Shown: positions 1 to 64,000 of the stretch, piece by piece | How positions within the stretch are numbered: the stretch's first letter is position 1 | How the letters are laid out: each line of letters opens with the position of its first letter | Origin: Steroidobacteraceae bacterium | Lineage (GTDB): Bacteria > Pseudomonadota > Gammaproteobacteria > Steroidobacterales > Steroidobacteraceae | Reading direction: 5' to 3' | Length of the DNA: 64,000 nt | Assembly: GCA_052326345.1 (NCBI GenBank) | Contig: JBKQOZ010000063.1 | Location: 153,507 to 217,506, forward strand | Position numbers and translations under genes: made by a program | The notes under the pieces: generated by a model | Databases searched by the model: none | The model's input: only the letters and a program-made list of their open reading frames with translations | What the model was told of the DNA's origin: nothing

Positions 1-1
1 C

Positions 2-490
2 GCCCCATTTCACGCGGCGAACAGCGGCAGGGAACTCGCGCGGGCGCTCGAGCGGCTCAAGTCGAAGCGGTTGATCTTGATCGACACCGCCGGCATGGGG
101 CCGCGTGATGTGCGCCTGACCGAACAGCTTGCCGCGCTGCAACTGGGGGCCGCGCGCGCGCGGGTCTTGCTGGCGCTTCCCGCGCAGGGCGAGGCCCACG
201 CGCTCGAGGAAATCATCTGCGCGTTTGCGCGGGTGTCGCCGGCGGCGTGTATTTTGACGAAAGTCGACGAGGCGGCGAGTTTGGGCGCCGTGATTTCGAC
301 GACCCTGCGCCATAAATTGAGAATCGCCTATCTATGCGATGGGCAGCGCGTGCCGGAGGACCTGCATTCGGCACATCAGCGCCGCGTCTGGCTGGTGCGC
401 GCCGCACTCAAACTCAAGGAGCGCGCGCCGCCACGCGGCGATGAGGCCTACTACGCCCGCAATTTCGGCCGAGCGCGCGCCCATGCGTGA
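2..490 (+). CDS. flhF: Flagellar biosynthesis GTPase FlhF, C-terminal fragment (5' end lies outside the window)
   Basis: The frame is open from the window edge. The translation ...LILIDTAGMGPRD...ILTKVDEAASLG...YLCDGQRVPEDL shows SRP-type GTPase motifs. It is followed by fleN and fliA. Confidence 0.8.
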   Translation, partial: APFHAANSGRELARALERLKSKRLILIDTAGMGPRDVRLTEQLAALQLGAARARVLLALPAQGEAHALEEIICAFARVSPAACILTKVDEAASLGAVISTTLRHKLRIAYLCDGQRVPEDLHSAHQRRVWLVRAALKLKERAPPRGDEAYYARNFGRARAHA

Positions 491-1370
491 CACGAGATTG
501 AGCAGAGGTCAGGCAGCTGCGCTCGAGCAGCTCAATTCTTCGCGTCCAGTCAAGGTCATTGCCGTCACCGGCGGCAAGGGCGGCGTCGGCAAGACGACGG
601 TCTCGGCCAATCTGGCAGTGTCGATAGCGGCGCAGGGCCGCGACGTCATGCTGGTCGATGCGGACTTGGGGCTGGCGAACGTCGATGTGCTGCTCGGTCT
701 GCACACGCGCTTCCACCTCGGGCACGTGATCAAGGGCGAATGCGCACTCGAAGACGCCATCGTCACCGGTCCGCACGGCCTGCAGATCGTGCCCGCAGCG
801 TCGGGCGTCAAGCGCATGGCCGCCCTGTCTCCGGCCGAACACGCCGGCATCATTCGCGCGTTCAGCGATCTGTACCACAGTGTCGAGGTGCTGGTGGTCG
901 ACACCGCCGCCGGCCTCAGCGACAGCGTAATGACATTCAGTCAAGCGGCGCACCACGTCGTTGTCGTGGTTTGCGACGAACCCGCCTCAATCACCGATGC
1001 CTATGCGCTGATCAAGGTGCTCAGCCGTGAACACGGGGTGCAGCGCTTCCAGATCCTGGCCAATCAGACGCGCCGATCGGGCGAAGGCCCGGAGCTGTAT
1101 CAAAAAATTTCGCGGGTCTGTGACCGATTTCTCAATGTGGGACTCGAGTTCGCCGGTTCCGTACCGTTTGACGATTACTTGCGGCGCGCCGTGCAACGGC
1201 AGGCAGCCGTCGTCGAGGCGTACCCGGCCTCAATTTCGTCCATTGCGCTCAAGAATCTCGCCATGAAGGCCGATAAGTGGTCAGTGCCACAAGGGGCACG
1301 AGGTCACCTGGAGTTCTTTGTCGAACGCATGGTGGGGGCCCGGACCGCTCCTTCGACGGTATTGCAATGA
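483..1370 (+). CDS. fleN: MinD/ParA-type flagellar number regulator FleN/FlhG
   Basis: ATG 483 overlaps the flhF stop. It carries the deviant Walker A motif KVIAVTGGKGGVGKTT. Its position between flhF and fliA is the conserved one. Confidence 0.85.
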   Translation: MRDTRLSRGQAAALEQLNSSRPVKVIAVTGGKGGVGKTTVSANLAVSIAAQGRDVMLVDADLGLANVDVLLGLHTRFHLGHVIKGECALEDAIVTGPHGLQIVPAASGVKRMAALSPAEHAGIIRAFSDLYHSVEVLVVDTAAGLSDSVMTFSQAAHHVVVVVCDEPASITDAYALIKVLSREHGVQRFQILANQTRRSGEGPELYQKISRVCDRFLNVGLEFAGSVPFDDYLRRAVQRQAAVVEAYPASISSIALKNLAMKADKWSVPQGARGHLEFFVERMVGARTAPSTVLQ

Positions 1371-2149
1371 GAGCAAGCACACAATATTCAAATACGCAGA
1401 AGCGCAGCAAGAAGCCGCTTGCGGACGACGGCGTCCCGGTCGACCAGGTTCCGCAGCAAGAGCTGATCCTCAAGCACGCCGATTTGGTCAAGCGCATCGC
1501 CTATCACTTGGTGAGCCGCATGCCGCCCAACGTGGAGGTGGATGACCTGATCCAGTCCGGCATGATCGGCTTGCTGGATGCCGCAAAACATTATTCCCCC
1601 ACGAAGGGCGCAAATTTTGAAACCTACGCCGGCATTCGCATCCGTGGCGCGATGCTCGATGAGGTCCGAAAATCCGACTGGACGCCGCGCTCGGTGCATC
1701 GAAACATGCGCGAGATGGCGGACGTGGTCCGCAAGATCGAGAACGATAAAGGGCAGGATGCGAGCCCGACCGACATCGCCGAGGGGCTCGGTGTTTCGAT
1801 CGAGGAATATCACAAGTTGGTGCAGGACGCGGCCAGCTGCCGATTGTTCAGTTTCGATCAAATGGGCTCCAGCGAGGACGAGTCGAGTCCGGCGGATCAT
1901 GCGCGAGACGAGCGGCCGGGCCCGTTCGATAACATCGAGGATGCCGGCTTCCGCGACGCGCTCGCGGGGGCGATCGAGGGCTTACCCGAGCGCGAAAAGC
2001 TCGTGCTGTCGCTCTACTACGATGAAGACATGAATCTGCGCGAGATCGGCGAGGTGCTCGAGGTGTCCGAATCGCGCGTCTGTCAGATTCACGGACAGGC
2101 CCTGGTGCGGCTGCGCGCACGGTTGGCGGAGTGGCTTGCCCCCGATTGA
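1367..2149 (+). CDS. fliA: Flagellar sigma factor sigma-28 FliA
   Basis: ATG 1367 overlaps the fleN stop (ATGA). It has sigma-70 region 2 (DDLIQSGMIGLLDAAKHY) and a region 4 HTH (LNLREIGEVLEVSESRVCQIHGQAL). Confidence 0.9.
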   Translation: MRASTQYSNTQKRSKKPLADDGVPVDQVPQQELILKHADLVKRIAYHLVSRMPPNVEVDDLIQSGMIGLLDAAKHYSPTKGANFETYAGIRIRGAMLDEVRKSDWTPRSVHRNMREMADVVRKIENDKGQDASPTDIAEGLGVSIEEYHKLVQDAASCRLFSFDQMGSSEDESSPADHARDERPGPFDNIEDAGFRDALAGAIEGLPEREKLVLSLYYDEDMNLREIGEVLEVSESRVCQIHGQALVRLRARLAEWLAPD

Positions 2150-2152
2150 TCC

Positions 2153-2896
2153 ATGGACATCTTAAGCATCATCGGCGTCGTGCTGGGATTGATAGCGATC
2201 ATCGGCGGCGCGATCTTGAAGGGCAGCAGCGCCGGGGCGCTGGTCGGGAGCGCCGCGTTCGTGATCGTGGTGGTCGGCACCATGGCGGCGAGCCTGGTGC
2301 AGACTCCGATGGCGACGTTCCTGCGCGCGTGGAAAATCGTCACCTGGGTGTTCAAGCCGCCGATCAACAATCCGTCCGCGATGATCGAAAAGATCGTCGA
2401 GTGGAGCAACATCGCGCGCAAACAGGGTCTGCTGGGCTTGGAGTCCGCGGTGGAACAGGAACAGGATGAATTCCTCAAGAAAGGCCTGCAGTCGCTGGTC
2501 GACGGCGGTGAACCCGAGGCGATTCGCTCCAGCATGGAGATCGAACTGGATACGATGGAGCATTTCGACACCCAGGCGGCCAAAGTTTTCGAGGCCATGG
2601 GAGTCTACTCGCCGACGCTCGGCATCATCGGCGCCGTCATGGGGCTGATGGCGGTGATGCAAAACCTGGCGGACCCGTCGAAACTCGGCCACGGCATCGC
2701 GGCCGCCTTCGTGGCCACCATCTACGGCATTGCCTTCGCGAATTTGCTGTTCCTGCCCATGGGCAACAAACTCAAGTCGGTGATCCACGGGCAGTCGCAG
2801 GTTCGAACCATGGTCATCGAGGGCATCATCGCCATCGCTCAGGGAGAGAACCCGCGCAATATCGAAGCGAAGCTGCAAGGCTACTTTCATCACTGA
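2153..2896 (+). CDS. motA: Flagellar stator protein MotA (MotC-type)
   Basis: The 247-aa protein has multiple hydrophobic segments and a MotA/ExbB-type C-terminal channel region (PTLGIIGAVMGLM...AFVATIYGIAFANL). It starts 3 nt after fliA. Confidence 0.85.
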   Translation: MDILSIIGVVLGLIAIIGGAILKGSSAGALVGSAAFVIVVVGTMAASLVQTPMATFLRAWKIVTWVFKPPINNPSAMIEKIVEWSNIARKQGLLGLESAVEQEQDEFLKKGLQSLVDGGEPEAIRSSMEIELDTMEHFDTQAAKVFEAMGVYSPTLGIIGAVMGLMAVMQNLADPSKLGHGIAAAFVATIYGIAFANLLFLPMGNKLKSVIHGQSQVRTMVIEGIIAIAQGENPRNIEAKLQGYFHH

Positions 2897-2932
2897 GCCG
2901 CCTTTCTAAGGGGCAACAGAGGACCTCGGCGC

Positions 2933-3937
2933 ATGGCGCGCAGGAAAAAGCACGAAGAGCATGTGAACGCGGAGGCGTGGGCCATTCCATACGGCGACCT
3001 CGTGACGCTGCTGTTCGCCCTGTTCACGGTCATGTACGCCATGTCGTCGGTGAACGAGGGCAAGTTCCGAGTGCTGTCTGATTCGATGATCGCCGCCTTT
3101 CACGGCACGCCGAAGAGCATGCAGCCGATCAATATCGGCGAAAGGGAGCCTGGAAAAGGCGGCGACAAGCCCCTGGTGGGCGTCTCGCCGACCGCATTGT
3201 TGAAAATCAAGGGGCAGGCCATTTTGGCCAAACCGCCGGATGCGCCCGCACCGCTTCCGCTGGCGGAGGTTCCCGGCGCGCTGAGCCGCATGCAGCGCCA
3301 GGTGCAGGACGCCATGCAGGCGCTTATCGACGCCAAATTGGTCACGATTCGCCGCGAGAACATGTGGCTCGAAATCGAAATCAACACCGACATACTGTTT
3401 CCGAGCGGTGCCGCCGAGTTCTCGCCGGCGGCGGCTCCGGTGCTCGATAAACTGGCGGAGGTTCTCAAGCCCTTTCCCAATCCGATCCGTGTCGAGGGCC
3501 ACACCGACGATCGCCCGATCAAAACTGCGGCTTTCCCGTCGAACTGGGAACTGTCCGCCGCGCGCGCTGCGAGCGTGGTGCACGAATTCACCAAGGCGGG
3601 CATCGATCCCTTGCGGCTGGAGATCGTCGGCTTCGGAGAGTTCCATCCACGCCAGCCCAATACGTCGGCCGAAGGGCGAAATGCAAATCGACGTGTTGCG
3701 ATAATGGTGCTGGAGGAGGTCACCCCCGGCGGGACGGTCACGGCCAAAACCGCCGACGGACCGGCGCCGGATACCGCCGCTCCTTCCCCCGGGCCTGCAG
3801 ATGCGAATCGCGCCGAAAATCCGCTACTATGGGAAGCAGCACCCGCTGGGGCAGCGCCCGCTGGGCTGGACAAGACCGTATTGGTGAAAGATCAAGCGAA
3901 GCCGGAATTCAAAGGACCGTCACCGCCATCCGAATGA
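2933..3937 (+). CDS. motB: Flagellar stator protein MotB (MotD-type) with OmpA-like peptidoglycan-binding domain
   Basis: It has an N-terminal TM segment (YGDLVTLLFALFTVMYAMS) and an OmpA-like core (RVEGHTDDRPI...NWELSAARAASV...NRRV). The C-terminal tail is Pro/Ala-rich. Confidence 0.85.
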   Translation: MARRKKHEEHVNAEAWAIPYGDLVTLLFALFTVMYAMSSVNEGKFRVLSDSMIAAFHGTPKSMQPINIGEREPGKGGDKPLVGVSPTALLKIKGQAILAKPPDAPAPLPLAEVPGALSRMQRQVQDAMQALIDAKLVTIRRENMWLEIEINTDILFPSGAAEFSPAAAPVLDKLAEVLKPFPNPIRVEGHTDDRPIKTAAFPSNWELSAARAASVVHEFTKAGIDPLRLEIVGFGEFHPRQPNTSAEGRNANRRVAIMVLEEVTPGGTVTAKTADGPAPDTAAPSPGPADANRAENPLLWEAAPAGAAPAGLDKTVLVKDQAKPEFKGPSPPSE

Positions 3938-3949
3938 GCGAGGTGATCC

Positions 3950-4153
3950 ATGAGCGAAGTTGATCGGTTGAGCAATTCGGGTCTATACCCGGCGCTGCCG
4001 ATTGCCGACCAGCGCAGCCGCAAGGACGGATCGTCGGGCCAGCCGCCCGCTGACAAGCGCCCCGCCGCCGCCCCTGCCGAGCCAAGCGCCCCCACGGTAC
4101 CGGATCCGAATCAGCCGAGGCCGCCGAAATCCTTGATCGATGAGTACGCTTGA
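3950..4153 (+). CDS. Small Pro-rich hypothetical protein
   Basis: The 67-aa ORF has a GAGGTGA Shine-Dalgarno 5-6 nt upstream of its ATG. It lies 12 nt after motB and overlaps the next ORF by 14 nt. No family was recognised. Confidence 0.35.
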   Translation: MSEVDRLSNSGLYPALPIADQRSRKDGSSGQPPADKRPAAAPAEPSAPTVPDPNQPRPPKSLIDEYA

Positions 4154-4559
4154 GGTGACTCTTGGCGCGAATATTGCCGCCTGGTCGGGCATTGCCGGTG
4201 CGGCAATTGCCGTTGCAGCGCTGCTGACGGCGATCGCCGCAGGGTCCTCGATGCGGCGCTGGCGGACGCGCTGCGCGGCGCTCGAATCGAATATCGCAGC
4301 CCTGCGCCGAGAGCTCGATCTGACGGCCTCGATCGGCGCGCGCACCGGCCGTCGCGTGCAGCGCGTCGAGCACGAGTACTCCGGCCTCGCGGACCGCGTC
4401 GAATTGGTCGAATCGCGGGGCGCGACCGCATCCTTCGATCAGGCAATCGATGCGGCGCGCCGAGGCGTCGATCCGGGCAAGCTCATACAGCAGTTCGGCT
4501 TAAGCCGCAGTGAGGCGGAACTGGTCGCAAGACTGCATGGGCGCAAAAAGCACGCTTGA
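4140..4559 (+). CDS. DUF2802-like flagellar-cluster protein
   Basis: It has an N-terminal TM segment, a coiled-coil-like middle, and the C-terminal motif FGLSRSEAELVARL that I recall as typical of DUF2802 proteins next to mot/che genes. Confidence 0.6.
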   Translation: MSTLEVTLGANIAAWSGIAGAAIAVAALLTAIAAGSSMRRWRTRCAALESNIAALRRELDLTASIGARTGRRVQRVEHEYSGLADRVELVESRGATASFDQAIDAARRGVDPGKLIQQFGLSRSEAELVARLHGRKKHA

Positions 4560-4572
4560 GCTCCGGCGCATT

Positions 4573-4616
4573 GCGCGCCGCGCGCCGCGCGCCGAGCGAC
4601 GAGCGCCGAGCGACGA
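4573..4616. repeat. GC-rich tandem micro-repeats: (GCGCGCC)x3 followed by (GCGCCGAGCGACGA)x2
   Basis: Read directly from the sequence. The 7-mer occurs at 4573-4579, 4580-4586 and 4587-4593. The 14-mer occurs at 4589-4602 and 4603-4616. An A/T-rich run CATTTTTTTTATGATGTTTT follows. Confidence 0.7.
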
Positions 4617-4670
4617 TGCTCATTTTTTTTATGATGTTTTGGCGTCGAGACGCCGTGGCGTTTTGACGTC

Positions 4671-5234
4671 ATGGTGACCCAAATTTTTGAGGCCGAGCGG
4701 TATGCCATCGGGCGCCTGTTGACCGTAACCGATTCGCAGATCGGCGAACTGGCCGAGCTGCTGATCGATTGCGTGGACGGCGGCGCGTCGGTGAGCTTCA
4801 TGAGCCCGCTTACGGTGCCCAAGGCGGCGGCATTCTGGCGAGAGGTGGCCGCCGGCGTGATGCGGGGCGGGCGGGCGCTGCTCGTGGCGCAGCAGAGCGC
4901 CGGCGGCGGTATCCTCGGCGCCGTGCAGTTGATTCTCGATCAGCCGGAAAACCAGCCGCACCGCGCTGATGTCTCAAAAATGCTCGTGCTGCGCCGGGCG
5001 CGCCGGCAGGGGCTGGGAACGGCACTGATGCGCTCTGCCGAGAACCTGGCGCGCGAATGCGGGAAATCGCTGCTGGTGCTGGATACGGCGAGCGGCGATG
5101 CCGAGCGGCTCTACGTCCGGCTGGGCTGGCAGCGCTGCGGCGTCATTCCCGGCTACGCACTGCTGCCACGGGGCGGCTTGTGCGATACGACGGTCTTCTA
5201 CCGCACGCTCGCCGATAAATTCACTGCCGGTTGA
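4671..5234 (+). CDS. GNAT family N-acetyltransferase
   Basis: It carries the acetyl-CoA binding motif region VLRRARRQGLGTALM and a typical GNAT length of 187 aa. Confidence 0.75.
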   Translation: MVTQIFEAERYAIGRLLTVTDSQIGELAELLIDCVDGGASVSFMSPLTVPKAAAFWREVAAGVMRGGRALLVAQQSAGGGILGAVQLILDQPENQPHRADVSKMLVLRRARRQGLGTALMRSAENLARECGKSLLVLDTASGDAERLYVRLGWQRCGVIPGYALLPRGGLCDTTVFYRTLADKFTAG

Positions 5235-5303
5235 ATCATGCTGCGTCGAAAGTCGAGTGTGCGGCCGGCGCCTCGGCTTCTATACGTCGAGAGGGGACGC
5301 GAG

Positions 5304-6356
5304 ATGCGCGCTGCGGTTTTTCATGGTCCGGGCGATTTGCGGCTGGAGTCGGTCCCCGAACCCGACGCGGGGCCGGGCGAGGTGAAGCTGCGCGTGCTGT
5401 ACAACGGCATTTGCGGCAGCGACCTGCACGAATACTACGACGGACCGGTGACGACCCGCACCACGCCGCACCCGCTCACAGGGGTCAAGAACCCGGTCAT
5501 TCTCGGCCACGAATTGTGCGGTGAAGTCGTCTCCTGCGGCGCGGGCGTCGCAGATCTCGCGCCCGGGGATCTGGTCGCGGTCGAGCCGGTCGAGACTTGC
5601 GGACACTGCGTCTGGTGCGCGGCGGGCCAATACAACCATTGCCCGATTCTTGCGCTGCACGGCTACAACCGTGCCGGCGGCGGGCTTGCCGAGTACACGG
5701 TCGTGCGCCGTTCGATGGTGCACCGGCTGCCCCCTGGTATGACGGCCGTGCAGGGCGCGCTCATCGAGCCGCTCGCCATCGCATGGCACACCGCGAACCG
5801 ATGCCGGCTCGAGGCCGGGCAAACCGCCGTGATCCACGGCGCGGGGCCCATTGGAATCGGCGTGTGCCTCACGCTCATGCAGCGCGGAGTACAGGTCATC
5901 GCCGTCGATCCTTCGCCGCTGCGCCGCTCGGTGATCCAACGCCTCGGCGCACGCGTCACGCTCGACCCGACCGCGTGCGATCCGATCGATGCGATTCGCG
6001 ATTTGACCGGCGGCCGCGGCGCGCACGCGTCGGTGGACGCCGCCGGCGTGCCCGCCGCGTTTCGTGCCATGCTGCACGGCACGCGAGTGGACGGCACCGC
6101 GGTCGTGGTCGCAATCCACCACGTTGCGGTGGTGGTGCCGCCGTTCGATCTTTTGATGCCGGAGGTCAACATGACCGGCGTTGCGATGTCGGTGAATGCA
6201 TTTCCAAGCGTCATCGATGCAATGGCGCGGGGCAGCTACCCGCTGGAGGGCTGGGTGGAAACGATCCCTTTCGAGAATGTCCTCACGCGCGGACTCGAAC
6301 GCCTTCGGCGCCAGGAGGGCCTGAAAATTCTCGTCGCCGTGGGAGCGCGCACTTGA
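5304..6356 (+). CDS. Zn-dependent medium-chain alcohol dehydrogenase (2,3-butanediol/sorbitol dehydrogenase-like)
   Basis: Start is MRAAVFHG. Zn-ligand motifs GICGSDLHEY and GHELCGEVV are present, along with the structural-Zn Cys cluster CGHCVWCAAGQYNHC and the GAGPIG Rossmann motif. A GAGAGGGGA Shine-Dalgarno precedes ATG 5304. Confidence 0.85.
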   Translation: MRAAVFHGPGDLRLESVPEPDAGPGEVKLRVLYNGICGSDLHEYYDGPVTTRTTPHPLTGVKNPVILGHELCGEVVSCGAGVADLAPGDLVAVEPVETCGHCVWCAAGQYNHCPILALHGYNRAGGGLAEYTVVRRSMVHRLPPGMTAVQGALIEPLAIAWHTANRCRLEAGQTAVIHGAGPIGIGVCLTLMQRGVQVIAVDPSPLRRSVIQRLGARVTLDPTACDPIDAIRDLTGGRGAHASVDAAGVPAAFRAMLHGTRVDGTAVVVAIHHVAVVVPPFDLLMPEVNMTGVAMSVNAFPSVIDAMARGSYPLEGWVETIPFENVLTRGLERLRRQEGLKILVAVGART

Positions 6357-7183
6357 AGATCGCAGAACTGTTCGGCGTCAGCGGTTATGGGGTCATCGTC
6401 ACGGGCGGCGCGAGCGGCATCGGCCTCGGCTATGCCGAAGCCCTGGCGGAGAACGGCGCCAGCGTAACCCTGCTGGATGTGGATGCCGCGCGAGTCGCGG
6501 AGGAAAGCCGGCGGCTGCGGGCGCTCGGCTATACGGTTCGCGGCGAGACCGTCGACGTGCGGGATCACGCGGCGATCGAGCGGGCGTTTGATGCGGCGGT
6601 CGCCGCGCATGGCCGCCTCGACGTGGTCTTTGCGAATGCGGGGATCGATTCGGGACCGGGGTTTCTCGGCAATTGGGCCGGGGCGGAGCGCCCGCGCAAT
6701 CCGGACGGATCGCTCGAGCGCTACACGGATGAGCGATGGAACCGCGTGATCGACATCAACCTGAACGGGATATTCGCGACGCTGCGTGCCGGCGCACGGC
6801 TGATGCGGCCGCAGCGATCGGGCCGGATGATCGTCACGACTTCCGTGGCGGCATACCAGTGCGAACCCGCCATCGGCGCCGCCTACATGGCGGCCAAGGC
6901 CGGAGCCGCGCACTTGATGCGCGCGGTGGCACAGGAACTGGCTGCCTACCAGATCACGGTCAACGCCATTGCCCCGGGATTTTTCGTCACCAATATCGGC
7001 GGCGGCCACGCCAAACACGCAGCCGTTCAGGAGGCCATAGCCAAGTCGATTCCGATGCATCGCGTGGGATTCCCCGAAGACATCAAAGGGCTGGCGCTGT
7101 TTCTGGCGTCGCCGGCGTCCGCCTATCTCACCGGCCAGCAGATCTCGATCGACGGCGGCTGGACGCTCGGCGCGGCGGATTGA
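6353..7183 (+). CDS. Classical short-chain dehydrogenase/reductase
   Basis: It has TGGASGIGLG, NAG and the catalytic YxxxK (YMAAKAG). The proposed TTG start at 6353 overlaps the upstream ADH stop, so the start is uncertain. Confidence 0.8.
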   Translation: MKIAELFGVSGYGVIVTGGASGIGLGYAEALAENGASVTLLDVDAARVAEESRRLRALGYTVRGETVDVRDHAAIERAFDAAVAAHGRLDVVFANAGIDSGPGFLGNWAGAERPRNPDGSLERYTDERWNRVIDINLNGIFATLRAGARLMRPQRSGRMIVTTSVAAYQCEPAIGAAYMAAKAGAAHLMRAVAQELAAYQITVNAIAPGFFVTNIGGGHAKHAAVQEAIAKSIPMHRVGFPEDIKGLALFLASPASAYLTGQQISIDGGWTLGAAD

Positions 7184-7207
7184 AGGGCGCCGGTCCGCCG
7201 CACTCGT

Positions 7208-8779
7208 TCATTTGACGAGGACCTCCAGCAGTACGGGCGCATCGGCTTCGAAAACTCTGAGCAGCGCGGCATTGAGATCCTCGCAGCGCTCGACGCGCAC
7301 GCCCGCCACTCCCTGACTGCGCGCGAGCTCACAGAAATCGAGATGCGGCAGCCGCACGCCGGGCGGTGCGTCGATATTGAAGCGCCGGCCGAACTCCTCG
7401 AGCGCGCGATAGCTCGCATTGTTGACGATAATGAAGGCGACGGGCAGTGCGAACTCCGCCGCGGTCCACAGTCCCTGAATCGAGTACATGGCCGAGCCGT
7501 CCCCGAGCAGACCGATCACCTTGCGGCCGGGCCGTGCCAGGGCGACGCCGACGGCCGCGGGAAGACCATGACCGAGGCCGCCGCTGGCGCAGGTGTGGAA
7601 GCTGCCGCGCTCGGTCATCGGCAAGTGATCGTGCATCGCACCGCGGCTGCTCGGCGCCTCCTCGACGATGATGCTGCCTGCCGGGCGCAGAGCGGCGATC
7701 TGCTGCATCAAATAGCGGTCGGTCAACCGGTCGGGGGCGAGGTGCGGTGCGCGCGCCGCAATCGCCGGCGCAGCGCGCGTGGTAGCCGGGGGATGGGCAA
7801 GCAGCGCGGCGATGCCGAGCTTCAGATTCGTGACAATCGAGGTGCCGGCGGGGCACCACGCCGCGGCGGCGGGATCATCAGTGAGTTGTACCAGCATCGC
7901 GTCCGGCGGAACATGCGGTCCGACTCCTTCCACATGGTAGGTGAAGACCGGCGCGCCGAGAACCACGATCAGATCGGAGCCCTCCAGGCGGGCGACGATC
8001 GCTTCTCGATCGGCCGGCAGGAACCCCGCGAACAGCGGATGGCGCTCGGGAAAGCTGTTGCGCGCCGACATGGGGCTCACCCACACCGCGGCCTGATGTT
8101 CCTCGGCGAGCGCGATGGCCTCAGTCCATGCATCATCGCGCGCCACCGACGCGCCGACCACGATGACGGGTCGCCGGGCCGCCCGCAGCGCCGCGGCGGC
8201 GCGCGCCAGGAGCACGGGATCGCCGGCGACGCGGCGGCTGACCATTCGCGCCGCGAGCGCGGCGCATGGACGATCCCAGTCATCCACGGGTATCGACACG
8301 AAGGTCGGGCCGCGCGGCGGCTGCATGGCTGCGTAATACGCGCGTGCGATGGCGGCGGGCACATCGGCGGCGCGCGCCGGTTCGCAGCTCCATTTGACGT
8401 ACGGCCTGGGCAGCTGTGCGGCCTGCTCGGAATACAGGAAGGGCTCGAACGGCAGAATGGAGCGGGCCTGCTGACCGGCGGTTATCAGCAGCGGAGTCTG
8501 GTTCCGGTAGGCGGTGAATATGCTGCCAACCGCGTGACCGACGCCGATGGCGGAGTGCAGGTTGACCAGCGCGGCGTCACCCTGAGCTTGCGCGAAACCG
8601 TCGGCCATCGAGACCACCACCGACTCCTGCAGGCCGAGCACGTAGCGAAAATCCGGCGGAAATTGGCGGAACATCGGCAGCTCGGTGGAACCCGGATTGC
8701 CGAAAACCGTCGTCAGGCCGAATTCGCGCAGCAGCGAAAAGACGGCATCGCGTACGGTTACCTCGGCGCTCAAATGCAA
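7208..8779 (-). CDS. ThDP-dependent decarboxylase, benzoylformate decarboxylase (MdlC)-like
   Basis: The N-terminus ...TVFGNPGSTELPMF...FRYVLGLQE...LVNLHSAIGVGHA...LPRPYVKWSCEPA... closely parallels my recollection of Pseudomonas putida MdlC. The ThDP motif GDGSAMYSIQGLWTAA...IIVNN is present. The start is non-ATG, either TTG 8779 or TTG 8773, the latter overlapping the upstream stop as TTGA. Confidence 0.8.
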   Translation of the reverse strand: MHLSAEVTVRDAVFSLLREFGLTTVFGNPGSTELPMFRQFPPDFRYVLGLQESVVVSMADGFAQAQGDAALVNLHSAIGVGHAVGSIFTAYRNQTPLLITAGQQARSILPFEPFLYSEQAAQLPRPYVKWSCEPARAADVPAAIARAYYAAMQPPRGPTFVSIPVDDWDRPCAALAARMVSRRVAGDPVLLARAAAALRAARRPVIVVGASVARDDAWTEAIALAEEHQAAVWVSPMSARNSFPERHPLFAGFLPADREAIVARLEGSDLIVVLGAPVFTYHVEGVGPHVPPDAMLVQLTDDPAAAAWCPAGTSIVTNLKLGIAALLAHPPATTRAAPAIAARAPHLAPDRLTDRYLMQQIAALRPAGSIIVEEAPSSRGAMHDHLPMTERGSFHTCASGGLGHGLPAAVGVALARPGRKVIGLLGDGSAMYSIQGLWTAAEFALPVAFIIVNNASYRALEEFGRRFNIDAPPGVRLPHLDFCELARSQGVAGVRVERCEDLNAALLRVFEADAPVLLEVLVK

Positions 8780-9786
8780 AGCACCACTTTGCCGAAATGC
8801 GCCCCGCTCTCGAGATAGCGGTACGCTGCGGCGGCCTCGTCGAAGCGAAAGATCCGGTCGACGATCGGCTCGAGCCGATTGACGGCGATCGCCGCATTCA
8901 TGCGCTCGAAATGGCCTCGTGAGCCGACGAAAATGCCGTGAATGCTCGCTTGCCTGCCGAGCAGTCCATAGGGGCTGCCGGGGGCGCCGACGCCCGTCAA
9001 TACGCCGATCAATGCGATGCGCCCGCCGACCGCCACGGAGGCAATCGATCGGCTCAAGGTACCCGACCCGCCGACTTCCAACACGTGATCCACGCCGCGC
9101 CCATCGGTGAGCTTCATGACCTCGCGCTCCCAGTCCGGGCTCGTCCGATAGTTGATGCAGCCGTCCGCCCCGAGGCTACGCGCACGCTCGAGCTTCCCAT
9201 CGCTCGACGAAGTGATCAGCACGCGCGCACCGGCGAGGCGGGCGAACTGCAGCGCAAAGATCGATACGCCGCCGGTGCCGATCAGCAGTACGGTCTCGCC
9301 CGGTGCAACGCGGCCCAGCTCGACGAGCGCCCGCCACGCCGTCACGGCCGCACAAGGCAGCGCTGCCGCGGCTTCAACCGACAGATGAGCGGGTACGGCC
9401 ACCGCGTCTTGCTCGTCGAACACGGCGTATTCGGCGAGGACTCCGTCGGCGGGCGGTGCGCCGAGCGCGACGAGAGGCCCCTGCGGCGGAGCACCGTCGA
9501 TCCAGTTGCGGAAGAATGTGCCGGCGACGCGATCGCCGACGCGAAAGCGCTTTACTGCGGGCCCTGCGGCAATGACCTCGCCCGCGCCGTCGGACAGCGG
9601 AATGACATTGCTGCCGACGGGGCCGCCCATGTAATGACCGCGTGCGATCATGAGGTCGCGGTAGTTGAGCGAAACGGCCTGGATCCGCACCAGAATCTGC
9701 GCCGTCCCGGGCTTGGGATCCGGGCGTTCGCAGCGGCGCAATGCGTCGATGGAGCTGCTGCCGGCGGTGAGTTCATAGGCGCGCAT
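8770..9786 (-). CDS. NADPH:quinone oxidoreductase-like MDR family dehydrogenase
   Basis: Start is MRAYEL. It has the zeta-crystallin-type segment LVRIQAVSLNYRDL and the Rossmann motif LLIGTGGVSIFALQ. A GGAGGG Shine-Dalgarno precedes ATG 9786. Confidence 0.8.
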   Translation of the reverse strand: MRAYELTAGSSSIDALRRCERPDPKPGTAQILVRIQAVSLNYRDLMIARGHYMGGPVGSNVIPLSDGAGEVIAAGPAVKRFRVGDRVAGTFFRNWIDGAPPQGPLVALGAPPADGVLAEYAVFDEQDAVAVPAHLSVEAAAALPCAAVTAWRALVELGRVAPGETVLLIGTGGVSIFALQFARLAGARVLITSSSDGKLERARSLGADGCINYRTSPDWEREVMKLTDGRGVDHVLEVGGSGTLSRSIASVAVGGRIALIGVLTGVGAPGSPYGLLGRQASIHGIFVGSRGHFERMNAAIAVNRLEPIVDRIFRFDEAAAAYRYLESGAHFGKVVLCI

Positions 9787-10015
9787 GGCATATCCCTCCG
9801 AATTCGACCTTTGATTACATCGCAAGATTGGCTGAAACGATCGACTCTGACCGCAACCCGAGTGCACTCGCAGTGAACCGATGTCAAAATCCCGCCCCAT
9901 GCACCGCGAGCGCGCCGAGCGCATTAGGCGAAAGCCTGTTCACTCCCGGCTGATCGCATTAAAGTCAAACGGGCACCCTAACGGGTCGAGCGGCTTCAGC
10001 CGGGGGAAGCGGTAC

Positions 10016-11671
10016 GTGTCGAGCGCCTCAGTGGGAAAATTCGATTATGTGATCGTCGGCGCGGGCTCGGCGGGTTGCGTGCTCGCCAACCGCCTCAGCG
10101 AGGATCCGGATGTGAAGGTTCTCGTTCTGGAGGCCGGCGGGGCGGCGACCGGGCTCTTCAAAGACATGCCCGTCGCGTTCCCCAAGTACGTGGTGCGCCG
10201 CGACCTGAATTGGAATTTCGAGAGTGATCCCGAACCGTATCTGAACGGCCGGCGCATCGAGATTCCGCGCGGCAAGGGCCTGGGTGGATCGTCCATGATC
10301 AACGGCATGGTCTACGCGCGGGGCCACCGCCACGACTACGACGATTGGGCGAAGCTCGGCCTCGCCGGCTGGGGCTACGCTGATGTACTGCCGTACTTTC
10401 GCAAATCCGAAAAAAGCTGGCTGGGGGAGAGCGACTATCACGGCGGCTCCGGCGAGCTGGAGATCTGCGTGCCGGCATCGAACATGCTGTACGAGGAAAT
10501 TCGCGCGGCGAGCGTTGCCGCGGGATTTCCCGCTACCGAGGACTATCACGGCGCGCAGTCGGAGGGATTTCAGCGCAACGAGATGACCGTGACGCGCGGG
10601 CGGCGCGGCAGCACCGCCCGGGTATTTCTCGAGCCCGCCATGCGCCGACCGAATCTCACCGTCGAAACCCATGCGCTGGCGAGCCGGGTCCGGTTCGAGG
10701 GCAGGCGCGCCGTCGGGGTCGACTATGTGCAGCGGGGCGCAGGTCGGGCGGCGGAGGCCGCGCGCGAGGTGATTCTCGCGGGCGGCGTATACGGCTCGGC
10801 ACAGCTGCTGCTGCTTTCCGGCATCGGACCCGCGGAGCAGTTGAACAAACACGGCATCAATACGCTCGTCGATCTGCCGGGGGTCGGCAAGAACCTGATC
10901 GAGCATCCATTCATGTTCGTCGGCTGGCGGATGCGGCCGGGCGCCTTTCGCAGTGAGTTGCGCATCGATCGGGCGACCGCCTGGGTGCTGCGCTGGGCGC
11001 TGCTCGGCACCGGCGTATTCGCGACCAACGGCGCGGCGGGCAATCTATTCATCCGAACCGAAGCGAGCCTCGACCGCCCCGACATGCAGTTCACCTGCAT
11101 GTCGGGCGAGGTAAGCGCGCGCGAGCTGTGGGTCCCGTTCATCGGCAAGAAGCCGACGCATTCGCTCGCAGTGGGTGTGTCCATGATCAGACAGGACAGC
11201 CGCGGCGAAGTGACCTTGCGCTCCGCCGACGCGAATGATCCGCCGCGCATCGTATTCAACTTGTTCAAGGAGCGCTCGGACGTCGAGCGGGCGATTCGCG
11301 GATTGAAGGCGATCCGCCGCGTGTATCAGCACGAACCGTTGAAGAATTTCACCGCGGGTGAAATTCTGCCCGGCGCTTCGGTCCGGACGGACGCCGAACT
11401 GGAGAAATTCGTGCGCGATACCGGAGCAATCACCCAGCATGCGGTCGGCACGTGCAAGATGGGAATCGATGCCGATGCCACGGCGGTGGTGGATGCGGCG
11501 CTGCGCGTGCGCGGCACCGAGTCCCTGCGGGTCATCGACGCCTCGGTCATGCCCAACGTGCCGGGCGGCAACACCAATGCGCCCGCCATCATGATCGCGG
11601 AGAAGGGCGCGGACTTGCTGCGCGGGCGATCCTTGCCGCGCGCCGACAATCGACCGGAGTACGCCTCATGA
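10016..11671 (+). CDS. GMC family FAD oxidoreductase (choline/alcohol dehydrogenase-like)
   Basis: It has FDYVIVGAGSAGCVLANRLSED, GKGLGGSSMINGMVY and the C-terminal motif HAVGTCKMG...VIDASVMP...GNTNAP. The start is uncertain (GTG 10016, GTG 10031 or ATG 9881). Confidence 0.85.
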   Translation: MSSASVGKFDYVIVGAGSAGCVLANRLSEDPDVKVLVLEAGGAATGLFKDMPVAFPKYVVRRDLNWNFESDPEPYLNGRRIEIPRGKGLGGSSMINGMVYARGHRHDYDDWAKLGLAGWGYADVLPYFRKSEKSWLGESDYHGGSGELEICVPASNMLYEEIRAASVAAGFPATEDYHGAQSEGFQRNEMTVTRGRRGSTARVFLEPAMRRPNLTVETHALASRVRFEGRRAVGVDYVQRGAGRAAEAAREVILAGGVYGSAQLLLLSGIGPAEQLNKHGINTLVDLPGVGKNLIEHPFMFVGWRMRPGAFRSELRIDRATAWVLRWALLGTGVFATNGAAGNLFIRTEASLDRPDMQFTCMSGEVSARELWVPFIGKKPTHSLAVGVSMIRQDSRGEVTLRSADANDPPRIVFNLFKERSDVERAIRGLKAIRRVYQHEPLKNFTAGEILPGASVRTDAELEKFVRDTGAITQHAVGTCKMGIDADATAVVDAALRVRGTESLRVIDASVMPNVPGGNTNAPAIMIAEKGADLLRGRSLPRADNRPEYAS

Positions 11672-12555
11672 AGGATTTGAGCGGCAAAGTGGCCTTCGTC
11701 ACCGGCGGCAGCAGCGGCATCGGGCTCGGCATCGTCAAGGTACTCGCCGAGGAGGGGATGAAGGTGGCGTTCAGCTATCGCCGTGAGGATCATCTGGAGC
11801 AGGCCATGGCGTATTTTCGCGCCCGCCCGCGGCTCCTGATCCATCCGATCAAGCTCGACGTCACCGACCGCGCCGGCCTCGCCGCCGCAAAGCGGGAAAT
11901 CGAGCGCGTGTACGGCGCGGTGCAGTTGCTCGTCAATAATGCCGGGTTCGGCATTCAGGGGCCCATGGAACTGGCTACGTACAGCGACTGGGATTGGATC
12001 ATGAGCGTCAACGTGGGCGGCGTGGTCAACGCGCTGGTCACCTTTTTGCCCGATATGCTTGCGCGCGGGCAGCAGGCCCACATCGTCAATGTGGCTTCGA
12101 TGGGCGGCATCGCCGCACTCGGATCGGTCGGGCTGTATACCACCACCAAGTTTGCAGTGGTGGGCCTGAGTGAGTCGCTGCGCACGGACATGATCGGCCG
12201 CAACGTCGGGGTGTCGGTCTATTGCCCGGGCACGGTCAAATCGAACATCGGCGAGGGCGGGGCGCTGCGCCCGGAGCAATTCAAGGACAGCGGCTACGCG
12301 CCGCCCGAACCGCCGCCTCCGGGGGTAGGCTCCTTCATGGATCAGGCGATGGAAGCGGTGCAGGCGGGGCGCTATGTGCTCGAGGGCATCAAGCGCAACC
12401 AGCTGTACATTCTCAGCCACCCCGAATTTCGCGATGTACTGCGCGCGCGCCACGCGAAAATCGAGTCCTCGATTCCCGACGAGCCCATTGACAAGGCGCG
12501 GGCCGAATCGGTTCGTTTCATCCTCTCCAATCCCATCTACAGCGAGGATGCCTGA
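11668..12555 (+). CDS. SDR with C-terminal extension, LigD/LigL/LigN (C-alpha dehydrogenase)-like
   Basis: ATG 11668 overlaps the GMC stop. Motifs include KVAFVTGGSSGIGLG, NNAG, YTTTKFAVVGL and GVSVYCPGTVKSNI. It is a paralog of the SDR at 42480-43376. Confidence 0.8.
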   Translation: MKDLSGKVAFVTGGSSGIGLGIVKVLAEEGMKVAFSYRREDHLEQAMAYFRARPRLLIHPIKLDVTDRAGLAAAKREIERVYGAVQLLVNNAGFGIQGPMELATYSDWDWIMSVNVGGVVNALVTFLPDMLARGQQAHIVNVASMGGIAALGSVGLYTTTKFAVVGLSESLRTDMIGRNVGVSVYCPGTVKSNIGEGGALRPEQFKDSGYAPPEPPPPGVGSFMDQAMEAVQAGRYVLEGIKRNQLYILSHPEFRDVLRARHAKIESSIPDEPIDKARAESVRFILSNPIYSEDA

Positions 12556-12605
12556 CGCCCGTTCCAGCGCAGCGGCAAGCGAGTCAGACCGCGCGGGTCG
12601 AGTCC

Positions 12606-13751
12606 GTGAATGCAGGTTGCCATCAATACCTGTTCGCATTATGCACCCGAGGCAATCCCCGATTCGCCGGCGCAAGTCGGGTAGACTCCTCGAGGCGTCC
12701 GAAAGCGAGGGTATCGGTCCTGCTGAGTTATCCACTCGAAGTTGAACCACAAGTCGGCGACGGCTCTGCGATCCTTATCGCACCGGGGGTCATGTGGCTG
12801 CGCATGCCGCTGTTCACCGCGCTGCCGTGGATCAATGTGTGGGCCATCGCCGAGCAGGACGGTTGGTCGATTGTGGACACGGGACTGCATTCTGCGAAGA
12901 CGATGGAGGCTTGGGACGCGGCGTTTGCCGGGCCGCTGCGAGGCGCCCCGGCGTTACGGGTGATAGTCACCCACATGCACCCCGATCATTGTGGTTTGGC
13001 CGGATGGCTGGCGGAGCGCTTCCAGATCAGACTCTGGATGACGCGCTTGGAATACCTTACCTGCCGGCTGATGGCGGCGGATACCGGCCGGGAGGCGCCG
13101 GCCGACGGCATCGAGTTCTACCGCGCGGCCGGCTGGGACAGTTCGGCAATTGAACATTATCGAGCGAAATTCGGCTCATTTGGCGAGCTGATTTTCCTTC
13201 TGCCCGCCTCCTATCGGCGCATCGAGGACGGCGATACGCTGACCATGGGCGCTCACGACTGGTCCGTGATCGTCGGCAACGGCCATTCTCCAGAGCATGC
13301 GTGTCTTTATTGTCCGGACTTGAAAATCTTGATTTCCGGCGACCAGGTGCTGCCGCGAATTTCCTCGAATGTGTCTGTGTACCCCCTGGAACCGGATGCC
13401 AATCCGCTGGCCGAGTGGCTGAGTTCGCTGACGAAGCTCAAAGCGCGCATTCCGAACGACGTGCTGGTGCTGCCGGCGCACAATAGCCCATTTCGCGGAC
13501 TGCACGAGCGCATCAGCGAGCTGACCGAATCGCATCAGCGCGGGCTCGAGCGTCTGGAAGGTCTGCTGACCGAGCCCAGGCGTGCCGTGGATGTGTTCGA
13601 AGCGCTGTTTTCCCGTCCGATCAGCAGCGGTCTGCTGGGAATGGCAACCGGCGAAGCAATAGCCCATCTGAACTATCTGACGCGAATGGGGCGCGCCGTG
13701 CGCGAAAGGGACGATCGCGGCGTGTGGTGGTGGCGCGGATCGGCCGGCTGA
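12606..13751 (+). CDS. MBL-fold metallo-hydrolase
   Basis: It carries the THMHPDHCG (HxHxDH) motif with downstream His/Asp ligands. The start is uncertain (GTG 12606 or ATG 12792). Confidence 0.7.
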   Translation: MNAGCHQYLFALCTRGNPRFAGASRVDSSRRPKARVSVLLSYPLEVEPQVGDGSAILIAPGVMWLRMPLFTALPWINVWAIAEQDGWSIVDTGLHSAKTMEAWDAAFAGPLRGAPALRVIVTHMHPDHCGLAGWLAERFQIRLWMTRLEYLTCRLMAADTGREAPADGIEFYRAAGWDSSAIEHYRAKFGSFGELIFLLPASYRRIEDGDTLTMGAHDWSVIVGNGHSPEHACLYCPDLKILISGDQVLPRISSNVSVYPLEPDANPLAEWLSSLTKLKARIPNDVLVLPAHNSPFRGLHERISELTESHQRGLERLEGLLTEPRRAVDVFEALFSRPISSGLLGMATGEAIAHLNYLTRMGRAVRERDDRGVWWWRGSAG

Positions 13752-13768
13752 CCCCCGGCTCCCCGCCG

Positions 13769-14092
13769 CTACTCGACGATCTCGTCGATCTGGATCTGCG
13801 GCATCGAGTTGGTGAAGTTCGGAACATCCGCGATGAGCGTGGCGGCGTGCTTCGCCGCCGCCTCGTCGAAGGCACGCTGCGAGCCGATCCAGATGTTGAT
13901 GACGGCCACGTACGGCACCGGCTCGCCGTCCGGGGTCGCGGCGCCGCGGCGCAGCTCGAGCCTGGCGATGCCCTCGCCGTAGAGCCGCTTGATGAGAGCG
14001 GCGTGGTGCTCGCGATAGTAGTCGAAGTCGAATGTCACGCCGGGCGTGTTGGCATACAGCACGGTGATGCAGCGGCGGGCGGTTGCGGTCAT
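13769..14092 (-). CDS. EthD family (TIGR02118-like) small protein
   Basis: The 107-aa protein reads [27 protein letters not shown]...[19 protein letters not shown], which matches my recollection of the EthD/TIGR02118 consensus. Its ATG overlaps the upstream oxygenase stop (ATGA). Confidence 0.6.
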
Positions 14093-15552
14093 GGTGTTTC
14101 CTTGAGGCGGCTCGCGTCCGCCCAGTTGCCGTGCAGGGCGGAGCGCAGACGGAACGGCAGTTTGGCCCTGGCGAGCGGGCCCTCGGCAATGCGCCTGGCA
14201 TCGAAGATGCCGAGGTCGGAGTAGTTCGTCACCACGTTGTCGAGCACGGCGAGGAGGTAGCCGTCGCCTTCCGCCGCGCCCGGCGTGCGCGGCACGAAAC
14301 AGGGCTCCTGAACGATGGTCTGCGATCCGGCCCACCAGGTCGTCTGTTCATTCACGGTAAAATCGATGTGTGCGAGCGAATTCATGATCATCCCCGAGGC
14401 GCGGCCCCCCGGGCCGTCGAACGGCTTTTGAACATCGGATACGAGCAGCCAGCCGTGGCGCTGCGGCTGGGTGGCATAACGGTCGTCGATCCTCGGAAAT
14501 TCGCCGAACAGTTCGGTCAGGCGCTGCGACTTTTCAAAGGCGTCGCCCGAGGAGGCCATGTCGACCGTCCAGCGGGTGAGAAAGCTCATCGCCTCGAGCG
14601 GGTTGAACGGCGCACCGCGCACGTCGGGAAAAAAGGGAAACATATTGTTCTTTGCGACGGGCGTGTCGAAATAAACGCGGGTGCCGTCGTTGAAGGCGTT
14701 CATGACGTGGCTGGCGAACAAAGTCGGCGACTTGAACCAGCGCATGGCGCGCGCATCGCCGTGGCGCGGCAGCACGCCGAGATAGACCGGCAGCGAGGTG
14801 TCGAACCCGAAGTGCGGCAATCCCGCCTTCAGGCGCTCCCAGGAGCTCACGATCGGTACGACGTGAAACACGGCGTAGTCCTGGGTGAGGCCGAAATCGT
14901 GCATCATGCAGTAGTACGGCGCTTCGAACCACGTCTCCAGGAGCAGCTCTCCTGTGGGGCTGATCTCCATGTAGTGGCAGTCGCGCGTCAACAAGCCCTT
15001 GGCCGCATAGCCGAACGCGCACATATTGCCGGTGAGCGGATCGATCTTCGGATGGGCGCAGAAGGTCTGCCCGTGCATCTTGCCGCCGAAGTCGGTATAG
15101 CCCTCGGTATCGAGCGTCAGAGGGTCCATGAGCAGGGCGGGACTGTCCTCCTTGAGGGCGAACAATTTTCCCGCGTGCACGAGGACATTGGTGTTGGCGG
15201 TGCCGCGAATCTTGCCGCGCACGGATTCCTCGTCGGTGAGCGGATTGCGATATGCGCCGAACAGTGAGCGCTCGGCGCGGCGCTCCAGCTTCCACTTGTC
15301 GGTCTGCGCGTAGCGCTGCCGGAAGTCGATCTTGCCGCCGCGGAAGTGAAACAGGGCGATCATTCCGTCGCCGTTGAAAAACTGATCGTTCTCGAACAGC
15401 GGCGGGAACTGCGCATCCGGATGCACCCGGTGATAAGTCCCATTGAGCTGCGCGGGCAATTCGCCCTCGATCTCGACATCGTGAATGTCGCCCTCGAAGC
15501 GCACCGGGCGCAAGGTGCCGGTGAAGCCGCGTGTGTTAGGAAAGTGGGCCAT
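14089..15552 (-). CDS. Carotenoid-cleavage-oxygenase family enzyme, lignostilbene-alpha,beta-dioxygenase-like
   Basis: The 487-aa protein starts [39 protein letters not shown] and contains [25 protein letters not shown] and conserved His positions typical of RPE65/LSD enzymes. Confidence 0.85.
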
Positions 15553-15623
15553 GAGAGCGCATCATCCGCGAGCCATCCACCGAGTCTGTATCGAGCGAGA
15601 GCAGCTTTTCGCCGCTCAGCGAA

Positions 15624-16601
15624 CTAGCCGTGCACATCGTGGCGGCAGCCGCCGCCGCAGCCGGCATCGCGGGGATCCTGCCGGCTCTGCGTGAGCCGAA
15701 CCACGAGCTCGCGCAGCCACGCGTGAGCCGGATCCGATTCGTTGCGCTTATGCCACAGCAGGATTTCGTGCATCGTGGGGGTCTCGACCGGCAACGGAAA
15801 GGTCTTGATCGGCATCGTCGCGCTGACCATATGCGCCACCCGCTCGGGCAGCGTGGCGATCATCCGGGTGCCGCGCAGCACCAGCGGCAGATGCAGCAGA
15901 CTCGGCACCGTGATGTGTACCTGCAGGTCGATGTCCAGCAAGCGGCGAACCAGTTCCTGGGCGGATGCCGTATAGCCATTGGGCCGTCCGAACACATGCG
16001 GAAGCGAAAAATACTGCTCGGCGGTGATGTTGTCGCCGACGGTGGGATGGTCGCGGTCGACGGCGCAGATCCAGCGTACCGGTCGCAGCCGCACGCTGCG
16101 CAGGGTGTCGGGAAAGGCGCGCGCCTCGAACAGCCGCAGGCTGTCGAGACACAGGCACAGGTCGACATCGCCGTATTCGAGCCGGCTCAGCGCCGTCTGC
16201 GTCACCAGCTCGATGTTGATGCGGATTCCGGGGGCCTCGCTCGAGACGCGCTCCAGCAGTGCCGGCAGCAGGTCGGGCACCGCTTCCTCGGACATGATCA
16301 GGGTGAACTCGCGCTGCGTCGTCGCCGCCGTAAAGGTCGGCTGGGTGCCCAGGGTCGCCTGGATCAGCAGCAGCGCCTCGCGCACCGGCTCGACCAGTGA
16401 TTGGCCGCGCGGCGACAGCTCCATGTCCCGCCCGACTCGGATCAGCAGCGGATCGCCGAAATAGTCCCGCAGCCGGTGCAGCGCTGCGCTCATCGCGGGC
16501 TGAGACACGAAGACCTTCTCGGCGGCACGCGTGATGTTCTTCTCGCGCAGCAGCGTGTCGAGGGCAATCAACAGGTTGAGATCGAAGCGATGAAACTGCA
16601 T
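15624..16601 (-). CDS. LysR family transcriptional regulator (NodD-like)
   Basis: The N-terminal HTH reads MQFHRFDLNLLIALDTLLREKNITRAAEKVFVSQPAMSAALHRLR. It is about 325 aa and is divergent from the operon starting at 16746. Confidence 0.85.
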   Translation of the reverse strand: MQFHRFDLNLLIALDTLLREKNITRAAEKVFVSQPAMSAALHRLRDYFGDPLLIRVGRDMELSPRGQSLVEPVREALLLIQATLGTQPTFTAATTQREFTLIMSEEAVPDLLPALLERVSSEAPGIRINIELVTQTALSRLEYGDVDLCLCLDSLRLFEARAFPDTLRSVRLRPVRWICAVDRDHPTVGDNITAEQYFSLPHVFGRPNGYTASAQELVRRLLDIDLQVHITVPSLLHLPLVLRGTRMIATLPERVAHMVSATMPIKTFPLPVETPTMHEILLWHKRNESDPAHAWLRELVVRLTQSRQDPRDAGCGGGCRHDVHG

Positions 16602-16745
16602 GCACGGCGCCGGAGGTGACAGCCGCCATCTTAGCAGATCAGGGGGGCGACAAATGCGGGCTGTGCCGGCGTGTTGCGCTTTGGGTGGAGCGCGTTTTCC
16701 CGGAGGGTCGAGCGCAATGCGCGCTGCGGCGGCTACAAGGGGGGC

Positions 16746-17495
16746 ATGCTTGAACTCTACCATGCCGAGCCGCTGGCGAATTCGATGAAGTGCCTGCTGT
16801 GTTTGAAGGAGAAGGGACTCGAATTCGTGAGCCATTACGTCGATCTTTTGCGCTTCGAGCAGCACAGCCCGGAATTCCTCAAGCTCAACCCCAATGGACA
16901 GGTTCCCGTGCTGGTGCACGACGGCGCGGTGATCACCGAGTCGACGGTGATCAACGAGTATCTCGAGGATGTGTTCCCGGACGTGCCGCTGCGGCCGAAT
17001 AATCCGGTGGAGCGCGCGCGGATGCGCATCTGGAGCAAGTTCGTGGACGAGTACTTCTGCCCGGCGCTCAGCATGTGGGGCTGGCATTTAATGGTGCGGC
17101 GGGTCGCGAAAAGCCTGGGCGAGAACGAACTCGACAAGGTGCTCGAGCGCATCCCGTTGAAGGAGCAGCGCGACAAGTGGGCCACCATCGCCGGCGAATC
17201 CTTCACCGAGGCGCAGCTGGCCGATTCGAAGCGCAAGCTCTGCGTGTCGATCGAACGCATGGAGAAGATCCTGGCGAATTCCCGATGGCTCGCGGGTTCC
17301 TCGTACTCGCTCGCGGACGTGAACAGCTACTCGATGGTCGCCGGCGTGCCGCGCATGTTTTCCGACATCATGAATCCGGGGGCGACGCCGCTCGCATGCG
17401 CGTGGCTCGACGCCATGAATGCACGGCCGGCCGTCCGGGCGGCGCTCGCGATGCCCAACAAAGTGCCCGAAGCCCTGCGAACCTTCGGCGGCTGA
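16746..17495 (+). CDS. Glutathione S-transferase, LigF-type beta-etherase-like
   Basis: By eye it aligns along its whole length with my recollection of Sphingobium SYK-6 LigF. Shared segments include LELY..EP.ANS.K, FEQHSPEF.K.NP.GQVP.L.HDG.VITESTVI.EYLEDVFP, LRP..P..RA.MR.W.K.VDEYFC and WLAG..YSLAD. Confidence 0.8.
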   Translation: MLELYHAEPLANSMKCLLCLKEKGLEFVSHYVDLLRFEQHSPEFLKLNPNGQVPVLVHDGAVITESTVINEYLEDVFPDVPLRPNNPVERARMRIWSKFVDEYFCPALSMWGWHLMVRRVAKSLGENELDKVLERIPLKEQRDKWATIAGESFTEAQLADSKRKLCVSIERMEKILANSRWLAGSSYSLADVNSYSMVAGVPRMFSDIMNPGATPLACAWLDAMNARPAVRAALAMPNKVPEALRTFGG

Positions 17496-17507
17496 GGAGT
17501 TATATTC

Positions 17508-18605
17508 ATGAAACCGCCGTATCGCGCCGACCAGGTCGGCAGCCTGCTGCGCCCGCGACGCCTGGCGGACGCGCGCGCGCAGTTCAAGCAGGGAGGCCTA
17601 TCCGCCGATGCAGTGCGTCAGATGGAAGACGATTGCATCCGCGCCATCGTCCGGCGGCAGGAGTCGACCGGCCTGCGCTCGATCACCGACGGCGAGCTGC
17701 GCCGCGACTACTGGCACATCGATTTTCTGCGGCAGCTCGACGGCGTGAGCATCGTCGCGATGCCGGGTCAGAGCCGCTTCGGCGGCACCGAAGAGCAGCC
17801 GCCGATGGCCACCGTGACCGGAAACATCGGCTGCACGCAGCCGATCATGGCCGACGCATTCGCCTTCCTCAGACAGGTGACGACACAGACCGCCAAAATG
17901 ACCATTCCCTCGCCCTCCATGCTCTACATGCGCGGCGGGCGCGGCGCGGTGTCGAGTAAGATCTATCCGGAGCTTGCCGAGTTTTGGCATGACGTTGCTC
18001 TCGCCTACCAGCATGCCATCCGCTTTTTGGCGGATCGCGGCTGCACTTACCTGCAACTCGACGACGTCTCGTTCGCATATCTGTGCGATGCGAATTTTCG
18101 CGAGGGCTGCCGCCGCAACGGCGATGATCCGGACACGCTGCCCCGCACCTATGTGGGCGCCATCAATGCGGCGCTGCGCAACCGCCCCGCGGGTATGACG
18201 ATCACGATGCACACCTGCCGCGGCAACTTCAAGAGCTCCTGGGTTGCCGAGGGCGGCTACGAGAGCGTGGCGGAAGCCATGTTTTCGGCCGATGTCGATG
18301 GATTCTTCATGGAATTCGATTCCGCGCGCGCCGGCTCGTTCGAGCCGCTGCGCTATCTGCCCGACGGAAAAAAGGTGGTGCTCGGCCTGGTGACGACGAA
18401 GCAGGGCGCCATCGAAAACGAGGACGAAATCAAGAGGCGCATCGATGCCGCAGCCGGGTTTGTGCCGCTGGACCGCCTGTGTTTGTCGCCGCAATGCGGA
18501 TTCTCGAGCACGCATCACGGCAACGCGGTCTCCGAGGAGGAGCAGTGGCGCAAGCTCGAATTGGTGGTTCGGGTCGCGCGCGACGTCTGGGGCGAGGAGC
18601 GGTAG
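17508..18605 (+). CDS. Cobalamin-independent methionine synthase (MetE) C-terminal-domain family protein
   Basis: The 365-aa protein starts ..YRADQVGSLLRP as in MetE-like (YxjG/YxjH-type) proteins. Probable Zn ligands lie in ..MHTCRGN.. and ..LSPQCGFS... Confidence 0.75.
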   Translation: MKPPYRADQVGSLLRPRRLADARAQFKQGGLSADAVRQMEDDCIRAIVRRQESTGLRSITDGELRRDYWHIDFLRQLDGVSIVAMPGQSRFGGTEEQPPMATVTGNIGCTQPIMADAFAFLRQVTTQTAKMTIPSPSMLYMRGGRGAVSSKIYPELAEFWHDVALAYQHAIRFLADRGCTYLQLDDVSFAYLCDANFREGCRRNGDDPDTLPRTYVGAINAALRNRPAGMTITMHTCRGNFKSSWVAEGGYESVAEAMFSADVDGFFMEFDSARAGSFEPLRYLPDGKKVVLGLVTTKQGAIENEDEIKRRIDAAAGFVPLDRLCLSPQCGFSSTHHGNAVSEEEQWRKLELVVRVARDVWGEER

Positions 18606-18609
18606 GCGC

Positions 18610-20112
18610 ATGAATGCCCAGCTGATATCCGATGAGACGGCCGCGCGAGTGCGTGCATTTACCCAGCATCCGCGCGAGCTGCTGATCGCCGGTCGCTGGC
18701 GCCCCGCGGCCTCGGGCGCTTCCTTCGAAGTGATCGATCCGGCGACGGGGAGCGCATTCGCACGCGCCGCCGCGGGAGACGCCGCCGACGTCGACGCCGC
18801 GGTGGCGGCCGCCCGCACGGCGTTCGAGTCGCCGCCATGGAGCAATTCGACGCCCGCGTGGCGGGCCCGGCTGCTGCTGCGTCTGGCCGAGCTGATCGAG
18901 GCGAACGGCGAGGAGCTCGCCCTGCTCGAGACCCTCGACAACGGCATGCCGTTTCGCATGGCGCGCATGGTTGCCGCCTTCGGCGCCGCGGAAAGTCTGC
19001 GCTATCACGCCGGCTGGGCCACCAAGATCGGCGGGGAGACGATCAATCTGAGCGTGCCCGGGGAGTGGCACGCCTATACGCTGCGCGAGCCGGTGGGCGT
19101 GGTCGGGCAGATCGTGCCGTGGAATTTTCCGCTCGCCATGGCGGTGGCGAAAATTGCGCCCGCGCTGGCGGTAGGCTGCACCGTGGTGCTGAAGCCTGCC
19201 GAACAGACGCCCCTCAGCACCGTGCGCCTCGGTGAACTGATTCTGGAGGCGGGGATTCCCTCGGGTGTGGTCAACATCGTCACCGGCTACGGCGAGACCG
19301 CCGGCCGCGCGCTGGTCGCGCATCCTGGGGTGGATAAGATTGCGTTTACCGGATCTACGCCGGTGGGCAAAGAGATCCTGCGGGCGTGCGCCGGCAACCT
19401 GAAGCGCGTGACGTTGGAGCTCGGCGGCAAATCGCCGGTGTTCATTTTACCGGACGCGGCAATTGGCCCGGCCACCGACGTGGCGGCGCGCGGAATCTTC
19501 ATGAACACCGGGCAGGTTTGCGCGGCGGGCTCGCGGCTGTTCGTGCATGAGCGGATCTTCGATCAGGTCGTGGAGGGAGTGGTGGAGCGCGCGCGAGCCT
19601 TGCGGGTCGGCGCGGGGACGGATCCGGCGACCGACATGGGTCCCGTCGTTTCCGAGGAGCAGCGAAAGCGGGTGACGGGATACATACGCGCGGGAATCGA
19701 AGAAGGCGCGCGTATTTTGACCGGAGGAGGCCAGATTCCGGGTCCCGGATATTTCGTCGAACCGACGGTGCTTGCCGGCACCACCGCCCGGATGAAAGTG
19801 GTGCGCGATGAGATTTTCGGGCCGGTCCTTTGCGCCATGTCGTTCGCGGACTGCGACGTCGATGTGCTCGCGCGCATGGCCAACGATACTGAATACGGCC
19901 TGGCGGCCAGCATCTGGACACGCGATATCAGCGCCGCGCATCGCCTTGCACGGCGCATCAAGGCGGGTTCGGTGCGCATCAATACGCCGGGCTCGGTCGA
20001 TCCGGCGCTGCCGCTCGGCGGCTACAAGCAGTCCGGGTGGGGCAGAGAGAACGGCCGAGAAGGCACGGAAATCTACACCGAACTCAAGTCGGTTACCGTC
20101 GGCTTAAGTTGA
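18610..20112 (+). CDS. NAD(P)-dependent aldehyde dehydrogenase
   Basis: It has VGQIVPWNFPL, the catalytic Glu in TLELGGKSP, the catalytic Cys in NTGQVCAAGSRL, and the EEIFGPV-type motif DEIFGPV. Confidence 0.9.
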   Translation: MNAQLISDETAARVRAFTQHPRELLIAGRWRPAASGASFEVIDPATGSAFARAAAGDAADVDAAVAAARTAFESPPWSNSTPAWRARLLLRLAELIEANGEELALLETLDNGMPFRMARMVAAFGAAESLRYHAGWATKIGGETINLSVPGEWHAYTLREPVGVVGQIVPWNFPLAMAVAKIAPALAVGCTVVLKPAEQTPLSTVRLGELILEAGIPSGVVNIVTGYGETAGRALVAHPGVDKIAFTGSTPVGKEILRACAGNLKRVTLELGGKSPVFILPDAAIGPATDVAARGIFMNTGQVCAAGSRLFVHERIFDQVVEGVVERARALRVGAGTDPATDMGPVVSEEQRKRVTGYIRAGIEEGARILTGGGQIPGPGYFVEPTVLAGTTARMKVVRDEIFGPVLCAMSFADCDVDVLARMANDTEYGLAASIWTRDISAAHRLARRIKAGSVRINTPGSVDPALPLGGYKQSGWGRENGREGTEIYTELKSVTVGLS

Positions 20113-21767
20113 GGGTTCGCCGGGTGGATACCTTCGACTACGTCATCGTCGGCGCCGGCTCCGCCGGCTGCGTGTTGGCGAATCGATTGAGCGCCGAATC
20201 CGCAGTGCGCGTGCTGCTGGTCGAGGCGGGCGGCTCGGACGATCGCTTTCTGATCAGCATGCCGCTGGGTTTCCTGCGTGCGGTGTTCAATCCGGAGTTC
20301 TCCTGGGGCTACGCAAGCGAACCGGAGCCCACGCTCGGCGGCCGCTCGCTGTGGCTGCCGCGCGGCAAGGTCCTGGGCGGCTCCTCGTCGATCAACGGCA
20401 TGTTCTTCATGCGCGGACATTCCGCCGATTTCGACGGGTGGGCGGCGATGGGCTGCACCGGCTGGAGCTACGCCGAGGTGTTGCCGTATTTCAAGCGCAT
20501 GGAGAGCAGCTGGCGCGGCGCCGGCCGCTGGCATGGGGGCGATGGACCGTTGCCGGTGGCGGCGATCGACAGCCGACGTCTGCTGCACGAGCCTCTGATG
20601 CAGAGTGCGGCCGCGGCCGGGTTTTCGATCACCGATGACATTCACGGCGAGTGCGAAGAGGGCTTCGCACACGGCGAGATCACGGTGGATGCGCGCGGGC
20701 GGCGCGCGAGCACCTCGCGTGCTTACCTGCGCCCGGCGCTGCATCGCCCGAACCTGGTACTGGCCACCGGCGCGCTCGTGACGAGAGTGCGCATCGAGCG
20801 CGGCGCGGCGAGAGGCATCGAATACCGGCAGGACGGGCGCAGCGTCGAAGCGCGCGCGTCCCGCGAGGTGATCCTGTGCGGCGGCGCGTTCAATTCGCCG
20901 CATCTGCTGATGCTGTCCGGCGTCGGGCCGGCAGACGAATTGCGGGCCCACGGGATCGGCGTGCATGCCGATCTTGCGGGGGTCGGCGGCAATCTGTCGG
21001 AGCACGCGCGCGTGCCGATCGAGTTCGCAACCCGCGGCGACTGCTCGTTCCTGGGCGAGCTGCGCGCCGATCGCATCGCCCGCTCCGTGCTGCGCTGGCT
21101 GTTCTTCGGCACCGGTCCGTGCGCCACGCAGATCAACAGCTGCAACATCGTCGTACGCACGGATCCGAAGCTCTCGCAGCCAGACATTCAGCTCATGTGC
21201 AATCCGGTGCGGATGGACGCGAAGATCTGGTGGCCGTTCATCGGCCCGCACCAGGAGCATCGCGTTACGGCCGATGCGGTGGTGCTGCACCCGGAGTCGC
21301 GCGGCCGCGTCAGCCTGCGATCCAAAGATCCGCAGGACAAGCCGCGCATCCAGCTGAACGTGCTCGCGACCGAGGCGGATCTGGCGGCCGCACGCCGCGG
21401 GGTGAGACTGGCGCGGCGAATTTATGCCACGCCGCCGCAGTCGGCCCTCATCGCACGGGAAACAGCTCCGGGGGCCGGCGTCGAGTCGGACGCCGATCTG
21501 TGCGCGTACATCCGCGCGCACGCGTCGGTCACGCAGCACCCGGTCGGCTCGTGTGCGATGGGCGGGGGCGCCCAAGCGGTGCTCGATCCGCAACTGCGTG
21601 TGCGCGAAATCGCGGGCCTGCGCGTGGTCGACGCCTCGGTGATGCCAACCGTGCCCGGCGCCAACACCAATGCGGCGGTGATCATGATCGCTGAAAAGGC
21701 CGCCGATCTGATCCTGGGCCGATCCGTCGCCCCGGATCACGCGCGAAGCGCCGGGGCGCTCTCTTAA
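20109..21767 (+). CDS. GMC family FAD oxidoreductase (HpvZ/choline dehydrogenase-like)
   Basis: It has FDYVIVGAGSAGCVLANRL, GKVLGGSSSINGMFF and HPVGSCAMG...VVDASVMPTVPGANTNAA. The start is either TTG 20109 (overlapping the ALDH stop) or GTG 20124. Confidence 0.85.
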   Translation: MRVRRVDTFDYVIVGAGSAGCVLANRLSAESAVRVLLVEAGGSDDRFLISMPLGFLRAVFNPEFSWGYASEPEPTLGGRSLWLPRGKVLGGSSSINGMFFMRGHSADFDGWAAMGCTGWSYAEVLPYFKRMESSWRGAGRWHGGDGPLPVAAIDSRRLLHEPLMQSAAAAGFSITDDIHGECEEGFAHGEITVDARGRRASTSRAYLRPALHRPNLVLATGALVTRVRIERGAARGIEYRQDGRSVEARASREVILCGGAFNSPHLLMLSGVGPADELRAHGIGVHADLAGVGGNLSEHARVPIEFATRGDCSFLGELRADRIARSVLRWLFFGTGPCATQINSCNIVVRTDPKLSQPDIQLMCNPVRMDAKIWWPFIGPHQEHRVTADAVVLHPESRGRVSLRSKDPQDKPRIQLNVLATEADLAAARRGVRLARRIYATPPQSALIARETAPGAGVESDADLCAYIRAHASVTQHPVGSCAMGGGAQAVLDPQLRVREIAGLRVVDASVMPTVPGANTNAAVIMIAEKAADLILGRSVAPDHARSAGALS

Positions 21768-21792
21768 TCCGGGCCCGAATCGCGGAGCAACC

Positions 21793-22293
21793 ATGTCGAC
21801 ATCCCATTGGAGCGAACCGGTCACAAAACTCAGCCTCGTGCTCGAGCACGTGTTCGATGTCCGCATCGACTTCCATCAGCGGCTGATTTTCGATCCAATG
21901 CCGGGCGGGCAGAAGCAGGCGTACACGTCGGTGAAGAGCGGCAAGGTGAGCGGACCGCGGCTCAACGGCACGGTGCTTGACTACAGCGGCGCCGACTGGC
22001 CGATCGTACGCTGCGACGGAGTCGTCGAACTCAACGCACACTACGTGCTCGAGGCCGATGATGGCGCCCGCATCTACATCCGCAACATGGGCTACGTGTA
22101 CGGTGCCCGCTCCCCGGAGGTTGCCGCGCGTGCGCCGGCCAATCCCGCCGCCGGCGGATATTTTCGCTGCACTCCGTATTTTCGAGCTCCTGAAGGGCCC
22201 CACGACTGGCTCAATCGCACCGTGATCGTGGGCGGCGGCGAGCGCCACTCGGCTCCCGATCACACATTGTTTCGATATTACGCCGTGCTATGA
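21793..22293 (+). CDS. DUF3237 (UPF0311) family protein
   Basis: The 166-aa protein has the pattern ..GPRL.G.V...GADW...R.DGV.EL.A.Y.LE.DDGA.IYI.N.G... ..YFR..P.F.AP.G...WLN. and is paralogous to 48539-49015. Confidence 0.7.
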   Translation: MSTSHWSEPVTKLSLVLEHVFDVRIDFHQRLIFDPMPGGQKQAYTSVKSGKVSGPRLNGTVLDYSGADWPIVRCDGVVELNAHYVLEADDGARIYIRNMGYVYGARSPEVAARAPANPAAGGYFRCTPYFRAPEGPHDWLNRTVIVGGGERHSAPDHTLFRYYAVL

Positions 22294-23918
22294 CAGGGGC
22301 CGACTACATCGTTATCGGCGGCGGGTCCGCCGGCTGTGTGCTGGCCGCGCGCCTGTCGGAGGATCCGAGCGTGCAGGTGGTGTTGATCGAGGCTGGCTCC
22401 ACCGACGCCGGACGCTTAAATCTGCGCATACCTCTCGCCTGGCGCGACACGTTCATGGATCCCGCCGTAAGCTGGGGTTTTGTCTCGGAGCCCGAGCCTT
22501 ATGCCGACGGCCGAGTCGTGCCGGCGCCGCGCGGCAAGGTGCTGGGCGGGTCGGCCTCGGTCAACGGCATGATGTACGCGCGAGGCTGCGCGGCCGATTA
22601 TGACGATTGGGCCAGGGCGGGGCTCGAAGGCTGGAGTTTCGCCGACGTGCTGCCGTACTTTCGCCGTTCGGAGAGCAATTGGCGCGGCGCGTCCGCGTAT
22701 CACGGCGGCGATGGTCCGTTGACGGTATCGCGGCACGTCCCGGATGCGTTCATCTACCCGCGCCTCATGGCGGCTGCCAGGGACTTGGGCTGTGCGCAGC
22801 TCGAGGATTTCCATGGAGCGCAGGCGGAGGGATTCGCCGTGCCGGATTTCACCGTGCACCGCGGCGAGCGCGCCAGCACTTCAACGCGCTTCCTGCACCC
22901 GGTCCTGCACCGGCGGAACTTGACCGTGATCACCGACGCGTTGGCCCACCGGCTGCTGCTTCAAGGGTCGCGTGCGCGTGCGGTCGAGTACGGCGCGAAG
23001 GGCGGTGTGCGGCAGCTGCACTGCGACGGCGAAATCGTGCTCGCCGCCGGCGCGTTCAACTCTCCGCAGCTGCTGCTGCTCTCGGGTGTGGGTCCGACCG
23101 GCGGAATCGAGCCGCACGGCATCCGGGTGGCCCATGATCTTCCCGGCGTCGGCGCCAATCTGCAGGAGCACCAATCGATCGCCATGATCTATCGGGCACG
23201 CGGCGCCATCACGTTCGACTCGCGATTGCGGGCCGACCGGCTGGCTGTCGCGTTGCTGCGCTGGCTGCTGTTTCGCACGGGAGCCGTTGCCGGCCTGCCG
23301 GTGTCGGCTCAGGGCTTCGTGCGCACTGCGCCCGGCCTCGATCGGCCGGACCTGCAGATGCTGGTGAGTCCGGTGTCGATGATGGCGCGACCGTGGTTTC
23401 CTGGCTGGCGCCCCGGGGCGGGGCACGTGTTCTCGGCGGCGAGCGTGCTGCTGCATCCGGCGAGCCGGGGTTCGGTGTCGCTGCGCTCCGGCGAGCCGAC
23501 GGCGGCGCCGCGCATCGTGCTCAACTTGCTGCAGGCTCCGCAAGACCGGGCGGCATTGCGCCGCATCATCCGCTTCGTGCGGCGCTATTTTGCGACGCCT
23601 GCGGCGCGAGAGCTGGTGCGCGAGGAGACCATCCCCGGCGAGGCCGTCGAGAGCGATGAGGCACTCGACGCGTTCGTGCGCGCGAACGTGCGCACCGCCA
23701 TGCATCCGGTCGGGACCTGCGCGATGGGCACCGGCGATGACGCAGTGGTAGACGCGCAGCTGCGAGTTCGCGGCATCGACGGGCTTCGCATTGCGGACGC
23801 ATCAGTCATGCCGAGCATCATTGGCGGAAACACCAATGCACCTGTCATCATGATTGCCGAGAAGGCGGCCGATCTGATTCGCGGCCGCGCCACCTCGTCG
23901 AGGACGCCGATTGGCTAA
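22290..23918 (+). CDS. GMC family FAD oxidoreductase
   Basis: ATG 22290 overlaps the DUF3237 stop (ATGA). Motifs include DYIVIGGGSAGCVLAARLSED, GKVLGGSASVNGMMY and HPVGTCAMG...IADASVMPSIIGGNTNAP. Confidence 0.85.
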   Translation: MTGADYIVIGGGSAGCVLAARLSEDPSVQVVLIEAGSTDAGRLNLRIPLAWRDTFMDPAVSWGFVSEPEPYADGRVVPAPRGKVLGGSASVNGMMYARGCAADYDDWARAGLEGWSFADVLPYFRRSESNWRGASAYHGGDGPLTVSRHVPDAFIYPRLMAAARDLGCAQLEDFHGAQAEGFAVPDFTVHRGERASTSTRFLHPVLHRRNLTVITDALAHRLLLQGSRARAVEYGAKGGVRQLHCDGEIVLAAGAFNSPQLLLLSGVGPTGGIEPHGIRVAHDLPGVGANLQEHQSIAMIYRARGAITFDSRLRADRLAVALLRWLLFRTGAVAGLPVSAQGFVRTAPGLDRPDLQMLVSPVSMMARPWFPGWRPGAGHVFSAASVLLHPASRGSVSLRSGEPTAAPRIVLNLLQAPQDRAALRRIIRFVRRYFATPAARELVREETIPGEAVESDEALDAFVRANVRTAMHPVGTCAMGTGDDAVVDAQLRVRGIDGLRIADASVMPSIIGGNTNAPVIMIAEKAADLIRGRATSSRTPIG

Positions 23919-25200
23919 GCATCGCTTTTACGGTTGGACCATGCTCGCGGCCCTATGGGGAGTCATGTTCCTCAACCTGGGCTTTCCGGCGTACGGTCCG
24001 GCGGTCATCAATGCCGCCATGGCCAAGGCCGTCGGACTGAATCGCGAGGCGCTGGGCGACATGTTCTCGGTGTACATGATCATGTCCGGGCTGCCGGGCC
24101 CCCTGGTGGCGATGAGCGTCAATCACTTCGGCGTGCGCAAGACGCTGGTGCTGGGCAGCTCGCTCATCATCGTAGGCTCGCTGCTGATGGCCACGGTGGT
24201 CGCGGGCGCGCTCGGCGCGATGCTCTGCTTCGGCCTGCTGGTCGGTGCGGGGGTGGCTACGGGCGCCGCTTTGGCCTCACAGGCGGGATTGGCGCGCTGG
24301 TTCGTGCGCCGCCGGTCCCTGGCGCTGTCGGTGCTGTACTCGGCGGGTGCGATCGGCGGTTTCGTGGCGGCGCCGCTGCTGAACAGGCTGATCGAGGCGA
24401 GCGGAACTTGGCGGGCGGGATGGTGGCTGCTCGGAATCCTCTCCGCCGCAGCGATGTGCATCGCCCTGGTCTTCGTCCGCGAGCGGCCAGAAGAGATGGG
24501 CCAGGTTGCGGACGGTTTCGCGCCGCCCGCCGCCGATGGCGCGGCCGCGCCGGACTCGCGGCCGTGGTTCGTCACCCGCCGAGAATGGAAGTTCCGCGAC
24601 GCCGTTCGCAACGCCACATATTGGGTGCTGTTGACCTCGCTGATCGGCTGCAGCGGCGGCTATACCCTGTTTCTGGCGCACGGAGTGGTGCACCTGCAGG
24701 ATCTCGGCCATTCGGCTCGCATCGGCGCCTGGGCGGTTGGCGTGATGACGGTGTCGGGTCTCATCGGCAAGTTGATTCTCGCGACGCTGGGCGACCGCAT
24801 CGACCCGCGCTATATCTTTGCGCTTTTCATGGCAGTGTTCGCGGTCGGACTCGTGGTGATCGTCGATGCGCGGGCGTTCTGGCAGGTGATCCTGTTCGCG
24901 GTTTGTCTGGGCATCGGTTTCGGCGGCGGCCTGGTGTGCCTGATGTCGGTGTTGAGCAATTACTACGGCACCCGCACGTTCGCCTCGCTCGCCGGACTCG
25001 CCGTCGCCATCAACACGACGCTATCGGCGATCGCGCCGAAAGTGGCCGGCCGCCTCTTCGACCAGGGCGTCGGCTACGGCGCCACGTTCTATTTTCTCGC
25101 GGCATGGTGCTTCGTCGGCGCCGTGGCGCTGTGCTTCACGCGCCGGCCGGGGACCGAGATGCCGATTGGGACGGGCAGCAACGAGTACGGAGCGCTGTGA
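23911..25200 (+). CDS. MFS transporter
   Basis: About 12 hydrophobic segments are visible across 429 aa. The start is either TTG 23911 (overlapping the GMC stop) or ATG 23941. Confidence 0.8.
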   Translation: MAKHRFYGWTMLAALWGVMFLNLGFPAYGPAVINAAMAKAVGLNREALGDMFSVYMIMSGLPGPLVAMSVNHFGVRKTLVLGSSLIIVGSLLMATVVAGALGAMLCFGLLVGAGVATGAALASQAGLARWFVRRRSLALSVLYSAGAIGGFVAAPLLNRLIEASGTWRAGWWLLGILSAAAMCIALVFVRERPEEMGQVADGFAPPAADGAAAPDSRPWFVTRREWKFRDAVRNATYWVLLTSLIGCSGGYTLFLAHGVVHLQDLGHSARIGAWAVGVMTVSGLIGKLILATLGDRIDPRYIFALFMAVFAVGLVVIVDARAFWQVILFAVCLGIGFGGGLVCLMSVLSNYYGTRTFASLAGLAVAINTTLSAIAPKVAGRLFDQGVGYGATFYFLAAWCFVGAVALCFTRRPGTEMPIGTGSNEYGAL

Positions 25201-27194
25201 TGACCAAGGTCAACCAAGGCGATTTGCTGTGGACGCCGAGCGCCGAGCGGCTGGCGCAGGCTCATTTGACGCATTATCTGCAATGGCTCGGCGCGCGCGG
25301 CCGCCACTTCGATTCGTACACCGCTCTGTGGCAGTGGTCGATCGACGAGCAGGACGCATTTTGGGGCTCGCTGTGGGAATACTTCGATGTGCGCGCATCG
25401 CGGCCGTACGAGCGCGTGCTTGGATCGCGCACGATGCCGGGGGCCGAATGGTTTCCCGGGGCCAGGCTGAACTATGCGGAACATGCCCTGCGTCACGAGC
25501 GCGAGGGGGCCGTGGCGCTCATGTACTTGAGCGAGCGGCGCAGCCTGATGGAACTCTCCTGGACCGACCTTGGAGGACAGGTGCGCAGACTCGCGACCCG
25601 GATGCGTGCGCTCGGCGTCGCGCCCGGCGATCGTGTGATTGCGTATCTGCCGAATTCTCCGGAGGCGGTCATCGCGATGCTGGCGACGGTGAGCATCGGC
25701 GCCATCTGGGCGAGCTGCGGACCGGACTTCGGGCCGCGCGGCGTGGTCGACCGGTTCGGGCAGCTGGCGCCGAAACTGGCATTTTGCGTGGACGGTTATC
25801 ACTACGGCGGCAAGCTCTTCGATCGGCGGCCGGAACTCAAGGCCATATTGAATGCGCTGCCCTCCGTGGAGCAGGTCATTTATCTGCGGCAGCTGGAACC
25901 CTCGAATGACACGCCGTTGAGCGCGCATACGCTGTTCTGGGAAGAGGCGCTCTCGGGTCCCGACATTGCGCGCGAGTCGTTCCGCTTCGAGCAGGTGCCG
26001 TTCGCGCACCCTTTGTGGATCCTGTTTTCCTCCGGCACCACCGGCTTGCCCAAGCCGATCGTCCATTGCCACGGCGGAATGGTCCTGGAGCAGATCAAGT
26101 CGCTCAGGATTCACATGGACGTGCATCCCGGCGAGCGCATGTTCTTCTTCACGACCACCGGCTGGATGATGTGGAATTTTCTGGTGAGCGCGCTGCTGGT
26201 CGACGTGATCCCCGTGCTGTACGACGGCAATCCGGCGTATCCGGAAGGGGACGTACTGTGGGCCATGGTCGAGCGCACGGGCGCCAGTTTCTTCGGGGCG
26301 AGCCCGACCTACGTAAGCATTCTCGAGAAGGCGGGCATCGTGCCGAAGGATCGGTTCGATCTGTCGCGACTGAAGTCAGTGCTGCTGGCGGGCTCACCGG
26401 TCACCGCCGAATGCATGGCGTGGTTCTATCGCTGCGTGAAATCCGACATCTGGGCGCACTCGGGCAGCGGCGGCACGGATCTGTGCGCTGGGATCGTCGG
26501 CGGCATCGTCATCTTGCCGCTGTACGCCGGCGAGATCCAGGGCCGTCAGCTCGGCATGGCGGCCTACGCGTTCAATGAGCAGGGCCAGGCGGTCATCGAC
26601 GAGGTCGGCGAGCTGGTCATCACCAAGCCCGTACCGTCGATGCCCGTCGGCTTCTGGAACGATGCGGACGGCACGCGCTACCGGGAATCATATTTCGACC
26701 AGTATCCGGGCGTGTGGCGGCACGGCGATTTCTTCAAGTTGAACCGCCGCGGCGGATGCTTCGTGCTGGGCCGTTCCGACGCGACCTTGAACAGGCACGG
26801 TGTGCGCATCGGCACCGCGGAGGTGTATCGCGCGCTCACCGAGGTGCCGGAGATCGAGGACGCGTTGATCGTCAATCTCGACCTCAAGAACGGCGGTTTC
26901 TTCATGCCGCTGTTCGTCAAGCTGCACCACGGGTTCGAACTCGACGAGGCGCTGGTGGAGAAGGTGCGCGCCCGAATGCGCAAGGCCTATTCGGCGCGCC
27001 ACGTGCCGGACAAGATTTATCAGGTGGCCGCGATACCGTACACCCTGACCGGAAAGAAGATGGAGGTGCCGGTGCGCCGGATTCTGATGGGCGTGCCGGT
27101 CGAGAAGGCGGCGAATCGCGCGGCCATGGCCAACGTCGAGTCGCTGGATTACTTCATTCGCTACGCCCGCGAGCAGCAGGACTACCGGCTGTAG
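25200..27194 (+). CDS. Acetoacetyl-CoA synthetase-like acyl-CoA ligase (ANL superfamily)
   Basis: The 664-aa protein has the N-terminus LLWTPS..R......HYL.WL........SY..LW.WS......FW typical of AACS. The AMP-binding motif is ILFSSGTTGLPKPIVH. The C-terminal segment is GKKMEVPVRRIL. Its ATG shares one nt with the MFS stop. Confidence 0.85.
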   Translation: MTKVNQGDLLWTPSAERLAQAHLTHYLQWLGARGRHFDSYTALWQWSIDEQDAFWGSLWEYFDVRASRPYERVLGSRTMPGAEWFPGARLNYAEHALRHEREGAVALMYLSERRSLMELSWTDLGGQVRRLATRMRALGVAPGDRVIAYLPNSPEAVIAMLATVSIGAIWASCGPDFGPRGVVDRFGQLAPKLAFCVDGYHYGGKLFDRRPELKAILNALPSVEQVIYLRQLEPSNDTPLSAHTLFWEEALSGPDIARESFRFEQVPFAHPLWILFSSGTTGLPKPIVHCHGGMVLEQIKSLRIHMDVHPGERMFFFTTTGWMMWNFLVSALLVDVIPVLYDGNPAYPEGDVLWAMVERTGASFFGASPTYVSILEKAGIVPKDRFDLSRLKSVLLAGSPVTAECMAWFYRCVKSDIWAHSGSGGTDLCAGIVGGIVILPLYAGEIQGRQLGMAAYAFNEQGQAVIDEVGELVITKPVPSMPVGFWNDADGTRYRESYFDQYPGVWRHGDFFKLNRRGGCFVLGRSDATLNRHGVRIGTAEVYRALTEVPEIEDALIVNLDLKNGGFFMPLFVKLHHGFELDEALVEKVRARMRKAYSARHVPDKIYQVAAIPYTLTGKKMEVPVRRILMGVPVEKAANRAAMANVESLDYFIRYAREQQDYRL

Positions 27195-27199
27195 AAGCC

Positions 27200-27802
27200 A
27201 TGGTGCGCAATGTCATCTTCGACATCGGCGGCGTCGTACTCGAATGGAATCCTGACGAGATTCTCAAGAGCTTTTACGCCGATCCCGACGCGCGTGCGGC
27301 GATGAAGAGCGCGCTGTTCCTTCATCCGGATTGGATCCTGCTGGACCGTGGCATGCTCGAGGAATCCGCAGCGCTCGCGCGGCTCGAGCAGCGGACCGGC
27401 CGACCGGAGCAGGAGCTGACCGGGCTGTTTGCAGCGATCCGCGGATCGCTGCGGCCCAAATTGGATACGATCGCGCTGCTGGAGGCCCTCGCGCGGCGCG
27501 GCGTGCCGCTCTACTGCCTGTCGAACATGCCGGCGAGCACCTTTGCGCACCTGCGTGAGCGGCACGAATTCTGGGCGTGGTTTCACGGGATCGTCATTTC
27601 GGGCGAGGTCAAGATGGCCAAACCGGAGCAGGAAATTTTCCGGTATCTGCTGCGCCGGTACGGATTGCCCGCGGCCGAAACGGTTTTCATCGACGATCAT
27701 CCGCCGAACATCGAGGCCGCGCGCTCGCTCGGCCTGCATGCCATTCGATTCCGCGACGCACGCCAATGCGAAATTGAACTGGAGCGCTTGCTGCAGAATT
27801 AG
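27200..27802 (+). CDS. HAD superfamily hydrolase (subfamily IA)
   Basis: Motif I is VIFDIGGVV, with a downstream SN and a K...DD pattern (FIDDHPPNIEAA). It lies 5 nt after the ligase gene. Confidence 0.75.
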   Translation: MVRNVIFDIGGVVLEWNPDEILKSFYADPDARAAMKSALFLHPDWILLDRGMLEESAALARLEQRTGRPEQELTGLFAAIRGSLRPKLDTIALLEALARRGVPLYCLSNMPASTFAHLRERHEFWAWFHGIVISGEVKMAKPEQEIFRYLLRRYGLPAAETVFIDDHPPNIEAARSLGLHAIRFRDARQCEIELERLLQN

Positions 27803-27817
27803 CGCCGCCCGCGCGCC

Positions 27818-29185
27818 TCACCATCGCCGCTTCGGCCGATCACGGTACGGGAACCACCAGGGTTTGCGCGCGATCACCTCGGCGACATGAAGCGCCTGTT
27901 CACCCGCCAGCGCGCGGCGGACACCGCGGTGGCGCATGCCGCCGAATGCCTGCGCACCGGTCGCCGGGTCGTTGATCCTGAAGGTGCCCGTCCTGTACGG
28001 CTCCACCGCCCGCAGTGCGCCCTGCACGTCGCTCGTGTAGATCGAGGCGACGAATACCGACCCTGGTTCACCGGCGGATGCACCGGCCAACCGCAGCGCT
28101 TCCGCGGCGTCGGCCACGGGCGTGACGGTGATCACCGGGCCCAGGATCTCCTCGCGGGTTGGGACGCCGCCCGGACGAACATTCGACAGGATCGTCGGCT
28201 GGAAAAAATAGCCCGGCAGGCCCGACGGCTTGAAGCGCCGGCCGCCGAGGATGAGCGTTGCGCCGCCGCGCAGCGAGCGCCCGACCTGGTCTTCCACGCG
28301 GTGCGCGGCCTCGAGGGAAATCAGCGGTCCCAAGTCCGTCGCCGATTTGATCGGATCGTCGACGTCGAGAAAACCCACGCAGTGATGCATGCGCTCCACG
28401 AACTCGTCGGCGATCGGGCGCTCGACGTAGATGTGATTGCCCGAAGTGCAGGCCTGACCCCCGTTGCAGAGTCGTGCCCAGGCGATGCCCGGCACGCTGG
28501 CGTCGAGGTCGGCGTCCCTGCAGACGATGAACGAGTCGACGCCGCCGAGCTCGAGGTCGACCCGTTTGTGCGCTGCCGCCGCCGCGATGCTGTGTCCGAC
28601 CTCGGCGGAACCTGTGAATCTCACCACGCCGACATCGGGATGATCGACGAGCGCGCGGCCGGTCGCCGGGCCGCCGGTAACGACGTTGAGCACGCCTGCG
28701 GGCAGCGAGTCGAAGAATTCGGCGAGCCGCAGGCTCGAGAGCGGGTTTTGGTGCGGCGGCTTGCAGACCACCGTCTGGCCCGCGGCAATCGCGGGCGCGA
28801 CCGTGCACGCCATCAGCAGCAGCGGAAAATTGAACGGCATGATCGCGGCGACGACGCCGGCGGGCTGCCCGCCCGGCGAGCCGGTGTCATGCGGGGCCTG
28901 CGCCGCACAGGCTTCGAACGCGGCGGCGGCCGCATCGATGCAATCGGCCGATTCGCACAGCGGCTTGCCCGTCTCGCGTGTCAGGAGGGTCGCCAGTTCG
29001 CCCTCGCGGTTGCGGATGCGGGCTCCGATCTCGCTGAGCAGTGCCGCCCGATCCGCCGCGGCCACGTTCCGCCATTCGGATTGCGCGGCGCGTGCCGTTG
29101 CGACGGCGCGCGCGACTTCGCCGGGCCGGCAGTCCGGCACCGTGCCGAGCGGTTCCAGCGTCGCCGGATTTAGAATCTCGAGCAT
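27818..29185 (-). CDS. Aldehyde dehydrogenase family protein
   Basis: Start is MLEILNPATLEPLG. Motifs include MPFNFPL, DLELGGVDS and NGGQACTSGNHI (catalytic Cys). It is 455 aa. Confidence 0.85.
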   Translation of the reverse strand: MLEILNPATLEPLGTVPDCRPGEVARAVATARAAQSEWRNVAAADRAALLSEIGARIRNREGELATLLTRETGKPLCESADCIDAAAAAFEACAAQAPHDTGSPGGQPAGVVAAIMPFNFPLLLMACTVAPAIAAGQTVVCKPPHQNPLSSLRLAEFFDSLPAGVLNVVTGGPATGRALVDHPDVGVVRFTGSAEVGHSIAAAAAHKRVDLELGGVDSFIVCRDADLDASVPGIAWARLCNGGQACTSGNHIYVERPIADEFVERMHHCVGFLDVDDPIKSATDLGPLISLEAAHRVEDQVGRSLRGGATLILGGRRFKPSGLPGYFFQPTILSNVRPGGVPTREEILGPVITVTPVADAAEALRLAGASAGEPGSVFVASIYTSDVQGALRAVEPYRTGTFRINDPATGAQAFGGMRHRGVRRALAGEQALHVAEVIARKPWWFPYRDRPKRRW

Positions 29186-29237
29186 GACTGGCGCTATGAT
29201 GCCCCGGCAATCCTCGCGGCTGCGAGCGTCACGGTTC

Positions 29238-29942
29238 ATGAACCATACCGACACCGGATTTTCGGCGACCTTCGATGCGCTTTGCCGGCGCGCGGATTCG
29301 CTTGGCCTGGCGGTCCGCGGCGCATTCCATCCCGAAGCCGGGGAATTCGACGAGTTGCTGCCGGCTGCGAGTGCCGGAACCATCGTTCTGTTGGGCTTTA
29401 CCGGCAGCGTGCAATGGGAACTTTTCGAGCGCTCCGCGGAGGCGCGCGACGGTTTGCAGAATCCGCTCGACCGCTGGTCCCGCCGGGTTGTCGGCGCGCT
29501 CGCACGTGAATTCGGGGCGCTGGACGTGTATCCGAACGCAGCGCCGGCACCGCTGCCGTTTCAGCGGTTCGCACTGCGCAGCGAGCCCGTGCATCAAAGT
29601 CCGATCGGGTTGCTGATCCATTCCAAGTGGGGCCTCTGGCACGCGTACCGCGGCGCGCTCGTGCTCGCTGCCCGCATCGAGTTGCCGGCCCTTGCGCCAT
29701 CCGTTCATCCGTGTGCGGGCTGTGCGGGCAAGCCTTGCTTGTCATCCTGTCCGGTGCAGGCGTTCCGCTCAGGTGCATTTGACGTCGAGTCCTGCGTCAG
29801 TCATGTGCTGAGTGCGGCGGGCACCGAATGCCGCGAGCTCGGCTGTCTCGCCCGGCGGGCATGTCCGGTGGGTGCCGAGTTCCGCTATGTCGAGGAGCAG
29901 GCGAGGTTCCACATGCAGGCGTTCCTGCGAACCTTCAACTGA
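29238..29942 (+). CDS. 4Fe-4S cluster domain protein (ferredoxin/QueG-like C-terminal region)
   Basis: Cys-rich motifs HPCAGCAGKPCLSSCP and ECRELGCLARRACPVG are present. The start is uncertain (ATG 29238 preferred over ATG 29184). Confidence 0.5.
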   Translation: MNHTDTGFSATFDALCRRADSLGLAVRGAFHPEAGEFDELLPAASAGTIVLLGFTGSVQWELFERSAEARDGLQNPLDRWSRRVVGALAREFGALDVYPNAAPAPLPFQRFALRSEPVHQSPIGLLIHSKWGLWHAYRGALVLAARIELPALAPSVHPCAGCAGKPCLSSCPVQAFRSGAFDVESCVSHVLSAAGTECRELGCLARRACPVGAEFRYVEEQARFHMQAFLRTFN

Positions 29943-31518
29943 TTGGCGCAGGCTCGCCGGCGGCGCGGGCCCGGGCGCCCCGGGTGTCTTCGGCGGCCCC
30001 GATGTGCCGGCCCGAGAGCCACAGCAGAAGCAGCGCCAGAGGCATGATCACTATCATGCTCAACATGCCCATGCGCAGCGAGCCCGTGATGGCCGCGACC
30101 TTGCCGGTACAGTAGGGGCCGAGCCCGAGTCCGAGAATCGATAGGGCAAGGAGGAAGATCGCCCCCGCGGTGCCGCGCATGCGCGGCAGCACGCAATCCT
30201 GTATGGCGGCGGCGGCCGGCCCCACCCACAGGTAGGCGACGCACAGCGTGATCGGATTGATGAGGTAGAAGACCCTCACGTCCTTGACGGCGAGCGCCGT
30301 GACCAGGAGCGGCGCCGGCAGTATGGCCGCCAGCATGCAGACGAATAGGCGTCCGCGCGGATCGCGCCGCTTCCATACATCGGCAAGATACCCGCCGGTC
30401 ACACAGCCTATCGCCGATGCGAATGCTCCCGGCACTCCGAGCATCAGCCCGGCGACGTCCGCGCGCACGCCAAAGGTACGCATGGCGTAGGGTGCCCCCC
30501 AGAAGCCCAGCGAATAGGAGACGAAGGCGATCGCACCGAAACCCAACAGCGCGAGCGCGATTGCGCGCGTGCCGATCAGCAGTGCGAAAGCCGGCCGGTC
30601 GGTCGCGTAGAGCATCTGCGTCCAGGAGGTCACCGCGTAAGCTCCGAACCCGATGGTGCCCCATTGCAACGTGTCGCCCGTGAGCCGCGCGAGACACGCC
30701 GCGGCGCCCGCGATCGCGCCGAGCAGCAGCAGGTTGCGCCGCAGGGCACCCGGAAATCGCGCGACGCTCCACAGCGTGACCGGCGGCAGGATCGACGCCA
30801 GTTCGAGAGCGAATGCGCGCCATGCGCCGGGCCGCACCACGGGCGAGGGCTGCCCCTCGGCGAATCCGCGCGCGGGCTCGCGCAGCGTGAGCACCCACAA
30901 GGCGAGCAGCAGGCCAGGCACGCCGACCGCCAGAAACGCCGCCTGCCAGCCGGCGAGGCCGAGCGGCGCCGTGCCGTGCGTGTAGTTTCGGCTCCACGCA
31001 TGGTCGATCCATCCGCCGATCGGCAGACTGAGACCGGCGCCGATATACAGGCCCGAGGTGTAAATGGCCAGCACGAGTGCGCGGCGCCGGACCGGAAAGT
31101 GGTCGGCGAGCAGCGAATACGCCGCCGGCGAGGCGCTCGCCTCGCCGATACCGACGCCGATGCGTGCGCTCGCCAGCTGCCCGTACGAACCGGCGAGCCC
31201 CGACAGGGCGGTCATGCCCGACCATACGGCGAGCCCCGCGGCAATCAGCCGGCCGCGGTACCAGCTGTCGGCCAGCCGACCGAGCGGAATGCCGAACAGC
31301 GCGTAGAAGACCGCGAATGCCGTGCCATAGAGGAACCCCACCTGCGCGTCACCGAGACGCAGATCGGCCTTGATGTCCTGCGCCAGTATGGAAAGAATGT
31401 TGCGATCGATGAAGTTGAGTACGTAGACGAGGAAGAGCACGCCGAGCACGTACCACGCATAGACGCCCTTCCCCTGCCGCAGCGATGGCGCAGCGGATCC
31501 TTCAGCCGGTGTTCTCAT
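29935..31518 (-). CDS. MFS transporter (spinster/AmpG-like subgroup)
   Basis: The N-terminus reads YAWYVLGVLFLVYVLNFIDRNILSILAQDIKADLRL.DAQVGFLYG.AFAVFYALFGIPLGRLAD. It is 527 aa, and its ATG overlaps the upstream hydrolase stop (ATGA). Confidence 0.8.
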   Translation of the reverse strand: MRTPAEGSAAPSLRQGKGVYAWYVLGVLFLVYVLNFIDRNILSILAQDIKADLRLGDAQVGFLYGTAFAVFYALFGIPLGRLADSWYRGRLIAAGLAVWSGMTALSGLAGSYGQLASARIGVGIGEASASPAAYSLLADHFPVRRRALVLAIYTSGLYIGAGLSLPIGGWIDHAWSRNYTHGTAPLGLAGWQAAFLAVGVPGLLLALWVLTLREPARGFAEGQPSPVVRPGAWRAFALELASILPPVTLWSVARFPGALRRNLLLLGAIAGAAACLARLTGDTLQWGTIGFGAYAVTSWTQMLYATDRPAFALLIGTRAIALALLGFGAIAFVSYSLGFWGAPYAMRTFGVRADVAGLMLGVPGAFASAIGCVTGGYLADVWKRRDPRGRLFVCMLAAILPAPLLVTALAVKDVRVFYLINPITLCVAYLWVGPAAAAIQDCVLPRMRGTAGAIFLLALSILGLGLGPYCTGKVAAITGSLRMGMLSMIVIMPLALLLLWLSGRHIGAAEDTRGARARAAGEPAPIS

Positions 31519-32540
31519 GTGCGCCAGACGGACGGTAGGTTCCTGCTGATCCAGCCTGCCAGCGCGCGGTTGACCGCCATGGGATCTTCCTGTGCCATCC
31601 AATGGCCGGTCCGGATCACGACTTCGGTCAAATGCGGGCAGCCGGCACGCATCGGTTCGGCAAGGCGCGAGGCGACCGTCTCGCACGTGTAATCGTATTC
31701 GCCGTGCAGAAACAGCACCGCCATGTCGAGCCGGCCATCGTTTACCGACGATTCGGCGTAGCCTGCGTTGGCTTCAGGGTTCATGTACCAGGAATCCGGC
31801 CCGGAGAATCCGTTGCGCGTGAGCGCCGCCGTGTAGGTGCAAAGCTCACTCTCAGTCAGCACATCGGTGTCGAGCGGCAGGTCGGGCGCGGCGGAACGGC
31901 CGCCGAACCACCCGCCGTCCCTGCGCACGAAGGCGGTGCGGGATGGCTTGCCTTTGCCGGCCGGATCGCCCTTGCGAAACAGCGCCTTGACGGTCGCTTC
32001 GACATTCGCCTCGAACGTCATGCGGGCTTTTTCAAAGTTCTCGCGGTAGAACAGCTGATACTCCCACTGTCCGGCGGGAAATTCGCCGGCGGGGTAAATC
32101 GAGCGGTCGATCAGCTCGGCAGCCGCACGCGGGCCGAATCCCTTGGGAAAATACGGCACGCACAGACTCGCGACGCCGTGGCAGCGGTCCGGATGATGAC
32201 TCGCGATGCTCCAGACGACGGGACTGCCCCAGTCATGCCCAACCCAGACCGCCTTTTCCCGACCCAGACTGTCCAGCAGTTCGATCATGTCGGCGGTGAT
32301 CTGCTCCAAGGTGTAATCCTCGCGCCGCGCATGAACGGTGGAGCGTCCGTAGCCGCGCATGTCGGGCGCAACGGCGCGAAAGCCGAGAGCCGCGAAGCAC
32401 GGCAACTGATGCCGCCAGCTGACCGACAGTTCCGGCCAGCCGTGCACGAATACGATCAGCGGCGCATCCGGCGCTCCGCACGCAAGGTAGAAACTCGTGT
32501 GCCGCGCGGTCTTCACAGCATGGTCCGTGACCGGAAACAT
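31515..32540 (-). CDS. Alpha/beta hydrolase, epoxide hydrolase-like
   Basis: It has HGWPE oxyanion-type motif VFVHGWPELSVSWRHQ, PDMRGYGRS and the nucleophile elbow GHDWGS. An AGGAG Shine-Dalgarno precedes ATG 32540. Confidence 0.85.
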   Translation of the reverse strand: MFPVTDHAVKTARHTSFYLACGAPDAPLIVFVHGWPELSVSWRHQLPCFAALGFRAVAPDMRGYGRSTVHARREDYTLEQITADMIELLDSLGREKAVWVGHDWGSPVVWSIASHHPDRCHGVASLCVPYFPKGFGPRAAAELIDRSIYPAGEFPAGQWEYQLFYRENFEKARMTFEANVEATVKALFRKGDPAGKGKPSRTAFVRRDGGWFGGRSAAPDLPLDTDVLTESELCTYTAALTRNGFSGPDSWYMNPEANAGYAESSVNDGRLDMAVLFLHGEYDYTCETVASRLAEPMRAGCPHLTEVVIRTGHWMAQEDPMAVNRALAGWISRNLPSVWRT

Positions 32541-32663
32541 AGCACCGCTCCTTAAGTGAATGGACCGCACCATACTCACACTGCACTCCGCTGCGCAATG
32601 ACCGCTGCATGCGCTGAAGCGATGCGCCGGCTGATATAGTCGGCGCAGCCAAAGAATCAGAGG

Positions 32664-34613
32664 GTGTTTCGCAGTGCTTCCATCATGATTAGTCGCGGCA
32701 CCCAGGCGCCCCGGCGCAGCGTCGCGGCATTGTCGATCGCAGCGGCGGGAATCGTCTACGGCGACATCGGCACTTCGCCGCTGTACGCCCTGGACCAGCT
32801 CTTCCTGAGGCACGGCGGTGTAGCTCTGAACCCGCAGAACGTGATCGGCGGCATTTCCCTCGTGATCTGGACGATCACGGTCATCGTCGCGATCAAGTAC
32901 GCCATCTTCGTGTTGCGGGCGCAGAATGACGGCGAGGGCGGCGTGTTCGCGCTTTACGGGCTGCTTCACGAACACAAGCGCCGCGGCATGGTGATTTTCC
33001 TGTGGTCGCTGATGCTCGGGGCGGGACTGCTTTTCGGCGACGGCATCATTACGCCCGCGATCAGCGTTCTGGCGGCCGTGGAAGGGCTTGGTGTCGCGGC
33101 GCCGGCGCTCGGCCGCGCCGTGATTCCCGTGACGGCGCTGCTGCTCACGGCGCTGTTCGCGGTGCAAGTCAAGGGCACCTCAGGAATCGGCAGAGTATTC
33201 GGACCGATTCTGACCGTCTGGTTCGTCGTGCTGGCCGTACTCGGCGCCCACCAAATCGCGCGTCACGTTGAGATTCTGCAGGCATTCAATCCGATCCACG
33301 GCCTCATATTTCTCGGCCACGTCGGGTTGTACCAGGCGCTCCTGGTGCTGGGCGCCTTGATGCTGGTGGTGACCGGCGGCGAGGCGATGTATGCCGACTT
33401 GGGGCACTTTGGGATGCTGCCGATCCGCATCAGCTGGTTCGCGCTGGTGTACCCGGCTCTGCTGCTCAACTACCTGGGTCAAGGCGCCTACCTGTTGAGC
33501 GGCGCGCCGATCGTCGGCGGCAAGATCTTCTACAGCCTCGTCCCGCCGGAGCTGCTCTATCCCATGATTTTGCTGGCGGCGGCTGCGACGATCATCGCAT
33601 CGCAGGCGCTCATTTCCGGCGCCTTCTCGCTCGCCTCGCAGGCAACGGGCCTGGGGCTGTTTCCGCGAATGAAGGAGCAGCACACCCATCACGCACACGC
33701 CGGCCAGATCTACATTCCGTTCGTCAACTGGGCGCTCTATGCCGGATGCATCGCCCTAGTCATCACGTTTGGATCGAGCTCCGCGCTGGGCGCGGCCTAT
33801 GGACTCGCGGTCTCAGGCGTGATGCTGATCACCTCGCTGGCGATGTTCCCGGTTTCCCGCCTGTGCTGGGGTTGGGGCCGCGTCGCGACCGGCGCTCTGT
33901 GGGGGACCCTGACGACGATCAATGGGTCCTTTCTCCTGGCGAGCTCGCTCAAGTTCCTGCAGGGCGGATTCGTTCCTTTGTCGATCGGGATTGCGGTGTT
34001 CCTGGTCATGGGGACATGGCGGTGGGGCCGCAAGGCGACGTTCGCCGCATATTCCAAAAAGCAGACCATGACCATTGCGGAGCTGATTCAACTGCATCGA
34101 CGCAGCCGGTTTTTCATGGAGCGAGCGGCGGTTCTGATGAGCCCCACGCCGCTGCATGACGCATCGGATCGCACCCCTGCGCTGCTGCAATTGCTGTGGG
34201 ACCGCTATGGGGTGCTGGCGCGGAACTTGATCTTCGTCCAAGTCACCCACCGCAAGGTCCCGTATATCCACGAGGACCGGTATGTGGTCACGGTGTTCGA
34301 TAAAGACAGAGACGGCGGCAGCATCATCGGCGTCGAGTTGAGCTTCGGCTTCATGGAAGAGCCCAATGTGGAGCAAGCGCTTGAGGGCATGGCGCGCCTG
34401 AGGGAGATCGACCTGCCGACCGACCGCCGGCAGTGGATCGTCCACGTGTCGCACGAGAATCTATTGCCGGCGCGGTCAATGGGCCTGATCCAGCGATTGC
34501 GCTTCCGGCTGTTCATGTTTCTGCGCCTGGTCTCGCGGCCCGCATTTTTCTATTACGGGCTGGGCGATGAGGTGCAGCTGTCGGCCGAGACACTGCCGGT
34601 TCGGGTGCGATGA
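32664..34613 (+). CDS. kup: KUP/HAK/KT family potassium transporter
   Basis: The signature YGDIGTSPLYAL is present, followed by GGEAMYADLGHFG, and the length (~649 aa) is typical. The start is GTG 32664 or ATG 32685. Confidence 0.9.
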   Translation: MFRSASIMISRGTQAPRRSVAALSIAAAGIVYGDIGTSPLYALDQLFLRHGGVALNPQNVIGGISLVIWTITVIVAIKYAIFVLRAQNDGEGGVFALYGLLHEHKRRGMVIFLWSLMLGAGLLFGDGIITPAISVLAAVEGLGVAAPALGRAVIPVTALLLTALFAVQVKGTSGIGRVFGPILTVWFVVLAVLGAHQIARHVEILQAFNPIHGLIFLGHVGLYQALLVLGALMLVVTGGEAMYADLGHFGMLPIRISWFALVYPALLLNYLGQGAYLLSGAPIVGGKIFYSLVPPELLYPMILLAAAATIIASQALISGAFSLASQATGLGLFPRMKEQHTHHAHAGQIYIPFVNWALYAGCIALVITFGSSSALGAAYGLAVSGVMLITSLAMFPVSRLCWGWGRVATGALWGTLTTINGSFLLASSLKFLQGGFVPLSIGIAVFLVMGTWRWGRKATFAAYSKKQTMTIAELIQLHRRSRFFMERAAVLMSPTPLHDASDRTPALLQLLWDRYGVLARNLIFVQVTHRKVPYIHEDRYVVTVFDKDRDGGSIIGVELSFGFMEEPNVEQALEGMARLREIDLPTDRRQWIVHVSHENLLPARSMGLIQRLRFRLFMFLRLVSRPAFFYYGLGDEVQLSAETLPVRVR

Positions 34614-34649
34614 CGGCCGACCAGCGGCGGAAGACGCGCTCATGATTTG

Positions 34650-34955
34650 CTAGCGCCGAAGAAACATCTCACCGAAGAGCTCGTACACCCTTTGTTTTGC
34701 ACCCTCGAGTGCGCGTCGGCCACTCGGCGTGATCCGGTACATCCGTCGAGCCGTGCGCCCGAGTCGTTGCTCGGTAGAGCGAAGATACCCCTTCTTCTCC
34801 AGTCCGTGCAGGATCGGGTACAGCGTGCCAGGGCTCAGTCGATATCCGTGCCGGGCGAGTGCCTCGATCATCGCGAACCCATAGAGCGGGCCTGCGGAAG
34901 CGTGATGCAGGAGATGCAGGCGAATCAGGCCGCCGTAGAAACCGCGGTCCGTCAT
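34650..34955 (-). CDS. PadR family transcriptional regulator
   Basis: The 101-aa protein has the winged-HTH signature YGFAMIEAL......LSPGTLYPILHGLEKKGYL......GR.RRMYRITP.G. Confidence 0.85.
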   Translation of the reverse strand: MTDRGFYGGLIRLHLLHHASAGPLYGFAMIEALARHGYRLSPGTLYPILHGLEKKGYLRSTEQRLGRTARRMYRITPSGRRALEGAKQRVYELFGEMFLRR

Positions 34956-34998
34956 TCGCCGGCCTCATCAATACAGTGGCGCGTGATCGGCTCAAAAC

Positions 34999-35026
34999 AC
35001 ATATATGAGAGACATATATCACATAT
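34999..35026. promoter_or_regulatory. AT-rich triple repeat (ACATATAT / ACATATAT / CACATAT) in the PadR divergent promoter; candidate operator
   Basis: Read directly: ACATATATGAGAGACATATATCACATAT. CATATATG is self-complementary. The site lies 44 nt upstream of the PadR start, in the lowest-GC stretch of the window. Confidence 0.35.
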
Positions 35027-35081
35027 TTGCGGGCGCCTTGCCCATGTCCATCGGCGGCGGGAACTTGCGCGGCATGTCGAA

Positions 35082-35103
35082 TTTCGATATTGTCATATCG
35101 AAA
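35082..35103. promoter_or_regulatory. Perfect 9-bp inverted repeat TTTCGATAT-tgtc-ATATCGAAA upstream of the small ORF
   Basis: Read directly. The arms are at 35082-35090 and 35095-35103, ending 32 nt upstream of ATG 35135. Confidence 0.4.
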
Positions 35104-35134
35104 CGCTTATCATTCTCATGAAAGGATGCACGTC

Positions 35135-35479
35135 ATGTCCCCTTACTCCAAGTACTACCAGACGCACCTGAGTCCTGCCGAAGAGGAGGTTCTCGAACAA
35201 GAAGATATCAAGAAGCTTGTCAGTGTCGTTGAGGAATCCTTAGAGCAGATAGCGAAGTTGACCAAACTGCCGGTGCAGGAAGTGTTGCACATCGTTGAAG
35301 AGGTCGATGTGGCGCAGCTCACCCACGCCACCCAAGAAGCGATCAAGAAAATTTCTCATGCAACCGACCTGCATAGGGCCGATATTGTTGCGATCTTCAA
35401 GGAAGATAGAAACGCAACCGTTGCTCATGTCGTTCAGCGACTTCGTGAGGAGAGCCACATCCACAGAGCCCGCATATAG
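35135..35479 (+). CDS. Small acidic hypothetical protein with an apparent internal two-fold repeat
   Basis: The 114-aa ORF has an AAAGGA Shine-Dalgarno about 8 nt upstream and markedly lower GC than its neighbours. The segments IAKLTKLPVQEVLHIVEE and ISHATDLHRADIVAIFKE align by eye. No family was recognised. Confidence 0.5.
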   Translation: MSPYSKYYQTHLSPAEEEVLEQEDIKKLVSVVEESLEQIAKLTKLPVQEVLHIVEEVDVAQLTHATQEAIKKISHATDLHRADIVAIFKEDRNATVAHVVQRLREESHIHRARI

Positions 35480-35504
35480 GAAACGGAAAAATAGGCGGCC
35501 TGGC

Positions 35505-35537
35505 CTGACGCCCGACAGGGATGATGTGAGGCGTCAG
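35505..35537. terminator. Hairpin between convergent genes (CTGACGCC...GGCGTCAG)
   Basis: It is an 8-bp perfect stem with a 17-nt loop and no clear U-run. The right arm overlaps the stop codon of the minus-strand HhH-GPD gene. Confidence 0.25.
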
Positions 35538-36208
35538 TTGTGGAGGAATGCGCAGCGTGTCGCCAGGGGGCACGAATGGCAGGCTGGCGCCGTCCGTTTG
35601 CACAGGATTTGTCCATGGTGCTGGAGAAGTTGATGCACCTCGAGCATCTTCCCGGCGTTTGCGCCGATACTCCGCTCGACGACGCGGCTGGCGGCATACA
35701 TGCGCGAGTACGACGGCTCCTCCTGGATGAAGCCAAGGCGCGCCAGCACTCGAAGCGCATTTGAATCCGGCGCGAGCAGGGTTTGCGCGCCGGCGAACAG
35801 CAGAATCTTCTCGGCGCCCGGCTCGCCGATTCCAGGAAAGCGACGAAGCGCCTTTTTAGCCGTTTGAATCGGCCCGAATACGACCGGCCCGAGGTTTGAG
35901 CCGAAGCTCTCGGCCGCTATCGTCGCGCACGTGCGCAGTTTGGCGGCGAACCTGGCCTTCAAGATTCCGTGTGCCGTCACGCGCTCGAGGGCGGCATCGG
36001 ACGCTGCCAGGATGTCTGCCGGCGACGTTCCCACCTCTTGTTTCAGCAACTGGAAGGCGGCGGCACGGCGCTCGGGTGGTGCGAGATACGCGACGTTTTC
36101 CAAGAGAATGAGCTCGAATGGATCCGTCGTCGGAATGGCAGGCAGGGCACCGTAGTGCGCACGCAAGGCGTCGGCGACCAAATCAATGTCGATGGGGAGA
36201 CCAGGCAT
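35534..36208 (-). CDS. HhH-GPD / endonuclease III domain protein with FeS-cluster loop
   Basis: The helix-hairpin-helix reads LRRFPGIGEPGAEKILLF, followed by Asp (APDSNALRVLARLG). The C-terminal segment is C-x6-C-x2-C-x5-C (CKRTAPACHSCPLATRC). Confidence 0.75.
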   Translation of the reverse strand: MPGLPIDIDLVADALRAHYGALPAIPTTDPFELILLENVAYLAPPERRAAAFQLLKQEVGTSPADILAASDAALERVTAHGILKARFAAKLRTCATIAAESFGSNLGPVVFGPIQTAKKALRRFPGIGEPGAEKILLFAGAQTLLAPDSNALRVLARLGFIQEEPSYSRMYAASRVVERSIGANAGKMLEVHQLLQHHGQILCKRTAPACHSCPLATRCAFLHN

Positions 36209-36232
36209 TGCTTCTGCAAAGAAAGCCGCGCG

Positions 36233-37684
36233 TCAAAACGGATAATGCCGCGGTGTGGTCTGCAGCGTGATCCAGCGCAGCTCGGTGAAGGCGTCGATGC
36301 CGGCCTTGCCGCCGAAGCGGCCGTAGCCGGAGGCCTTGACGCCGCCGAACGGCATCTGCGCCTCGTCGTGCACGGTCGGACCGTTGATGTGGCAGATGCC
36401 GGAGTCGATGCGCCGCGCGACCTCAATGCCGCGCGCCAGATCGCGCGTGAACACCGCCGCCGACAGCCCGTAATCGGTATCATTGGCGAGGCGGATGGCC
36501 TCATCGACCGAGTCGACGCGGGTAATGGAGACCTGCGGTCCGAAAGACTCTTCACGAAACAGCGTCATGCTCGGCGTCACCCGATCGATCACGATGCCGG
36601 GCATGATGGTGCCGCGCGCTTCGCCGCCGCAGAGCAGCTTCGCACCCTGCTTGACGGCATCCGATATCAGGTATTGCACCCGCTGCACGGTGGCGGGCCC
36701 GACCACCGATCCCAAGACGAACTCGCCCTCGTTGGGATTGCCCACCGGCAACGCCGCCACGCGCTTCGCCAGTTTCGCCGCGAAGCTGTCGGCGACGCTG
36801 CGCTCGACGATCACCCGTTCGGTGGACATGCAGATCTGTCCCTGGTTGGCGAACGCCCCGAACACCGTGGCATCGACCGCGGCATCGATGTCGGCATCCG
36901 CCAGCACCAGGAGCGGTGCTTTGCCGCCAAGCTCGAGCAGTATGGGCTTCAGGTATTTCGCCGCGAGCTGCGCGAGGATGCGGCCGACGCGGCTCGACCC
37001 GGTGAAGTTGACGCGCTTCACCGCGGCGTGAGCGATCACCGTCTCGCTCACGGCCTGCGCATCCTTGAGGTCCGCGCTGATGATATTGACCACTCCGCCG
37101 CCCAAGCCCGCTTCCTCGAGCACCGTGCCGATCAGCAAATGCGTCGCCGGGCACACCTCCGAGGATTTGAGCACCACCGTGTTGCCGCACGCGAGCGGCA
37201 TCGCCACGGCGCGCACGCCCAAGATGACCGGGGCATTCCACGGAGCGATGCCGAACACCACTCCCGCCGGCTGGCGGTAGGCCATCGCGAGACTCCCGGG
37301 GACATCGGAGGGGATGACCTCCCCGCCGATCTGGGAAGTCATCGCGGCCGCCTCGCGCAGCATGCCCGCGGCCAAATGCACGTTGAAGTGTCCCCAGCCT
37401 GCGGTCGAGCCGGTTTCATCGCGCACGATGGTGGCGAATTGAGCGCCTCGCGCCTCGAGAAGGTCGGCTGCCTTGTTCAGCTTGGCGCGCCGCGCGGCCG
37501 GCCCGAGCGCCGACCAGGCGGGAAAGGCCGCCACAGCCGCCTCGACTGCGGCGGTCGCGTCCGCCGGTCCCGCCGCGGCGCTGCGGCTCACTACGGCGCC
37601 CGACACCGGATTGCAGCGCTCGAACACGGCGCCGGATCGTGCGGCCGATTCGACCCCGCCAATCAGCAATTTGACTTCGTTCAT
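36233..37684 (-). CDS. Aromatic aldehyde dehydrogenase (vanillin/benzaldehyde dehydrogenase-like)
   Basis: The 483-aa protein has GIAPWNAP, LLELGGKAP and NQGQICMSTERV. The C-terminus FTELRWITLQ....HYPF is as I recall for Vdh/LigV/XylC-type enzymes. An AGGAAA Shine-Dalgarno is present. Confidence 0.85.
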   Translation of the reverse strand: MNEVKLLIGGVESAARSGAVFERCNPVSGAVVSRSAAAGPADATAAVEAAVAAFPAWSALGPAARRAKLNKAADLLEARGAQFATIVRDETGSTAGWGHFNVHLAAGMLREAAAMTSQIGGEVIPSDVPGSLAMAYRQPAGVVFGIAPWNAPVILGVRAVAMPLACGNTVVLKSSEVCPATHLLIGTVLEEAGLGGGVVNIISADLKDAQAVSETVIAHAAVKRVNFTGSSRVGRILAQLAAKYLKPILLELGGKAPLLVLADADIDAAVDATVFGAFANQGQICMSTERVIVERSVADSFAAKLAKRVAALPVGNPNEGEFVLGSVVGPATVQRVQYLISDAVKQGAKLLCGGEARGTIMPGIVIDRVTPSMTLFREESFGPQVSITRVDSVDEAIRLANDTDYGLSAAVFTRDLARGIEVARRIDSGICHINGPTVHDEAQMPFGGVKASGYGRFGGKAGIDAFTELRWITLQTTPRHYPF

Positions 37685-37861
37685 GGGGATGGTTTCCTGA
37701 TACAGTCGCCGGTGAAATTTTACGCCTAAGCTGGCCGGTTGCACCGCAGCGGGACGTTCGCTCTCAATCGAATCGAAGCTCTTCATCGATCGAGCCTGTG
37801 CCGGGGTGAGTGGCGCTTCATTGGGCCTAAGCATCCGCTATCAATCCGTGGAGAAAATGCC

Positions 37862-39391
37862 GTGAACGCAAATATGAACGTCCAGTCCAATGCCATTGCC
37901 GCTCAGCCGAGCCCATCCGCGGCGGTCAGCAAATTCCTGTCCTTGAAGCCGCGGCTGTTCATCAACAATGAATGGGTGGAGGCCCGGTCCGGCAAGACCC
38001 TCAAGGTATTCGATCCGGCCACCGGGCGCGAAATCGGACAGGTCGCCGATGCGGGTCCGGAGGACGTCAATCGCGCCGTCGCCGCCGCTCGCGCCGCGCT
38101 CGAGACCGGGCCATGGGCCAGCATGCTGCCGGCAGGCCGCGAGGCGCTGTTGTGGAAGCTGGCGGATCTCATCGAACAGAACGCCGCGGAGTTCGCCGAG
38201 ATCGAGAGTATCGACAACGGCAAGACGCGCTTCATGGCGAGCATCATCGATGTGCCCGGCTCGCGGGATTATTTTCGCTACATGGCGGGCTGGGCGACGA
38301 AGATCGAAGGCACCACCATGCAGACCTCGATCGGCATGCCGCCGGGAGCCAAGTACCATACCTACGTCGCGCGTGAGCCGGTCGGTGTGGTGGGGCAAAT
38401 CGTGCCATGGAATTTTCCGTTGGCCATGGCCGCCTGGAAATTGGGCCCGGCTCTCGCGGTCGGATGCACCTGCGTGCTGAAGCCCGCGGAGCAGACGCCG
38501 CTGTCGGCGCTGCGACTCGGCGAGCTCATTCGCGAAGCCGGGTTCCCGCCGGGCGTCGTCAACATTTTGACCGGCGAGGGCGAAACGACCGGAGCCGCGC
38601 TGGTGGCGCATCCGGGTGTCGACAAGATCGCGTTCACGGGTTCCACCGAGGTCGGCAAACTGATCAACAAGAGCGCGACCGACAGCCTCAAGCGCGTGTC
38701 GCTGGAACTCGGCGGCAAGTCGCCGATGATCGTGCTGCCGGATGCGGATCCGCAGGCCGTGGCCGGCGGCAGCGCCGGCGCGATCTTCTTCAATGCGGGC
38801 CAGGTCTGCACCGCCGGTTCGCGCCTGTACGTGCACAGCTCCCTATTCGACAAGGTGGTGGAGGGCGTCAGCGCGGCTGCCGCCGGCATCCGCCTGGGGC
38901 CGGGGTTGGATCAAACGACCGAAATGGGGCCGCTGGTCTCTAAGGAACAGCAGGAGCGCGTGCTCGGCTACATCGAGTCCGGCCGCAAGCAGGGTGCATC
39001 GGTCACGGTCGGCGGAGAGGCGCCGTCGCATCCGGGCTACTTCGTCAAACCCACCGTCATGGTCAACGTGCGTGCGGATATGCGAGTGGTGCGCGAGGAG
39101 ATCTTCGGGCCGGTGCTGGTGGCGCAGCGCTTCGATGATCTCGACGATGTGGTCAAGGCGGCGAACGATACTCCCTACGGATTAGGGGCCAGTATCTGGA
39201 CCAACAACCTGTCGGCGGCGCATCGACTAGTCCCGCGCATCAAGGCGGGTACGGTATGGGTGAACTGTCACAACATGGTCGACCCGAACATGCCGTTCGG
39301 CGGTTTCAAGCAGTCCGGCTTTGGACGCGAGCACGGCCGGGTGGCGATCGAGATGTACACCGAGGTCAAATCCGTCTGCATGATGGTTTAA
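37862..39391 (+). CDS. NAD-dependent aldehyde dehydrogenase
   Basis: It has VGQIVPWNFPL, SLELGGKSP, NAGQVCTAGSRL and EEIFGPV, and is a paralog of 18610-20112. The start is GTG 37862 (GGAGA Shine-Dalgarno) or ATG 37874. Confidence 0.85.
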   Translation: MNANMNVQSNAIAAQPSPSAAVSKFLSLKPRLFINNEWVEARSGKTLKVFDPATGREIGQVADAGPEDVNRAVAAARAALETGPWASMLPAGREALLWKLADLIEQNAAEFAEIESIDNGKTRFMASIIDVPGSRDYFRYMAGWATKIEGTTMQTSIGMPPGAKYHTYVAREPVGVVGQIVPWNFPLAMAAWKLGPALAVGCTCVLKPAEQTPLSALRLGELIREAGFPPGVVNILTGEGETTGAALVAHPGVDKIAFTGSTEVGKLINKSATDSLKRVSLELGGKSPMIVLPDADPQAVAGGSAGAIFFNAGQVCTAGSRLYVHSSLFDKVVEGVSAAAAGIRLGPGLDQTTEMGPLVSKEQQERVLGYIESGRKQGASVTVGGEAPSHPGYFVKPTVMVNVRADMRVVREEIFGPVLVAQRFDDLDDVVKAANDTPYGLGASIWTNNLSAAHRLVPRIKAGTVWVNCHNMVDPNMPFGGFKQSGFGREHGRVAIEMYTEVKSVCMMV

Positions 39392-39402
39392 AGGTTCACG
39401 GC

Positions 39403-41544
39403 ATGAGACCTCGAAGCACCGCCTGGGCGGCGATTGCCCTCGCTCTCGCGGCGTGCACCCCGCCGTCGCCGCCCCCCTCCGCCGGTGCGGCGCCCAAGCC
39501 CAAGCCGGCGGCGGCCGTGGACGGTGCGCGCCTGCTCGCGGCCAACAGCGAGCCGGGCAATTGGATGAGCCCGGGCCGCACCTACGATGAACAGCATTTC
39601 AGTCCGCTGCAGAAGATCAATGCCGACAACGTGAAGCAGTTGGGGCTTGCCTGGTTCTACGATCTGGACACCGCGCACCGTGGCCAGGAAGCGACGCCGT
39701 TGGTCATCGACGGGGTCATGTATGTCACCAGCGCATGGAGCAAGGTGTTTGCGCTGAACGCAAAAACCGGCGCTCCGCTGTGGACCTTTGACCCCAAAGT
39801 GCCGGGCCAAGCGGCGATCAACGCCTGCTGCGACGTGGTGAATCGCGGTGTAGCGGTCTGGAAGGGCCGAGTCTACGTGGGTGCGCTCGATGGCCGGTTG
39901 ATCGCTCTGGATGCGGCGTCCGGCAATCCGGTCTGGGAGGTCAAGACCGTCCCCGAGGGTGGGCGCTACACCATCACGGGTGCGCCGCGCGTCGTCAAGG
40001 GAATGGTGCTGATCGGCAATGGCGGCGGCGAGATGGGTATCCGCGGCTATGTCACGGCCTACGACGCCGAGGATGGCAAGCAGCTGTGGCGGTTCTATAC
40101 CGTTCCCGGCGATCCCTCGCGGCCGTTCGAGAGTCCGGCCTTGGAGAAGGCGGCGAAGACCTGGAGCGGCGGAGACTGGTGGAAATTCGGCGGCGGCGGA
40201 CCGGCATGGGATTCGATCGTCTACGACCCCACATTGAACCTGCTCTACATCGGCGTTGGAAACGGAAAGTGGAACCGCGGCAAGATTCGCGGCGATGCGC
40301 TGTATTTGTCCTCGATCGTGGCGCTGAAGGCGGACACCGGCGAATACGTGTGGCACTACCAGACCACCCCAGGCGATGAATGGGACTTCGATGCTTGCTC
40401 GCCGATGATTCTCGCCGATCTCGACATCGGCGGAGTGAAGCGCGCGGTGCTCATGCAGGCGCCGAAAAACGGATTTTTCTACGTGCTGGATCGAGCGACC
40501 GGGGAATTGATATCCGCCGACGCATTTGCAACGACCACGTGGGCGAAGGGCGTGGACCTCAAGAGCGGGCGCCCGATCGTGGCGCAAGGCGCCCGCTACG
40601 GCGAGAGCGGCAAACCCTTCGTCTCGATGCCGGGGCCCGGCGGTGCGCACAGCTGGCAGCCCATGTCGTTCAGTTCCGTGACCCATTGGGTCTATCTGCC
40701 GGTCACCGAAGCCGCGTTTCCGTTTTTTCCCGAGAAGAATCCGCAGCATCACGACCTCGCCTGGAATACGGGCGATGAGTTCAATTCCGGCAGTCTGCCG
40801 CAGGATCCAAAGATCAAGGAACAGATTGAGGCCGGCTTAAAGGGCCATCTAGAGGCGTGGGACCCGGTCGCCCGCAAAGAAGTGTGGCGGGTCGAGCTTG
40901 GCCATCCTTGGAACGGCGGCGTCGTGTCCACCGCCGGCAATCTGGTGTTCCAGGGAACCGGGATGGGCCAGTTCTTCGCCTACCGCGCCGACACCGGCGA
41001 GCGGCTGTGGTCCGCGGAAACCCAGGCGGGCGTGCTCGCCGCACCGATCTCCTACGAGGTCGACGGGGAGCAATACGTGGCGGTCGAAGTAGGCTGGGGC
41101 GGAGCATTTGGCCTCGCGGCCGGTGAGCTGGCGCTGGTGTCGCACACGGCCTCGAACCTGCCGCGGGTGCTGGTGTTCAAGCTCGGCGGAACCGCCCAGC
41201 TGCCCGCGGCGGTGGCGGTCTCCGCCGTACTCGATCCGCCGCCCGATACCGCTGGGGCCGCGACCGTGCAGGCGGGCAAAGCGCTGTATCAAGAGTACTG
41301 CTCCAGCTGTCACGGTGACAGCGCGACGAGTTCCGGAGTGCTGCCCGACCTGCGCTATTCCGCGGTGCTCAAGGACCCGCAAGCGATGGATATGATCGTG
41401 CTTCAGGGCGTTCGCATGGACCATGGCATGGTCGCGTTCAAGGAGGAGATCACGCCGCAGGATCTGCAGAAGATTGCTGCGTATGTGATTCACCGCGCCA
41501 ACGAGGACAAGAAAGCGCAGAGCGCCGCCGCCGCGAAACCCTGA
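39403..41544 (+). CDS. PQQ-dependent quinohemoprotein alcohol dehydrogenase (type II) with lipoprotein-type signal peptide
   Basis: It shows beta-propeller W-motifs, the adjacent Cys pair INACCD, and a C-terminal cytochrome c domain with CSSCHG. The N-terminus AAIALALAAC-TPPSPPP looks like a lipobox. Confidence 0.85.
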   Translation: MRPRSTAWAAIALALAACTPPSPPPSAGAAPKPKPAAAVDGARLLAANSEPGNWMSPGRTYDEQHFSPLQKINADNVKQLGLAWFYDLDTAHRGQEATPLVIDGVMYVTSAWSKVFALNAKTGAPLWTFDPKVPGQAAINACCDVVNRGVAVWKGRVYVGALDGRLIALDAASGNPVWEVKTVPEGGRYTITGAPRVVKGMVLIGNGGGEMGIRGYVTAYDAEDGKQLWRFYTVPGDPSRPFESPALEKAAKTWSGGDWWKFGGGGPAWDSIVYDPTLNLLYIGVGNGKWNRGKIRGDALYLSSIVALKADTGEYVWHYQTTPGDEWDFDACSPMILADLDIGGVKRAVLMQAPKNGFFYVLDRATGELISADAFATTTWAKGVDLKSGRPIVAQGARYGESGKPFVSMPGPGGAHSWQPMSFSSVTHWVYLPVTEAAFPFFPEKNPQHHDLAWNTGDEFNSGSLPQDPKIKEQIEAGLKGHLEAWDPVARKEVWRVELGHPWNGGVVSTAGNLVFQGTGMGQFFAYRADTGERLWSAETQAGVLAAPISYEVDGEQYVAVEVGWGGAFGLAAGELALVSHTASNLPRVLVFKLGGTAQLPAAVAVSAVLDPPPDTAGAATVQAGKALYQEYCSSCHGDSATSSGVLPDLRYSAVLKDPQAMDMIVLQGVRMDHGMVAFKEEITPQDLQKIAAYVIHRANEDKKAQSAAAAKP

Positions 41545-41590
41545 GCGCCGGACGGCGCGCCTCAGCCGGCGCCTCGGCCGGCGCCTGCGG

Positions 41591-42262
41591 TCAGACCAGA
41601 ATCTTTCGCCCTGTGTCGAGGGTGGTCTTGTCCTTCTCGCCGATATCGCCGGGCGGCGGAATCGCGCGCCCGCGTTTCACCGCGGGGCGCTCGCCGACGG
41701 TGTTGAGCCATCGCGCCAGATTCGGCAAACCGTCGATATTTACGCCCGACCATTCATAGCCGTGGATCCACGACCAATGCGCGATGTCGGCGATGGAATA
41801 CTCCTTGCCGGCGACGTATTCATGGCCCTTGAGCTGGCCCTCGAGGACTTCGAACAGGCGGCGCACTTCGCGCTGATAGCGGTCGATCGCGTAGGGGATC
41901 TTCTCCGGCGCATAGCGGAAGAACACGTTCGCCTGGCCCATCATCGGGCCGATTCCCGCCATCTGAAACATCAGCCACTGCATGACCAACGATCGGCCTT
42001 TCAAGTCCTTCGGCATCAGCTTCCCGGTCTTTTCCGCGAGATAAATCAAGATGGCGCCGGATTCGAACACCGCGAAATCGCCGTTGCCGCGATCGACGAT
42101 GGCCGGAATACGGCCGTTCGGATTGATCTTCAGATACCACTCCGCCTTTTGCTCCTGCGTCGAAAATGACAGCGGATGAACGGTGTACGCGATGGCGAGT
42201 TCTTCCAACGCAATGGAAATCTTCCAGCCGTTCGGCGTCGCGGCGGTATACAGGTCGATCAT
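41591..42262 (-). CDS. Nu-class glutathione S-transferase (YfcG/YghU-like)
   Basis: The segments MIDLY.A.TPNG.KI...[33 protein letters not shown] and IPYAI.RYQ.E..RL parallel E. coli YfcG as I recall it. Confidence 0.85.
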
Positions 42263-42479
42263 GGCGAGTCCTCGCTGTGCTTGTTTGTGAGTGCGCGCCG
42301 CGAAGTACACCCGCGGCCGAATTGCTAGTCAAGTGTATGCGCAGCACGCAGCCGTACCTTCCCTCACTGTCGACTTTTGCTTCAGGGAGGGTAGAGCCGC
42401 CGAGCGGCCGAGTGGCAACAGTAGGAGAACACGCGCAGGGCTTCGGTGCAAAATTTCAGCTCGCGCACGGGAAGTAACG

Positions 42480-43376
42480 ATGCGGAACCTCAACGGCAAA
42501 GTAGCGTTCATCACCGGCGGCGGAAGCGGCGTCGGATATGGCATAGCCAAGTGCGCAGCCGAGGCGGGCATGAAGGTGGCGATTGCCGACGTCCGTGTAG
42601 ATCACCTCGAGCAGGCGCTCGGGCGGTTGCGTGCAGCCGGTGCGCATGCGCACGGCATGCTGGTGGACGTGGCCGATGCGGCGGCGGTGGAGCGCGCCGC
42701 AGAGGAGACCGTGCGCGAGTTCGGCAAGGTGCACCTCGTATGCAACAACGCGGGCGTCAGCATATTCGGCCCGATGGATGCGGCCACGATGGATGATTGG
42801 CGCTGGATCATGGGCGTGAACGTCGACGGCGTGATCAACGGCATCCAGTCGTTCATCCCGCGCCTCAAGGCGCACGGCGAAGGCGGCCACATCGTCAATA
42901 CCGCCTCGATGGCAGGCCTGCTGGTGGGTCCGGGCATGGGCCTGTATTCGGCGTCCAAATTTGCCGTGGTCGGTTTGACGACTTCGCTGCGCTACGATCT
43001 GGCGCCGCACGGCATCGGCGTGTCGGTACTGTGTCCAGGATTCGTGCGCAGCAATATTCACGAGGCGGTGAAAACGCGCCCCAAGCATCTGGCGCAGACC
43101 GGCTATCCCGTGACCGAAGAAGAAATGAAGCGTCTGGACGGGGTGCTGTCGGTGGGTATGGATCCCGTCGAGGTGGGCGCGCACGTCATCGCCGGCGTGC
43201 GCGAGAACCGGCCATACATATTTCCCCATGCGGAATTTCGCGATGAGCTGCGCGCGGTAATGGACGAACTGCTCGCCGCGCTTCCCGACCGGCCGCCCGA
43301 CCCCAAGCGCATGGCGGTCGAGGACTGGCGGCGCCAGCGCAAGGCGGACGCCGCAAAACTCATCAAGAATCTCTGA
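42480..43376 (+). CDS. SDR with C-terminal extension, LigD/LigL/LigN (C-alpha dehydrogenase)-like
   Basis: It has KVAFITGGGSGVGYG, ADVR, NNAGV..FGP, DDWRWIMGVNVDGVINGIQSFIPR, YSASKFAVVGL and GVSVLCPGFVRSNI. By eye this is close to my recollection of SYK-6 LigD. Confidence 0.8.
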   Translation: MRNLNGKVAFITGGGSGVGYGIAKCAAEAGMKVAIADVRVDHLEQALGRLRAAGAHAHGMLVDVADAAAVERAAEETVREFGKVHLVCNNAGVSIFGPMDAATMDDWRWIMGVNVDGVINGIQSFIPRLKAHGEGGHIVNTASMAGLLVGPGMGLYSASKFAVVGLTTSLRYDLAPHGIGVSVLCPGFVRSNIHEAVKTRPKHLAQTGYPVTEEEMKRLDGVLSVGMDPVEVGAHVIAGVRENRPYIFPHAEFRDELRAVMDELLAALPDRPPDPKRMAVEDWRRQRKADAAKLIKNL

Positions 43377-43384
43377 GCGCGCGC

Positions 43385-44127
43385 GTGGTGCCGGACCTGT
43401 CGAGGAGTACAGCGCAGGTCGAGCAGCCGTGGCCGTCGCGGGGCCGCGCCTGGTATGCAGTGTTCGTGTTCGCGGTCGTCTTGTGCATGAATTTTCTCGA
43501 CCGGGGCATTCTGCGGCTGCTGGTCCAGCCGATCAAACGCGATCTCGGTCTCACCGGGCGCTGTGCGGGCTCGCTCATTCCTTCGCCCAGCTTTTTTTCG
43601 CACGCATCGGTGTCGGCGGCGGCGAGGCGTGCGTGATCGGCGCGCTCGAGCACCTGCCGCCGGTCACGCTGCCGGCCGTTGGTGTGCTGCGCCCGTGGCA
43701 GCTCACGTTCCTCACGGTGGGTATCCCGGGTTTGCTGGTGGCGCTGCTGATGGGCACGGCGGTTGAGCCGGCGCGGCGCGAGCTCCTTGCGCCGGCGAGT
43801 GGCTCCGCGGGCACGTCGGCATGCTCGATACCGGTCCGCGATGTGGTGGGCTACCTATGGTCGAACCGTGCCGTGTACGGACCGATGTACGGCGCGCTTG
43901 CGCTGCAGTCTATTCCGGCGCAGGGCAACATCAGCTGGGGGCCGGCGTTTTTCATCCGTGTGCATCACTGGACACCGCGCCATGTGGGTCTCGCTTTCGG
44001 CACCGTAACGCTCGTCGTCGCGCCACTGGCGCTCACGGCCTTCGGCGCATCGCTCTTTTTCGCGATGATGACGCCGGGCCCGCAAAATGCGGCGCTGCAG
44101 AGCATTACGCCGAACGACCGCCGCTAA
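43385..44127 (+). pseudogene. Decayed MFS transporter gene (frameshift plus multiple internal deletions)
   Basis: Frame A (43385-43636) starts like the intact MFS at 29935-31518 (WYAVFVFAVVLCMNFLDRGILRLLVQPIKRDLGLT) and then degenerates. Frame B (to 44127) carries later MFS pieces (FARIGVGGGEA..., LTFLTVGIPGLLVALL...). The total of ~745 nt compares with ~1.4-1.6 kb expected. Confidence 0.65.
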
Positions 44128-44340
44128 CGAAAGCGGCGCCACATCGGTGCGTGACACGCCATGGTTGAACTACGTTGGTGCGCCGTGGGTAATGTAAGAG
44201 TCGGCGCCACGAGGGAGCAGGCGCGAAAAGTGCTGTGAAATCAACTGCAATGCTCGAATGGATAGCGACGCCGGCCATCCAGGATTGCTGGCACGGCGAT
44301 TGCTGGGATATCAGCAGATCCAACCTTCAGGGGGTGGGCC

Positions 44341-44628
44341 ATGAGGTTCCATATCGATTGGGGCAAGACCTTTCAGGCGATGCTGGCCTTTCAGATCAGC
44401 CCGCCAGCGCAGCGCAACATCAAGTCTGCGATACGCCAACCTGAAACCCTGGCGCCGCGTCCCATGGCGAGGCGGTCCCCGCGATTGGAGCTGCCATCGC
44501 AGAACGCTGGGATTGTCGAAGATTCGGCGATGATCAGCGCGCTCTATGAAGCCCACCTGTCCATGGAGAAGATGCTGGCGGCCTTGGCTGAATTTCGCGG
44601 GGACGATGCCGAGGACGCCCTCGGGTAA
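44341..44628 (+). CDS. Hypothetical protein (weak call)
   Basis: The 95-aa ORF has a GGGGTGGG stretch just upstream of its ATG. It sits in a lower-GC gap between a pseudogene and a lipoprotein gene. No family was recognised. Confidence 0.25.
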   Translation: MRFHIDWGKTFQAMLAFQISPPAQRNIKSAIRQPETLAPRPMARRSPRLELPSQNAGIVEDSAMISALYEAHLSMEKMLAALAEFRGDDAEDALG

Positions 44629-44748
44629 ACCGACGGGGCGCGTGCCGGGCAACTGCCGACCAATAGCGGCAAATGTATGTGCGGTAGAGCGCTTGTTGGC
44701 GGTATGCTGAGCGTGTCGTATGGCATTCATTTTTTTTGGGGAGCGATA

Positions 44749-45093
44749 ATGATTAGAACGAACCTATATGGCGCAGCTCTCTGCGCATTCGCCCTGGTCG
44801 TATTGACTGGCTGCGCGGAGCAGGAAAAGAAGGAGGCAGCGGCGGCTCAGACGATGCCTATCAACTGCGCTACTGCCCCGGGCGACCTGCGTGTGCTGAA
44901 CTCAGAGAAGGCCAGCACGGCAACAAAGATCGGTAATGGCATCTCGATGGTTGCGCCGATAGGCCTTGTCGTCGGGTTGGTTCAAGGTACCGAAAAGACC
45001 AAATACGAGGTGACGACCGGAGAATACAACAAGGCGCTCGACACCAAAATCGCTCAGATCAAGGCAGCTTGTCCGGGGGCTCAAGCAGATTAG
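44749..45093 (+). CDS. Small lipoprotein, unknown function
   Basis: The signal peptide ends in a lipobox (ALVVLTGC), a GGGGAG Shine-Dalgarno is present, and GC is lower than the surroundings. Confidence 0.6.
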   Translation: MIRTNLYGAALCAFALVVLTGCAEQEKKEAAAAQTMPINCATAPGDLRVLNSEKASTATKIGNGISMVAPIGLVVGLVQGTEKTKYEVTTGEYNKALDTKIAQIKAACPGAQAD

Positions 45094-45109
45094 GGAGCCG
45101 ATCGGCTCC
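45094..45109 (+). terminator. Short hairpin GGAGCC-gatc-GGCTCC immediately after the lipoprotein stop codon
   Basis: It is a perfect 6-bp stem with a 4-nt loop, followed by GTTTA. As an intrinsic terminator it is weak. Confidence 0.35.
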
Positions 45110-45212
45110 GTTTAACGGGCGGAGCGCCGCCGCTTGGCGTTTGCTCGATGACATTGCCAAGGGCCTTGAGGCTATGGAATAGGCGCGTCAGCCCGTGCGC
45201 CCGTTAACTCGT

Positions 45213-45395
45213 GGGGTTGGCGGGAACGAAGTCGACGACGGCCAGCGCGTCATTGAGCACGAAGGCCAATGGCAAGGCTTTGAGACACAGATTTCCCGCT
45301 ACGTCGACGACAAGCTCGCCGTGATCGTCCTGACCAACCTCGCCGAAGCCAAGCCGGGCCGCATTACCCACGGCGTCGCGCGCATCTATCTCAAG
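45213..45395 (+). pseudogene. C-terminal remnant of a serine hydrolase / beta-lactamase-family gene
   Basis: The translation ...HEGQWQGFETQISRYVDDKLAVIVLTNLAEAKPGRITHGVARIYL resembles the extreme C-terminus of class-C beta-lactamase-fold proteins. There is no N-terminal catalytic SxxK region upstream. Confidence 0.5.
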
Positions 45396-45422
45396 AAGGG
45401 AACCGCCGGGGCCGACCGCCTG

Positions 45423-46073
45423 TCAGTCTTGATCCGGCGCTCCCAAGGGAAATAACTTGCGGTACGGACGCGCCTCATCGACCACACGGGCGACGGAGGG
45501 TCGGGAAAGAACTCGGCGGCGGTAGGCAAGAACGCCTGGGAAGCGGCCGCCGATCGGATGGACCCAATCGGCATAAAATAGCGCGGGGGCGGCGGAACAT
45601 TCCGCAAGCGAGAACACATCGCTCAGCCACGTCTCTCGTGTGACTCGCTCGTCCAGCCACGCATACGCCACGTCAAGCATTTTCCTCGCATCTGCAACGC
45701 CCTTCGCATCTCGCTCCTTCTCGGTGCGCATCCGATCCGAGACCAGAGTCTGCATCGGAGTCATGACGTAGTTGTCAAAAAACCGATCCACGAAGCGCAC
45801 CTGCAGCGCCGCATCGTCATTCGCCGGTAGCATGGGTGCATCTCCGGGATGACGGAGCATCAGGTATTCCACGATGACGCTGGATTCGACGATGGTCGTG
45901 TCGCCATCCCTGAGCAAAGGAAATTTCTTGATTGGCCACAGCGCTTCCAGCGCTGCCCAGCCTTCAGCATCTTCGATCACTCGATAGCTGAACGGGGTCG
46001 CATTCTCGTACAACGCAATCAATACCTTCCAACAATAGGCGGCAAAGGGGTGAGCGTAGAGGGTCAACGACAT
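45423..46073 (-). CDS. Glutathione S-transferase family protein
   Basis: The 216-aa protein starts MSLTLYAHPFAAYCWKVLIALYE and has the thioredoxin-fold motif KFPLLRDGDTTIVESSVIVEYL plus a C-terminal helical domain. Confidence 0.8.
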   Translation of the reverse strand: MSLTLYAHPFAAYCWKVLIALYENATPFSYRVIEDAEGWAALEALWPIKKFPLLRDGDTTIVESSVIVEYLMLRHPGDAPMLPANDDAALQVRFVDRFFDNYVMTPMQTLVSDRMRTEKERDAKGVADARKMLDVAYAWLDERVTRETWLSDVFSLAECSAAPALFYADWVHPIGGRFPGVLAYRRRVLSRPSVARVVDEARPYRKLFPLGAPDQD

Positions 46074-46135
46074 GCGAATGGCTCCAGTAGTTGCCTGTGA
46101 CAAGACCAATGCCTTAGGTGCTCGGCCGCCCGCGA

Positions 46136-47389
46136 TTACCGCAGTACTGCCAAATCCTCAGATGGGGCTACCTGCAGACGAGAAGTCATCAGGACCACAA
46201 CATACGGATTCCACAGTGATAGCACGTAGTAGATGTCGACCACCCGGTCCTCTGCGGAGCGGCGGCGTACTCTCGTCCAGCGCTCTATCATATAGGGAGC
46301 ATAGGCGCCGCCGTGCACCGCCGCCGGATTCTTCTGCCCTTTGCCAATTACCGGCCCGGCGAGTCCGTCATCGGGCGTGATGCCGGGGTCGTGGATGAAT
46401 TGACCCAACGCACCGTTACTTCGCGCATTAAAAAGCAACTGTGGGTCGCTCCATGGGCCCCAAGGGGTGGCTGAATAGGAAAACAGAATGCCTGCAATCG
46501 CCGGTGCGCGACTGTCGTAGGTCATCAGCCACAAATTAAGTTCCTGACACCAAATCACCGACACGTCGCCCAGAGTCCCGTTGGTCGTGATCGGAATGGC
46601 CGCGATCTCGTGCGGTTCCCAGCGAGGGCTGCCGTTTGCGTCGAGCCCGGCGTAATACAAAACACCGTTACCGCTTTCGAACTGCGAGGCCGGTGCGATC
46701 GACAGATAGACATCGCTTTGCCGGTAGTGGCCCGTACCCCAGATCAGCACGAAAGGTCCGCTATCCGGCAGCCCCGAAATCGGACCAGGCTGAGTGTGCA
46801 GCGACATCTTGAGAAACTTTCCATCCGGGCGCTGCGAGATCGTGCGCAGAGGCCGAAATCCTGTGGGTGTCACTGGAAAGCTTACGAGCGTGAGCACCGA
46901 TCGGTCGGTTTGCCAGTCCTCTGAAGCGCTTTGTTGAGTTGACGGCGCCTGATCGGACGGCGCAGGTTCAGCAGTTGTCGTCGATCGGCCAAATTCGGGC
47001 GCAGCTGCTCTGCACGCCGCCACCAACTGCGGATCAACGGTCGGCAAAGGCCGGCTTGCCCCACTGCGCTGCGGTTGCGCCTGCATGATTGGTTGGATGC
47101 AATCCCGCTGCAGTCCATTTCCGGTCTGCGCTGCGCCCTGCAGGAAGCCTGCGTTCTCGCACATTTGCCGAATCAATGCACACGGCCCCTGCGCGGCGGA
47201 TCCCGACGCGGCATGCGGCGAGCACAGCACAACGAAAATTCGAATGGTGTTCGCGCCTGATCCGGGTAGTGGCGAATTCACAAGAATGGGCCGCCCGCCA
47301 ACGACAGTTGTACGTACACTTGGGCAGTAGCGCTGCTGCGCGCGTTGCGCGTCGCGCGCATTATGGAGCAGCGATGGAGTGATGCTCAA
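46136..47389 (-). CDS. DUF4185-like beta-propeller protein; N-terminus and start uncertain
   Basis: The C-terminal ~250 aa (..GVLYYAG...W.P......I......GDVSV.W...L..WLMTY......I.....A..PWGPWS......F.......G.FIH... YAPY...RW...) resembles DUF4185. The N-terminal ~150 aa is low-complexity. Alternative starts lie at 47164 and 47086. Confidence 0.5.
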   Translation of the reverse strand: MSITPSLLHNARDAQRAQQRYCPSVRTTVVGGRPILVNSPLPGSGANTIRIFVVLCSPHAASGSAAQGPCALIRQMCENAGFLQGAAQTGNGLQRDCIQPIMQAQPQRSGASRPLPTVDPQLVAACRAAAPEFGRSTTTAEPAPSDQAPSTQQSASEDWQTDRSVLTLVSFPVTPTGFRPLRTISQRPDGKFLKMSLHTQPGPISGLPDSGPFVLIWGTGHYRQSDVYLSIAPASQFESGNGVLYYAGLDANGSPRWEPHEIAAIPITTNGTLGDVSVIWCQELNLWLMTYDSRAPAIAGILFSYSATPWGPWSDPQLLFNARSNGALGQFIHDPGITPDDGLAGPVIGKGQKNPAAVHGGAYAPYMIERWTRVRRRSAEDRVVDIYYVLSLWNPYVVVLMTSRLQVAPSEDLAVLR

Positions 47390-47480
47390 GGAATACGCAC
47401 TGAAGTTACAATGACGGCCGCTTGGGGGTCACAGAGACGGATGGCCGCATTTGCACCTTCCCCATTGCTGAGGTAGGAAC

Positions 47481-47873
47481 ATGGAGTACAAGGCCCGTTG
47501 CCATTGTGGTCGCGTCAGGTTTTCGTTCCGCAGCCCCCCGATAAAGGCCGGTAGACGGTGCAACTGCTCGCTTTGCGTGCGAAGGGGTGCAGTGCTGTCA
47601 CCGACCTACATCCCTGCTGCGGACTTTACGCCGCACCACGACCCGAACGACCTGGCCGTGTACCTCTGGAACGAGAAGGTGTTGTACAACTATTTCTGCA
47701 AGTTCTGCGGAGTCTTTACGTACATCGGCGACGGCGAGAACGCGAGGGACGGCTACCGCGTCAACCTCGGCTGCGTCGAAGGCATCGATTCGCTCGCCCT
47801 TGCTATCAGCATCATCGACGGCAACGCGTTGCCGGTGGTCGGCGCCGGCGTATCAGAATTGCACGGTGGTTAG
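47481..47873 (+). CDS. GFA (glutathione-dependent formaldehyde-activating enzyme)/CENP-V family protein
   Basis: The Cys pattern is CHCGRV...CNCSLC...FCKFCG, and the length is 130 aa. Confidence 0.8.
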   Translation: MEYKARCHCGRVRFSFRSPPIKAGRRCNCSLCVRRGAVLSPTYIPAADFTPHHDPNDLAVYLWNEKVLYNYFCKFCGVFTYIGDGENARDGYRVNLGCVEGIDSLALAISIIDGNALPVVGAGVSELHGG

Positions 47874-48073
47874 CCAGGCTTTCGATATAGCTTCCGCGGG
47901 GCGCCATCCCAGAAGAGCAGACCGATGGTGCGATGCAGCGTCGAGCGTCGCCATGGGCGGCAGAGCAGCATCTGCGAGCGAGGGATTAGTCGACGCTATT
48001 AGCCCAACATGGCTGCGCCGCCTTATGATGCCGAATGGCTCTGAACGGCCGTCGCGATTAACGAGGAGAACCC

Positions 48074-48463
48074 ATGCAGAAGGCTGTGCGCAAGTACCTC
48101 AAGGCGCTGGAGGCGGGAAACGCCGCGGAGGCAGGCGAATTGTTCACCAAGGATGGCTGGGTGCAATCGCCGTTCCTCGGCCGGCTCCCCGTCCGAGATT
48201 TCGTCACAACGGTCGCCACTGCATCAGGCGATTCGAAGCTGACGGTCTACGATGTGCTCGTCAGCGCGGAAGGCCATACGCGGGCTGTCGCGTACTATCT
48301 CTACGACTGGCGCCTGAAGGACGGGAGCCGGGTGGCGTTCGACTGCGCCGACGTGTTCAACTTTGATCCGGAGACCGGCCACATTGCCTCAATCGTCCTG
48401 GTCTATGACACGCATCTGGTGCGGGATGTAGTGCGCAACAAGTATCCCGGTAGCGCACGATAG
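48074..48463 (+). CDS. NTF2-like (SnoaL/ketosteroid-isomerase-like) small protein
   Basis: The 129-aa protein starts ..YL.AL.AGNA.EA..LFT.DG.V.SP, typical of SnoaL-like domains. A GAGGAG Shine-Dalgarno is present. Confidence 0.55.
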   Translation: MQKAVRKYLKALEAGNAAEAGELFTKDGWVQSPFLGRLPVRDFVTTVATASGDSKLTVYDVLVSAEGHTRAVAYYLYDWRLKDGSRVAFDCADVFNFDPETGHIASIVLVYDTHLVRDVVRNKYPGSAR

Positions 48464-48538
48464 CGCGGGCCTCCGTAGTGCAGGCGCCCTGCGTACGGCA
48501 TGTGAATGCGGGCGGCTCTGCGACATCGACGCACTGAC

Positions 48539-49015
48539 CTAGCGTACGACGAAATAATGGATCCGGTTGGCGCCGGGAATCTTTTCCGCCACGCCGACGA
48601 ACACATACTTGCTCATCCAGGCATGCGGACCTTCGGGTACGTCGAATTTCGGCGACACCCGCATGTAGTACTCGTCGTCGGCCACCGGCTCGTTGCGATT
48701 CATCTTCTCGGCAGCCTCGAGACTTTTCGCCCAGCGGAAGCCGCGGTTTTGCAGGTAGATGAGGGTGCCGTCCTCGGCTTCGAGCAGGTAGCGGGCGTCG
48801 AAATCGATGACGCCGTCGGGACGCACCAGCGGGAAGTCGCCGCCCGACATGGGGATCACCTTGCCGCGCAGCAGCGGCCCATCGATGGTGCCGCTGCCGG
48901 CGTAGACGGCCGCTCTCGTGAGGCCCATTGTCGTGGGCTTGATCCAGCGCGCACCGGTCAGCTCGATCGCGATGGTGAACGCGTATTCCAGTGTCGGATG
49001 AAAGGGGTGCTGCAT
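48539..49015 (-). CDS. DUF3237 (UPF0311) family protein
   Basis: It is a paralog of 21793-22293 (GPLLRGKVIPMSGGDFPLVRPDGVIDFDARYLLEAEDGTLIYLQNRG...YMRVSPKFDVPEGPHAWM). A GGAGGA Shine-Dalgarno precedes ATG 49015. Confidence 0.7.
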   Translation of the reverse strand: MQHPFHPTLEYAFTIAIELTGARWIKPTTMGLTRAAVYAGSGTIDGPLLRGKVIPMSGGDFPLVRPDGVIDFDARYLLEAEDGTLIYLQNRGFRWAKSLEAAEKMNRNEPVADDEYYMRVSPKFDVPEGPHAWMSKYVFVGVAEKIPGANRIHYFVVR

Positions 49016-49045
49016 GAGGGATCCTCCGTTGTTCGGTGGCAATCG

Positions 49046-50458
49046 CTATGCTTCCGGGCGTGCGGGCCGATAGACGGTGTCCAGGTCGGCGCGCAGCGCG
49101 CGGGCGGCCAGCAGGTAGTGCAGGCTGCCCGCCAGAAGCAGCAGGGCAATCGCGCCCATCGCAAAGCGAATGCCGTGCGCGGAGGCGGCTGCGCAGGCGT
49201 TGGCCAGGGCCGCGCCGGCCTCTCGCCGCGCCGCGCCGCCGGGACAGAGGGCCGAGAATTGACCCGCATCGAAGCTTTGTCGCGCCGCCAGATCGCTGAT
49301 GATGCCCACGATGGTCGGCCCGAGGCCGGCCCCGACCAGCCCGAAGACGATGGCGACGGTGAAGGCCGAGGAGGCGCGCATGGTTGCGTCCACCATGTTC
49401 TGGGCGATGGCCAGCGTCGGCGTGTAGTAAATGAACAGTGCGACATGGGCGAGCAGCAGCGCCGCCATCGTGCGGACCAGCGTAGGCTGAAACAATCCGA
49501 TCTCGAACAGCGGCATCGCGAGCGCGAGCGCGATGCAGGGTCCCCAGGCGTACCAGCGCCGGTCGCGCCTGACGGCCCAGTCGATGCCGAAGCCGCCGAT
49601 GACGAGACCGGAGCTCATCGCAACGACGGCCAATGATCCGAGCAAACGCCCGGCCTGCGCGGTACCCAAATGGAAGACGGCGACGAAATAGCGCGCGAAG
49701 AACTGCCCCATGCCGTTCATCGCAATCGCCGCGAACGCCGCGCCGGCGAGCACGTGCCGCATAGACGGTTTGGCGAACAGGAAGCGCATCGCCGCGCCGA
49801 TCGACGGGATCGCGCCGGTGGCCAATCCGCCGGCATCGAACGCGCCGCGCCGCGGTTCGCGCAGCGTGAACATCGCCAGCACGGCGGTCAGGAATCCCGG
49901 AATCGACAGTCCGATGAACCACGAGCGCCAATCCGCATGCTGCGCCGTCCAGCCGCCGATCGCAGCGCCGGCAAGCGCGCCCAAGGGCGCGCCCAGCCAC
50001 ACCACGGTGATGGCCGAGCCGCGTCTGCCCGCCGGATAATGGTCTCCGAGCAGCGATGAGACCGGCGGACCGACGGCACCGGCATCACCGATGCCCACGC
50101 CGATGCGACACAGCAGCAGGACCGTGAAATTGCGCGCCTGCGAGGCCAGAGCGCCGAAGCTCGAGAAGACGGCGATGGAGACCGCGATGATTCGTGCGCG
50201 GCTGCGCCGCTCCGCCAGGCGCGCGATCGGCAAGCCGAGGAGCGTGTAAAAGATCGCAAAGCCCAAGCCCTGAATCACGCCGAGCTGCGTGTCGCTCAAG
50301 CTCAAGGAGCGCTTGAGGGCCGGCGCAATCGCCGCCAGCCCCTGGCGATCGGCGAGGTTCAGCACGTTCATCAGCATCAGCATGAACAGCATCCACGCGC
50401 GGTAGCCGCGCGTGAACTCGTCCGTCGCAGCCGCCGGTGCCGCGCGGATCGCGCTCAC
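49046..50458 (-). CDS. MFS transporter
   Basis: The 470-aa protein has the N-terminus WMLFMLMLMNVLNLADRQGLAAIAPALKRSLSLSDTQLGVIQGLGFAIFYTLLGLPIARLAE. GTG 50458 overlaps the upstream stop (GTGA). Confidence 0.8.
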   Translation of the reverse strand: MSAIRAAPAAATDEFTRGYRAWMLFMLMLMNVLNLADRQGLAAIAPALKRSLSLSDTQLGVIQGLGFAIFYTLLGLPIARLAERRSRARIIAVSIAVFSSFGALASQARNFTVLLLCRIGVGIGDAGAVGPPVSSLLGDHYPAGRRGSAITVVWLGAPLGALAGAAIGGWTAQHADWRSWFIGLSIPGFLTAVLAMFTLREPRRGAFDAGGLATGAIPSIGAAMRFLFAKPSMRHVLAGAAFAAIAMNGMGQFFARYFVAVFHLGTAQAGRLLGSLAVVAMSSGLVIGGFGIDWAVRRDRRWYAWGPCIALALAMPLFEIGLFQPTLVRTMAALLLAHVALFIYYTPTLAIAQNMVDATMRASSAFTVAIVFGLVGAGLGPTIVGIISDLAARQSFDAGQFSALCPGGAARREAGAALANACAAASAHGIRFAMGAIALLLLAGSLHYLLAARALRADLDTVYRPARPEA

Positions 50459-51501
50459 AACCCGAACACGCGTTCGGCGTTGGTCTGGAAGAAGGCCTTC
50501 TTATCCGCATCGCTCATGCTCATCGCATCCTGCGCGGCGACTTCGCGAGCTTCGAACTGGTAGGGATAATCCATGGCATACATGATCCGGTCCGCACCCA
50601 GGGTCGATTTGCAGAACTGGATGGCCGGCTCCCATGCAACGCCGGAGAAGGTGACGTAGATGTTGCGCTTGAAGTAGCCGGAGATCGGCAGCTGCAGAGG
50701 CTTCAAGAACGCATAACGTCCCGAGCGGATGCCGGCGCCATGCATGTAGTCGAGGCGATACGCCCAGTACGGCAACGCCTCCCCGCCGTGTCCGACGATG
50801 AGCTTCAAATTCGGAAACCGATCGAACACGCCCATGACGATCAAGCGCAGCAGGTGAAGGCCGGTATCCACACCGAACCCATACACCGCGCCATCCAGTC
50901 CGCGCTCGAGCAGCGGGCCGATGAGGCCTTTGGAGGGTCCTTGCGGATGCAGATATACCGGCGTGCCAAGCGCTTCGGCCGCCTCGAAGATCGGCCAGTA
51001 TTTCTCCCCGTCGGTGTATTCGCCGCCGACATGGCCGTTGTGGATCACCGCCTTGAAGCCGAGCCGAGCCCCGCGCTCGATTTCCTTCGCGGACCACTCA
51101 GGATCCTGCGGGGCGATCGCGGTCATGCCGAGGAAGCGTGCAGGGTGCCTGCGGCAGGCGGCCGCGAGCTGATCGTTGGCGTCGCCGGCGAGCGCCTTGG
51201 CCTCGGCGGCGCTGAACACGTGTGCGCCCGGAGCCGTCAGGGCAATGATCGCCTTGTCGATGCCCGTCGAGTCCATATCGGCGAGGCGCCGCGCACCTAA
51301 ATCCTGAAGCCGATCGATGACGGAGGTGGCGCGCGCGGACGGTGACCCTGAGTAAAAGCCCCACAGACTGACAAAGCCCGGATCGTCGAAGCCGCTCGCT
51401 ATCAAGCGCTTATAGGCGCTCAGGACCTCGGTCGTGATGAAGGCCTCTTCGGTGGCGATGCGCAAATAGCCCTGGGCGCCGCCGGTCTTCAGTTCCGCCA
51501 T
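50455..51501 (-). CDS. Amidohydrolase-2 (ACMSD/LigW/gamma-resorcylate decarboxylase-type) non-oxidative aromatic decarboxylase-like
   Basis: It has IATEEAF near the N-terminus and then ..VYLHP.., ..GHGGEALPYW.. and ..MYAMDYPY... By eye this parallels resorcylate and 5-carboxyvanillate decarboxylases. An AGGAG Shine-Dalgarno is present. Confidence 0.8.
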   Translation of the reverse strand: MAELKTGGAQGYLRIATEEAFITTEVLSAYKRLIASGFDDPGFVSLWGFYSGSPSARATSVIDRLQDLGARRLADMDSTGIDKAIIALTAPGAHVFSAAEAKALAGDANDQLAAACRRHPARFLGMTAIAPQDPEWSAKEIERGARLGFKAVIHNGHVGGEYTDGEKYWPIFEAAEALGTPVYLHPQGPSKGLIGPLLERGLDGAVYGFGVDTGLHLLRLIVMGVFDRFPNLKLIVGHGGEALPYWAYRLDYMHGAGIRSGRYAFLKPLQLPISGYFKRNIYVTFSGVAWEPAIQFCKSTLGADRIMYAMDYPYQFEAREVAAQDAMSMSDADKKAFFQTNAERVFGL

Positions 51502-51534
51502 AGAATTCTCCTACGATGAACCGAATGCCGCCGT

Positions 51535-52980
51535 TCAGGCCTGATGAATCGACTTGAGCACCAGGCACGCTTCCAAGCCCTCCGGGCCGTCCTCGGACCC
51601 GTGCCCCGAATCCTTCACGCCGCCGAACGGAGAATCCGCGCCGCCGATCATCGTCGTGTTGATGCCGATCATGCCGCTTTCGATGGCATCGCCCAGCAGC
51701 AGAGCGCGCCTGCCATTCTCGGTAAAGCAATAGGCGGCAAGACCGTACGGCAGGCGATTGGCCTGTTCGACCGCCTCATCGAAGGTCTTGAAAGGGCGCA
51801 TGAGAGCAACGGGCCCGAATGGCTCTTCGTTCATCACGCGCGCCTCGAGCGGCACATCGGTGAGCACGGTGGGCCTGAAGAAGTAACCGTCGCGGTGTGT
51901 TCCGCCGCCGCGCTCTCCGCCGGCGGCGACGCGTGCGCCGGCCTTCAGCGCATCGCCGATGAAGGCCTCGATCGCGTCGGGGCGTCTTATGTTGGCCATC
52001 GGGCCCATCTGACTCGCGGCATCCAGGCCGTCGCCGACCTTCAGCTTGGCAGCCCGGACGGCGAACTCCTTGGCGAAGCGCTCGTAGATTCCTTGCTGCA
52101 CGTAGAACCGCGTCGGCGAGACGCAAACCTGGCCGGCATTGCGGAATTTGTGCGCCACCAACAGATCCAGCGCCTTCGACAGGTCGGCGTCCTCGAAAAT
52201 CAGCACCGGGCCGTGGCCGCCGAGTTCCATGGTGGTGCGCTGCGAGCCCTCCGCCGCGAGCTTCATCAGGTGCTTGCCGACGGCCACCGAGCCGGTAAAG
52301 CTCACTTTGCGGATGACGGGGGAGGCGAGCAGGTGGCGGGAGACTTGATCGGGCACGCCGAACACGCAGCTCGCCACGTCAGGCGGCAAACCGGCATCCA
52401 GCAGACAGTTGAGCACTTCGAGGGCGGACCGCGGCGCTTCCTCCGGCGGCTTGATGATGATGGAGCAGCCGGCGCCGATGGCGGCGCCCAATTTTCTCGC
52501 CGGATTGCCGATCGGAAAATTCCACGGGCAAAAGGCCGCGACCGGGCCGACGGGCTCCTTCATTACCCGCGACAGCGTGCCGGCCGGGCGCACGAGCACG
52601 CGCCCGTAGATTCGCTGCACCTCGCCGGCGTAAAAATCGAATAGTGCGGCCGCCATGTGCAGCTCGCCCCGGGCCTCCGGCAGGGTCTTTCCTTCCTCGA
52701 GCGTCGCGATGGTGGCGATCCTCTCGATGCGCTCGCGCATCAAGTGCGCCGCGCCCGCCAGCACGCGGCTTCGCTCTGCGGCGCTCGCCGCGCGCCAGCG
52801 CCGGAAGCCGCGCGCCGCCGTGTCCAGTGCACGGTCCAAATCAGCCGCTGTCGCCAGCGGCAATTCGGCGAGCGCCGCGCCGGTCGCCGGATTGACCACA
52901 CGGTGCGTGGCGCGGCCCGCAGCCCCCAGCCGCTCGCCGTCGATGAACATCTTCGGATCCGGGTCGTACGTGTGGGGCAT
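51535..52980 (-). CDS. NAD(P)-dependent aldehyde dehydrogenase (succinate-semialdehyde/2,5-dioxovalerate DH-like)
   Basis: It has CPWNFPIGN, TMELGGHGP, NAGQVCVSPTRF and EEPFGPV. It is 481 aa. Confidence 0.85.
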   Translation of the reverse strand: MPHTYDPDPKMFIDGERLGAAGRATHRVVNPATGAALAELPLATAADLDRALDTAARGFRRWRAASAAERSRVLAGAAHLMRERIERIATIATLEEGKTLPEARGELHMAAALFDFYAGEVQRIYGRVLVRPAGTLSRVMKEPVGPVAAFCPWNFPIGNPARKLGAAIGAGCSIIIKPPEEAPRSALEVLNCLLDAGLPPDVASCVFGVPDQVSRHLLASPVIRKVSFTGSVAVGKHLMKLAAEGSQRTTMELGGHGPVLIFEDADLSKALDLLVAHKFRNAGQVCVSPTRFYVQQGIYERFAKEFAVRAAKLKVGDGLDAASQMGPMANIRRPDAIEAFIGDALKAGARVAAGGERGGGTHRDGYFFRPTVLTDVPLEARVMNEEPFGPVALMRPFKTFDEAVEQANRLPYGLAAYCFTENGRRALLLGDAIESGMIGINTTMIGGADSPFGGVKDSGHGSEDGPEGLEACLVLKSIHQA

Positions 52981-52990
52981 ACGGCGAGAA

Positions 52991-53956
52991 TCAGCTGATG
53001 CCGGCCTTTTCGCGCCGATATTCGCGCGGCGTCACGTGATACTTGGCGCGAAACACACGGCCAAAGTGGGTCGGGCTGTTGAAGCCGTAGTCGAAGGCAA
53101 TCGCCGTCACCGTGCGGCCGCGCTGCGCTCCTGACTCGAGCGCGCGCGAACACGCCTCCAGCCGGCGGCGCAGAATGTAGCGCGCCACGGTCTCCTCTTG
53201 GTCCGAGAACAGATGATGCAGGTAGCGGGCGGTCATCCTGCACGCCTGCGCGATGCGCGTCGGCGTCAGGTCCGGATCGTTCAGGTGCGCCTCGATGTAG
53301 TTGATGATGCGAATCCGATGCGCGGTCGCCAGCGAGGAGCGATCGGCCAGCGCCTGCGGCAGATCCGCATACGCGGCGCCGATCAGGTCGAGGATCGCAA
53401 CCGCGATTCGGCTGCTGGTCTGTTCGTCGAGTCCCCGGTGGTACTCGTTCCAGTAATGGCGCAGGAGCTGGGACAGCAAGCCGCTGGCCCCGCGGCTGCC
53501 GGGCATCGGAATGGCGGCAAGGCACTCCGGGCATCCGATCTGGCGCCGCAGCGTCGCATTCGGTATTCCGAGCACCAGCATGCGATTTGCGCCCGTAAAC
53601 ACCATCTCGTAGCGGCGCGTGCTGTCGCACAGCGTAAAATCGCCGGCGCGCAGCAGCGATTCGCGCCCGTCCTGGCGCGAGATGCTTTCACCCTCCAATT
53701 GCAGGTGGAGAAAGAACATCGAGTTTTTGGTGCGCGCCACGTGCGAACGGGAATGCCGGACGATCTGGGCGTCCGAATACACTTCGGCGAGACTCATCTC
53801 GCCAATCGTGCCGCGTACGATGGAACCGTTGAATACGCGGATGTCCTCCGGCTCGGAGACGAGCGGGGAGAAACTTTCGCTCGCGCGGTCGTTCCAGAAC
53901 GCGAGCTTGCGGCGTGGGTCGAGACCGGCCGTACTGAACGACTCAAGTTGTGCCAT
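52991..53956 (-). CDS. AraC family transcriptional regulator
   Basis: It has a C-terminal double HTH (..TPTRIAQACRMTARYLHHLF...TVTAIAFDYGFNSPTHFGRVFRAKYHVTPREYR). A GGGGGAG Shine-Dalgarno sits 8 nt upstream of ATG 53956, and GTG 53965 is an alternative start. Confidence 0.8.
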   Translation of the reverse strand: MAQLESFSTAGLDPRRKLAFWNDRASESFSPLVSEPEDIRVFNGSIVRGTIGEMSLAEVYSDAQIVRHSRSHVARTKNSMFFLHLQLEGESISRQDGRESLLRAGDFTLCDSTRRYEMVFTGANRMLVLGIPNATLRRQIGCPECLAAIPMPGSRGASGLLSQLLRHYWNEYHRGLDEQTSSRIAVAILDLIGAAYADLPQALADRSSLATAHRIRIINYIEAHLNDPDLTPTRIAQACRMTARYLHHLFSDQEETVARYILRRRLEACSRALESGAQRGRTVTAIAFDYGFNSPTHFGRVFRAKYHVTPREYRREKAGIS

Positions 53957-54245
53957 TGACTCCACTCCCCCGTTTATTAGCGGGATTTCATCGTTATGCT
54001 GACGGCCGTCTGACCAGCCTGTCGCTTGTTGTGGAGATAGTTATACGAGACAATCATTTCGAGCAGCCAATTCTTTTGACTTATAGGTGATATAGACCAA
54101 CCTGAGTTGTTGCCGCCCGACAACAACCCTGCTGGATGCTCGATGCGGCCAAATCGATGTCACTGTGCGTCGAGTTTTCTGCGCCGCCTGCGGCAACATC
54201 GCAGTCGTGGGGACAACATAAGAGCCGCGACGCAGAGAGGGAGCC

Positions 54246-54722
54246 GTGAAAATGACGCCGCTCAGCGGCTACGTTGGCTATGCATTGCGCCGGGCCCAGG
54301 GCGCTATTTTCGCGGACTTCAACCAGACGCTCGCGCAGCTAAATCTGCGGCCAGGCCAATTCGCCGTTCTGTTGCTCATCGATCAGAATCCGGGGACCAG
54401 CCAGTCGAGCGTTTCGGCGGCGCTCGGTATCCAAAAGGCGAATTTTGTCGCAACCATCGCGGACCTGGAGCACCGGGGGCTGGTGCGGCGCCGCAAGTCC
54501 GACACCGATGGACGCACCTACTCGCTCAGCCTCACTCCCCGGGGCCGCTCGGTGCTGCAGCATGCCGCGGAGCTGCAATCACAGCACGAGGCGCGCGTCA
54601 TCGCGCACATCGGTCCCGACGGGCGGCTGCAACTGCTCAATTTGCTCGAACGTCTGGCGCGGCTGCCGGGTCCGCCGCCGCTTGACGGGGCCCCCGTTCG
54701 CGGCGCGCGCGCGCGACAGTGA
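54246..54722 (+). CDS. MarR family transcriptional regulator
   Basis: The winged HTH reads LRPGQFAVLLLIDQNPGTSQSSVSAALGIQKANFVATIADLEHRGLVRRRKSDTDGRTYSLSLTPRG. The start is GTG 54246 or ATG 54252. Confidence 0.8.
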   Translation: MKMTPLSGYVGYALRRAQGAIFADFNQTLAQLNLRPGQFAVLLLIDQNPGTSQSSVSAALGIQKANFVATIADLEHRGLVRRRKSDTDGRTYSLSLTPRGRSVLQHAAELQSQHEARVIAHIGPDGRLQLLNLLERLARLPGPPPLDGAPVRGARARQ

Positions 54723-56083
54723 GCCGGCCGCAGAACGCCATGTCGATCACGCTGGATCCGCGCGAAACCCTGTCTTTAAGTCCGATGAGTCCGATCCAGA
54801 TCGGGGCGGTTGCAATCACCGTGGGGCTGAATGCGCTCGACGGCTTCGATGTGCTCGCCATCAGCTTCGCCTCGCCCGGCATTGCGCGAGCGTGGGGCAT
54901 CGATCGTGCGGCACTGGGCTTTGTACTGTCCATGGAGCTGATCGGGATGGGGCTCGGATCCATTTCGCTGGGCGGCGTCGCGGACAGAATCGGGCGGCGG
55001 CGCACATTGCTCGGCTGCTTGGCGGTGATGACGCTCGGTATGGCGATGGCGACACGCGCGAAAGGCGTCTATGACCTCTCCGTCTGGCGTGTCTTCACGG
55101 GCTTCGGGATCGGCGGCATGCTGGCGGGCATCAATGCGGTGGCCGCGGAATTCTCGAACTCTCGCCGTCGCAGCCTCAACGTGTCGCTGATGGCGATCGG
55201 TTACCCGATCGGCGCGATCGTCGGCGGATCGATCGCCGCGCTGCTGCTCAAGCAGGCCGACTGGCGCGCGGTGTTCGGATTCGGCGCCGCAGCGACGGCG
55301 GCGTTCATTCCACTCGTGTACTGGCTGGTGCCCGAGTCGGTGTACTGGCTATGCCAACGGCAACCCCGGGGCGCGCTCGCCGACGTCAATCGCAGCTTGC
55401 GCCGCATGGGTCATGAGACCGTCGCGGCGCTGCCGCCGATCGGCGACGAGGTGCGCCGGCGCGCGGTGGCCGAGATCTTCAGTCCCCAATGGATCCGGGT
55501 GACCGTGCTGGTCACCTCGGCCTACTTCCTGCATATCACGGCGTTCTATTTCATTCTCAAGTGGGTGCCGAAGATCGTGGTCGACATGGGCTTTTCGCCG
55601 TCGGCGGCGGCGGGGGTGCTGGTTTGGGCCAACGTCGGCGGCGCGACGGGCGGCGCGGTGCTCGGGCTGCTGTCGCTGCGCCTCGGCTTGAAGCACCTGA
55701 CCATGGTCGTGCTGGTGGCATCCACGATCATGCTCGCGGTGTTCGGCCGCGGGCAGGCGAATCTTGCGCAGCTTTCGTTGATCTGCGCGATTACCGGCTT
55801 CTTCACGAATGCCGGGGTGGTCGGGCTTTATGGAATCCTGGCCCAGGTGTACCCCACGCAGCTGCGCGCCACGGGCACGGGTTTCGCCATCGGTGTTGGG
55901 CGCGCGGGCGCCATGCTCGCGCCGATCATCGCCGGTTACCTCTTCCACACGGGCTACGGTCTGCAGTTCGTCGCGATCGCGATGGGCGGCGGGTCGCTCA
56001 TCGCCGCAATCGCGCTCTGGCTGTTGCCGCCGTCAACGAGCGCGGCAAAGATCATGGACGAGGCGACCGCCACAGCCGGGTGA
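54719..56083 (+). CDS. MFS transporter, aromatic acid:H+ symporter (PcaK/BenK-like)
   Basis: It has LDGFDVLAISFASPGI and DRIGRRRTL, with 12 predicted TM segments. GTG 54719 overlaps the MarR stop, and ATG 54740 is an alternative start. Confidence 0.8.
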   Translation: MSRPQNAMSITLDPRETLSLSPMSPIQIGAVAITVGLNALDGFDVLAISFASPGIARAWGIDRAALGFVLSMELIGMGLGSISLGGVADRIGRRRTLLGCLAVMTLGMAMATRAKGVYDLSVWRVFTGFGIGGMLAGINAVAAEFSNSRRRSLNVSLMAIGYPIGAIVGGSIAALLLKQADWRAVFGFGAAATAAFIPLVYWLVPESVYWLCQRQPRGALADVNRSLRRMGHETVAALPPIGDEVRRRAVAEIFSPQWIRVTVLVTSAYFLHITAFYFILKWVPKIVVDMGFSPSAAAGVLVWANVGGATGGAVLGLLSLRLGLKHLTMVVLVASTIMLAVFGRGQANLAQLSLICAITGFFTNAGVVGLYGILAQVYPTQLRATGTGFAIGVGRAGAMLAPIIAGYLFHTGYGLQFVAIAMGGGSLIAAIALWLLPPSTSAAKIMDEATATAG

Positions 56084-56111
56084 GCGCGCTGAAGAAGGCG
56101 GCGGGCGCCGG

Positions 56112-56897
56112 TCACCCCCAGCGCGACGCTTCGATACCCGGCACGAACTGCCGCTCCGGCTGGGGCGTTCTCGCCGTGCGCAGCGCCTCGCGCACGGAAT
56201 CGCGCGCCGCGATCCGTCCGAGATATTCAAGGATACGCGGGGTCGACTGGGCATTGACGGATGCCGCCGCCAGATCCGGAAGCACGCAGAGCATCGGGTA
56301 TGCGTCGATGTCGGCAATCGAGAATGCAGGGCCGGCGAGCCACGGCCCAGCGCGAAGTGCGGCCTCGATGCGCGCCAGCGGCGCGCCGAGCCGCTCGTGC
56401 ACCGACTTCAAATAATCCGGCGTGTAGCTGCCGTTGCGCAGCGCGAGCCACCCGGTGCGCCGCTCGATGGGTTCGATCGCGGCGATGCGCCGGTCAACCA
56501 CTTCAGGATCCAGGGCCGCGAGGTGCGGCTGCAGGTATTTCGCGGCTCCCAGCACCGGCACGATCGAACCGAGCTGTGCTCCCAGATATTGACCCCAGGC
56601 GCGGGCGCGGTAGGCATCGTAGGGATCACCGGGCACCAGCGAATCTCCGGGCAGAGCCTCCGAGATGTACTCCAGCATGAAGAATGAGCTCGAGATGAGC
56701 GTCCCGTCATGCAGCAGCAGCGGCCCTTCACGCTCGAGCTGCAGACTGGATTCGAGGTCGCTCGGAAAGCCGTCCGCAAACTGCTCGAAGTTCGCGGCAT
56801 CGAAATATCGTAGGGTGTAGGGCGCATGCTTTTCAGCCAGCGCGATCAGCGGCTTTAAGAAAAGCGCGTTCGGCTCGGAGGTGTACAGTTCAAGCAC
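56112..56897 (-). CDS. Divergent LigF-family GST-like protein
   Basis: The N-terminus MLELYTSEPNALFLKPLIALAEK parallels the LigF-like N-termini, but Leu replaces the Ser of the ANS motif. GTG 56897 overlaps the upstream GST stop by 8 nt. WLAGPAFSIADI is conserved. Confidence 0.7.
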   Translation of the reverse strand: MLELYTSEPNALFLKPLIALAEKHAPYTLRYFDAANFEQFADGFPSDLESSLQLEREGPLLLHDGTLISSSFFMLEYISEALPGDSLVPGDPYDAYRARAWGQYLGAQLGSIVPVLGAAKYLQPHLAALDPEVVDRRIAAIEPIERRTGWLALRNGSYTPDYLKSVHERLGAPLARIEAALRAGPWLAGPAFSIADIDAYPMLCVLPDLAAASVNAQSTPRILEYLGRIAARDSVREALRTARTPQPERQFVPGIEASRWG

Positions 56898-57657
56898 TGG
56901 GCGTGCGCTCCAATATCTTGATCCGTGCGGCCATTTGAGTACGCCCCTTGGCCCAGGTTTCGCGCGCCGCGGGGCGCTCGTAGATCCGGCGCAGCCATTC
57001 CATGATATGCGGTGTCTTGGAGTCGTTGCAGTGTTCGGGCTGCGACAGCGGCAGTGCGTATCCCAGATTGAAGCCGTTGATGTCGCCGAGCGAGTATCGA
57101 TCGCCGGCGATCCAGGCCGAGCGGCTGAGATGGCGCTCCAGGGCTGCCGTGGCGAACAGCACGCGACGCTTCGACTCGGCGAGCTCCTCGGGCAAGAACT
57201 CGTTGAACAGAGCCTTGCGCCACGCGATGCGTCGCGACTCGAGCGGTATCCGATCGATCGCGGCGCGAAGCTCTTCGGGCGGGCGATGCCGTGCGGCGGG
57301 TCCGATGAAAATGCTCCAGCCGATCATGCTGAGCGACGGCGCGAAGTAGGCATCGAAGAAGCGCATCCACCAGCGCATGCGCCAGCGTGCCTTCGCATCC
57401 GCGGGCTTGAGCGGCGGCCCCGGAAACGCCTCGTCGATGTATTCCATCATCGGCGTCGATTCGGTGAGCACTCGCGAGCCATGCACCATGGCCGGAATCG
57501 TTCCATCCGGGTTGACGGCAAGATATGCGGGTTTGTGCTGGTCGAACTGCAGCAAATCGAGGTAGCGGCTTTCGTATGCCACGCCCTTCTCGGCAAGCGT
57601 CAGCATCGGCTTGCCGGAATTGGCGTTCGGTTCCCAGTGATAGAGGATGACGGCCAT
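56890..57657 (-). CDS. Glutathione S-transferase, LigF-type beta-etherase-like
   Basis: It has ILYHWEPNANSGKPMLTLAEKGV, FDQHKP.YL.VNPDGTIPAMVH..RVLTESTPMMEYIDEAFP, LKP...K.RW.MR.W and WIAGDRYSLGDI. Confidence 0.8.
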   Translation of the reverse strand: MAVILYHWEPNANSGKPMLTLAEKGVAYESRYLDLLQFDQHKPAYLAVNPDGTIPAMVHGSRVLTESTPMMEYIDEAFPGPPLKPADAKARWRMRWWMRFFDAYFAPSLSMIGWSIFIGPAARHRPPEELRAAIDRIPLESRRIAWRKALFNEFLPEELAESKRRVLFATAALERHLSRSAWIAGDRYSLGDINGFNLGYALPLSQPEHCNDSKTPHIMEWLRRIYERPAARETWAKGRTQMAARIKILERTPSA

Positions 57658-57797
57658 ACCGCCCGCTAGGCTGCACGCCGTGCGCGGCGCCGGCTCGACG
57701 GTCGGGGAAACGCAACGCGATGAGGCGCGAACACACCCGGCGCGCAGGGCTGATTGTTATGTACTATAATGAACTTTTCGCGGCGCCCGGCGGCCCC

Positions 57798-58271
57798 ATG
57801 AAGCTCAAGGCGAGACAAACCCACGCGGCATCCCTCGGTGACCTGGAGCAGCAGGTGGGCTACATGCTGCGGCGCGCGCAGCTTGCCGTGTTCGCGGACT
57901 TCATCGCCGGCCAGCGCGGCCCGGCGGCGCGGCCGGGTCAGTTTTCCGTGCTCGCCGTGGTCGGCCGCAATCCGGGCATCAGCCAATCGCAGCTGTGCGC
58001 AGCCCTCGGCATCAAGCGCGCCAACCTGGTGGCCGTCATCGATCGCTTCGAGTCGCTCGACCTTGTGCGCCGCGAGACATCCTCGACCGACCGTCGCGCC
58101 AACCGCCTGCAGCTCACCGGCGCCGGACAGCGCGCGCTGCAGAATGCGCTCGCGGCCCAGGCCGAGCACGAAGCGCGCATCACCGGATTGTTGGGCGCCG
58201 CCGGCAGGCAAGCACTGCTCAAGCACCTGGCGAAGCTGTGCGAACTGTCACCCGCTAGGAGGTTTCCATGA
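57798..58271 (+). CDS. MarR family transcriptional regulator (CouR-like context)
   Basis: The winged HTH reads ARPGQFSVLAVVGRNPGISQSQLCAALGIKRANLVAVIDRFESLDLVRRETSSTDRRANRLQLTGAG. Its stop overlaps the next ATG (ATGA). Confidence 0.8.
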   Translation: MKLKARQTHAASLGDLEQQVGYMLRRAQLAVFADFIAGQRGPAARPGQFSVLAVVGRNPGISQSQLCAALGIKRANLVAVIDRFESLDLVRRETSSTDRRANRLQLTGAGQRALQNALAAQAEHEARITGLLGAAGRQALLKHLAKLCELSPARRFP

Positions 58272-60400
58272 GTTCCCGAATCGTGACACTTGCGCTGGAC
58301 GGCGAAATTGCCGTCATCAGCGTCAACAACCCGCCGGTCAATACGATCAATGCCGCCGCCCGACAGGGCTTGTTCGCGGCGCTTGCGGATATCCGCTCGC
58401 GCGCCGGAATCTCGGCTGTGGTTCTGGTCTGCGAAGGCAGCACGTTCTTCTCTGGGGCGGACATCGGCGAATTCGCGGGGCCTCCGAAGGAGGCCGAATA
58501 TCGCGATCTTTTCCGCCAGCTGGAGCAGCTGCCGGTCCCGGTGGTCGCCGGGATGCACGGTGTGGCCATGGGCGGCGGCCTCGAGATCGCGCTCGCCTGC
58601 CATTACCGCGTGGCGGTGCCGGGCGCGCGCTTCGGACTTCCCGAGGTCACGCTCGGCATCATCCCCGGCGCCGGCGGAACTCAGCGCATGCCGCGGTTGA
58701 TCGGCGTCGAGAAGACTCTCGATCTGATACTCGCGGCGCGTCCGGTGGACGTGGCGACGGCTATTGCGCTCGGATTCGTCGATGCCGAGATCTCGGGCGA
58801 CGTGCGCAGCGGGACGATCGAATTCGCGCGGGCGCTGGTCCGCGACGCTGCCGGCCCGCGCCCCACGGCGCAGCGCCGCGTCGATCCGCAGACGGCGACG
58901 CCGGCGATCATCGAACGCCTGACGCAGCAGGCGAAAAGCCAATACCCTAACCGGCAGGCGGCCCTGACCGCCATCCAGGCGGTGAGCGCCTCCGCGACGC
59001 TGCCCTTCGAGGAGGGGCTGCTCTACGAGACCGAGCTCGCCAACGGCGCGAAGGCGACGGTTGAATCTAAGGCGCTGATACACGTGTTCTTCGCGGAGCG
59101 CGATACGCGCAAGGTGCCGGGGTTGCCTGCTGAGGCAAAGGCGCGCCCCATAGCGAGCGGCGGCGTGGTGGGCGCCGGCACCATGGGCGGCGGAATCGCA
59201 ATCTGCTTCGCCAACGCAAACCTGCCGGTCACCCTGCTCGACAGCACTCAAGAGGCGCTGGACCGGGGGTTGGCCGTGATCGGCTCGACCTACGACTCGA
59301 TGGTGAAGCGCGGAAGGCTGACGGCGGCGGACAAGGATCGGCGGATGGGGTTGATCCGCGGCACGCTCGACTATTCGGAGCTGGCGCAGGCCGATGTACT
59401 GATCGAGGCGGTATTCGAGAGCCTCGACCTCAAGCGCAAGATCTTCAAGACGCTGGACGAGGTGGCGCGGCCGGGCGCCGTGCTCGCTACGAATACCTCG
59501 ACCCTGGATGTCACCGAGATCGCGGCGGCGACGCGCCGTCCGCAAGACGTCATCGGGCTGCACTTCTTCTCGCCTGCGAACGTGATGCCCCTGCTCGAGG
59601 TGGTGCGCACCGACAGGACCGATCCCGCCGTCATCCGCACCGCGCTCGATCTCGCCAAGGCACTGCGCAAGACACCGGTGGTGGCGCGGGTCTGCTATGG
59701 CTTCATCGGCAATCGCATGATGGAGGGGTATGCGCGCGAGGCGCAGCGCATGGTCCTCGAGGGCGCCACGCCTCGCGAGGTCGACGACGCTCTCGAAGCG
59801 TGGGGCATGGCCATGGGCATCCTGGCGGTGTTCGACATGGCGGGAATCGAGGTGGGGGTCAACGTGCATCGCGCGAACGCGGACCGGTATCCGCCCGACC
59901 CGGCCTATTATCAGGCGGATTTTGCGCTGCACGCGGCCGGTCGCCTCGGCCAAAAGAACGGCAAGGGCTACTATCGATACGTGGCCGGGGATCGCACGCG
60001 TCACGACGATCCGGAAGCCCTCGACATCCTGCGCCGCACCGCGCAGCGCCTGAACATTCCGCAGCGACAGCACAGTCCGGAGGAGATCGTGGAGCGCTGC
60101 CTGTATCCGCTGATCAACGAGGGCATGCGCATCCTCGAGGAGGGGGTGGCCTCGCGCGCCGCCGATATCGATGTCGTGTGGTGCGCCGGCTACGGCTTTC
60201 CGCGCTACCGCGGCGGGCCGCTGTTCTATGCGGACACGATCGGTCTGAAGACCGTGCGCGACGGTATGCTCAAATACCGCGATCTGTTCGGTCCCATGCA
60301 CTGGCAGAGCGCACCGCTGCTCGACCGTCTGGCCGCCGAAGGGAGTACGCTCGAGCGTTGGCAAGCGGCGCGCAACCGCGCGCAAGGGGTGTCGAAATGA
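58268..60400 (+). CDS. Bifunctional enoyl-CoA hydratase / 3-hydroxyacyl-CoA dehydrogenase (FadB/FadJ-like)
   Basis: The N-terminal crotonase fold reads FFSGADIGEF...GGGLEIALACHYR. The central NAD domain reads VVGAGTMGGGIA, followed by the 3HCDH C-terminal domains. An AGGAGG Shine-Dalgarno is present. Confidence 0.9.
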   Translation: MSSRIVTLALDGEIAVISVNNPPVNTINAAARQGLFAALADIRSRAGISAVVLVCEGSTFFSGADIGEFAGPPKEAEYRDLFRQLEQLPVPVVAGMHGVAMGGGLEIALACHYRVAVPGARFGLPEVTLGIIPGAGGTQRMPRLIGVEKTLDLILAARPVDVATAIALGFVDAEISGDVRSGTIEFARALVRDAAGPRPTAQRRVDPQTATPAIIERLTQQAKSQYPNRQAALTAIQAVSASATLPFEEGLLYETELANGAKATVESKALIHVFFAERDTRKVPGLPAEAKARPIASGGVVGAGTMGGGIAICFANANLPVTLLDSTQEALDRGLAVIGSTYDSMVKRGRLTAADKDRRMGLIRGTLDYSELAQADVLIEAVFESLDLKRKIFKTLDEVARPGAVLATNTSTLDVTEIAAATRRPQDVIGLHFFSPANVMPLLEVVRTDRTDPAVIRTALDLAKALRKTPVVARVCYGFIGNRMMEGYAREAQRMVLEGATPREVDDALEAWGMAMGILAVFDMAGIEVGVNVHRANADRYPPDPAYYQADFALHAAGRLGQKNGKGYYRYVAGDRTRHDDPEALDILRRTAQRLNIPQRQHSPEEIVERCLYPLINEGMRILEEGVASRAADIDVVWCAGYGFPRYRGGPLFYADTIGLKTVRDGMLKYRDLFGPMHWQSAPLLDRLAAEGSTLERWQAARNRAQGVSK

Positions 60401-61263
60401 ACGTGAAGGATCTGATCGCGATCGACGTGCATACCCATGCGGAAGTCTCCTGCCGGCAGCCGGCGGATGAGGTGTGGCAGGCGTACGAGGATGCGGCGTC
60501 GAAGTATTTCAAGGCCGGCAAACGCCCCACCATTGCCGAGACGATCGCCTACTACCGGGAACGCAAGATCGGCCTCGTCATGTTCACGGTGGACTCGGAA
60601 CACGAACTGGGCTCGCGGCGCATCCCGAACGAGGAGGTGTGCGACGCGGCCCGTGAGAACAGCGATCTCATGATCGCCTTCGCGAGCATCGACCCGCACA
60701 AGGGCAAGATGGGCGTGCGCGAGGCCCGCCGCCTGATCAAGGAAGGCACGGTCAAGGGCTTCAAGTTCCATCCCACGGTCCAGGGCTTTTTCCCGAACGA
60801 CCGAATGGCCTATGGGTTGTACGAAGTGATCGCCGAGCACAAGCTGCCGGCCATATTCCACAGCGGGCATTCGGGCATCGGCACCGGGATGCCCGGCGGG
60901 GGCGGCGTGCGCTTGAAGTACTCGAATCCGATCCACCTCGATGATGTGGCGGCGGACTTCCCGGACATGAACATCATCATCGCGCACCCGTCGTGGCCCT
61001 GGCAGGACGAGGCCCTGTCGGTGTGCCTGCACAAGCCGAACGTGTACATCGATTTGTCCGGTTGGTCGCCGAAGTACTTTCCGCCGCAGCTGGTGCAATA
61101 CGCGAATACTCAGCTCAAGCGCAAGATGCTGTTCGGCTCGGATTTCCCGCTGATCGCACCCGACCGGTGGATCAAGGACTTCCGCGAGGCGGGATTCAGG
61201 CCCGAGGTTCACGAGCTGATCCTCAAGGACAACGCCGTCGCGCTGCTCGGTCTGGCGGGCTGA
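60397..61263 (+). CDS. Amidohydrolase superfamily protein (CouO-like candidate aryl-beta-ketoacyl-CoA hydrolase)
   Basis: The metal-binding HxH is near the N-terminus (IDVHTHAE), with later HSGHSG, IIAHPSWPW and GSDFP motifs. Its ATG overlaps the FadB-like stop (ATGA). Confidence 0.8.
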   Translation: MNVKDLIAIDVHTHAEVSCRQPADEVWQAYEDAASKYFKAGKRPTIAETIAYYRERKIGLVMFTVDSEHELGSRRIPNEEVCDAARENSDLMIAFASIDPHKGKMGVREARRLIKEGTVKGFKFHPTVQGFFPNDRMAYGLYEVIAEHKLPAIFHSGHSGIGTGMPGGGGVRLKYSNPIHLDDVAADFPDMNIIIAHPSWPWQDEALSVCLHKPNVYIDLSGWSPKYFPPQLVQYANTQLKRKMLFGSDFPLIAPDRWIKDFREAGFRPEVHELILKDNAVALLGLAG

Positions 61264-61335
61264 TCCGTTGCACTGATGGTCTATTTTCCCGTCCGTACTG
61301 TACGAGCGGCGATGGCGGCAAATCGGCCACATTGA

Positions 61336-62787
<1,452 letters not shown>

Positions 62788-62789
62788 GA

Positions 62790-63686
62790 TTGAACGCAGG
62801 AGAAGAGGAGGCCGGCGCCGCAGGCGTCGAGGCGGATCTTCATTACCTGGTGCCCGGTTCGCGCATCAACCGGCGGTACGTGGCGCCGGGCGCGGAGATG
62901 AATACCGGTCACTATGCGCCGCAGCGCGTGAAAATTCGCAATGCGCGGCCATTTCAGCACCGCCTGGGGTTCGACAGCCACGGATTCGTGCTCGTCCCGC
63001 ACTCGAGCCGCATCGCCGATTTCACCGACCGCGCGCAGGTCGATACGAACTACGCCGCCGAAGTGAGCGACGTGGTCAGGCGCGTGACCGGCGCCTCGCT
63101 CGTCTTGCCGATGGGCTGGATGATCCGCTCGTCCGGCGAGTTGCCGGCGGCGGCGCAGCAGCCGGCCGGCTACACCCATCAGGGCGGCACCCAGCCTCCG
63201 GCGAGCGACGTCCATGTGGACATGGCGCCGGACCGTGCGCAGCGCTTCGCGAAGATGCTCTACGAGAAGCACGTCCCCGGCGGCGCGGGGTTCCGGCGCT
63301 TCGTCGCCACGAGCTGCTGGCGCGCGTTCTCCGCGCCGCCGCAGGATTGGCCGCTCGCCGTCTGCGACGGCAGCAGCGTCGACCCGGCCGAGGGGGTCAA
63401 GAACACGATGGTCATCGTCGATGCGCTGCCTGGGAGCGACGCGATTCCCGATGAGCTGCCCGGGGAGGATGGCGTGCCGGCCGCCTCCGTGTTTCACTTC
63501 AGCCCGAAGCATCGCTGGTGGTATTACCCGAACATGACGCGCGACGAGGTGCTGCTGCTGAAGTTTCACGATTCCGACCATTCGACGGCGTGGCGCACGC
63601 CGCACACCTCGTTCCACGATCCGACCTACCCCGACGCCCGCATCCGCCGCAGCATCGAGTTTCGCACCGTGGCGTACTTCGAGTAG
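62790..63686 (+). CDS. CmcJ/NvfI-family oxidoreductase-like protein
   Basis: The ~298-aa protein has the pattern L.Y........Y...... I.NAR......L...GF.LV.H.S...DF.D........Y..E........G, ...HVD, and a C-terminal ..PH.SF.DP. This matches my recollection of this family. The TTG 62790 start lies 2 nt after the ligM stop and is uncertain. Confidence 0.55.
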   Translation: MNAGEEEAGAAGVEADLHYLVPGSRINRRYVAPGAEMNTGHYAPQRVKIRNARPFQHRLGFDSHGFVLVPHSSRIADFTDRAQVDTNYAAEVSDVVRRVTGASLVLPMGWMIRSSGELPAAAQQPAGYTHQGGTQPPASDVHVDMAPDRAQRFAKMLYEKHVPGGAGFRRFVATSCWRAFSAPPQDWPLAVCDGSSVDPAEGVKNTMVIVDALPGSDAIPDELPGEDGVPAASVFHFSPKHRWWYYPNMTRDEVLLLKFHDSDHSTAWRTPHTSFHDPTYPDARIRRSIEFRTVAYFE

Positions 63687-63698
63687 CGCAAAGAAAAG

Positions 63699-63728
63699 CC
63701 CCTCGCGCCGCCGGATTGGCGCGAGGGG
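63699..63728 (-). terminator. Intrinsic terminator for the minus-strand TonB-dependent receptor gene
   Basis: It is a perfect 11-bp GC-rich stem (CCCCTCGCGCC / GGCGCGAGGGG) with an 8-nt loop. On the minus strand it is followed by CTTTTCTTTG. Confidence 0.6.
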
Positions 63729-63735
63729 AAGCCGA

Positions 63736-64000
63736 TCAGAACCGGTGTTTGATCTCGAGCGCGACCTCCAGCGGCGGTCCGGGCGTACCGGTCACCGATC
63801 CGCCGCCCGCGCCGGTGAGATCGAACACGTTCAGGTAGTAGAAATGGTCGGTGAGATTCAGCGCGAGCAATGAGGCTTCCCAGTTGCCCTGATCGGGTTT
63901 CCAGGTGATGCGCGCGTTGTAGAGCGTGTAGCCGCCGATGTGATTGGTCGGGGCGTTGACCGCGCCGGTCCAGATCTCGGTGCGCATGTCCGCATCCAGG
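63736..64000 (-). CDS. TonB-dependent receptor, C-terminal fragment (5' end lies outside the window)
   Basis: The frame is open to the window edge. The C-terminus ...LNLTDHFYY......PGPPLEVALEIKHRF ends in the canonical terminal aromatic residue (Phe) of an outer-membrane beta-barrel. Confidence 0.8.
   Translation of the reverse strand, partial: LDADMRTEIWTGAVNAPTNHIGGYTLYNARITWKPDQGNWEASLLALNLTDHFYYLNVFDLTGAGGGSVTGTPGPPLEVALEIKHRF

Follow-up and report, generated by a model that had tools for sequence, protein, structure and literature searches.

A putative lignin-dimer catabolic supercluster of sphingomonad-type genes in an uncultured Steroidobacteraceae bacterium

Results

Gene content of the locus

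The window (the whole stretch of 64,000 nucleotides analyzed here) opens with flagellar genes on the plus strand. Pfam recognizes the C-terminus of FlhF (2-490, +; SRP54 GTPase), a FleN/FlhG-like ATPase (339-1370, +; ParA/CbiA), a FliA-like sigma factor (1277-2149, +; Sigma70 r2/r3/r4), a MotA/MotC-like protein (2153-2896, +; MotA_ExbB) and a MotB/MotD-like protein (2933-3937, +; MotB_plug and OmpA), in the flhF-fleN-fliA-motCD order described in an earlier note on this DNA. The catabolic enzymes listed in that note were all recovered, at the positions it gave, as ORFs of the families it had named, as judged by Pfam. As it had also proposed, LigAB- or PcaGH-type ring-cleavage domains occur in none of the scanned ORFs of the window, and thiolase, thioesterase and guaiacol demethylase genes were not found in the window either. 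Regulators are represented by LysR, AraC, PadR and two MarR proteins, and there are four MFS transporters.

The cluster probably starts further upstream than the earlier note had placed it, with a trio consisting of a Zn-ADH (5238-6356, +; Pfam), a benzoylformate-decarboxylase equivalog (7208-8779, -; NCBIfam NF005485, 779 bits vs. a cut-off of 493) and a second Zn-ADH (8770-9924, -; Pfam); in one metagenome locus (L108), these three genes again neighbour LigM, LysR and the CoA ligase described below.

C-alpha dehydrogenases and glutathione S-transferases

Two short-chain dehydrogenases, SDR1 (11668-12555, +) and SDR2 (42480-43376, +), were placed with the LigD/L/N/O-type C-alpha dehydrogenases by phmmer searches of the PDB. 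SDR1 matched LigO (255 bits), LigL (211) and LigD (189), along with an unnamed SDR, 3IOY (207), the next SDR outside this group scoring only 132 bits. For SDR2, the corresponding scores were 258 (3IOY), 256 (LigO), 216 (LigD) and 196 (LigL). Catalytic motifs are retained in both alignments, with TGGSSGIG and YTTTK visible in SDR1.

The GST encoded at 16746-17495 (+) was, as suggested earlier, a LigF-family beta-etherase candidate, with LigF as its best PDB match (213 vs. 68 bits for the runner-up GST). Its identity is 46% to LigF of SYK-6 and 49-51% to LigF1-type genes of sphingomonads, and Asn12-Ser13 in the 'ANS' motif are conserved. By its coordinates, the gene is the first of a tight 8-gene operon, divergent from a LysR regulator (15624-16601, -; Pfam HTH_1 and LysR_substrate) that public assemblies call as a 325-aa gene. 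It is followed by a single-domain protein of the cobalamin-independent methionine synthase (MetE-like) family (17508-18605, +; Pfam Meth_synt_2, NCBIfam PRK06520 448 bits, PDB 1YPX 362 bits) and by ALDH1 (18610-20112, +; Pfam Aldedh 566 bits, no NCBIfam equivalog at or above cut-off). Next come GMC2 (20109-21767, +), DUF3237a (21793-22293, +) and GMC3 (22290-23918, +), all three identified by Pfam, MFS transporter 1 (23911-25200, +; Pfam MFS_1), whose homologue adjoins the ligase in 8 metagenome loci, and lastly the ligase itself.

Two tandem GSTs that the earlier note had taken for further LigF-type enzymes do belong to the LigF/BaeA/BaeB group, but resemble a BaeA/BaeB heterodimer pair rather than two more LigFs. 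The first (56890-57657, -), a candidate catalytic subunit of a beta(R)-etherase, overlaps the downstream gene by 8 nt, a tandem overlapping layout like that of BaeA and BaeB in Kontur et al. 2019 (PMC6369299). It matches LigF in the PDB (152 bits; 38% identity to the SYK-6 protein), conserves Asn13-Ser14 and shares 62-65% identity (317-327 bits) with the GST directly upstream of BaeB in two sphingomonads. The second (56112-56897, -), a candidate non-catalytic partner, is far more divergent: it scores 77 bits against LigF, matches GST_C but not GST_N in Pfam, and has Leu12-Phe13 where LigF and BaeA have Asn-Ser. Its identity to sphingomonad BaeB is 27-28%, below the >50% criterion of Kontur, yet the two have an insertion of 5 residues and the motif 'EREGPLL' in common and group together at 76% bootstrap. 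The pair is retained in 76 of 80 related loci. LigE and LigP are absent, and a BaeA/BaeB-type pair may supply the beta(R)-etherase in their place.

A short Nu-class GST (41591-42262, -), a candidate glutathione lyase, is YfcG-like as proposed earlier. In PDB phmmer searches it scores about 310 bits against 6TUM/4ECI and 170 against EcYfcG, compared to 134 for NaGSTNu (5UUN), and is of this type rather than the NaGSTNu/YghU one. A Thr9-Pro-Asn11 motif is present, and the protein shares 54% identity with the Nu GST encoded divergently next to LigF1 in two sphingomonad replicons. In 26 of the 80 gammaproteobacterial loci, the Nu GST gene and BaeA are no more than 10 kb apart.

Side-chain, stilbene and vanillate genes

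The LigF operon ends with the gene for an AMP-forming ligase (25200-27194, +). The earlier assignment to beta-keto-acid-type CoA ligases stands insofar as it is an acetoacetate-CoA ligase equivalog (TIGR01217, 818 bits vs. a cut-off of 521; NF002937, 927 vs. 639); it is not a VceA homologue, and VceA and VceB homologues are absent from the window. Close relatives of the ligase are significantly associated with cluster genes in metagenome loci. In 12 of these it adjoins homologues (71-88%) of ALDH3 (36233-37684, -; Pfam Aldedh 485 bits; 34% identical to F199 DesV), in the earlier note a putative vanillin-DH-like enzyme, and the ligase-ALDH3 pair also recurs near BaeB, the Nu GST, LigM and LigW on other contigs. 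This repeated association suggests an undescribed vanilloyl acetate route, for which the ligase would be a candidate vanilloyl-acetate-CoA ligase and ALDH3 a candidate vanilloyl-acetaldehyde dehydrogenase. In the window, the two are separated by a block (27.2-36.2 kb) that is missing from this position in two relatives (L094 and L096) and holds ALDH2 (27818-29383, -; Pfam), MFS2 (29935-31686, -; Pfam), Kup, PadR and a glycosylase-like ORF. Five ALDHs were counted with Pfam, in agreement with the earlier note. ALDH4 (37739-39391, +; Pfam) is followed by a PQQ quinohaemoprotein alcohol dehydrogenase (39256-41544, +; Pfam, NCBIfam TIGR03075 623 bits), the true start of each probably lying further downstream; for this segment (37739-41544), a 54-55% homologue is found just 3' of BaeAB in two sphingomonad replicons.

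GMC1 (10016-11671, +; Pfam GMC_oxred_N/C), whose 3' end overlaps the 5' end of SDR1 by 4 nt, shares 44% identity with F199 HpvY and 41% with the uncharacterized SARO_RS19275, while GMC3 and GMC2 are 47% and 42% identical to HpvY. There are thus three GMC genes, as had been proposed, but their placement in the HpvZ class is not required: the GMCs (42-47% to HpvY) are no closer to HpvY than to the uncharacterized paralogue, and two of them flank a DUF3237 gene as in PhcCD/PhcFG. Sequence comparison favours neither HpvZ/HpvY nor PhcC/D for these enzymes. PhcF, PhcG and PinX are DUF3237 decarboxylases, and PhcC, PhcD and PinY are GMC enzymes (PMC12607616). Just 3' of GMC1-SDR1 lies a metallo-beta-lactamase-fold hydrolase (12606-13751, +; Pfam Lactamase_B and B_lactamase-like_C, PDB 6AO1 270 bits). 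The lignostilbene alpha,beta-dioxygenase-like gene of the earlier note (14089-15552, -; Pfam RPE65 434 bits) has LsdA as its top PDB match (6OJR, 810 bits) and is 62% identical to an LSD of Sphingobium sp. V4.

Further along are DUF3237b (48539-49042, -; Pfam), MFS3 (49046-50458, -; Pfam), a LigW-type decarboxylase (50455-51501, -; PDB LigW and LigW2, 477 and 475 bits) and the FerD-like ALDH5 (51535-52980, -; Pfam). The last two are 59% and 64% identical, respectively, to an adjacent LigW-ALDH pair in Sphingobium sp. V4, and in SYK-6 the locus tags of ferD and ligW2 adjoin one another (PMC12997858, Table 1). The LigW assignment held. As to the biphenyl-type branch attached to it in the earlier note, LigW adjoins a FerD-like ALDH, indicative of beta-5 catabolism instead, and no LigXYZ-type biphenyl genes were recognized among the scanned ORFs of the window. 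Together, GMC2-DUF3237a-GMC3, the LSD, the ALDH and LigW resemble the PhcCD/PhcFG-FerD-LigW beta-5 module of SYK-6.

The AraC regulator (52991-53965, -), MarR1 (54246-54722, +) and MFS4 (54719-56083, +), all identified by Pfam, are syntenic in the close relatives L006, L008 and L009. Also syntenic in relatives are MarR2 (57720-58271, +) and a FadB/FadJ-like enoyl-CoA hydratase/3-hydroxyacyl-CoA dehydrogenase (58268-60400, +), Pfam assignments with NCBIfam scores under the equivalog cut-offs. The predicted tetrahydrofolate-dependent vanillate/3-O-methylgallate O-demethylase (61387-62787, +) passed the NCBIfam LigM equivalog (NF047885, 807 bits vs. a cut-off of 580; PDB LigM 732 bits). A CmcJ/NvfI-family oxygenase-like protein (62829-63686, +; NF041278, 268 bits vs. 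80; PDB 7EUS 92 bits) completes the cluster; it has 48-49% homologues in L086, L091 and L092, and homologues recur in sphingomonad lig clusters.

Discussion

So many specific matches within 54 kb are far beyond chance. The enzymes are diverged homologues of most of those with which sphingomonads split lignin fragments, here in a soil gammaproteobacterium, and the near-complete beta-O-4, stilbene and vanillate funnelling set proposed earlier holds by homology and gene context, on which all functional assignments in the cluster are based. We consider it likely that the window represents chromosomal DNA native to an uncultured member of the Steroidobacteraceae, carrying a loosely organized, sphingomonad-homologous supercluster for upper lignin-dimer catabolism that extends from about 5 kb to the window end.

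In the proposed pathway, beta-O-4 dimers would be oxidized at C-alpha by SDR1 and SDR2. The beta(S) ether would then be cut by the LigF-like GST and the beta(R) ether by the BaeA/BaeB-like heterodimer, with one subunit lacking the catalytic Asn, after which the YfcG-like Nu GST may remove glutathione to give hydroxypropiovanillone (HPV). A GMC oxidase, ALDH3 or ALDH1 and the ligase could convert the HPV side chain to vanilloyl-CoA and vanillate, which LigM would turn into protocatechuate for ring cleavage encoded outside the window. The second module (GMC2-DUF3237a-GMC3, DUF3237b, the LsdA-like enzyme, the FerD-like ALDH and LigW) would handle phenylcoumaran and stilbene (beta-5 and beta-1) products.

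An alternative that we think improbable, though less so than the others, is that the Lig paralogues are real but that the GSTs and SDRs act on other substrates, for example the LigF-family proteins as DesD-like isomerases and the Nu GST as a general disulfide reductase, leaving a stilbene, phenylcoumaran and monomer funnel without beta-aryl-ether cleavage. The 46% identity between the LigF-like protein and LigF is compatible with this; the LigF2/DesD subclade is now tied to syringate catabolism, with NaLigF2 listed as DesD (PMC12997858), and an Agrobacterium LigE is reported to work on beta-5 dimers (PMC11497285). In addition, E. coli YfcG is a ~10,000-fold poorer GS-HPV lyase than NaGSTNu (PMC5892560) and the BaeB-like protein is very divergent. 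However, the SDRs group with LigD/L/O and the GSTs with LigF/BaeA/BaeB, the catalytic Asn and Ser are retained, and no alpha/beta-hydrolase, the DesC partner, lies beside the LigF-like gene. In its identity to the sphingomonad counterparts, the BaeA-like GST is, in our reading, comparable to the active enzymes of PP1Y and S. xenophagum, which are 70-74% identical to NaBaeA (PMC6369299). Moreover, LigD-type SDRs, LigF-like, BaeAB-like and Nu GSTs are repeatedly co-localized in varying arrangements, which would be hard to explain without a common substrate: BaeA, BaeB, LigF, a LigD-type SDR and the Nu GST lie within +/-10 kb in 12 of the 80 loci, and inside ~8 kb in one locus (L062), while two sphingomonad megaplasmids have the same gene families around BaeAB and LigF.

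It is more doubtful still that the etherase works without feeding growth, with HPV-type monomers as final products or signals and with the neighbouring GMC, ALDH and ligase genes serving unrelated pathways. Novosphingobium sp. MBES04 is reported to accumulate phenylpropanones without using them (PMC10866074), and the window has neither the VceA/VceB homologues nor the thiolase, thioesterase and ring-cleavage genes noted above. Against this, LigF heads a single operon with ALDH, GMC, MFS transporter and ligase genes, the ligase-ALDH3 pair recurs in such clusters, LigM is present in the window, and a related Steroidobacteraceae MAG that became 13C-enriched from labelled lignin carries genes for a LigM-like enzyme and for meta-cleavage of protocatechuate (PMC9296663).

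Lastly, a recent sphingomonad island, or a chimeric or mis-binned contig joining gammaproteobacterial flagellar genes to sphingomonad DNA, might be suspected of a metagenome-derived sequence carrying a pathway described elsewhere almost solely in Sphingomonadales (PMC11323797; PMC12997858), but is very improbable, with sphingomonad orthologues only 43-67% identical and no mobile-element genes, integrase and transposase included, recognized among the scanned ORFs, nor any credible tRNA, in the window. Taxonomic placement, by MAG titles and composition, agrees with the non-sphingomonad backbone proposed earlier: the best 80 loci for one marker gene (74-96% identity) all come from MAGs, representing 80 species-level genomes, nearly all under the titles Steroidobacteraceae, Gammaproteobacteria or Proteobacteria, and include some Mb-scale contigs and one complete 4.27 Mb chromosome record. 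GC is equal in the flagellar flank and the catabolic cluster, and tetranucleotide correlations between the flank (1-10 kb) and the catabolic segments are 0.89-0.95, vs. 0.78-0.89 between window segments and sphingomonad loci; with composition equal in flank and catabolic genes, there is no sign of a recent island or chimera. A native Steroidobacteraceae supercluster suggests that this poorly studied family includes overlooked consumers of lignin breakdown products.

Gene content of the window

Genes were called by third-position GC and then submitted to Pfam scans, sequence searches against all PDB chains and comparison with NCBIfam equivalog models. Third-position GC and Pfam confirmed an enzyme ORF, of the family named, wherever the earlier note had placed one. 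In Pfam terms, the window contains two classical short-chain dehydrogenases (SDRs), five ORFs with a glutathione S-transferase (GST) fold, three GMC oxidoreductases (GMC1, 10016-11671; GMC2, 20109-21767; GMC3, 22290-23918) and five aldehyde dehydrogenases (ALDH1, 18610-20112; ALDH2, 27818-29383; ALDH3, 36233-37684; ALDH4, 37739-39391; ALDH5, 51535-52980), together with RPE65/carotenoid-oxygenase, Amidohydrolase_2 and GcvT-fold proteins and an AMP-binding ligase with an ACAS_N domain. The flagellar left flank was also as described, with the C-terminus of an SRP54-type GTPase (FlhF) and a ParA/MinD ATPase (FleN) recognized by Pfam, followed by a sigma-70 family protein with regions 2, 3 and 4 (FliA) and then MotA-like and MotB-like proteins. 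No LigAB or PcaGH-type domain was present in any of the ORFs scanned, in agreement with the reported lack of ring-cleavage genes.

No family match was obtained for 27182-27766, 43429-44127 or a number of small ORFs, and the translation of 27182-27766 also looks non-coding. About 2 kb of DNA (43400-45400) is devoid of a convincing ORF or Pfam match and may be a decayed gene or regulatory DNA; GC is lower (~0.60) in the 44-48 kb region. On the minus strand at 60552-61049, between the FadB-like and LigM genes, two short ORFs with a third-position GC of 0.88-0.90 and no Pfam match lie end to end with a stop codon between them, and may represent a disrupted small gene.

The cluster is native to a gammaproteobacterial lineage

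A sphingomonad origin of the contig, which the earlier note had named as fatal to its reading, was contradicted both by its relatives and by its composition. We scanned the BaeA-like protein (56890-57657, one of the GSTs) against one genome per GTDB species, which yielded 388 relatives, and analyzed the best 80. These best 80 of 388 were 74-96% identical to the window protein and all came from metagenome-assembled genomes (MAGs), with no sphingomonad among them; their titles were nearly all Steroidobacteraceae, Gammaproteobacteria or Proteobacteria, with one each of Pseudomonadota, Nevskiaceae and Alcaligenaceae. NCBI taxonomy places the family within Steroidobacterales, Gammaproteobacteria. 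Several of the 80 loci are on contigs of 0.9-2.5 Mb and one is on a complete 4.27 Mb chromosome record, and the sample names of related MAGs are soil, bog and palsa. Assemblies of several sequencing runs, and an NCBI MAG contig (GCA_052326715.1), encode a protein identical to the LigF-like GST of the window.

GC is even across the window. The tetranucleotide correlation of the flagellar flank was 0.89-0.95 with the catabolic segments and 0.87-0.94 with gammaproteobacterial loci, compared to only 0.80-0.86 with sphingomonad loci whose GC is similar. We found neither an integrase nor a transposase in the window, nor a credible tRNA, and its orthologues in sphingomonads were 43-67% identical. The relatives, the composition, the lack of these elements and the level of identity thus show that the cluster is native to, and old in, its lineage (as given by record titles and composition), and is neither a recent transfer nor an assembly chimera.

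Among the best 80 of the 388 loci, the BaeA/BaeB-like gene pair is retained in 76. The order in the nearest relatives is FadB-like, MarR, BaeA, BaeB, MFS, MarR, AraC, ALDH5, LigW, MFS, DUF3237. Within 10 kb on either side of BaeA, a LigF-like gene was seen in 21 of these 80 loci, a LigD-type SDR in 24, a Nu-class GST in 26 and a PQQ dehydrogenase in 19, with BaeA, BaeB, LigF, SDR and Nu GST all together in 12. The modules are reshuffled among genomes yet stay close to one another, the pattern expected of functionally linked genes.

The PQQ enzyme of the window (39256-41544) is a quinohaemoprotein alcohol dehydrogenase to which a cytochrome c domain is fused. In two sphingomonad replicons, homologues with 54-55% identity are found downstream of BaeAB; that of L086 (13774-15765) follows BaeAB directly, and the other is in L087 (15251-17236). 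PinVW was rejected as an identity for this protein, since PinVW is a cresol-dehydrogenase-type flavocytochrome (PMC12997858). An 87-nt tRNA-Arg(ACG) called by ARAGORN within the same gene (40026-40112) is probably a false positive, no Rfam tRNA being detected at the gathering threshold.

Putative C-alpha dehydrogenases, LigF, LigM and lignostilbene dioxygenase

The SDR encoded at 11668-12555 scored 255, 211 and 189 bits with LigO, LigL and LigD, respectively, in the PDB searches, compared to 207 bits with an unnamed SDR (3IOY) and 132 bits with the next unrelated SDR. For the second SDR (42480-43376), the corresponding scores were 256, 196 and 216 bits with LigO, LigL and LigD, 258 bits with 3IOY and 188 bits with the next SDR. 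The SDR fold is supported by Pfam adh_short matches of 157 and 176 bits, and the cofactor and catalytic motifs (TGxxxGxG and YxxxK) are visible in the alignments as TGGSSGIG/YTTTK and TGGGSGVG/YSASK, respectively. Both proteins are therefore nearer to LigD/L/O than to other SDRs, 3IOY apart. More generally, the GSTs and SDRs do not fall outside the Lig clades, a result that the earlier note had said would go against it; overall, the characterized sphingomonad enzymes gave the best PDB matches, by wide margins.

The GST encoded at 16746-17495 scored 213 bits with LigF (4XT0), compared to 68 bits with the next GST in the PDB. It is 46% identical to SYK-6 LigF and 49-51% identical to the LigF1-type genes of two sphingomonad megaplasmids, which themselves share 64-67% identity with SYK-6 LigF; its identity to LigF1-type proteins (46-51%) is thus lower than that within LigF1 (>60%), and above the minimum of ~39% identity to characterized LigF homologues (Kontur 2019). 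The active-site Asn13/Ser14 (LigF numbering) are kept, with 'EPLANSMK' aligned to 'GPGANSLK' of LigF. No gene for a DesC-like hydrolase adjoins the LigF-like gene; NaLigF2 is now listed as DesD (PMC12997858 Table 1).

The proposed LigM-type O-demethylase and lignostilbene dioxygenase (LSD)-like genes were each closest to the characterized enzyme in the PDB. The LigM ORF (61387-62787) scored 732 bits with LigM and 807 bits with the NCBIfam equivalog NF047885 (cut-off 580), and fell under the cut-off of the DesA model (663 vs. 800). The LSD (14089-15552), which has the RPE65/CCO fold, scored 810 bits with LsdA and 659 bits with NOV1.

A tandem GST pair resembling BaeAB

The earlier note had counted three LigF-type GSTs. 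This designation held for 16746-17495; the other two (56890-57657 and 56112-56897), which follow each other head to tail on the minus strand and share 8 nt, are better described as a BaeAB-type pair. In BaeAB, which cleaves the beta(R) ether, two LigF-related GSTs form a heterodimer (Kontur et al. 2019, PMC6369299); baeA is directly upstream of baeB, usually overlapping it, and the catalytic Asn14 of BaeA is missing from BaeB (PMC6369299).

As proxies for NaBaeA, we used the BaeA-position genes of the Novosphingobium sp. RL4 and Sphingobium sp. V4 megaplasmids, with >50% identity and >200 bits as the criterion. The BaeA-like protein (56890-57657) was 62-65% identical to these (317-327 bits) and only 38% identical to SYK-6 LigF, and keeps Asn13-Ser14 in the alignment. 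The BaeB-like protein (56112-56897) has GST_C matches only in Pfam and scored 77 bits with LigF in the PDB; the catalytic Asn is lost, with Leu12 and a Leu-Phe in place of Asn-Ser. Its identity to the BaeB-position proteins of two sphingomonads, 27-28%, is short of the >50% criterion of the paper. A five-residue insertion is common to the BaeB-like protein, its Steroidobacteraceae homologues and sphingomonad BaeB, as is the motif 'E(G/R)EGP(V/L)L', where LigF and BaeA have 'NPxGxxP'. In a neighbor-joining tree, the BaeB-like protein and its Steroidobacteraceae homologues group with BaeB (76% bootstrap). We read the tandem GSTs as a putative BaeA and a strongly diverged BaeB.

No homologue of LigE/LigP or LigG was found in the window, nor were these enzymes among the PDB matches of any of the five GST ORFs; the BaeA/BaeB-like pair would therefore supply the beta(R)-etherase. 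LigE is likewise missing from Sphingobium sp. YG1. The best score of the three LigF-family GSTs with the NCBIfam beta-etherase model was 28.5 bits, vs. a cut-off of 440.

The likeness to the BaeAB systems of PMC6369299 lies in the tandem of LigF-related GSTs, the catalytic one upstream and overlapping a partner that lacks the Asn. The window pair differs from them in the low identity of its BaeB-like member (27-28%, vs. 52-78% among the BaeB homologues of that study) and in its longer overlap (8 vs. 1-4 nt). The partner also has Leu-Phe where the two sphingomonad BaeBs compared have Pro-Ser, and where NaBaeB reportedly has Ala at the Asn position with Ser14 kept. It should be noted that a gammaproteobacterial soil MAG with BaeAB homologues (13_2_20CM_66_19) was already present in Table S1 of PMC6369299.

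A short Nu-class GST as candidate glutathione lyase

The proposal of a YfcG-like, Nu-class GST at 41591-42262 was upheld by scores of ~310 bits with the YfcG-like 6TUM/4ECI in the PDB, compared to 170 bits with E. coli YfcG and 134 bits with NaGSTNu; YghU-like GSTs were also among the best PDB matches. The protein shares the Nu-class fold and the thiol-activating Thr-x-Asn motif ('TPNG', residues 9-12) with NaGSTNu/LigQ and with GST3 of Novosphingobium sp. MBES04. It differs from NaGSTNu in being of the short YfcG-like type: at 223 aa and 134 bits to NaGSTNu, it does not match the NaGSTNu/YghU-type architecture (~290 aa). With GS-HPV as substrate, E. coli YfcG is ~10,000-fold less efficient than NaGSTNu, and this poor lyase is without analogues of Tyr166/Tyr224 (PMC5892560). 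Because E. coli YfcG is so poor a lyase, membership of the Nu class is weak evidence for a lyase role.

Gene context provides stronger support for the candidate role than class membership. A Nu GST with 54% identity divergently adjoins the LigF1-type gene in both sphingomonad replicons, and a homologue is found at most 10 kb from BaeA in 26 of the 80 gammaproteobacterial loci (the best 80 of 388); in one gammaproteobacterial MAG (L062) it is placed between BaeAB and LigF.

The CoA ligase and a possible vanilloyl-acetate route

In SYK-6, VceA is an acetyl-CoA-dependent, VAA-converting enzyme, and vceA and vceB (encoding a thioesterase) together span 1.5 kb. VceA is dispensable in SYK-6, and N. 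aromaticivorans F199, for which no route onward from vanilloyl acetaldehyde and acid is known, has no homologues of it. The window contains no VceA/VceB, thiolase or thioesterase. The CoA ligase (25200-27194), which had been called a beta-keto-acid type, does not fit VceA and proved to be a 664-aa AMP-forming acetoacetate-CoA ligase equivalog (818 bits vs. a cut-off of 521 in NCBIfam). It is part of a tight 8-gene operon, divergent from a LysR gene, with the order LigF-like, MetE-like, ALDH1, GMC2, DUF3237a, GMC3, MFS1, ligase.

A metagenome scan with the ligase protein gave 80 loci, which we split at 60% ligase identity. Homologues of another window cluster gene were present in the flanks of 21 of the 39 loci with a ligase at least 60% identical, vs. 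1 of the 41 below this threshold (Fisher p = 1e-7). The commonest ligase neighbor was ALDH3 (12 loci, 71-88% identity), which directly adjoins the ligase in at least 4 loci (L096, L098, L109, L114). The order in L093 is ligase, ALDH3, Nu GST, AraC, MarR, MFS, BaeB. In the window, ligase and ALDH3 are separated by a block of ~9 kb (27200-36210), containing ALDH2, MFS2, a Kup K+ transporter, PadR and a DNA-glycosylase-like ORF. In tetranucleotide composition, the block correlates slightly less well (0.89-0.91) with the remaining window. This block looks like a local insertion, since L094 has the window order without it and ligase and ALDH3 are adjacent in the four loci just named.

None of the five ALDHs reached an NCBIfam equivalog cut-off, and their identity to F199 DesV is 34-42%. 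These comparisons lent no support to the vanillin-DH-like label given earlier to ALDH3, which may nonetheless apply. Acetoacetate has its aryl analogue in vanilloyl acetic acid, and this resemblance makes the pairing of an ALDH with a beta-keto-acid ligase a reasonable candidate. In such a route, the ALDH would convert vanilloyl acetaldehyde to the beta-keto acid, the ligase would turn this into the beta-ketoacyl-CoA in an ATP-dependent step, and thiolysis would then yield vanilloyl-CoA and acetyl-CoA. We tentatively suggest, as a possibility that we consider rather doubtful, that this distinct acetoacetate-CoA-ligase-like subclade and ALDH3 take vanilloyl acetaldehyde/acetic acid to vanillate, replacing VceA/VceB. 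No paper was found in the literature that ties an acetoacetate-CoA ligase to the vanilloyl-acetate route.

A credible beta-5 and stilbene module

GMC1, GMC2 and GMC3 share 44%, 42% and 47% identity, respectively, with HpvY of N. aromaticivorans (SARO_RS19130, pNL2), an HPV oxidase of that organism (PMC11837543). They are about as distant from an uncharacterized pNL2 paralogue, SARO_RS19275 (41-45%), and the HpvZ-class label of the earlier note therefore found no confirmation beyond the GMC family. GMC2, a DUF3237 gene (21793-22293) and GMC3 are contiguous, and a second DUF3237 gene (48539-49042) lies beside MFS3, LigW and ALDH5 (Pfam). The DUF3237 decarboxylases include PhcF, PhcG and PinX (PMC12607616), and the GMC oxidases PhcC, PhcD and PinY take a side-chain alcohol to the acid, which is then decarboxylated to the stilbene (PMC12607616; PMC12997858).

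The LigW-type decarboxylase (50455-51501) scored 477 bits with N. aromaticivorans LigW and 475 bits with SYK-6 LigW2 in the PDB, compared to 157 bits with the next distinct decarboxylase, which acts on gamma-resorcylate. The earlier note was correct as to its family; the biphenyl branch that it had attached to this gene found no support, as no LigXYZ-type biphenyl genes were recognized among the window ORFs scanned and the context points to beta-5 catabolism. LigW and LigW2 also decarboxylate 5-carboxyferulate, and FerD (5-formylferulate dehydrogenase) and LigW2 have neighboring SYK-6 locus tags (PMC12997858). Neighboring counterparts of the adjacent ALDH5 and LigW occur in Sphingobium sp. V4 (64% and 59% identity), with an LSD nearby.

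The arrangement of the GMC and DUF3237 genes, the family assignments and the ALDH5-LigW pair therefore make it credible that the window holds a SYK-6-type beta-5 and stilbene module, its likeness to Phc being one of family and gene arrangement. The parallel is with the phenylcoumaran pathway of SYK-6 (PhcC/D, PhcF/G, LsdD, FerD, LigW/LigW2), to which the GMC-DUF3237-GMC group, the second DUF3237 gene, the LSD and the ALDH-LigW pair would correspond; the LSD of the window is nearest to LsdA of strain TMY1009. The N. aromaticivorans-type beta-5 set (PcfL, FerD, LigW, LsdD) has been reported nearly entirely from Sphingomonadales, and PhcC/D-PhcF/G homologues have been tallied only among Alphaproteobacteria (PMC11323797).

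Beside the second DUF3237 gene and LigW, 47481-48463 encodes two proteins, one with a glutathione-dependent formaldehyde-activating (GFA) domain and the other SnoaL/NTF2-like and 129 aa long. The deformylases LdpA and PcfL have an NTF2 fold. The SnoaL/NTF2-like ORF (48074-48463) had no PDB sequence match at E <= 0.01, and we do not claim it as an LdpA/PcfL-type deformylase.

Other recurring neighbors

At 5238-9924, two Zn-dependent alcohol dehydrogenase genes enclose a benzoylformate-decarboxylase equivalog (779 bits vs. a cut-off of 493). The same trio adjoins LigM, LysR and ligase genes in the metagenome contig L108, and the start of the aromatic cluster is therefore probably close to 5.2 kb, upstream of the 10016 start given earlier. 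A metallo-beta-lactamase-fold hydrolase with a B_lactamase-like_C domain (12606-13751) follows GMC1 and the first SDR, and scored 270 bits with structural-genomics proteins of unknown function in the PDB.

Directly after LigF in the operon is a single-domain MetE-like gene (17508-18605, cobalamin-independent methionine synthase family), homologues of which also flank the ligase in L095, L115, L117, L118 and L120; methyl transfer or demethylation would be a guess at its role. A CmcJ/NvfI-family (2-oxoglutarate oxygenase-like) protein (62829-63686) adjoins LigM. Homologues with 48-49% identity occur in sphingomonad lig clusters beside a Nu GST and an ALDH, and a 35% identical copy lies beside LigM (L086 8470-9207 and 22059-22865; L091 5748-6554; L092 11088-11936). 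No mention of this family was found in the published pathway descriptions compared.

Discussion

The beta-aryl ether is the commonest linkage in lignin, and its glutathione-dependent cleavage, like the beta-5 and stilbene pathways, was worked out in sphingomonads. Our data support the earlier interpretation of the window as a lignin-dimer funnelling region on a non-sphingomonad backbone, with corrections and with all functions predicted. In common with the beta-etherase pathway of SYK-6 (Sphingobium/Parasphingobium lignivorans), it has two LigD/L/N/O-type SDRs, a LigF-family GST, a Nu-class GST, GMC oxidases, ALDHs and LigM. Unlike SYK-6, which has LigE/P, LigG/LigQ, HpvZ and VceAB, it is without LigE/LigP, LigG and VceA/VceB; identities to the SYK-6 enzymes are moderate (46% for LigF), the Nu GST is short and YfcG-like, and the host is a gammaproteobacterium.

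Both in predicted chemistry and in enzyme families, the window follows the sphingomonad pathways, leaving the known chemistry unchanged. What is new is the lineage that hosts the genes and how broadly they are conserved in it, as well as the joint presence of beta-O-4 and beta-5 modules outside Sphingomonadales. Also new are the predicted variants, namely the diverged BaeB, the short Nu-class lyase candidate and the acetoacetate-CoA-ligase-like enzyme instead of VceAB. Full-text literature searches (Steroidobacter* with etherase, LigF/LigD/LigE or guaiacylglycerol) turned up no account of an etherase pathway in the genus or family. A Steroidobacteraceae MAG that carries a LigM-like gene and protocatechuate meta-cleavage became enriched in a SIP study with 13C-lignin (PMC9296663), and a 2026 review treats dimer catabolism as still essentially sphingomonad biology (PMC12997858).

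The cluster thus offers ecologically relevant, testable enzyme candidates, which should come as no great surprise to the specialist. If the gene set operates as we read it, it would provide a panel of diverged enzymes for lignin valorization (a Nu-class lyase of the short type, extra GMC/DUF3237 pairs and a BaeA whose partner is unusual) and a concrete candidate for the missing vanilloyl-acetate step. Were the tentative ligase-ALDH3 route also to hold, Steroidobacteraceae would possess a complete variant of the beta-etherase pathway, independently evolved in three respects: a BaeA with a strongly diverged partner, a YfcG-type lyase and ligase-dependent side-chain removal. If the gene set operates, the family would have to be counted among the likely users of lignin dimers in the soil carbon cycle.

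Follow-up and report, generated by a model that had tools for sequence, protein, structure and literature searches.

A modular LysR-linked operon of an uncultured Steroidobacteraceae-like gammaproteobacterium, most likely for catabolism of lignin-derived aromatic dimers

An uncultured soil gammaproteobacterium resembling Steroidobacteraceae, known here from MAG sequences alone, carries a real operon whose genes indicate that it most likely serves modular, LysR-controlled catabolism of lignin-derived aromatic dimers. The operon is a mosaic: its constant unit is a LysR-type regulator plus an AACS-like ligase, usually with an MFS transporter, into which an ALDH-GMC-DUF3237-GMC cassette and accessory genes are set. 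On balance we favor the reading that the cassette, a neighboring lignostilbene dioxygenase, and a second operon together degrade phenylcoumaran-type (beta-5) dimers by a known route like that of Sphingobium lignivorans SYK-6.

Arrangement and modularity of the operon

The window is the whole 64,000-nt stretch of DNA analyzed. Pfam, NCBIfam, and a check of coordinates confirmed the LysR gene and nine co-directional genes with their stated families, and the same genes were called independently on MAG contigs of identical sequence. The first-pass annotation, which had described nine tightly spaced co-directional genes divergent from LysR and an LSD-EthD gene pair after LysR on the minus strand, was thereby borne out.

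13769-14092, minus strand: EthD-family protein, 107 aa (TIGR02118, 60 bits versus a cut-off of 30.5)
14089-15552, minus strand: lignostilbene-alpha,beta-dioxygenase (LSD; NCBIfam equivalog NF053778, 850 bits versus a cut-off of 800)
15624-16601, minus strand: LysR-type regulator, divergent from the operon (PF00126 and PF03466)
16628-16639, no strand assigned: ATCTTAGCAGAT, core TTA[CGA]CAGAT, candidate LysR recognition site
16674-16713, plus strand: conserved 40-nt block TTGCGCTTTGGGTGGAGCG..T.TTC.C..AGGGTCGAGC, candidate promoter or activation site
16746-17495, plus strand: LigF-type GST (46% identity over 236 aa and 213 bits to SYK-6 LigF 4XT0)
17508-18605, plus strand: MetE-like protein, catalytic domain only, 365 aa (PF01717 only; NF005085, 448 bits versus a cut-off of 313)
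18610-20112, plus strand: ALDH, first cassette gene (PF00171, 567 bits)
20124-21767, plus strand: GMC1 flavoprotein oxidoreductase, GTG start (PF00732 and PF05199), position conserved
21793-22293, plus strand: DUF3237 beta-barrel protein (PF11578, 110 bits, residues 17-165)
22290-23918, plus strand: GMC2 flavoprotein oxidoreductase (PF00732 and PF05199)
23941-25200 (alternative TTG start at 23911), plus strand: MFS transporter, monocarboxylate / oxalate-formate type (PF07690)
25200-27194, plus strand: AACS-family AMP-forming CoA ligase, 664 aa (NF002937, 927 bits versus 639; TIGR01217, 818 versus 521)
27200-27802, plus strand: HAD-IA hydrolase, a rare accessory gene (PF00702, TIGR01509)

The annotated spacings also held: 12 nt from GST to MetE-like, 4 nt from MetE-like to ALDH, 11 nt (or an overlap) from ALDH to GMC1, 25 nt from GMC1 to DUF3237, an ATGA overlap of DUF3237 with GMC2, 22 nt (or an overlap) from GMC2 to MFS, a 1-nt TGATG overlap of MFS with ligase, and 5 nt from ligase to HAD, with 144 nt between LysR and GST. 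Co-directional tight packing by itself is ordinary in bacteria. The above-chance feature of the locus is its conservation, not its spacing.

Across about 110 related loci, LysR plus the AACS-like ligase is the unit that stays constant. At least 18 species-level genomes from two clades share the order ALDH-GMC-DUF3237-GMC-MFS-ligase (55 to 94% protein identity). It is this six-gene core that is conserved and not the full nine-gene order, in which GST, MetE-like, and HAD vary; rather than one fixed unit, as had been supposed, the nine genes comprise these three accessories and a cassette, ALDH-GMC-DUF3237-GMC, that is itself insertable. Architectures include LysR|ligase, LysR|MFS-ligase, LysR|MetE-MFS-ligase, LysR|GST-MetE-MFS-ligase, and versions with the cassette. 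LysR orthologs (62 to 94% identity) adjoin the ligase operon in every architecture seen, the ligases are 65 to 96% identical throughout, and in most architectures the MFS gene precedes the ligase gene. Within the cassette, the ALDH is 75 to 93% identical in 22 related loci, always with a GMC gene adjacent, and the DUF3237-GMC2 ATGA overlap is retained in most orthologous loci.

The accessory genes are more scattered. The GST, present in some related operons only, had been assigned ether cleavage and is a genuine LigF-type beta-etherase homolog, with the Ser of the N-terminal ANS motif, which we take to be the catalytic residue of LigF-type GSTs, aligned in both proteins; it scores below the NCBIfam beta-etherase equivalog NF042997 (28.5 bits versus a cut-off of 440). 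The MetE-like gene heads MetE-MFS-ligase operons without the GMC cassette. Its product matches 1YPX (365 bits) and has H235, C237, E269, and C330, presumably the MetE zinc-ligand equivalents, spaced as in MetE. It is not a full MetE (about 750 aa with an N-terminal folate barrel), since only model positions 422 to 727 of 750 matched (35.6 bits versus 541). The HAD gene was found at none of 80 genome loci (the best 80 of 143), the 93%-identical L012 included, and among the loci compared only in L097 (68% identity).

The control region is conserved regardless of the first downstream gene. Its regulator had been called NodD-like, but the NCBIfam models it matches best, of BsrA and LeuO type, all score under their cut-offs. 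The palindrome reported in the intergenic region is indeed present. Taken as a 4+4 inverted repeat it lies within what chance allows, one occurring in 38 of 100 window shuffles. Across 10 orthologous intergenic regions, however, 8 of the 12 positions of the site never vary, and the core lies 28 to 31 nt from the start of lysR in 15 loci, irrespective of the first downstream gene, and occurs once in the window versus 0.11 expected; LysR may bind here. The 40-nt block is almost invariant in one alignment (A2) and keeps a fixed distance to lysR in 15 loci. A consensus promoter scan gave no match within it, and it may act as a promoter or an activation site.

The cassette, the lignostilbene dioxygenase, and the second operon

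GMC1 and GMC2 are paralogs (50% identity) that share the GMC_oxred_N plus GMC_oxred_C architecture, and GMC1 may have a PhcC/PhcD-like role. The best solved relative is a choline dehydrogenase (379 bits); GMC oxidoreductases are functionally diverse, which weighs against the beta-5 reading. The top equivalog of the cassette ALDH is StyD, below its cut-off. Between the GMC genes, the DUF3237 protein matches PF11578 as a full-length protein of the expected size (about 150 to 170 aa), and its AlphaFold model (pLDDT 81) is a beta-barrel whose top structural matches are the DUF3237 structures 3G7G, 4PUX, and 3C5O. It had been listed as an uncharacterized partner, but its family includes the decarboxylases PhcF/PhcG/PhcH and PinX, which act after GMC oxidases (PhcC/PhcD and PinY) and before LSD; PhcF/PhcG and PinX open lignin-dimer rings to yield stilbenes (PMC12607616, PMC12447483, PMC12997858). 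We predict that the window protein is a ring-opening decarboxylase of the PhcF/PhcG/PinX family. Orthology of the cassette enzymes to PhcC/D/F/G or PinX/Y is proposed from family membership and synteny rather than from a tree. Two GMC genes flank DUF3237 and an LSD gene lies 6 kb off; because the Phc and Pin decarboxylases work between GMC and LSD, this arrangement fits their chemistry far better than it fits a route through beta-hydroxypropiovanillone (HPV).

The LSD matches LsdA 6OJR at 812 bits and SYK-6 LSD4 6XM6 at 659 bits. It holds His167, His218, His282, and His474, three of which correspond to the named LSD4 iron ligands His167/218/284 (PMC8191317), with the other a putative fourth ligand. 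LsdA/LSD1 cleaves lignostilbene well and DCA-S poorly (PMC8191317), and the nearness of the window LSD to LsdA/LSD1 counts against the beta-5 reading. Because the EthD and LSD genes share 4 nt, they are probably translationally coupled; the pair is kept in L009, L010, L012, L013, L014, L017, L091, L101, and L102.

Further genes of interest lie downstream, the last five forming a second operon (48539-53956; gene calls, Pfam).

37916-39391, plus strand: StyD-like ALDH (NF045735, 751 bits versus a cut-off of 850)
39403-41544, plus strand: PQQ quinohaemoprotein alcohol dehydrogenase (PQQ-ADH; TIGR03075, 623 bits versus a cut-off of 480)
48539-49015, minus strand: DUF3237 paralog, 38% identical to the operon DUF3237
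49046-50458, minus strand: MFS
50455-51501, minus strand: LigW/LigW2-like decarboxylase (Amidohydro_2; 480 bits to LigW 4INF/4QRN, 477 bits to LigW2 4QS5)
51535-52980, minus strand: ALDH
52991-53956, minus strand: AraC

The StyD-like ALDH and PQQ-ADH, which directly follow the ligase gene in L013, L014, L017, L018, L118, and L121, are candidates for upper alcohol-to-acid steps. A LigM in the window passes its equivalog cut-off (807 bits versus 580), and together with the placement of the DUF3237 paralog in one operon with a LigW-like decarboxylase and an ALDH, it argues for beta-5 catabolism of the SYK-6 type over an HPV route. The linkage extends beyond this genome: among the best 80 of 143 DUF3237 genome matches, which do not include SYK-6, a GMC gene is adjacent in 45, an LSD gene in 25, and a second DUF3237 gene in 28. 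Orthologs of the second-operon paralog adjoin DUF1-type genes in many genomes, and the two kinds of paralog neighbor each other in many Alphaproteobacteria and in gammaproteobacterial loci of clade 2, like phcG-phcF in SYK-6. Orthologs of the second-operon ALDH and LigW-like decarboxylase co-occur with DUF3237 and LSD at related loci, and in the cultured Sphingosinicella sp. CPCC 101087 (L048) all of these lie within 20 kb.

The dehydrodiconiferyl alcohol (beta-5) regulon of SYK-6 comprises phcD-SLG_09490-phcC, phcH-phcG-phcF, lsdD, and ferD-ligW2 (PMC12447483). It shares with the window two GMC oxidases in a GMC-gene-GMC arrangement, paralogous DUF3237 decarboxylases, a lignostilbene dioxygenase, and an ALDH with a LigW2-type decarboxylase in one operon; the second operon resembles ferD-ligW2 (PMC12447483). 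By analogy, ALDH, GMC1, DUF3237, and GMC2 would act like the SYK-6 PhcC/PhcD and PhcF/PhcG steps. GMC1 and GMC2 would oxidize the dihydrofuran-ring hydroxymethyl group of a phenylcoumaran dimer, with DCA-C-type acids as substrates and possibly one enantiomer per enzyme, and the ALDH would finish oxidation to the carboxylate. The DUF3237 enzyme, probably assisted by its paralog at 48539-49015, would then remove CO2 and open the ring to give a 4-hydroxystilbene. The divergently encoded LSD would split this into two aromatic aldehydes, vanillin and a 5-formyl-substituted phenylpropanoid, the latter to be trimmed by the second-operon ALDH and LigW-like decarboxylase, while vanillate would be demethylated by LigM.

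The ligase and alternative readings

The AACS-like ligase is the one piece of the operon without a known role. Like AACS, it matches TIGR01217 and NF002937 over its full length above their cut-offs; it is 48% identical to Streptomyces lividans AACS 4WD1 and keeps the GWMMWN motif. Unlike AACS, it is encoded within operons for aromatic catabolism, and its acyl pocket is not family-typical at the equivalents of Acs Val386 and Trp414. We mapped the pocket by homology to Acs, using what we take to be the Acs pocket-lining residues. The pocket-proximal residues are A397, A419, and G422 versus T, L/V/I, and I in the family: T occupies the first position in 103 of 126 members, L/V/I/F/M the second (the Trp414 equivalent) in 122 of 126 with none Ala or Gly, and I the third in 67 of 126. 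Ala at the Trp414 equivalent is common to nearly all linked orthologs. Small residues at three such positions, rare or absent among the 126 members, suggest a bulkier, probably aromatic, acid substrate. The pocket looks enlarged, and in place of acetoacetate the ligase may activate a 3-aryl C3 acid, for instance ferulate or vanilloyl acetate. It may also be a 3-oxo-acid ligase for an aromatic acetoacetate analogue. The benzoylacetate-CoA ligase (Bal) of Aromatoleum aromaticum is presumably AMP-forming. Likened here by description, it is a precedent for activation of aroyl-acetates (3-oxo-3-aryl-propanoates), though it serves a different pathway, acetophenone carboxylation (PMC4729919). Pfam-annotated gene calls across window positions of about 4,000 to 59,000 include no second adenylate-forming ligase. 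The top NCBIfam matches of the MFS protein are SfMCT and 2A0111, both below cut-off.

The ligase passes the AACS cut-offs, and because it also exists without the cassette, its tie to beta-5 catabolism is indirect. Ligase and MFS might simply serve routine uptake and activation of acetoacetate (a ketone body) with no aromatic role, the cassette having been inserted beside them; LysR|ligase loci free of the aromatic cassette, scores above both AACS cut-offs, and identity to a characterized AACS speak for this. We regard it as quite unlikely, given that a key pocket position departs from 122 to 126 of 126 family members and does so in nearly all linked orthologs, that minimal loci too are flanked by LigM-like, LSD, LigW-like, StyD-like ALDH, and PQQ-ADH genes, and that the cassette is held between promoter and MFS-ligase in two clades diverged to 55 to 70% identity. 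The lower beta-O-4 pathway favored by the first-pass annotation, in which the GST cleaves the beta-aryl ether, GMC oxidizes HPV to vanilloyl acetaldehyde, ALDH makes vanilloyl acetate, and the ligase forms its CoA ester, gives the ligase a substrate, vanilloyl acetate being a 3-oxo acid and the ligase an enlarged-pocket relative of AACS. It also accommodates the LigF-like GST and the minimal loci in which ALDH and PQQ-ADH follow the ligase, as alcohol to aldehyde to acid to CoA. The HPV oxidases HpvZ and HpvY are GMC enzymes as well, and the enzymes converting vanilloyl acetate are unknown in Novosphingobium aromaticivorans F199 and incomplete in SYK-6 (PMC11837543). With its ALDHs and VceA/VceB, the HPV pathway shares with the window GMC-plus-ALDH oxidation of alcohol to acid, a LigF-type GST, and CoA thioester formation (PMC11837543; bioRxiv 10.1101/2022.04.28.489975). 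That oxidation remains likely for the window; the route to vanilloyl acetate we consider improbable. It has neither DUF3237 nor LSD, and it leaves these, the second GMC, and the LigW-containing paralog operon with its beta-5 genes unaccounted for; many orthologous operons retain ALDH-GMC-DUF-GMC-MFS-ligase and lack the GST, and by Pfam the operon has no LigD-type C-alpha dehydrogenase or LigG/Nu-class glutathione lyase. Nor does the proposed AMP-forming step match SYK-6, which uses for vanilloyl acetate VceA, an unrelated small acetyl-CoA-dependent enzyme (vceA and vceB lie within 1.5 kb; bioRxiv 10.1101/2022.04.28.489975). The 664-aa AMP-forming ligase is not VceA-type.

The same oxidize-decarboxylate-cleave logic could instead serve another dimer class, either beta-1 diarylpropanes, by DGPD-type gamma-oxidation and then decarboxylative dehydration to lignostilbene, or lariciresinol-type beta-beta lignans, as with PinY/PinX. 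The LSD, most like the lignostilbene-preferring LsdA/LSD1, would suit this, DUF3237 enzymes span dimer classes (PhcF/G for beta-5, PinX for beta-beta; PMC12607616, PMC12997858), and parallel routes in other pathways are noted as still awaiting discovery (PMC12997858). The pinoresinol pathway of Novosphingobium rhizosphaerae LY indeed uses PinY (GMC), PinX (DUF3237), and PinU (LSD) in the same three-step logic (PMC12607616). We nevertheless judge another dimer class unlikely. The window paralog is co-operonic with an ALDH and a LigW/LigW2-like decarboxylase. LigW/LigW2 are reported to act on 5-carboxyvanillate, which stems from 5-5 dimers, and on 5-carboxyferulate, which stems from DCA (PMC12997858); neither derives from beta-1 or beta-beta dimers, and the linkage points to beta-5 rather than beta-beta. 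Window gene calls include no PinZ-type reductase or PinW/PinV-type flavocytochrome, and in clade 2 both types of DUF3237 paralog stand in a single operon, which implies that they serve the same pathway.

We retain beta-5 catabolism as the preferred reading, and gene families and synteny support the earlier proposal that the operon serves catabolism of lignin-derived aromatics under control of the divergent LysR. The window would extend this chemistry to a gammaproteobacterium, PhcCDFG homologs having been reported in 32 Alphaproteobacteria (PMC11323797). Unlike SYK-6, it joins oxidases, decarboxylase, and ALDH with MFS and CoA ligase in one operon, and its regulator is LysR-type versus the MarR-type PhcR. 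The cassette would have been inserted into an older constant unit of LysR, control region, MFS monocarboxylate importer, and AACS-family ligase, with the LigF-type GST, MetE-like protein, and HAD hydrolase as optional add-ons.

Gene content and conserved order of the operon

Open reading frame (ORF) listing and translation followed by Pfam and NCBIfam scans recovered every gene named in the first-pass annotation, and its intergenic distances and overlaps match those we recomputed. The operon and its flank comprise the following genes, the last two lying downstream of LysR on the LysR strand:

15624-16601, minus strand: LysR
16746-17495, plus strand: GST
17508-18605, plus strand: MetE catalytic-domain-only protein (MetE-like)
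18610-20112, plus strand: ALDH
20124-21767, plus strand: GMC1
21793-22293, plus strand: DUF3237
22290-23918, plus strand: GMC2
23941 (or 23911)-25200, plus strand: MFS
25200-27194, plus strand: AACS-family ligase
27200-27802, plus strand: HAD-IA hydrolase
14089-15552, minus strand: lignostilbene dioxygenase (LSD)
13769-14092, minus strand: EthD-family gene, with a 4-nt overlap with the LSD gene

Identical proteins are carried by several MAG contigs (e.g., JBKQLD010000030.1 of GCA_052326715.1), where independent gene calls agree, and the nearest species-level genomes bear the labels Steroidobacteraceae or uncultured Gammaproteobacteria. A known plasmid island was ruled out by a plasmid megablast with the 12-kb region, which returned short ALDH and GMC fragments and nothing more. 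Accessory and core genes do not differ in GC or GC3, so composition gives no hint of a recent foreign origin for the accessory genes. In the window and in related loci (L009-L017, L091, L101, and L102) alike, EthD and LSD genes invariably occur as a coupled pair; we know of no role of EthD proteins in stilbene cleavage.

We scanned a genome collection with a DUF3237 alignment and placed the window proteins by tblastn on the 80 loci given by the best 80 of 143 matches, SYK-6 not being among them. The order ALDH-GMC1-DUF3237-GMC2-MFS-ligase is kept in a close clade (L009-L018; 72 to 94% identity), and the same ALDH-to-ligase order recurs in a second clade (L050, L052, L054, L059, L062, L064, L080, and L083; 55 to 77% identity), in whose operon MFS and the other DUF3237 paralog come first and the ligase comes last. 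The ATGA overlap between DUF3237 and GMC2 is conserved. The nine-gene unit proposed at first pass thus stands for its ALDH-to-ligase core in two clades, whereas GST, MetE-like, and HAD are variable. One close relative, L016 (CAVQYI010000017.1), lacks GMC1, and its ALDH, GMC2, ligase, and MetE-like genes look frameshift-split, probably through long-read assembly error or because the copy is decaying.

The surrounding aromatic island

Beyond the operon, the window carries further genes related to aromatic catabolism:

48539-53956, minus strand: second operon (gene calls and Pfam) of AraC, ALDH (481 aa), Amidohydro_2 (LigW-LigW2-like), MFS, and, as last gene, a DUF3237 paralog
58268-62787, plus strand: FadB-like hydratase/dehydrogenase, 290-aa Amidohydro_2, and LigM equivalog
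56112-57657, minus strand: tandem GST genes (255 and 261 aa), LigF/LigE-like, with MarR genes on either side; 40% and 29% identical to the operon GST
37916-41544: StyD-like ALDH and PQQ alcohol dehydrogenase (PQQ-ADH) pair
9881-11671: third GMC oxidoreductase, 46 to 48% identical to GMC1/GMC2; its longest ORF has ∼50 extra N-terminal residues

The second DUF3237 paralog (48539-49015) is 38% identical to that of the operon, and the Amidohydro_2 protein of the same operon matches LigW at 480 bits and LigW2 at 477 bits, both of them 5-carboxyvanillate decarboxylases of solved structure. The LSD exceeds the cutoff of the NCBIfam lignostilbene dioxygenase equivalog (850 versus 800 bits) and scores 812 bits to LsdA, and the LigM equivalog at the right end of the window is likewise above its cutoff (807 versus 580 bits). 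The tandem GSTs may be an etherase pair of the LigE/LigF or BaeAB type. Together, the second DUF3237 operon, LSD, LigM, extra GSTs, ALDH/PQQ-ADH pair, and third GMC mark the window as an island for lignin-derived aromatics.

Motility-type genes at 339-3937 (ParA/MinD-like ATPase and MotB-like protein) mark the left edge of the island, which begins after them. The third GMC lies in a cluster (5200-13751) with a TPP-dependent enzyme, two zinc ADHs, two SDRs, and a metallo-beta-lactamase-fold protein; in the related locus L092, a MetE-like gene adjoins a comparable ADH/TPP enzyme/PQQ-ADH set. The 290-aa Amidohydro_2 protein within 58268-62787 is 83 to 91% conserved in relatives, often near the ligase. 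Between the ligase and the ALDH/PQQ-ADH pair, some 10 kb (27200-37900) hold HAD, a convergent ALDH, an unknown 234-aa gene, MFS, an alpha/beta hydrolase, a Kup potassium transporter, and PadR; since relatives have ALDH/PQQ-ADH directly after the ligase, this stretch looks like an insertion in the window. Adjoining the second DUF3237 paralog on the plus strand (47481-48463) are a GFA-family (glutathione-dependent formaldehyde-activating) gene and a 129-aa SnoaL_2/NTF2-like gene. LdpA and PcfL are formaldehyde-releasing lyases of the NTF2 family; a search for such a lyase identity gave no significant PDB sequence match for the 129-aa protein.

The GMC-DUF3237-GMC core and a probable beta-5 route

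The first-pass annotation had counted DUF3237 among the uncharacterized partners and read the operon as a route from HPV through vanilloyl acetaldehyde and vanilloyl acetate to a CoA thioester. The DUF3237 family, however, includes PinX, PhcG, and PhcF: PinX has a DUF3237 domain and is 42% identical to PhcG and 38% to PhcF, PhcG and PhcF are enantiospecific decarboxylases of the SYK-6 phenylcoumaran pathway, and the GMC oxidase PinY shares 39% identity with PhcC (PMC12607616). In SYK-6, which degrades the beta-5 dimer dehydrodiconiferyl alcohol (DCA), PhcC and PhcD oxidize the ring hydroxymethyl group of DCA-C; DCA-CC (8-5′ diferulate, benzofuran form) is decarboxylated by PhcF, PhcG, and PhcH, yielding the stilbene DCA-S, which LsdD splits into vanillin and 5-formylferulate; and FerD and LigW2 turn 5-formylferulate into ferulate, with the genes arranged as phcD-SLG_09490-phcC, phcH-phcG-phcF, and ferD-ligW2 (PMC12447483, PMC12997858). 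By analogy, the GMC-DUF3237-GMC core and adjoining LSD would carry out this known three-step logic, and the second operon resembles ferD-ligW2 with a PhcG-like gene added in the window. Orthology to the Phc, Hpv, and Pin proteins is argued here from family membership, synteny, and pathway completeness. The HPV reading is displaced by the better-supported PhcCDFG/LSD route, of which the locus is a new organizational and taxonomic variant.

The LSD is nearest to LsdA/LSD1, which act poorly on DCA-S (PMC8191317), and the substrate may therefore be a beta-1 or other stilbene-forming compound. Bearing on this choice, orthologs of the second-operon ALDH and LigW-like genes recur beside DUF3237 and LSD genes, all of these falling within 20 kb in the cultured Sphingosinicella sp. 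CPCC 101087, and both DUF3237 paralog types are adjacent in many Alphaproteobacteria. Reported LigW/LigW2 substrates are 5-carboxyvanillate, from 5-5 dimers, and 5-carboxyferulate, from DCA (PMC12997858); because these arise from neither beta-1 nor beta-beta dimers, the recurring LigW-like gene supports the beta-5 assignment.

A fold search with the predicted structure of the operon DUF3237 protein matched DUF3237 structures, PhnH, and Diels-Alderase-type barrels. The likeness of the predicted barrel (21793-22293) to PhnH, the Diels-Alderases PloI4 and PyrI4, and a dirigent protein is weak. No phenolic acid decarboxylase (PAD) was among the matches, and a PAD relationship was rejected.

A constant regulator and ligase with exchangeable cassettes

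Close relatives differ in what separates ALDH from the LysR promoter region: no gene in L013, L014, and L018, only GST in L010, L011, and L017, only MetE-like in L009, and both genes in the window, L012, and L016. HAD occurs in none of the 80 genome loci (best 80 of 143 matches). Elsewhere, the MetE-like gene sits in LysR-MetE-MFS-ligase operons with divergent LysR and without the GMC/DUF3237 cassette, one having LSD-EthD behind LysR. A metagenome scan with ligase-specific motifs found LysR/ligase, LysR/MFS-ligase, LysR/MetE-MFS-ligase, LysR/GST-MetE-MFS-ligase, and cassette-bearing versions, one of which ends with a HAD 68% identical to that of the window. Constant throughout are LysR with its control region and the ligase.

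Three control-region elements keep a constant distance from lysR regardless of the first gene downstream. Conserved elements in the LysR-GST intergenic region (16602-16745) include a 40-nt block (16674-16713) and the candidate LysR site TTAGCAGAT at 16628-16639, which the first-pass annotation had noted as a small palindrome (ATCTTAGCAGAT; core TTA[CGA]CAGAT). The site is present and conserved, but its palindromy is within chance; conservation, rather than symmetry, makes it credible as a candidate operator. We rejected it as a T-N11-A LysR box, the flanking position being unconserved and the dyad imperfect in most orthologs. Scanning for consensus elements turned up no promoter-like site, and shuffled sequences had terminator-like sites at least as often.

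The operon GST shares 46% identity with SYK-6 LigF, and the N-terminal Ser of the two aligns, which by sequence marks it as a real beta-etherase relative; in several loci it is accompanied by the MetE-like gene. The MetE-like protein corresponds to MetE minus its N-terminal half, with His/Cys/Glu/Cys spaced much as in MetE; its close homologs number in the thousands, and its gene heads many ligase operons. In L092, the gene after the orthologous FadB-like/Amidohydro_2 pair is MetE-like, whereas in the window it is LigM; this hints weakly at a role of the MetE-like protein in methyl transfer. No relevant literature on MetE-like proteins in the catabolism of lignin came up in a search; the GST + MetE homologs near a DUF3237 in L043 were uninformative.

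The ligase scores above both NCBIfam AACS cutoffs and is 48% identical to Streptomyces lividans AACS. Aligned to this protein and to Salmonella enterica Acs, it has Ala at Acs Trp414 and Val386, which we take to be pocket residues. Among 126 family members (125 representatives from a 1.8-billion-protein library, plus 4WD1), the Trp414 equivalent is L/V/I/F/M in 122 and Ala or Gly in none, the Val386 equivalent is Thr in 103, and a third nearby position, Gly in the window ligase, is mostly Ile. All operon-linked orthologs, cassette-free operons included, share LAGSPVTAE and, with few exceptions, W-A-[HYG]-S-G-SGGTD. We read these residues as suggesting a pocket enlarged for a bulkier acid.

The neighbors in all architectures (LSD, LigW-like, LigM-like, StyD-like ALDH, and PQQ-ADH) point to a 3-aryl C3 acid, with ferulate and vanilloyl acetate as candidates. 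Ferulate is the point at which the beta-5 route and the oxidation of coniferyl alcohol would converge. Vanilloyl acetate, the substrate in the first-pass route, fits an acknowledged gap, as F199 has no VceA/VceB and an additional enzyme of SYK-6 has yet to be identified (PMC11837543), but SYK-6 performs the step with VceA, a small acetyl-CoA-dependent enzyme in contrast to the AACS-family ligase of the window. Pfam-annotated gene calls over roughly positions 4,000-59,000 include no other adenylate-forming ligase, and tblastn with the Fcs-type ligase of L092 found no such homolog in the window, a search that also missed the AACS gene. It is possible, if doubtful, that the ligase represents an unrecognized AACS-derived subfamily with a pocket enlarged for 3-aryl C3 acids, either the vanilloyl-acetate (aroylacetate) CoA ligase that the beta-O-4 lower pathway is missing or a nonhomologous third type of feruloyl-CoA synthetase, and that with LysR it forms a hub for interchangeable lignin-dimer cassettes (GMC-DUF3237-GMC, LigF-type GST, and LSD-EthD) in soil Steroidobacteraceae. 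As a weaker corollary, the MetE-like protein may be a folate-independent aryl-O-methyl transferase. The atypical ligase is the one new lead of the locus, a candidate for activating vanilloyl acetate or ferulate in organisms without VceA/VceB or known feruloyl-CoA synthetases.

To our knowledge, the beta-5 oxidation-decarboxylation route has been described in sphingomonads only. A published survey reported no more than 32 Alphaproteobacteria with homologs of PhcC/D and PhcF/G (PMC11323797). The locus illustrates how such pathways are assembled in nature, with a single promoter and regulator, a single ligase, and exchangeable upstream cassettes, and its enzyme set and transporter, packed into a single LysR-controlled operon, offer a compact and probably self-contained gene set for engineering. 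The same enzyme set now appears in Steroidobacteraceae-like Gammaproteobacteria, recurrent across many soil and peat metagenomes, and soil turnover of lignin dimers and diferulates can therefore be expected from a wider range of organisms.

Follow-up and report, generated by a model that had tools for sequence, protein, structure and literature searches.

The locus considered here raises the question of whether a five-gene unit can join the CoA-dependent, β-oxidative shortening of hydroxycinnamate side chains to tetrahydrofolate-dependent O-demethylation, as a sequence-only reading had proposed. It lies in a window of 64,000 nt, by which we mean the whole stretch of DNA analyzed (assembly GCA_052326345.1, contig JBKQOZ010000063.1, positions 153,507-217,506, forward strand), from a Steroidobacteraceae bacterium, a host referred to as a soil bacterium. 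All parts of the proposal that can be tested on sequence (regulator, fusion, amidohydrolase, and LigM) gave favorable results, and we assign a probability of about 0.72 to the reading that the unit is a repressor-controlled module converting lignin-derived aryl-C3-CoA thioesters to vanillate and then to protocatechuate, with hydroxycinnamate and vanilloyl-acetate entries. Such a unit arranges the genes of a known pathway in a new way and is not a new kind of system.

Table 1. Features of the unit, its flanks, and the candidate feeder operon (window coordinates).
Feature	Position	Strand	Remarks
Candidate feeder operon	18676-27194	+	Pfam and NCBIfam assignments
Aldehyde dehydrogenase	18676-20112	+	feeder operon
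GMC oxidoreductase	20037-21767	+	feeder operon
DUF3237	21793-22293	+	feeder operon
Second GMC oxidoreductase	22290-23918	+	feeder operon
MFS transporter	23911-25200	+	feeder operon
AACS-like CoA ligase	25203-27194	+	last gene of feeder operon
Second Amidohydro_2 gene	50455-51501
Two overlapping LigF-like GST genes	56112-56897, 56890-57657	-	divergent from MarR promoter region
Putative CouR-type operator TTGTTATGTACTATAA	57754-57769	+	match to RpCouR site
MarR	57798-58271	+	Pfam MarR_2, MarR
FadB-like	58268-60400	+	710 aa; Pfam ECH_1 + 3HCDH_N + 3HCDH
Amidohydrolase	60397-61263	+	288 aa; Pfam Amidohydro_2
Spacer amidohydrolase/LigM	61264-61386	+	123 nt
LigM	61387-62787	+	466 aa; Pfam GCV_T; NCBIfam NF047885
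CmcJ/NvfI-like	62790-63686	+	298 aa; TTG start; NF041278
G+C-rich stem-loop	63699-63728		terminator scan: 11 pairs, 10 G-C; T-run on minus strand only

According to the ORF table, the MarR, FadB-like, amidohydrolase, LigM, and CmcJ-like genes form one unit on the plus strand throughout (Table 1). The gene chain described earlier was verified in the sequence, with ATGA overlaps at 58268 (MarR/FadB-like) and 60397 (FadB-like/amidohydrolase), a 123-nt gap before LigM, and 2 nt between the LigM stop and the CmcJ-like start. Independent gene calls in three closely related assemblies (L095-L097) yielded the same five products with equal lengths, the last gap being 10 nt there as against 2 nt in the window. 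The promoter and terminator scan found no consensus sigma-70 promoter, a point against the main reading.

The MarR protein had been likened to CouR, and its nearest solved relative is indeed CouR of Rhodopseudomonas palustris, which senses p-coumaroyl-CoA (PDB 6C28; 92.5 bits, E 3.3e-25, residues 9-147), the runner-up PDB match reaching E 1.4e-08. It is far nearer to this protein than to RHA1 CouR (5CYV, E 6.8e-05), and shares 39% identity with the MarR adjoining the hydrolase gene in a Rhizobium hca-type cluster. Upstream lies the candidate operator TTGTTATGTACTATAA, which lies 29 bp 5' of the MarR start, overlaps a TATAAT hexamer, and sits in a 140-bp region common to MarR and the divergent GST genes. 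Agreement with the binding site of R. palustris CouR, TTGTTATACTCTATAAC, extends to both half-sites; that site was read from primers listed in the PMC9594313 supplement. Across the 64 kb, the pattern TTGTTATNNNNTATAA has a single occurrence, also when one mismatch is allowed, and it is absent from all of 100 shuffles. The element is kept as ATGTTATGATATATAAT in L008 and L091, though the flanks carry indels. These features point to a CouR-like repressor, for which p-hydroxycinnamoyl-CoA is the predicted effector.

The suggested fusion of hydratase and dehydrogenase in the 710-aa protein was upheld by the presence of both domain sets, by intact catalytic residues in both halves, and by the conserved motifs GGGLE, LPEV, GxGxxG, HFFSP, and LLEV. 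The protein aligns end to end with C. necator FadB' (6IUM, E 4e-183) and rat MFE1 (PDB 2X58, E 1e-143), with which it shares length, domain order, and catalytic residues; judged by these features, it is a complete enoyl-CoA hydratase/(S)-3-hydroxyacyl-CoA dehydrogenase of the monomeric MFE1/FadB' type. Its best NCBIfam matches are FadJ and FadB, both below cut-off. Characterized bacterial and animal members of this type act on aliphatic acyl-CoAs and are paired with thiolases, whereas the clade of the window protein (at least 63% identity) is coupled to a hydrolase. The aliphatic substrates of the nearest characterized relatives count against the main reading. A plant homologue, cinnamoyl-CoA hydratase-dehydrogenase, catalyzes the same two steps in benzoate biosynthesis. 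For the window enzyme, we infer activity on aromatics, and the predicted reaction leads from feruloyl- or p-coumaroyl-CoA to aryl-β-ketopropionyl-CoA.

The amidohydrolase is covered end to end by PF04909; no model in the NCBIfam search names it, and its sole PDB relative is an uncharacterized Bordetella protein (3IRS). Its orthologues form one tight family (mean column identity 78%), in which the metal ligands are invariant, with H12, H14, H155, H197, and D249 unchanged across cluster types. Members occur in hca-type (L004), cou-type (L005), and acetovanillone-type (L006, L086, L017, L027) clusters, and the window protein is 59-63% identical to those ending hydroxycinnamate clusters and 79-80% identical to those of the acetovanillone type. 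The claimed relationship to CouO is supported, indirectly, by 59% identity to the protein of a Rhodococcus cou-type cluster, the comparison having been made with homologues in clusters like those of CouO (WP_011597356.1), Atu1421, and SARO_RS14545. Family membership and context thus suggest an aryl-β-ketopropionyl-CoA hydrolase of the CouO/Atu1421/HpeF type, predicted to convert vanilloylacetyl-CoA to vanillate and acetyl-CoA. Since about 24 of the 80 orthologues stand beside a regulator alone or have no marker gene nearby, the family may have wider uses.

Among the 80 species genomes carrying an amidohydrolase orthologue, FadB lies directly upstream of it in 21 (Gamma-, Beta-, and Alphaproteobacteria), a separate hydratase gene is found nearby in 23, and an SDR dehydrogenase in 14; none of the 21 combines fused FadB with a separate ECH or SDR. 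Fused and separate enzymes are mutually exclusive beside orthologous amidohydrolases and feruloyl-CoA-synthase-type ligases. With FadB as query, the amidohydrolase follows directly in 53 of 66 informative metagenome contigs, namely in 36/36 at FadB identities of at least 75%, in 17/25 at 60-75%, and in 0/5 below 60%, so that the adjacency, recurring in genomes and contigs, exceeds chance. A feruloyl-CoA-synthase-type ligase, of the same NCBIfam subfamily as the Rhizobium ligase, directly flanks the pair in six genomes and five metagenome contigs; in L025 the order is MarR-FadB-amidohydrolase-ligase-LigM, and in three other Steroidobacteraceae (L015, L023, L035) the ligase follows the pair. The nearest relatives, L007 and L010 (amidohydrolase 92-94% identical), have the order GST-GST-amidohydrolase without MarR-FadB.

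The LigM identity proposed earlier is confirmed by the equivalog NF047885 (807 bits, cut-off 580; the DesA model gives 663, cut-off 800) and by the LigM structures 5TL4 and 5X1I (E ~8e-220, residues 2-463), and we confidently assign the protein, from these matches, as a tetrahydrofolate-dependent vanillate/3-O-methylgallate O-demethylase. Its presence at this site is a lineage-specific addition; near relatives have nothing, other genes, or a CoA ligase there. No terminator-like site was found in the 123-nt spacer, which may hold an internal promoter; a Shine-Dalgarno-like GGGGAGGGG precedes the LigM ATG, and the spacer contains an 11-bp palindrome, CGTACTGTACG (61294-61304), which by our estimate is within chance expectation. 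The CmcJ-like protein scores 268 bits against NF041278 (CmcJ_NvfI_EfuI; cut-off 80), belongs to Pfam PF27522 ('YDMC'), and matches the 2-OG dioxygenase 7EUS (1e-24) and NvfI (1.7e-17); 12 homologues all keep H142, D144, H272, R286, and S288. The protein is an Fe(II)/2-oxoglutarate oxygenase of the CmcJ/NvfI family. L091, which lacks LigM, has an 82% identical orthologue at the same place, ahead of the TonB receptor gene. That this gene has no assigned pathway step counts against the main reading. The unit likely ends at the stem-loop that separates the CmcJ-like gene from the convergent gene for a TonB-dependent receptor.

Both GSTs encoded next to the unit have LigF (4XT0) as best PDB match, over full length and far ahead of other GSTs (E 1.1e-20 and 1.3e-43), which makes them probable β-etherases; in L007-L010, in L091, and in numerous metagenome contigs the pair adjoins the amidohydrolase. 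The unit sits inside a β-aryl-ether (lignin dimer) catabolic island, a point absent from the sequence-only reading; Nu-class GST, SDR, GMC, and ALDH genes in the window also fit a complete β-O-4 route. That reading had correctly held that no CoA ligase is adjacent and that the AACS-like gene is the only candidate. Apart from the AACS-like gene, 33 kb upstream of the unit, no ANL-type ligase was detected in the 64 kb, but the type of this gene differs from the role foreseen: by homology it is of the aryl-β-ketopropionate ligase type (HpeE-like) and not a hydroxycinnamate ligase. It passes acetoacetate-CoA ligase models, its product is 64% identical to the ligase of a P. putida acetovanillone-type cluster whose last gene is an amidohydrolase orthologue (79% identical), and AACS-type genes directly follow the amidohydrolase in L033 and L146; it probably activates vanilloyl-acetate. 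The candidate feeder operon would lead from β-hydroxypropiovanillone to vanilloyl-acetate and its CoA ester, its tie to the unit being a proposed one; HpvZ and HpvY belong to the GMC 'choline dehydrogenase' type (bioRxiv 10.1101/2024.03.22.586352). Neither the 64 kb nor the next 10 kb downstream, read in near-identical contigs, yielded a hydroxycinnamate CoA ligase. Hydroxycinnamate entry therefore depends on a gene outside the window, which counts against the main reading; in relatives, such a ligase occupies the position held here by LigM.

The GST pair also lends itself to a narrower explanation, which we regard as unlikely, namely that the unit serves the β-aryl-ether lower pathway only, the AACS-like ligase supplying vanilloylacetyl-CoA to the amidohydrolase and LigM, with FadB in a side role, e.g., on 3-hydroxy-3-arylpropionyl-CoA. 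It would account for the conserved GST neighbors, including their retention in L007 and L010 without MarR-FadB, for the missing hydroxycinnamate ligase, for the AACS-type ligase directly 3' of FadB-amidohydrolase in L033 and L146, and for the remaining β-O-4 genes of the window. However, since vanilloylacetyl-CoA requires no hydration and no oxidation, it leaves FadB without a necessary job, even though at high identity FadB and the amidohydrolase are strictly coupled; the regulator and putative operator of the hydroxycinnamoyl-CoA-sensing CouR type and the feruloyl-CoA-synthase-type ligases of other Steroidobacteraceae likewise speak against it.

It is very improbable that the pair is a generic aliphatic β-oxidation or ketone-body module placed beside LigM by coincidence, although the FadJ/FadB matches, the C. 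necator structure, the acetoacetate-CoA ligase models passed by the distant ligase, and some amidohydrolase orthologues without aromatic genes nearby would suit it. The unit has neither a thiolase nor an acyl-CoA dehydrogenase, its regulator is CouR-like, and annotated hydroxycinnamate and acetovanillone clusters contain members of its amidohydrolase family; moreover, in many lineages the pair repeatedly has feruloyl-CoA-synthase-type ligases, LigM, and LigF-like GSTs as neighbors. Hardly to be expected is an amidohydrolase of the LigW, LigI, or LigJ kind, acting as a decarboxylase, lactonase, or hydratase on a ring-derived acid. Those enzymes also belong to PF04909, and the protein has no NCBIfam name and only 3IRS as a structural relative, but it is 59-80% identical to proteins at the hydrolase position of three known pathway types, its gene is translationally coupled through ATGA to that of a CoA-ester-processing enzyme in an adjacency kept in dozens of genomes, and the second Amidohydro_2 gene is available for such roles.

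In the preferred two-entry reading, the CouR-type MarR would bind TTGTTAT-N4-TATAA just 5' of its own gene and be released by p-hydroxycinnamoyl-CoA. Domains, catalytic residues, and gene-neighborhood substitution suggest that the fused enzyme hydrates feruloyl- or p-coumaroyl-CoA and oxidizes the 3-hydroxy intermediate with NAD+ to an aryl-β-ketopropionyl-CoA such as vanilloylacetyl-CoA, standing in for the hydratase and the dehydrogenase that are separate proteins in the Rhodococcus cou and Agrobacterium Atu1415/1417 systems. The amidohydrolase would hydrolyze the β-keto thioester to vanillate or 4-hydroxybenzoate and acetyl-CoA, as for CouO, Atu1421, and HpeF, and LigM, on strong sequence evidence, would move the methyl group of vanillate onto tetrahydrofolate, leaving protocatechuate; the CmcJ-like oxygenase may act on some aromatic substrate. 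The hydrolase step would be the meeting point with the second entry, downstream of the LigF-like β-etherases, in which the GMC oxidase/aldehyde dehydrogenase operon may convert β-hydroxypropiovanillone to vanilloyl-acetate for activation by the AACS-like ligase.

Among known systems, the RHA1 cou pathway comprises the CouL ligase, CouM, CouN, the amidohydrolase-superfamily enzyme CouO, which performs the last deacetylation step, and the MarR regulator CouR (PMC4737184). Common to both are CoA-dependent β-oxidative deacetylation of p-hydroxycinnamates, a final amidohydrolase yielding the aromatic acid, and a MarR repressor sensing p-hydroxycinnamoyl-CoA, the effector being predicted for the window. 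The Rhodococcus cou-type cluster with the 59% identical hydrolase (L005) also encodes an AMP ligase, an SDR, and a MaoC dehydratase; in contrast, the window unit has no ligase, and its single MFE1/FadB'-type protein replaces the MaoC-type hydratase and SDR dehydrogenase. R. rhodochrous GD02, a related organism, is presumed to demethylate vanillate with VanAB and not LigM, and for the end steps of acetovanillone/4-hydroxyacetophenone catabolism it uses the AACS-like ligase HpeE and the CouO-like hydrolase HpeF (PMC9618137). The likeness lies in activation of an aryl-β-ketopropionate and its cleavage to vanillate, and proteobacterial acetovanillone-type clusters (L006, L086) have amidohydrolases 79-80% and ligases 62-64% identical to those of the window, where, unlike in HpeE/HpeF clusters, the ligase is 33 kb from the hydrolase. 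The kinase, biotin carboxylase, and phosphatase genes of the acetovanillone pathway are absent from the window, and the β-keto acid would therefore come from oxidation of β-hydroxypropiovanillone and not from carboxylation of acetovanillone.

In sphingomonads, SARO_RS14535/SARO_RS14545 (N. aromaticivorans) and SLG_RS06215/SLG_RS06210 (SYK-6), the latter clustered with ligM, encode two contributors to hydroxycinnamate catabolism, a dehydrogenase and a hydrolase resembling Atu1421 (bioRxiv 10.1101/160747); by description, this dehydrogenase is an Atu1415 homologue encoded apart from the hydratase, whereas the window enzyme is fused. Joining side-chain shortening to a LigM-type demethylase is not new either: in the SpG8-1b region of Agrobacterium fabrum (Atu1415-Atu1422), where Atu1415-1421 have roles in hydroxycinnamate degradation, the same chemistry is joined to the vanillate O-demethylase Atu1420, which depends on tetrahydrofolate, and the MarR repressor HcaR (PMC7797058). 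A Rhizobium plasmid cluster of the same layout has a hydrolase 63% identical to that of the window, with the 39% identical MarR adjacent. In A. fabrum, the enoyl-CoA hydratase (Atu1417) and the SDR dehydrogenase (Atu1415) are separate proteins, the feruloyl-CoA synthase (Atu1416) is encoded within the cluster, Atu1419 (GntR) is a second regulator, and Atu1418 serves to recycle folate; instead of these genes, the window unit has a CmcJ-like oxygenase and flanking β-etherase-like GSTs.

The five genes of the unit all lie on the forward strand, and the ORF table and junction sequences bear out the layout proposed in the sequence-only reading, namely MarR, FadB-like and amidohydrolase genes linked by start/stop ATGA overlaps at 58268 and 60397, with 123 nt separating the amidohydrolase from LigM and 2 nt separating LigM from the CmcJ-like gene in the window sequence. 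In three near-identical assemblies all five genes recur with equal called lengths; the LigM-CmcJ spacing is not kept, being 10 nt by gene calls in these contigs. The NCBI names of cluster members point to Steroidobacteraceae MAGs and hence to an uncultured gammaproteobacterium of soil as the source. A G+C-rich stem-loop lies between the unit and a convergent TonB-dependent receptor gene. A sigma-70 consensus scan found no promoter, and a megablast search of the whole unit against plasmids returned only a 250-bp FadB match on a Novosphingobium plasmid. The possibility that MarR starts further upstream, at ATG 57720, was dismissed on two grounds, namely indels at this place in relatives and gene calls that prefer 57798.

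Coordinates of the five-gene unit and of the surrounding features in the window
Feature	Position	Strand	Remarks
RPE65-family carotenoid/lignostilbene-type dioxygenase	14089-15552	-	Pfam E 1e-129
LysR-type regulator beside the dioxygenase gene	15624-17087	-	
Meth_synt_2 (MetE-like)	17508-18605	+	NF005085 448 bits, cut-off 313
Run of MetE-like gene, then ALDH, GMC, DUF3237, GMC, MFS, AACS-like	17508-27194	+	
AACS-like CoA ligase	25203-27194	+	last gene of the run
PQQ alcohol dehydrogenase with cytochrome c domain	39256-41544		adjoins the Nu-class GST/SDR genes
Nu-class (YfcG-like) GST divergent from SDR	41591-43376		
AraC block: AraC, ALDH, second Amidohydro_2 (348 aa, no NCBIfam name), MFS, DUF3237	48539-53965	-	
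Second MarR and aromatic-acid/H+ symporter-family MFS transporter	54246-56083	+	translationally coupled
GST pair	56112-56897, 56890-57657	-	8-nt overlap; best PDB match LigF 4XT0, full length
44-bp conserved block	57692-57735		GST/MarR intergenic, non-coding
Putative operator	57754-57769		29 bp 5' of the MarR start codon
MarR	57798-58271	+	ORF table
FadB-like, 710 aa	58268-60400	+	ORF table
Amidohydro_2, 288 aa	60397-61263	+	ORF table
LigM	61387-62787	+	ORF table
CmcJ/NvfI-like, TTG start	62790-63686	+	ORF table
G+C-rich stem-loop	63699-63728		

The proposed fusion of hydratase and dehydrogenase in one protein is upheld by domain architecture and by the catalytic motifs of both halves. The FadB-like protein aligns end to end with Cupriavidus necator FadB' (6IUM, E 4e-183) and rat peroxisomal MFE1 (2X58, E 1e-143), and Pfam recognizes an N-terminal crotonase and a C-terminal NAD-dependent 3-hydroxyacyl-CoA dehydrogenase in the single chain. 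In the alignment with both structures, the crotonase catalytic Glu pair (GGGLE, LPEV), the NAD-binding motif (GAGTMGGG), and the dehydrogenase His/Glu motifs (HFFSP, LLEV) are kept. The NCBIfam equivalogs are not reached (FadJ, 476 bits vs. a cut-off of 869; FadB, 458 vs. 870), and with scores so far below the cut-offs the protein is related to these subunits without being an ortholog of FadB or FadJ; it belongs to the monomeric multifunctional-enzyme group rather than to the subunits of the fatty-acid complex.

The amidohydrolase, translationally coupled to this enzyme, matches PF04909 over residues 9-286 (3.5e-45), and its predicted metal ligands (H12, H14, H155, H197, and D249) show no variation when it is aligned with members of three cluster types. 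No NCBIfam names it, and its sole relative in the PDB is an uncharacterized protein. In a scan of species-representative genomes, the closest 80 loci listed carry orthologs that are 74-94% identical across Gamma-, Beta-, and Alphaproteobacteria, an unusual degree of conservation, and in metagenomes the proteins with 84-93% identity number in the thousands. Bins labeled Solirubrobacteraceae and Acidobacteriota (comparison loci L056 and L086) likewise contain copies, with 80-85% identity, a pattern that suggests either strong constraint combined with horizontal transfer or mis-binning. Annotated plasmid homologs represent three layouts: a Rhodococcus copy (59%) stands beside an AMP ligase, an SDR, and a MaoC dehydratase, as in the cou layout; a Pseudomonas copy (79%) ends a cluster of the acetovanillone (hpe/acv) layout comprising an AACS-like ligase, a kinase-like protein, biotin carboxylase parts, a HAD phosphatase, and the amidohydrolase; and a further one lies in the Agrobacterium Atu1415-1422 layout. 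Proteins of the CouO/Atu1421/HpeF type are reported to cleave aryl-beta-ketopropionyl-CoA to the aromatic acid (PMC4737184, PMC7797058, PMC9618137). The comparison with them was made via homologs of the same layout, since the clusters of the Rhodococcus and Rhizobium proxies do not contain the CouO, Atu1421, and SARO_RS14545 accessions, and the R. opacus plasmid homolog lies outside the 90% cluster of CouO (WP_011597356.1).

Genomic context gives the hydroxycinnamate reading its strongest support. When the neighbors of the 80 amidohydrolase loci were classified by tblastn, a FadB-like gene (at least 63% identity) stood directly 5' of the amidohydrolase on the same strand in 21 of them. A separate Rhizobium-type hydratase was located within 10 kb in 23/80, an SDR dehydrogenase in 14/80, and a feruloyl-CoA-synthase-type ligase in 35/80; FadB together with a separate hydratase or SDR was found in none. 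Six of the fused-FadB loci among the closest 80 have a ligase flanking the FadB-amidohydrolase pair, one of them, from Woeseiaceae (L025), in the order MarR-FadB-amidohydrolase-ligase-LigM, and NCBIfam groups these flanking ligases in one subfamily with the Rhizobium feruloyl-CoA synthase. In the reciprocal test, metagenome contigs were retrieved with the FadB query and binned by identity to the window FadB; the amidohydrolase followed directly 3' in 36/36 contigs at 75% identity or more, in 17/25 at 60-75%, and in 0/5 below 60%, from which it follows that the FadB clade of the window is dedicated to the amidohydrolase. FadB occupies the very position that the separate hydratase and dehydrogenase hold elsewhere. 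The coupling of the fused enzyme to the hydrolase is widespread in soil Proteobacteria; it is present in these 21 genomes and in the majority of the contigs from soil and sediment metagenomes that the FadB query retrieved, and no characterized case was found.

The proposed parallel with CouR also holds for the regulator, its closest characterized similarity being to Rhodopseudomonas palustris CouR. Its winged-helix domain matches MarR_2 (Pfam, 1.5e-14), and its best PDB match is R. palustris CouR 6C28 (E 3.3e-25, residues 9-147), separated by seventeen orders of magnitude from the next MarR structure (1.4e-08); Rhodococcus CouR 5CYV is a weak match in the PDB search. The binding site of RpCouR, taken from the primer table of a biosensor study, is TTGTTATACTCTATAAC (PMC9594313 supplement), and a putative operator of this type, the AT-rich palindrome TTGTTATGTACTATAA, precedes the MarR gene and overlaps a TATAAT hexamer. 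The pattern TTGTTATNNNNTATAA occurs once in the 64 kb with one mismatch allowed and in 0/100 shuffles, and the element is kept as ATGTTATGATATATAAT in two relatives (L008 and L091, MarR about 73% identical) despite indels in the flanking DNA. This AT-rich site escaped the inverted-repeat finder, whose hits in the promoter region were all G+C-rich palindromes. We also considered a vanillate-responsive, DesR-like regulator; reading the sequence by eye 5' of MarR and ligM turned up no copy of the DesR inverted repeat GTTTGTGTAACATAC (PMC6888825), which may speak against this alternative. CouR proteins leave the DNA in response to p-coumaroyl- or feruloyl-CoA and not to the free acids (PMC4737184), and by analogy we infer that the MarR of the window shares this effector.

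The absence of an adjacent CoA ligase, noted already in the sequence-only reading, extends to the whole window: homolog searches and Pfam analysis of large ORFs found no feruloyl-CoA-synthase-, CouL-, or FerA-type ligase within the 64 kb, and none was present in the 10 kb past the window end in near-identical contigs. A hidden ADP-forming ligase of the FerA type was sought separately, and no large ORF scanned with Pfam qualifies. Entry of hydroxycinnamates would therefore depend on a gene elsewhere in the genome, and the missing ligase is the main weakness of the hydroxycinnamate explanation. It is likewise the main support for the alternative that only a beta-aryl-ether route operates at the unit. 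Such a route could be fed by the AACS-like ligase, which is 62-64% identical to the ligases of acetovanillone-type clusters and ends an operon with an aldehyde dehydrogenase, two GMC enzymes of the 'choline dehydrogenase' type, a DUF3237 protein, and an MFS transporter; in two other loci (L033 and L146) an AACS-type gene lies directly 3' of FadB-amidohydrolase. HpvZ and HpvY, enzymes of the GMC type, oxidize beta-hydroxypropiovanillone, a monomer of beta-aryl-ether cleavage, after which aldehyde dehydrogenases lead to vanilloyl-acetate (bioRxiv 10.1101/2024.03.22.586352), and the run in the window looks like a route from beta-hydroxypropiovanillone to vanilloylacetyl-CoA. Two observations argue against this alternative and make it unlikely in our view that the beta-aryl-ether route operates alone: FadB shows strict coupling to the hydrolase although vanilloylacetyl-CoA has to be neither hydrated nor oxidized, and the regulator belongs to the type that senses hydroxycinnamoyl-CoA. 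In the reading that we prefer, the amidohydrolase would be a meeting point, receiving hydroxycinnamoyl-CoA via FadB and vanilloyl-acetate via the AACS-like ligase. As a speculation, the MetE-like gene at the head of the run could provide a sink for the 5-methyl-tetrahydrofolate made by LigM.

The unit stands among further genes of aromatic catabolism. Both members of the GST pair, divergent from and immediately 5' of MarR, match LigF far above other GSTs, and their arrangement resembles that of the heterodimeric BaeAB beta-etherase; in many relatives the pair adjoins the amidohydrolase with or without MarR-FadB. In Steroidobacteraceae the synteny backbone runs from the AraC block, syntenic in all relatives examined, through the second MarR (with or without the aromatic-acid transporter) and the GST pair to the amidohydrolase. 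MarR-FadB is found in the window, L008, L091, and L009 (MarR decayed), and is missing from the closest relatives L007 and L010. The amidohydrolase is followed 3' by LigM-CmcJ in the window, by paralogous oxygenase-GST-MarR-CmcJ genes in L091, by nothing recognizable in L007-L010, and by a CoA ligase in other family members. The second MarR is 42% identical over 106 residues to a Rhizobium HcaR-like MarR, and a Saro_0803-family match was found below threshold; together with its transporter, it may serve the uptake of substrates for the neighboring unit. The Nu-class GST and the SDR are of the kinds expected for two steps of beta-aryl-ether cleavage, glutathione lyase and C-alpha-dehydrogenase respectively, and the lignostilbene-type gene suggests that stilbene-type lignin dimers are handled as well. 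With a third GMC enzyme and five aldehyde dehydrogenases in total, the GST, SDR, PQQ, GMC, aldehyde dehydrogenase, and lignostilbene-type genes place the unit inside a catabolic island for lignin-derived aromatics. Two copies of DUF3237 are present in the window, both inside aromatic-looking operons.

The control regions appear to vary among relatives. The conserved 44-bp block (GGCTCGACGG...GCGATGAGGCG.GAAC) is kept across relatives amid surrounding indels and could be a control element of the divergent GST genes. In L009, the stretch between the GST pair and FadB (about 7700-7875) retains no more of MarR than a short piece similar to its central part; the repressor appears to have decayed there, and the operon might be constitutive. 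Four loci (L029, L034, L042, and L054) carry the FadB-amidohydrolase pair without an upstream MarR and share an AT-rich element 5' of FadB. L042 and L054 have it in the same form, ATATTGACTAAATCGTACAAGACTGACTAAATAGTCA, and L029 and L034 in a similar one, so that the control regions to which the module is connected appear to differ by lineage.

The assignment of LigM as a vanillate/3-O-methylgallate O-demethylase is secure by sequence criteria (NF047885, 807 bits vs. a cut-off of 580; DesA, 663 vs. 800 and thus below; GcvT, 82; LigM structures in the PDB, E about 8e-220). The proposed continuation of the unit into vanillate O-demethylation holds as far as this equivalog match goes, but the placement of LigM is lineage-specific, with LigM within 10 kb of the amidohydrolase in 6/80 of the closest loci listed. 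The CmcJ-like protein (NF041278, 268 bits vs. a cut-off of 80) has an iron triad (H142, D144, H272) and 2-oxoglutarate-binding Arg R286 with S288 that are invariant in homologs, and its closest solved relatives are fungal 2-oxoglutarate dioxygenases; a literature search did not clarify what protein PDB 7EUS is. Its ortholog keeps its position in L091, which has no LigM. Seven neighborhoods of homologs (53-82% identical), varied in content, showed no association with LigM outside the lineage of the window and only GSTs as recurring neighbors, so no function can be assigned from them. Homologs of its family, PF27522, adjoin GST genes in unrelated contigs (L090 6304-8897, L091 7896-10897, L094 2295-7272, L088 8001-13009), sometimes as tandem paralogs, and the L090 copies are accompanied by two Meth_synt_2 genes, an SDR, and a MarR, which hints at a previously unrecognized functional link of these oxygenases to glutathione-dependent aromatic catabolism. 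That the CmcJ-like protein is itself a previously unrecognized Fe(II)/2-oxoglutarate oxygenase of lignin-aromatic catabolism is a long shot. Such an enzyme, perhaps a hydroxylase or one that demethylates aryl O-methyl groups oxidatively, would process what LigM cannot (for example, 4-hydroxybenzoate from p-coumarate, syringyl units, or guaiacol) or, alternatively, would act in the glutathione-conjugate chemistry of the beta-etherase; if true, this would explain why the family keeps its place whether LigM is present or not and why GSTs are its repeated neighbors in unrelated bacteria.

These findings would place one hydrolase at the junction of hydroxycinnamate and beta-aryl-ether catabolism, which acetovanillone catabolism joins in other bacteria. 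They also make the AACS-like ligase and the CouO-like hydrolase a candidate pair for the conversion of vanilloyl-acetate to vanillate, a step reported as unresolved in Novosphingobium aromaticivorans, which has no VceA or VceB (bioRxiv 10.1101/2024.03.22.586352). For lignin valorization, the two enzymes with a CouR-type repressor and its putative operator could form a compact parts set, and the CmcJ-like proteins are flagged as an uncharacterized oxygenase family tied to lignin-catabolic loci.

Every chemical step has a precedent in the Rhodococcus cou genes, in Agrobacterium Atu1415-1421, or in Rhodococcus HpeE and HpeF, and the advance is therefore incremental. The link to a LigM-type demethylase likewise exists in Agrobacterium (Atu1420) and was noted in Sphingobium SYK-6 (bioRxiv 10.1101/160747). 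A literature search of incomplete coverage found no description of a hydroxycinnamate pathway with a fused enzyme, and the coupling of a single MFE1-type hydratase/dehydrogenase to the hydrolase, here beside beta-etherase genes, appears to be undescribed. The Agrobacterium SpG8-1b cluster has a separate Atu1417-type hydratase, an Atu1415-type SDR, and an Atu1416-type feruloyl-CoA synthase, whereas the unit has none of these; in a search of the window with the Rhizobium homologs of the three, the sole match was a weak one to the hydratase domain of FadB, and no ligase was found anywhere. If confirmed, the pairing of an MFE1-type enzyme with a hydrolase instead of a thiolase would represent a third gene solution for beta-oxidative hydroxycinnamate deacetylation.
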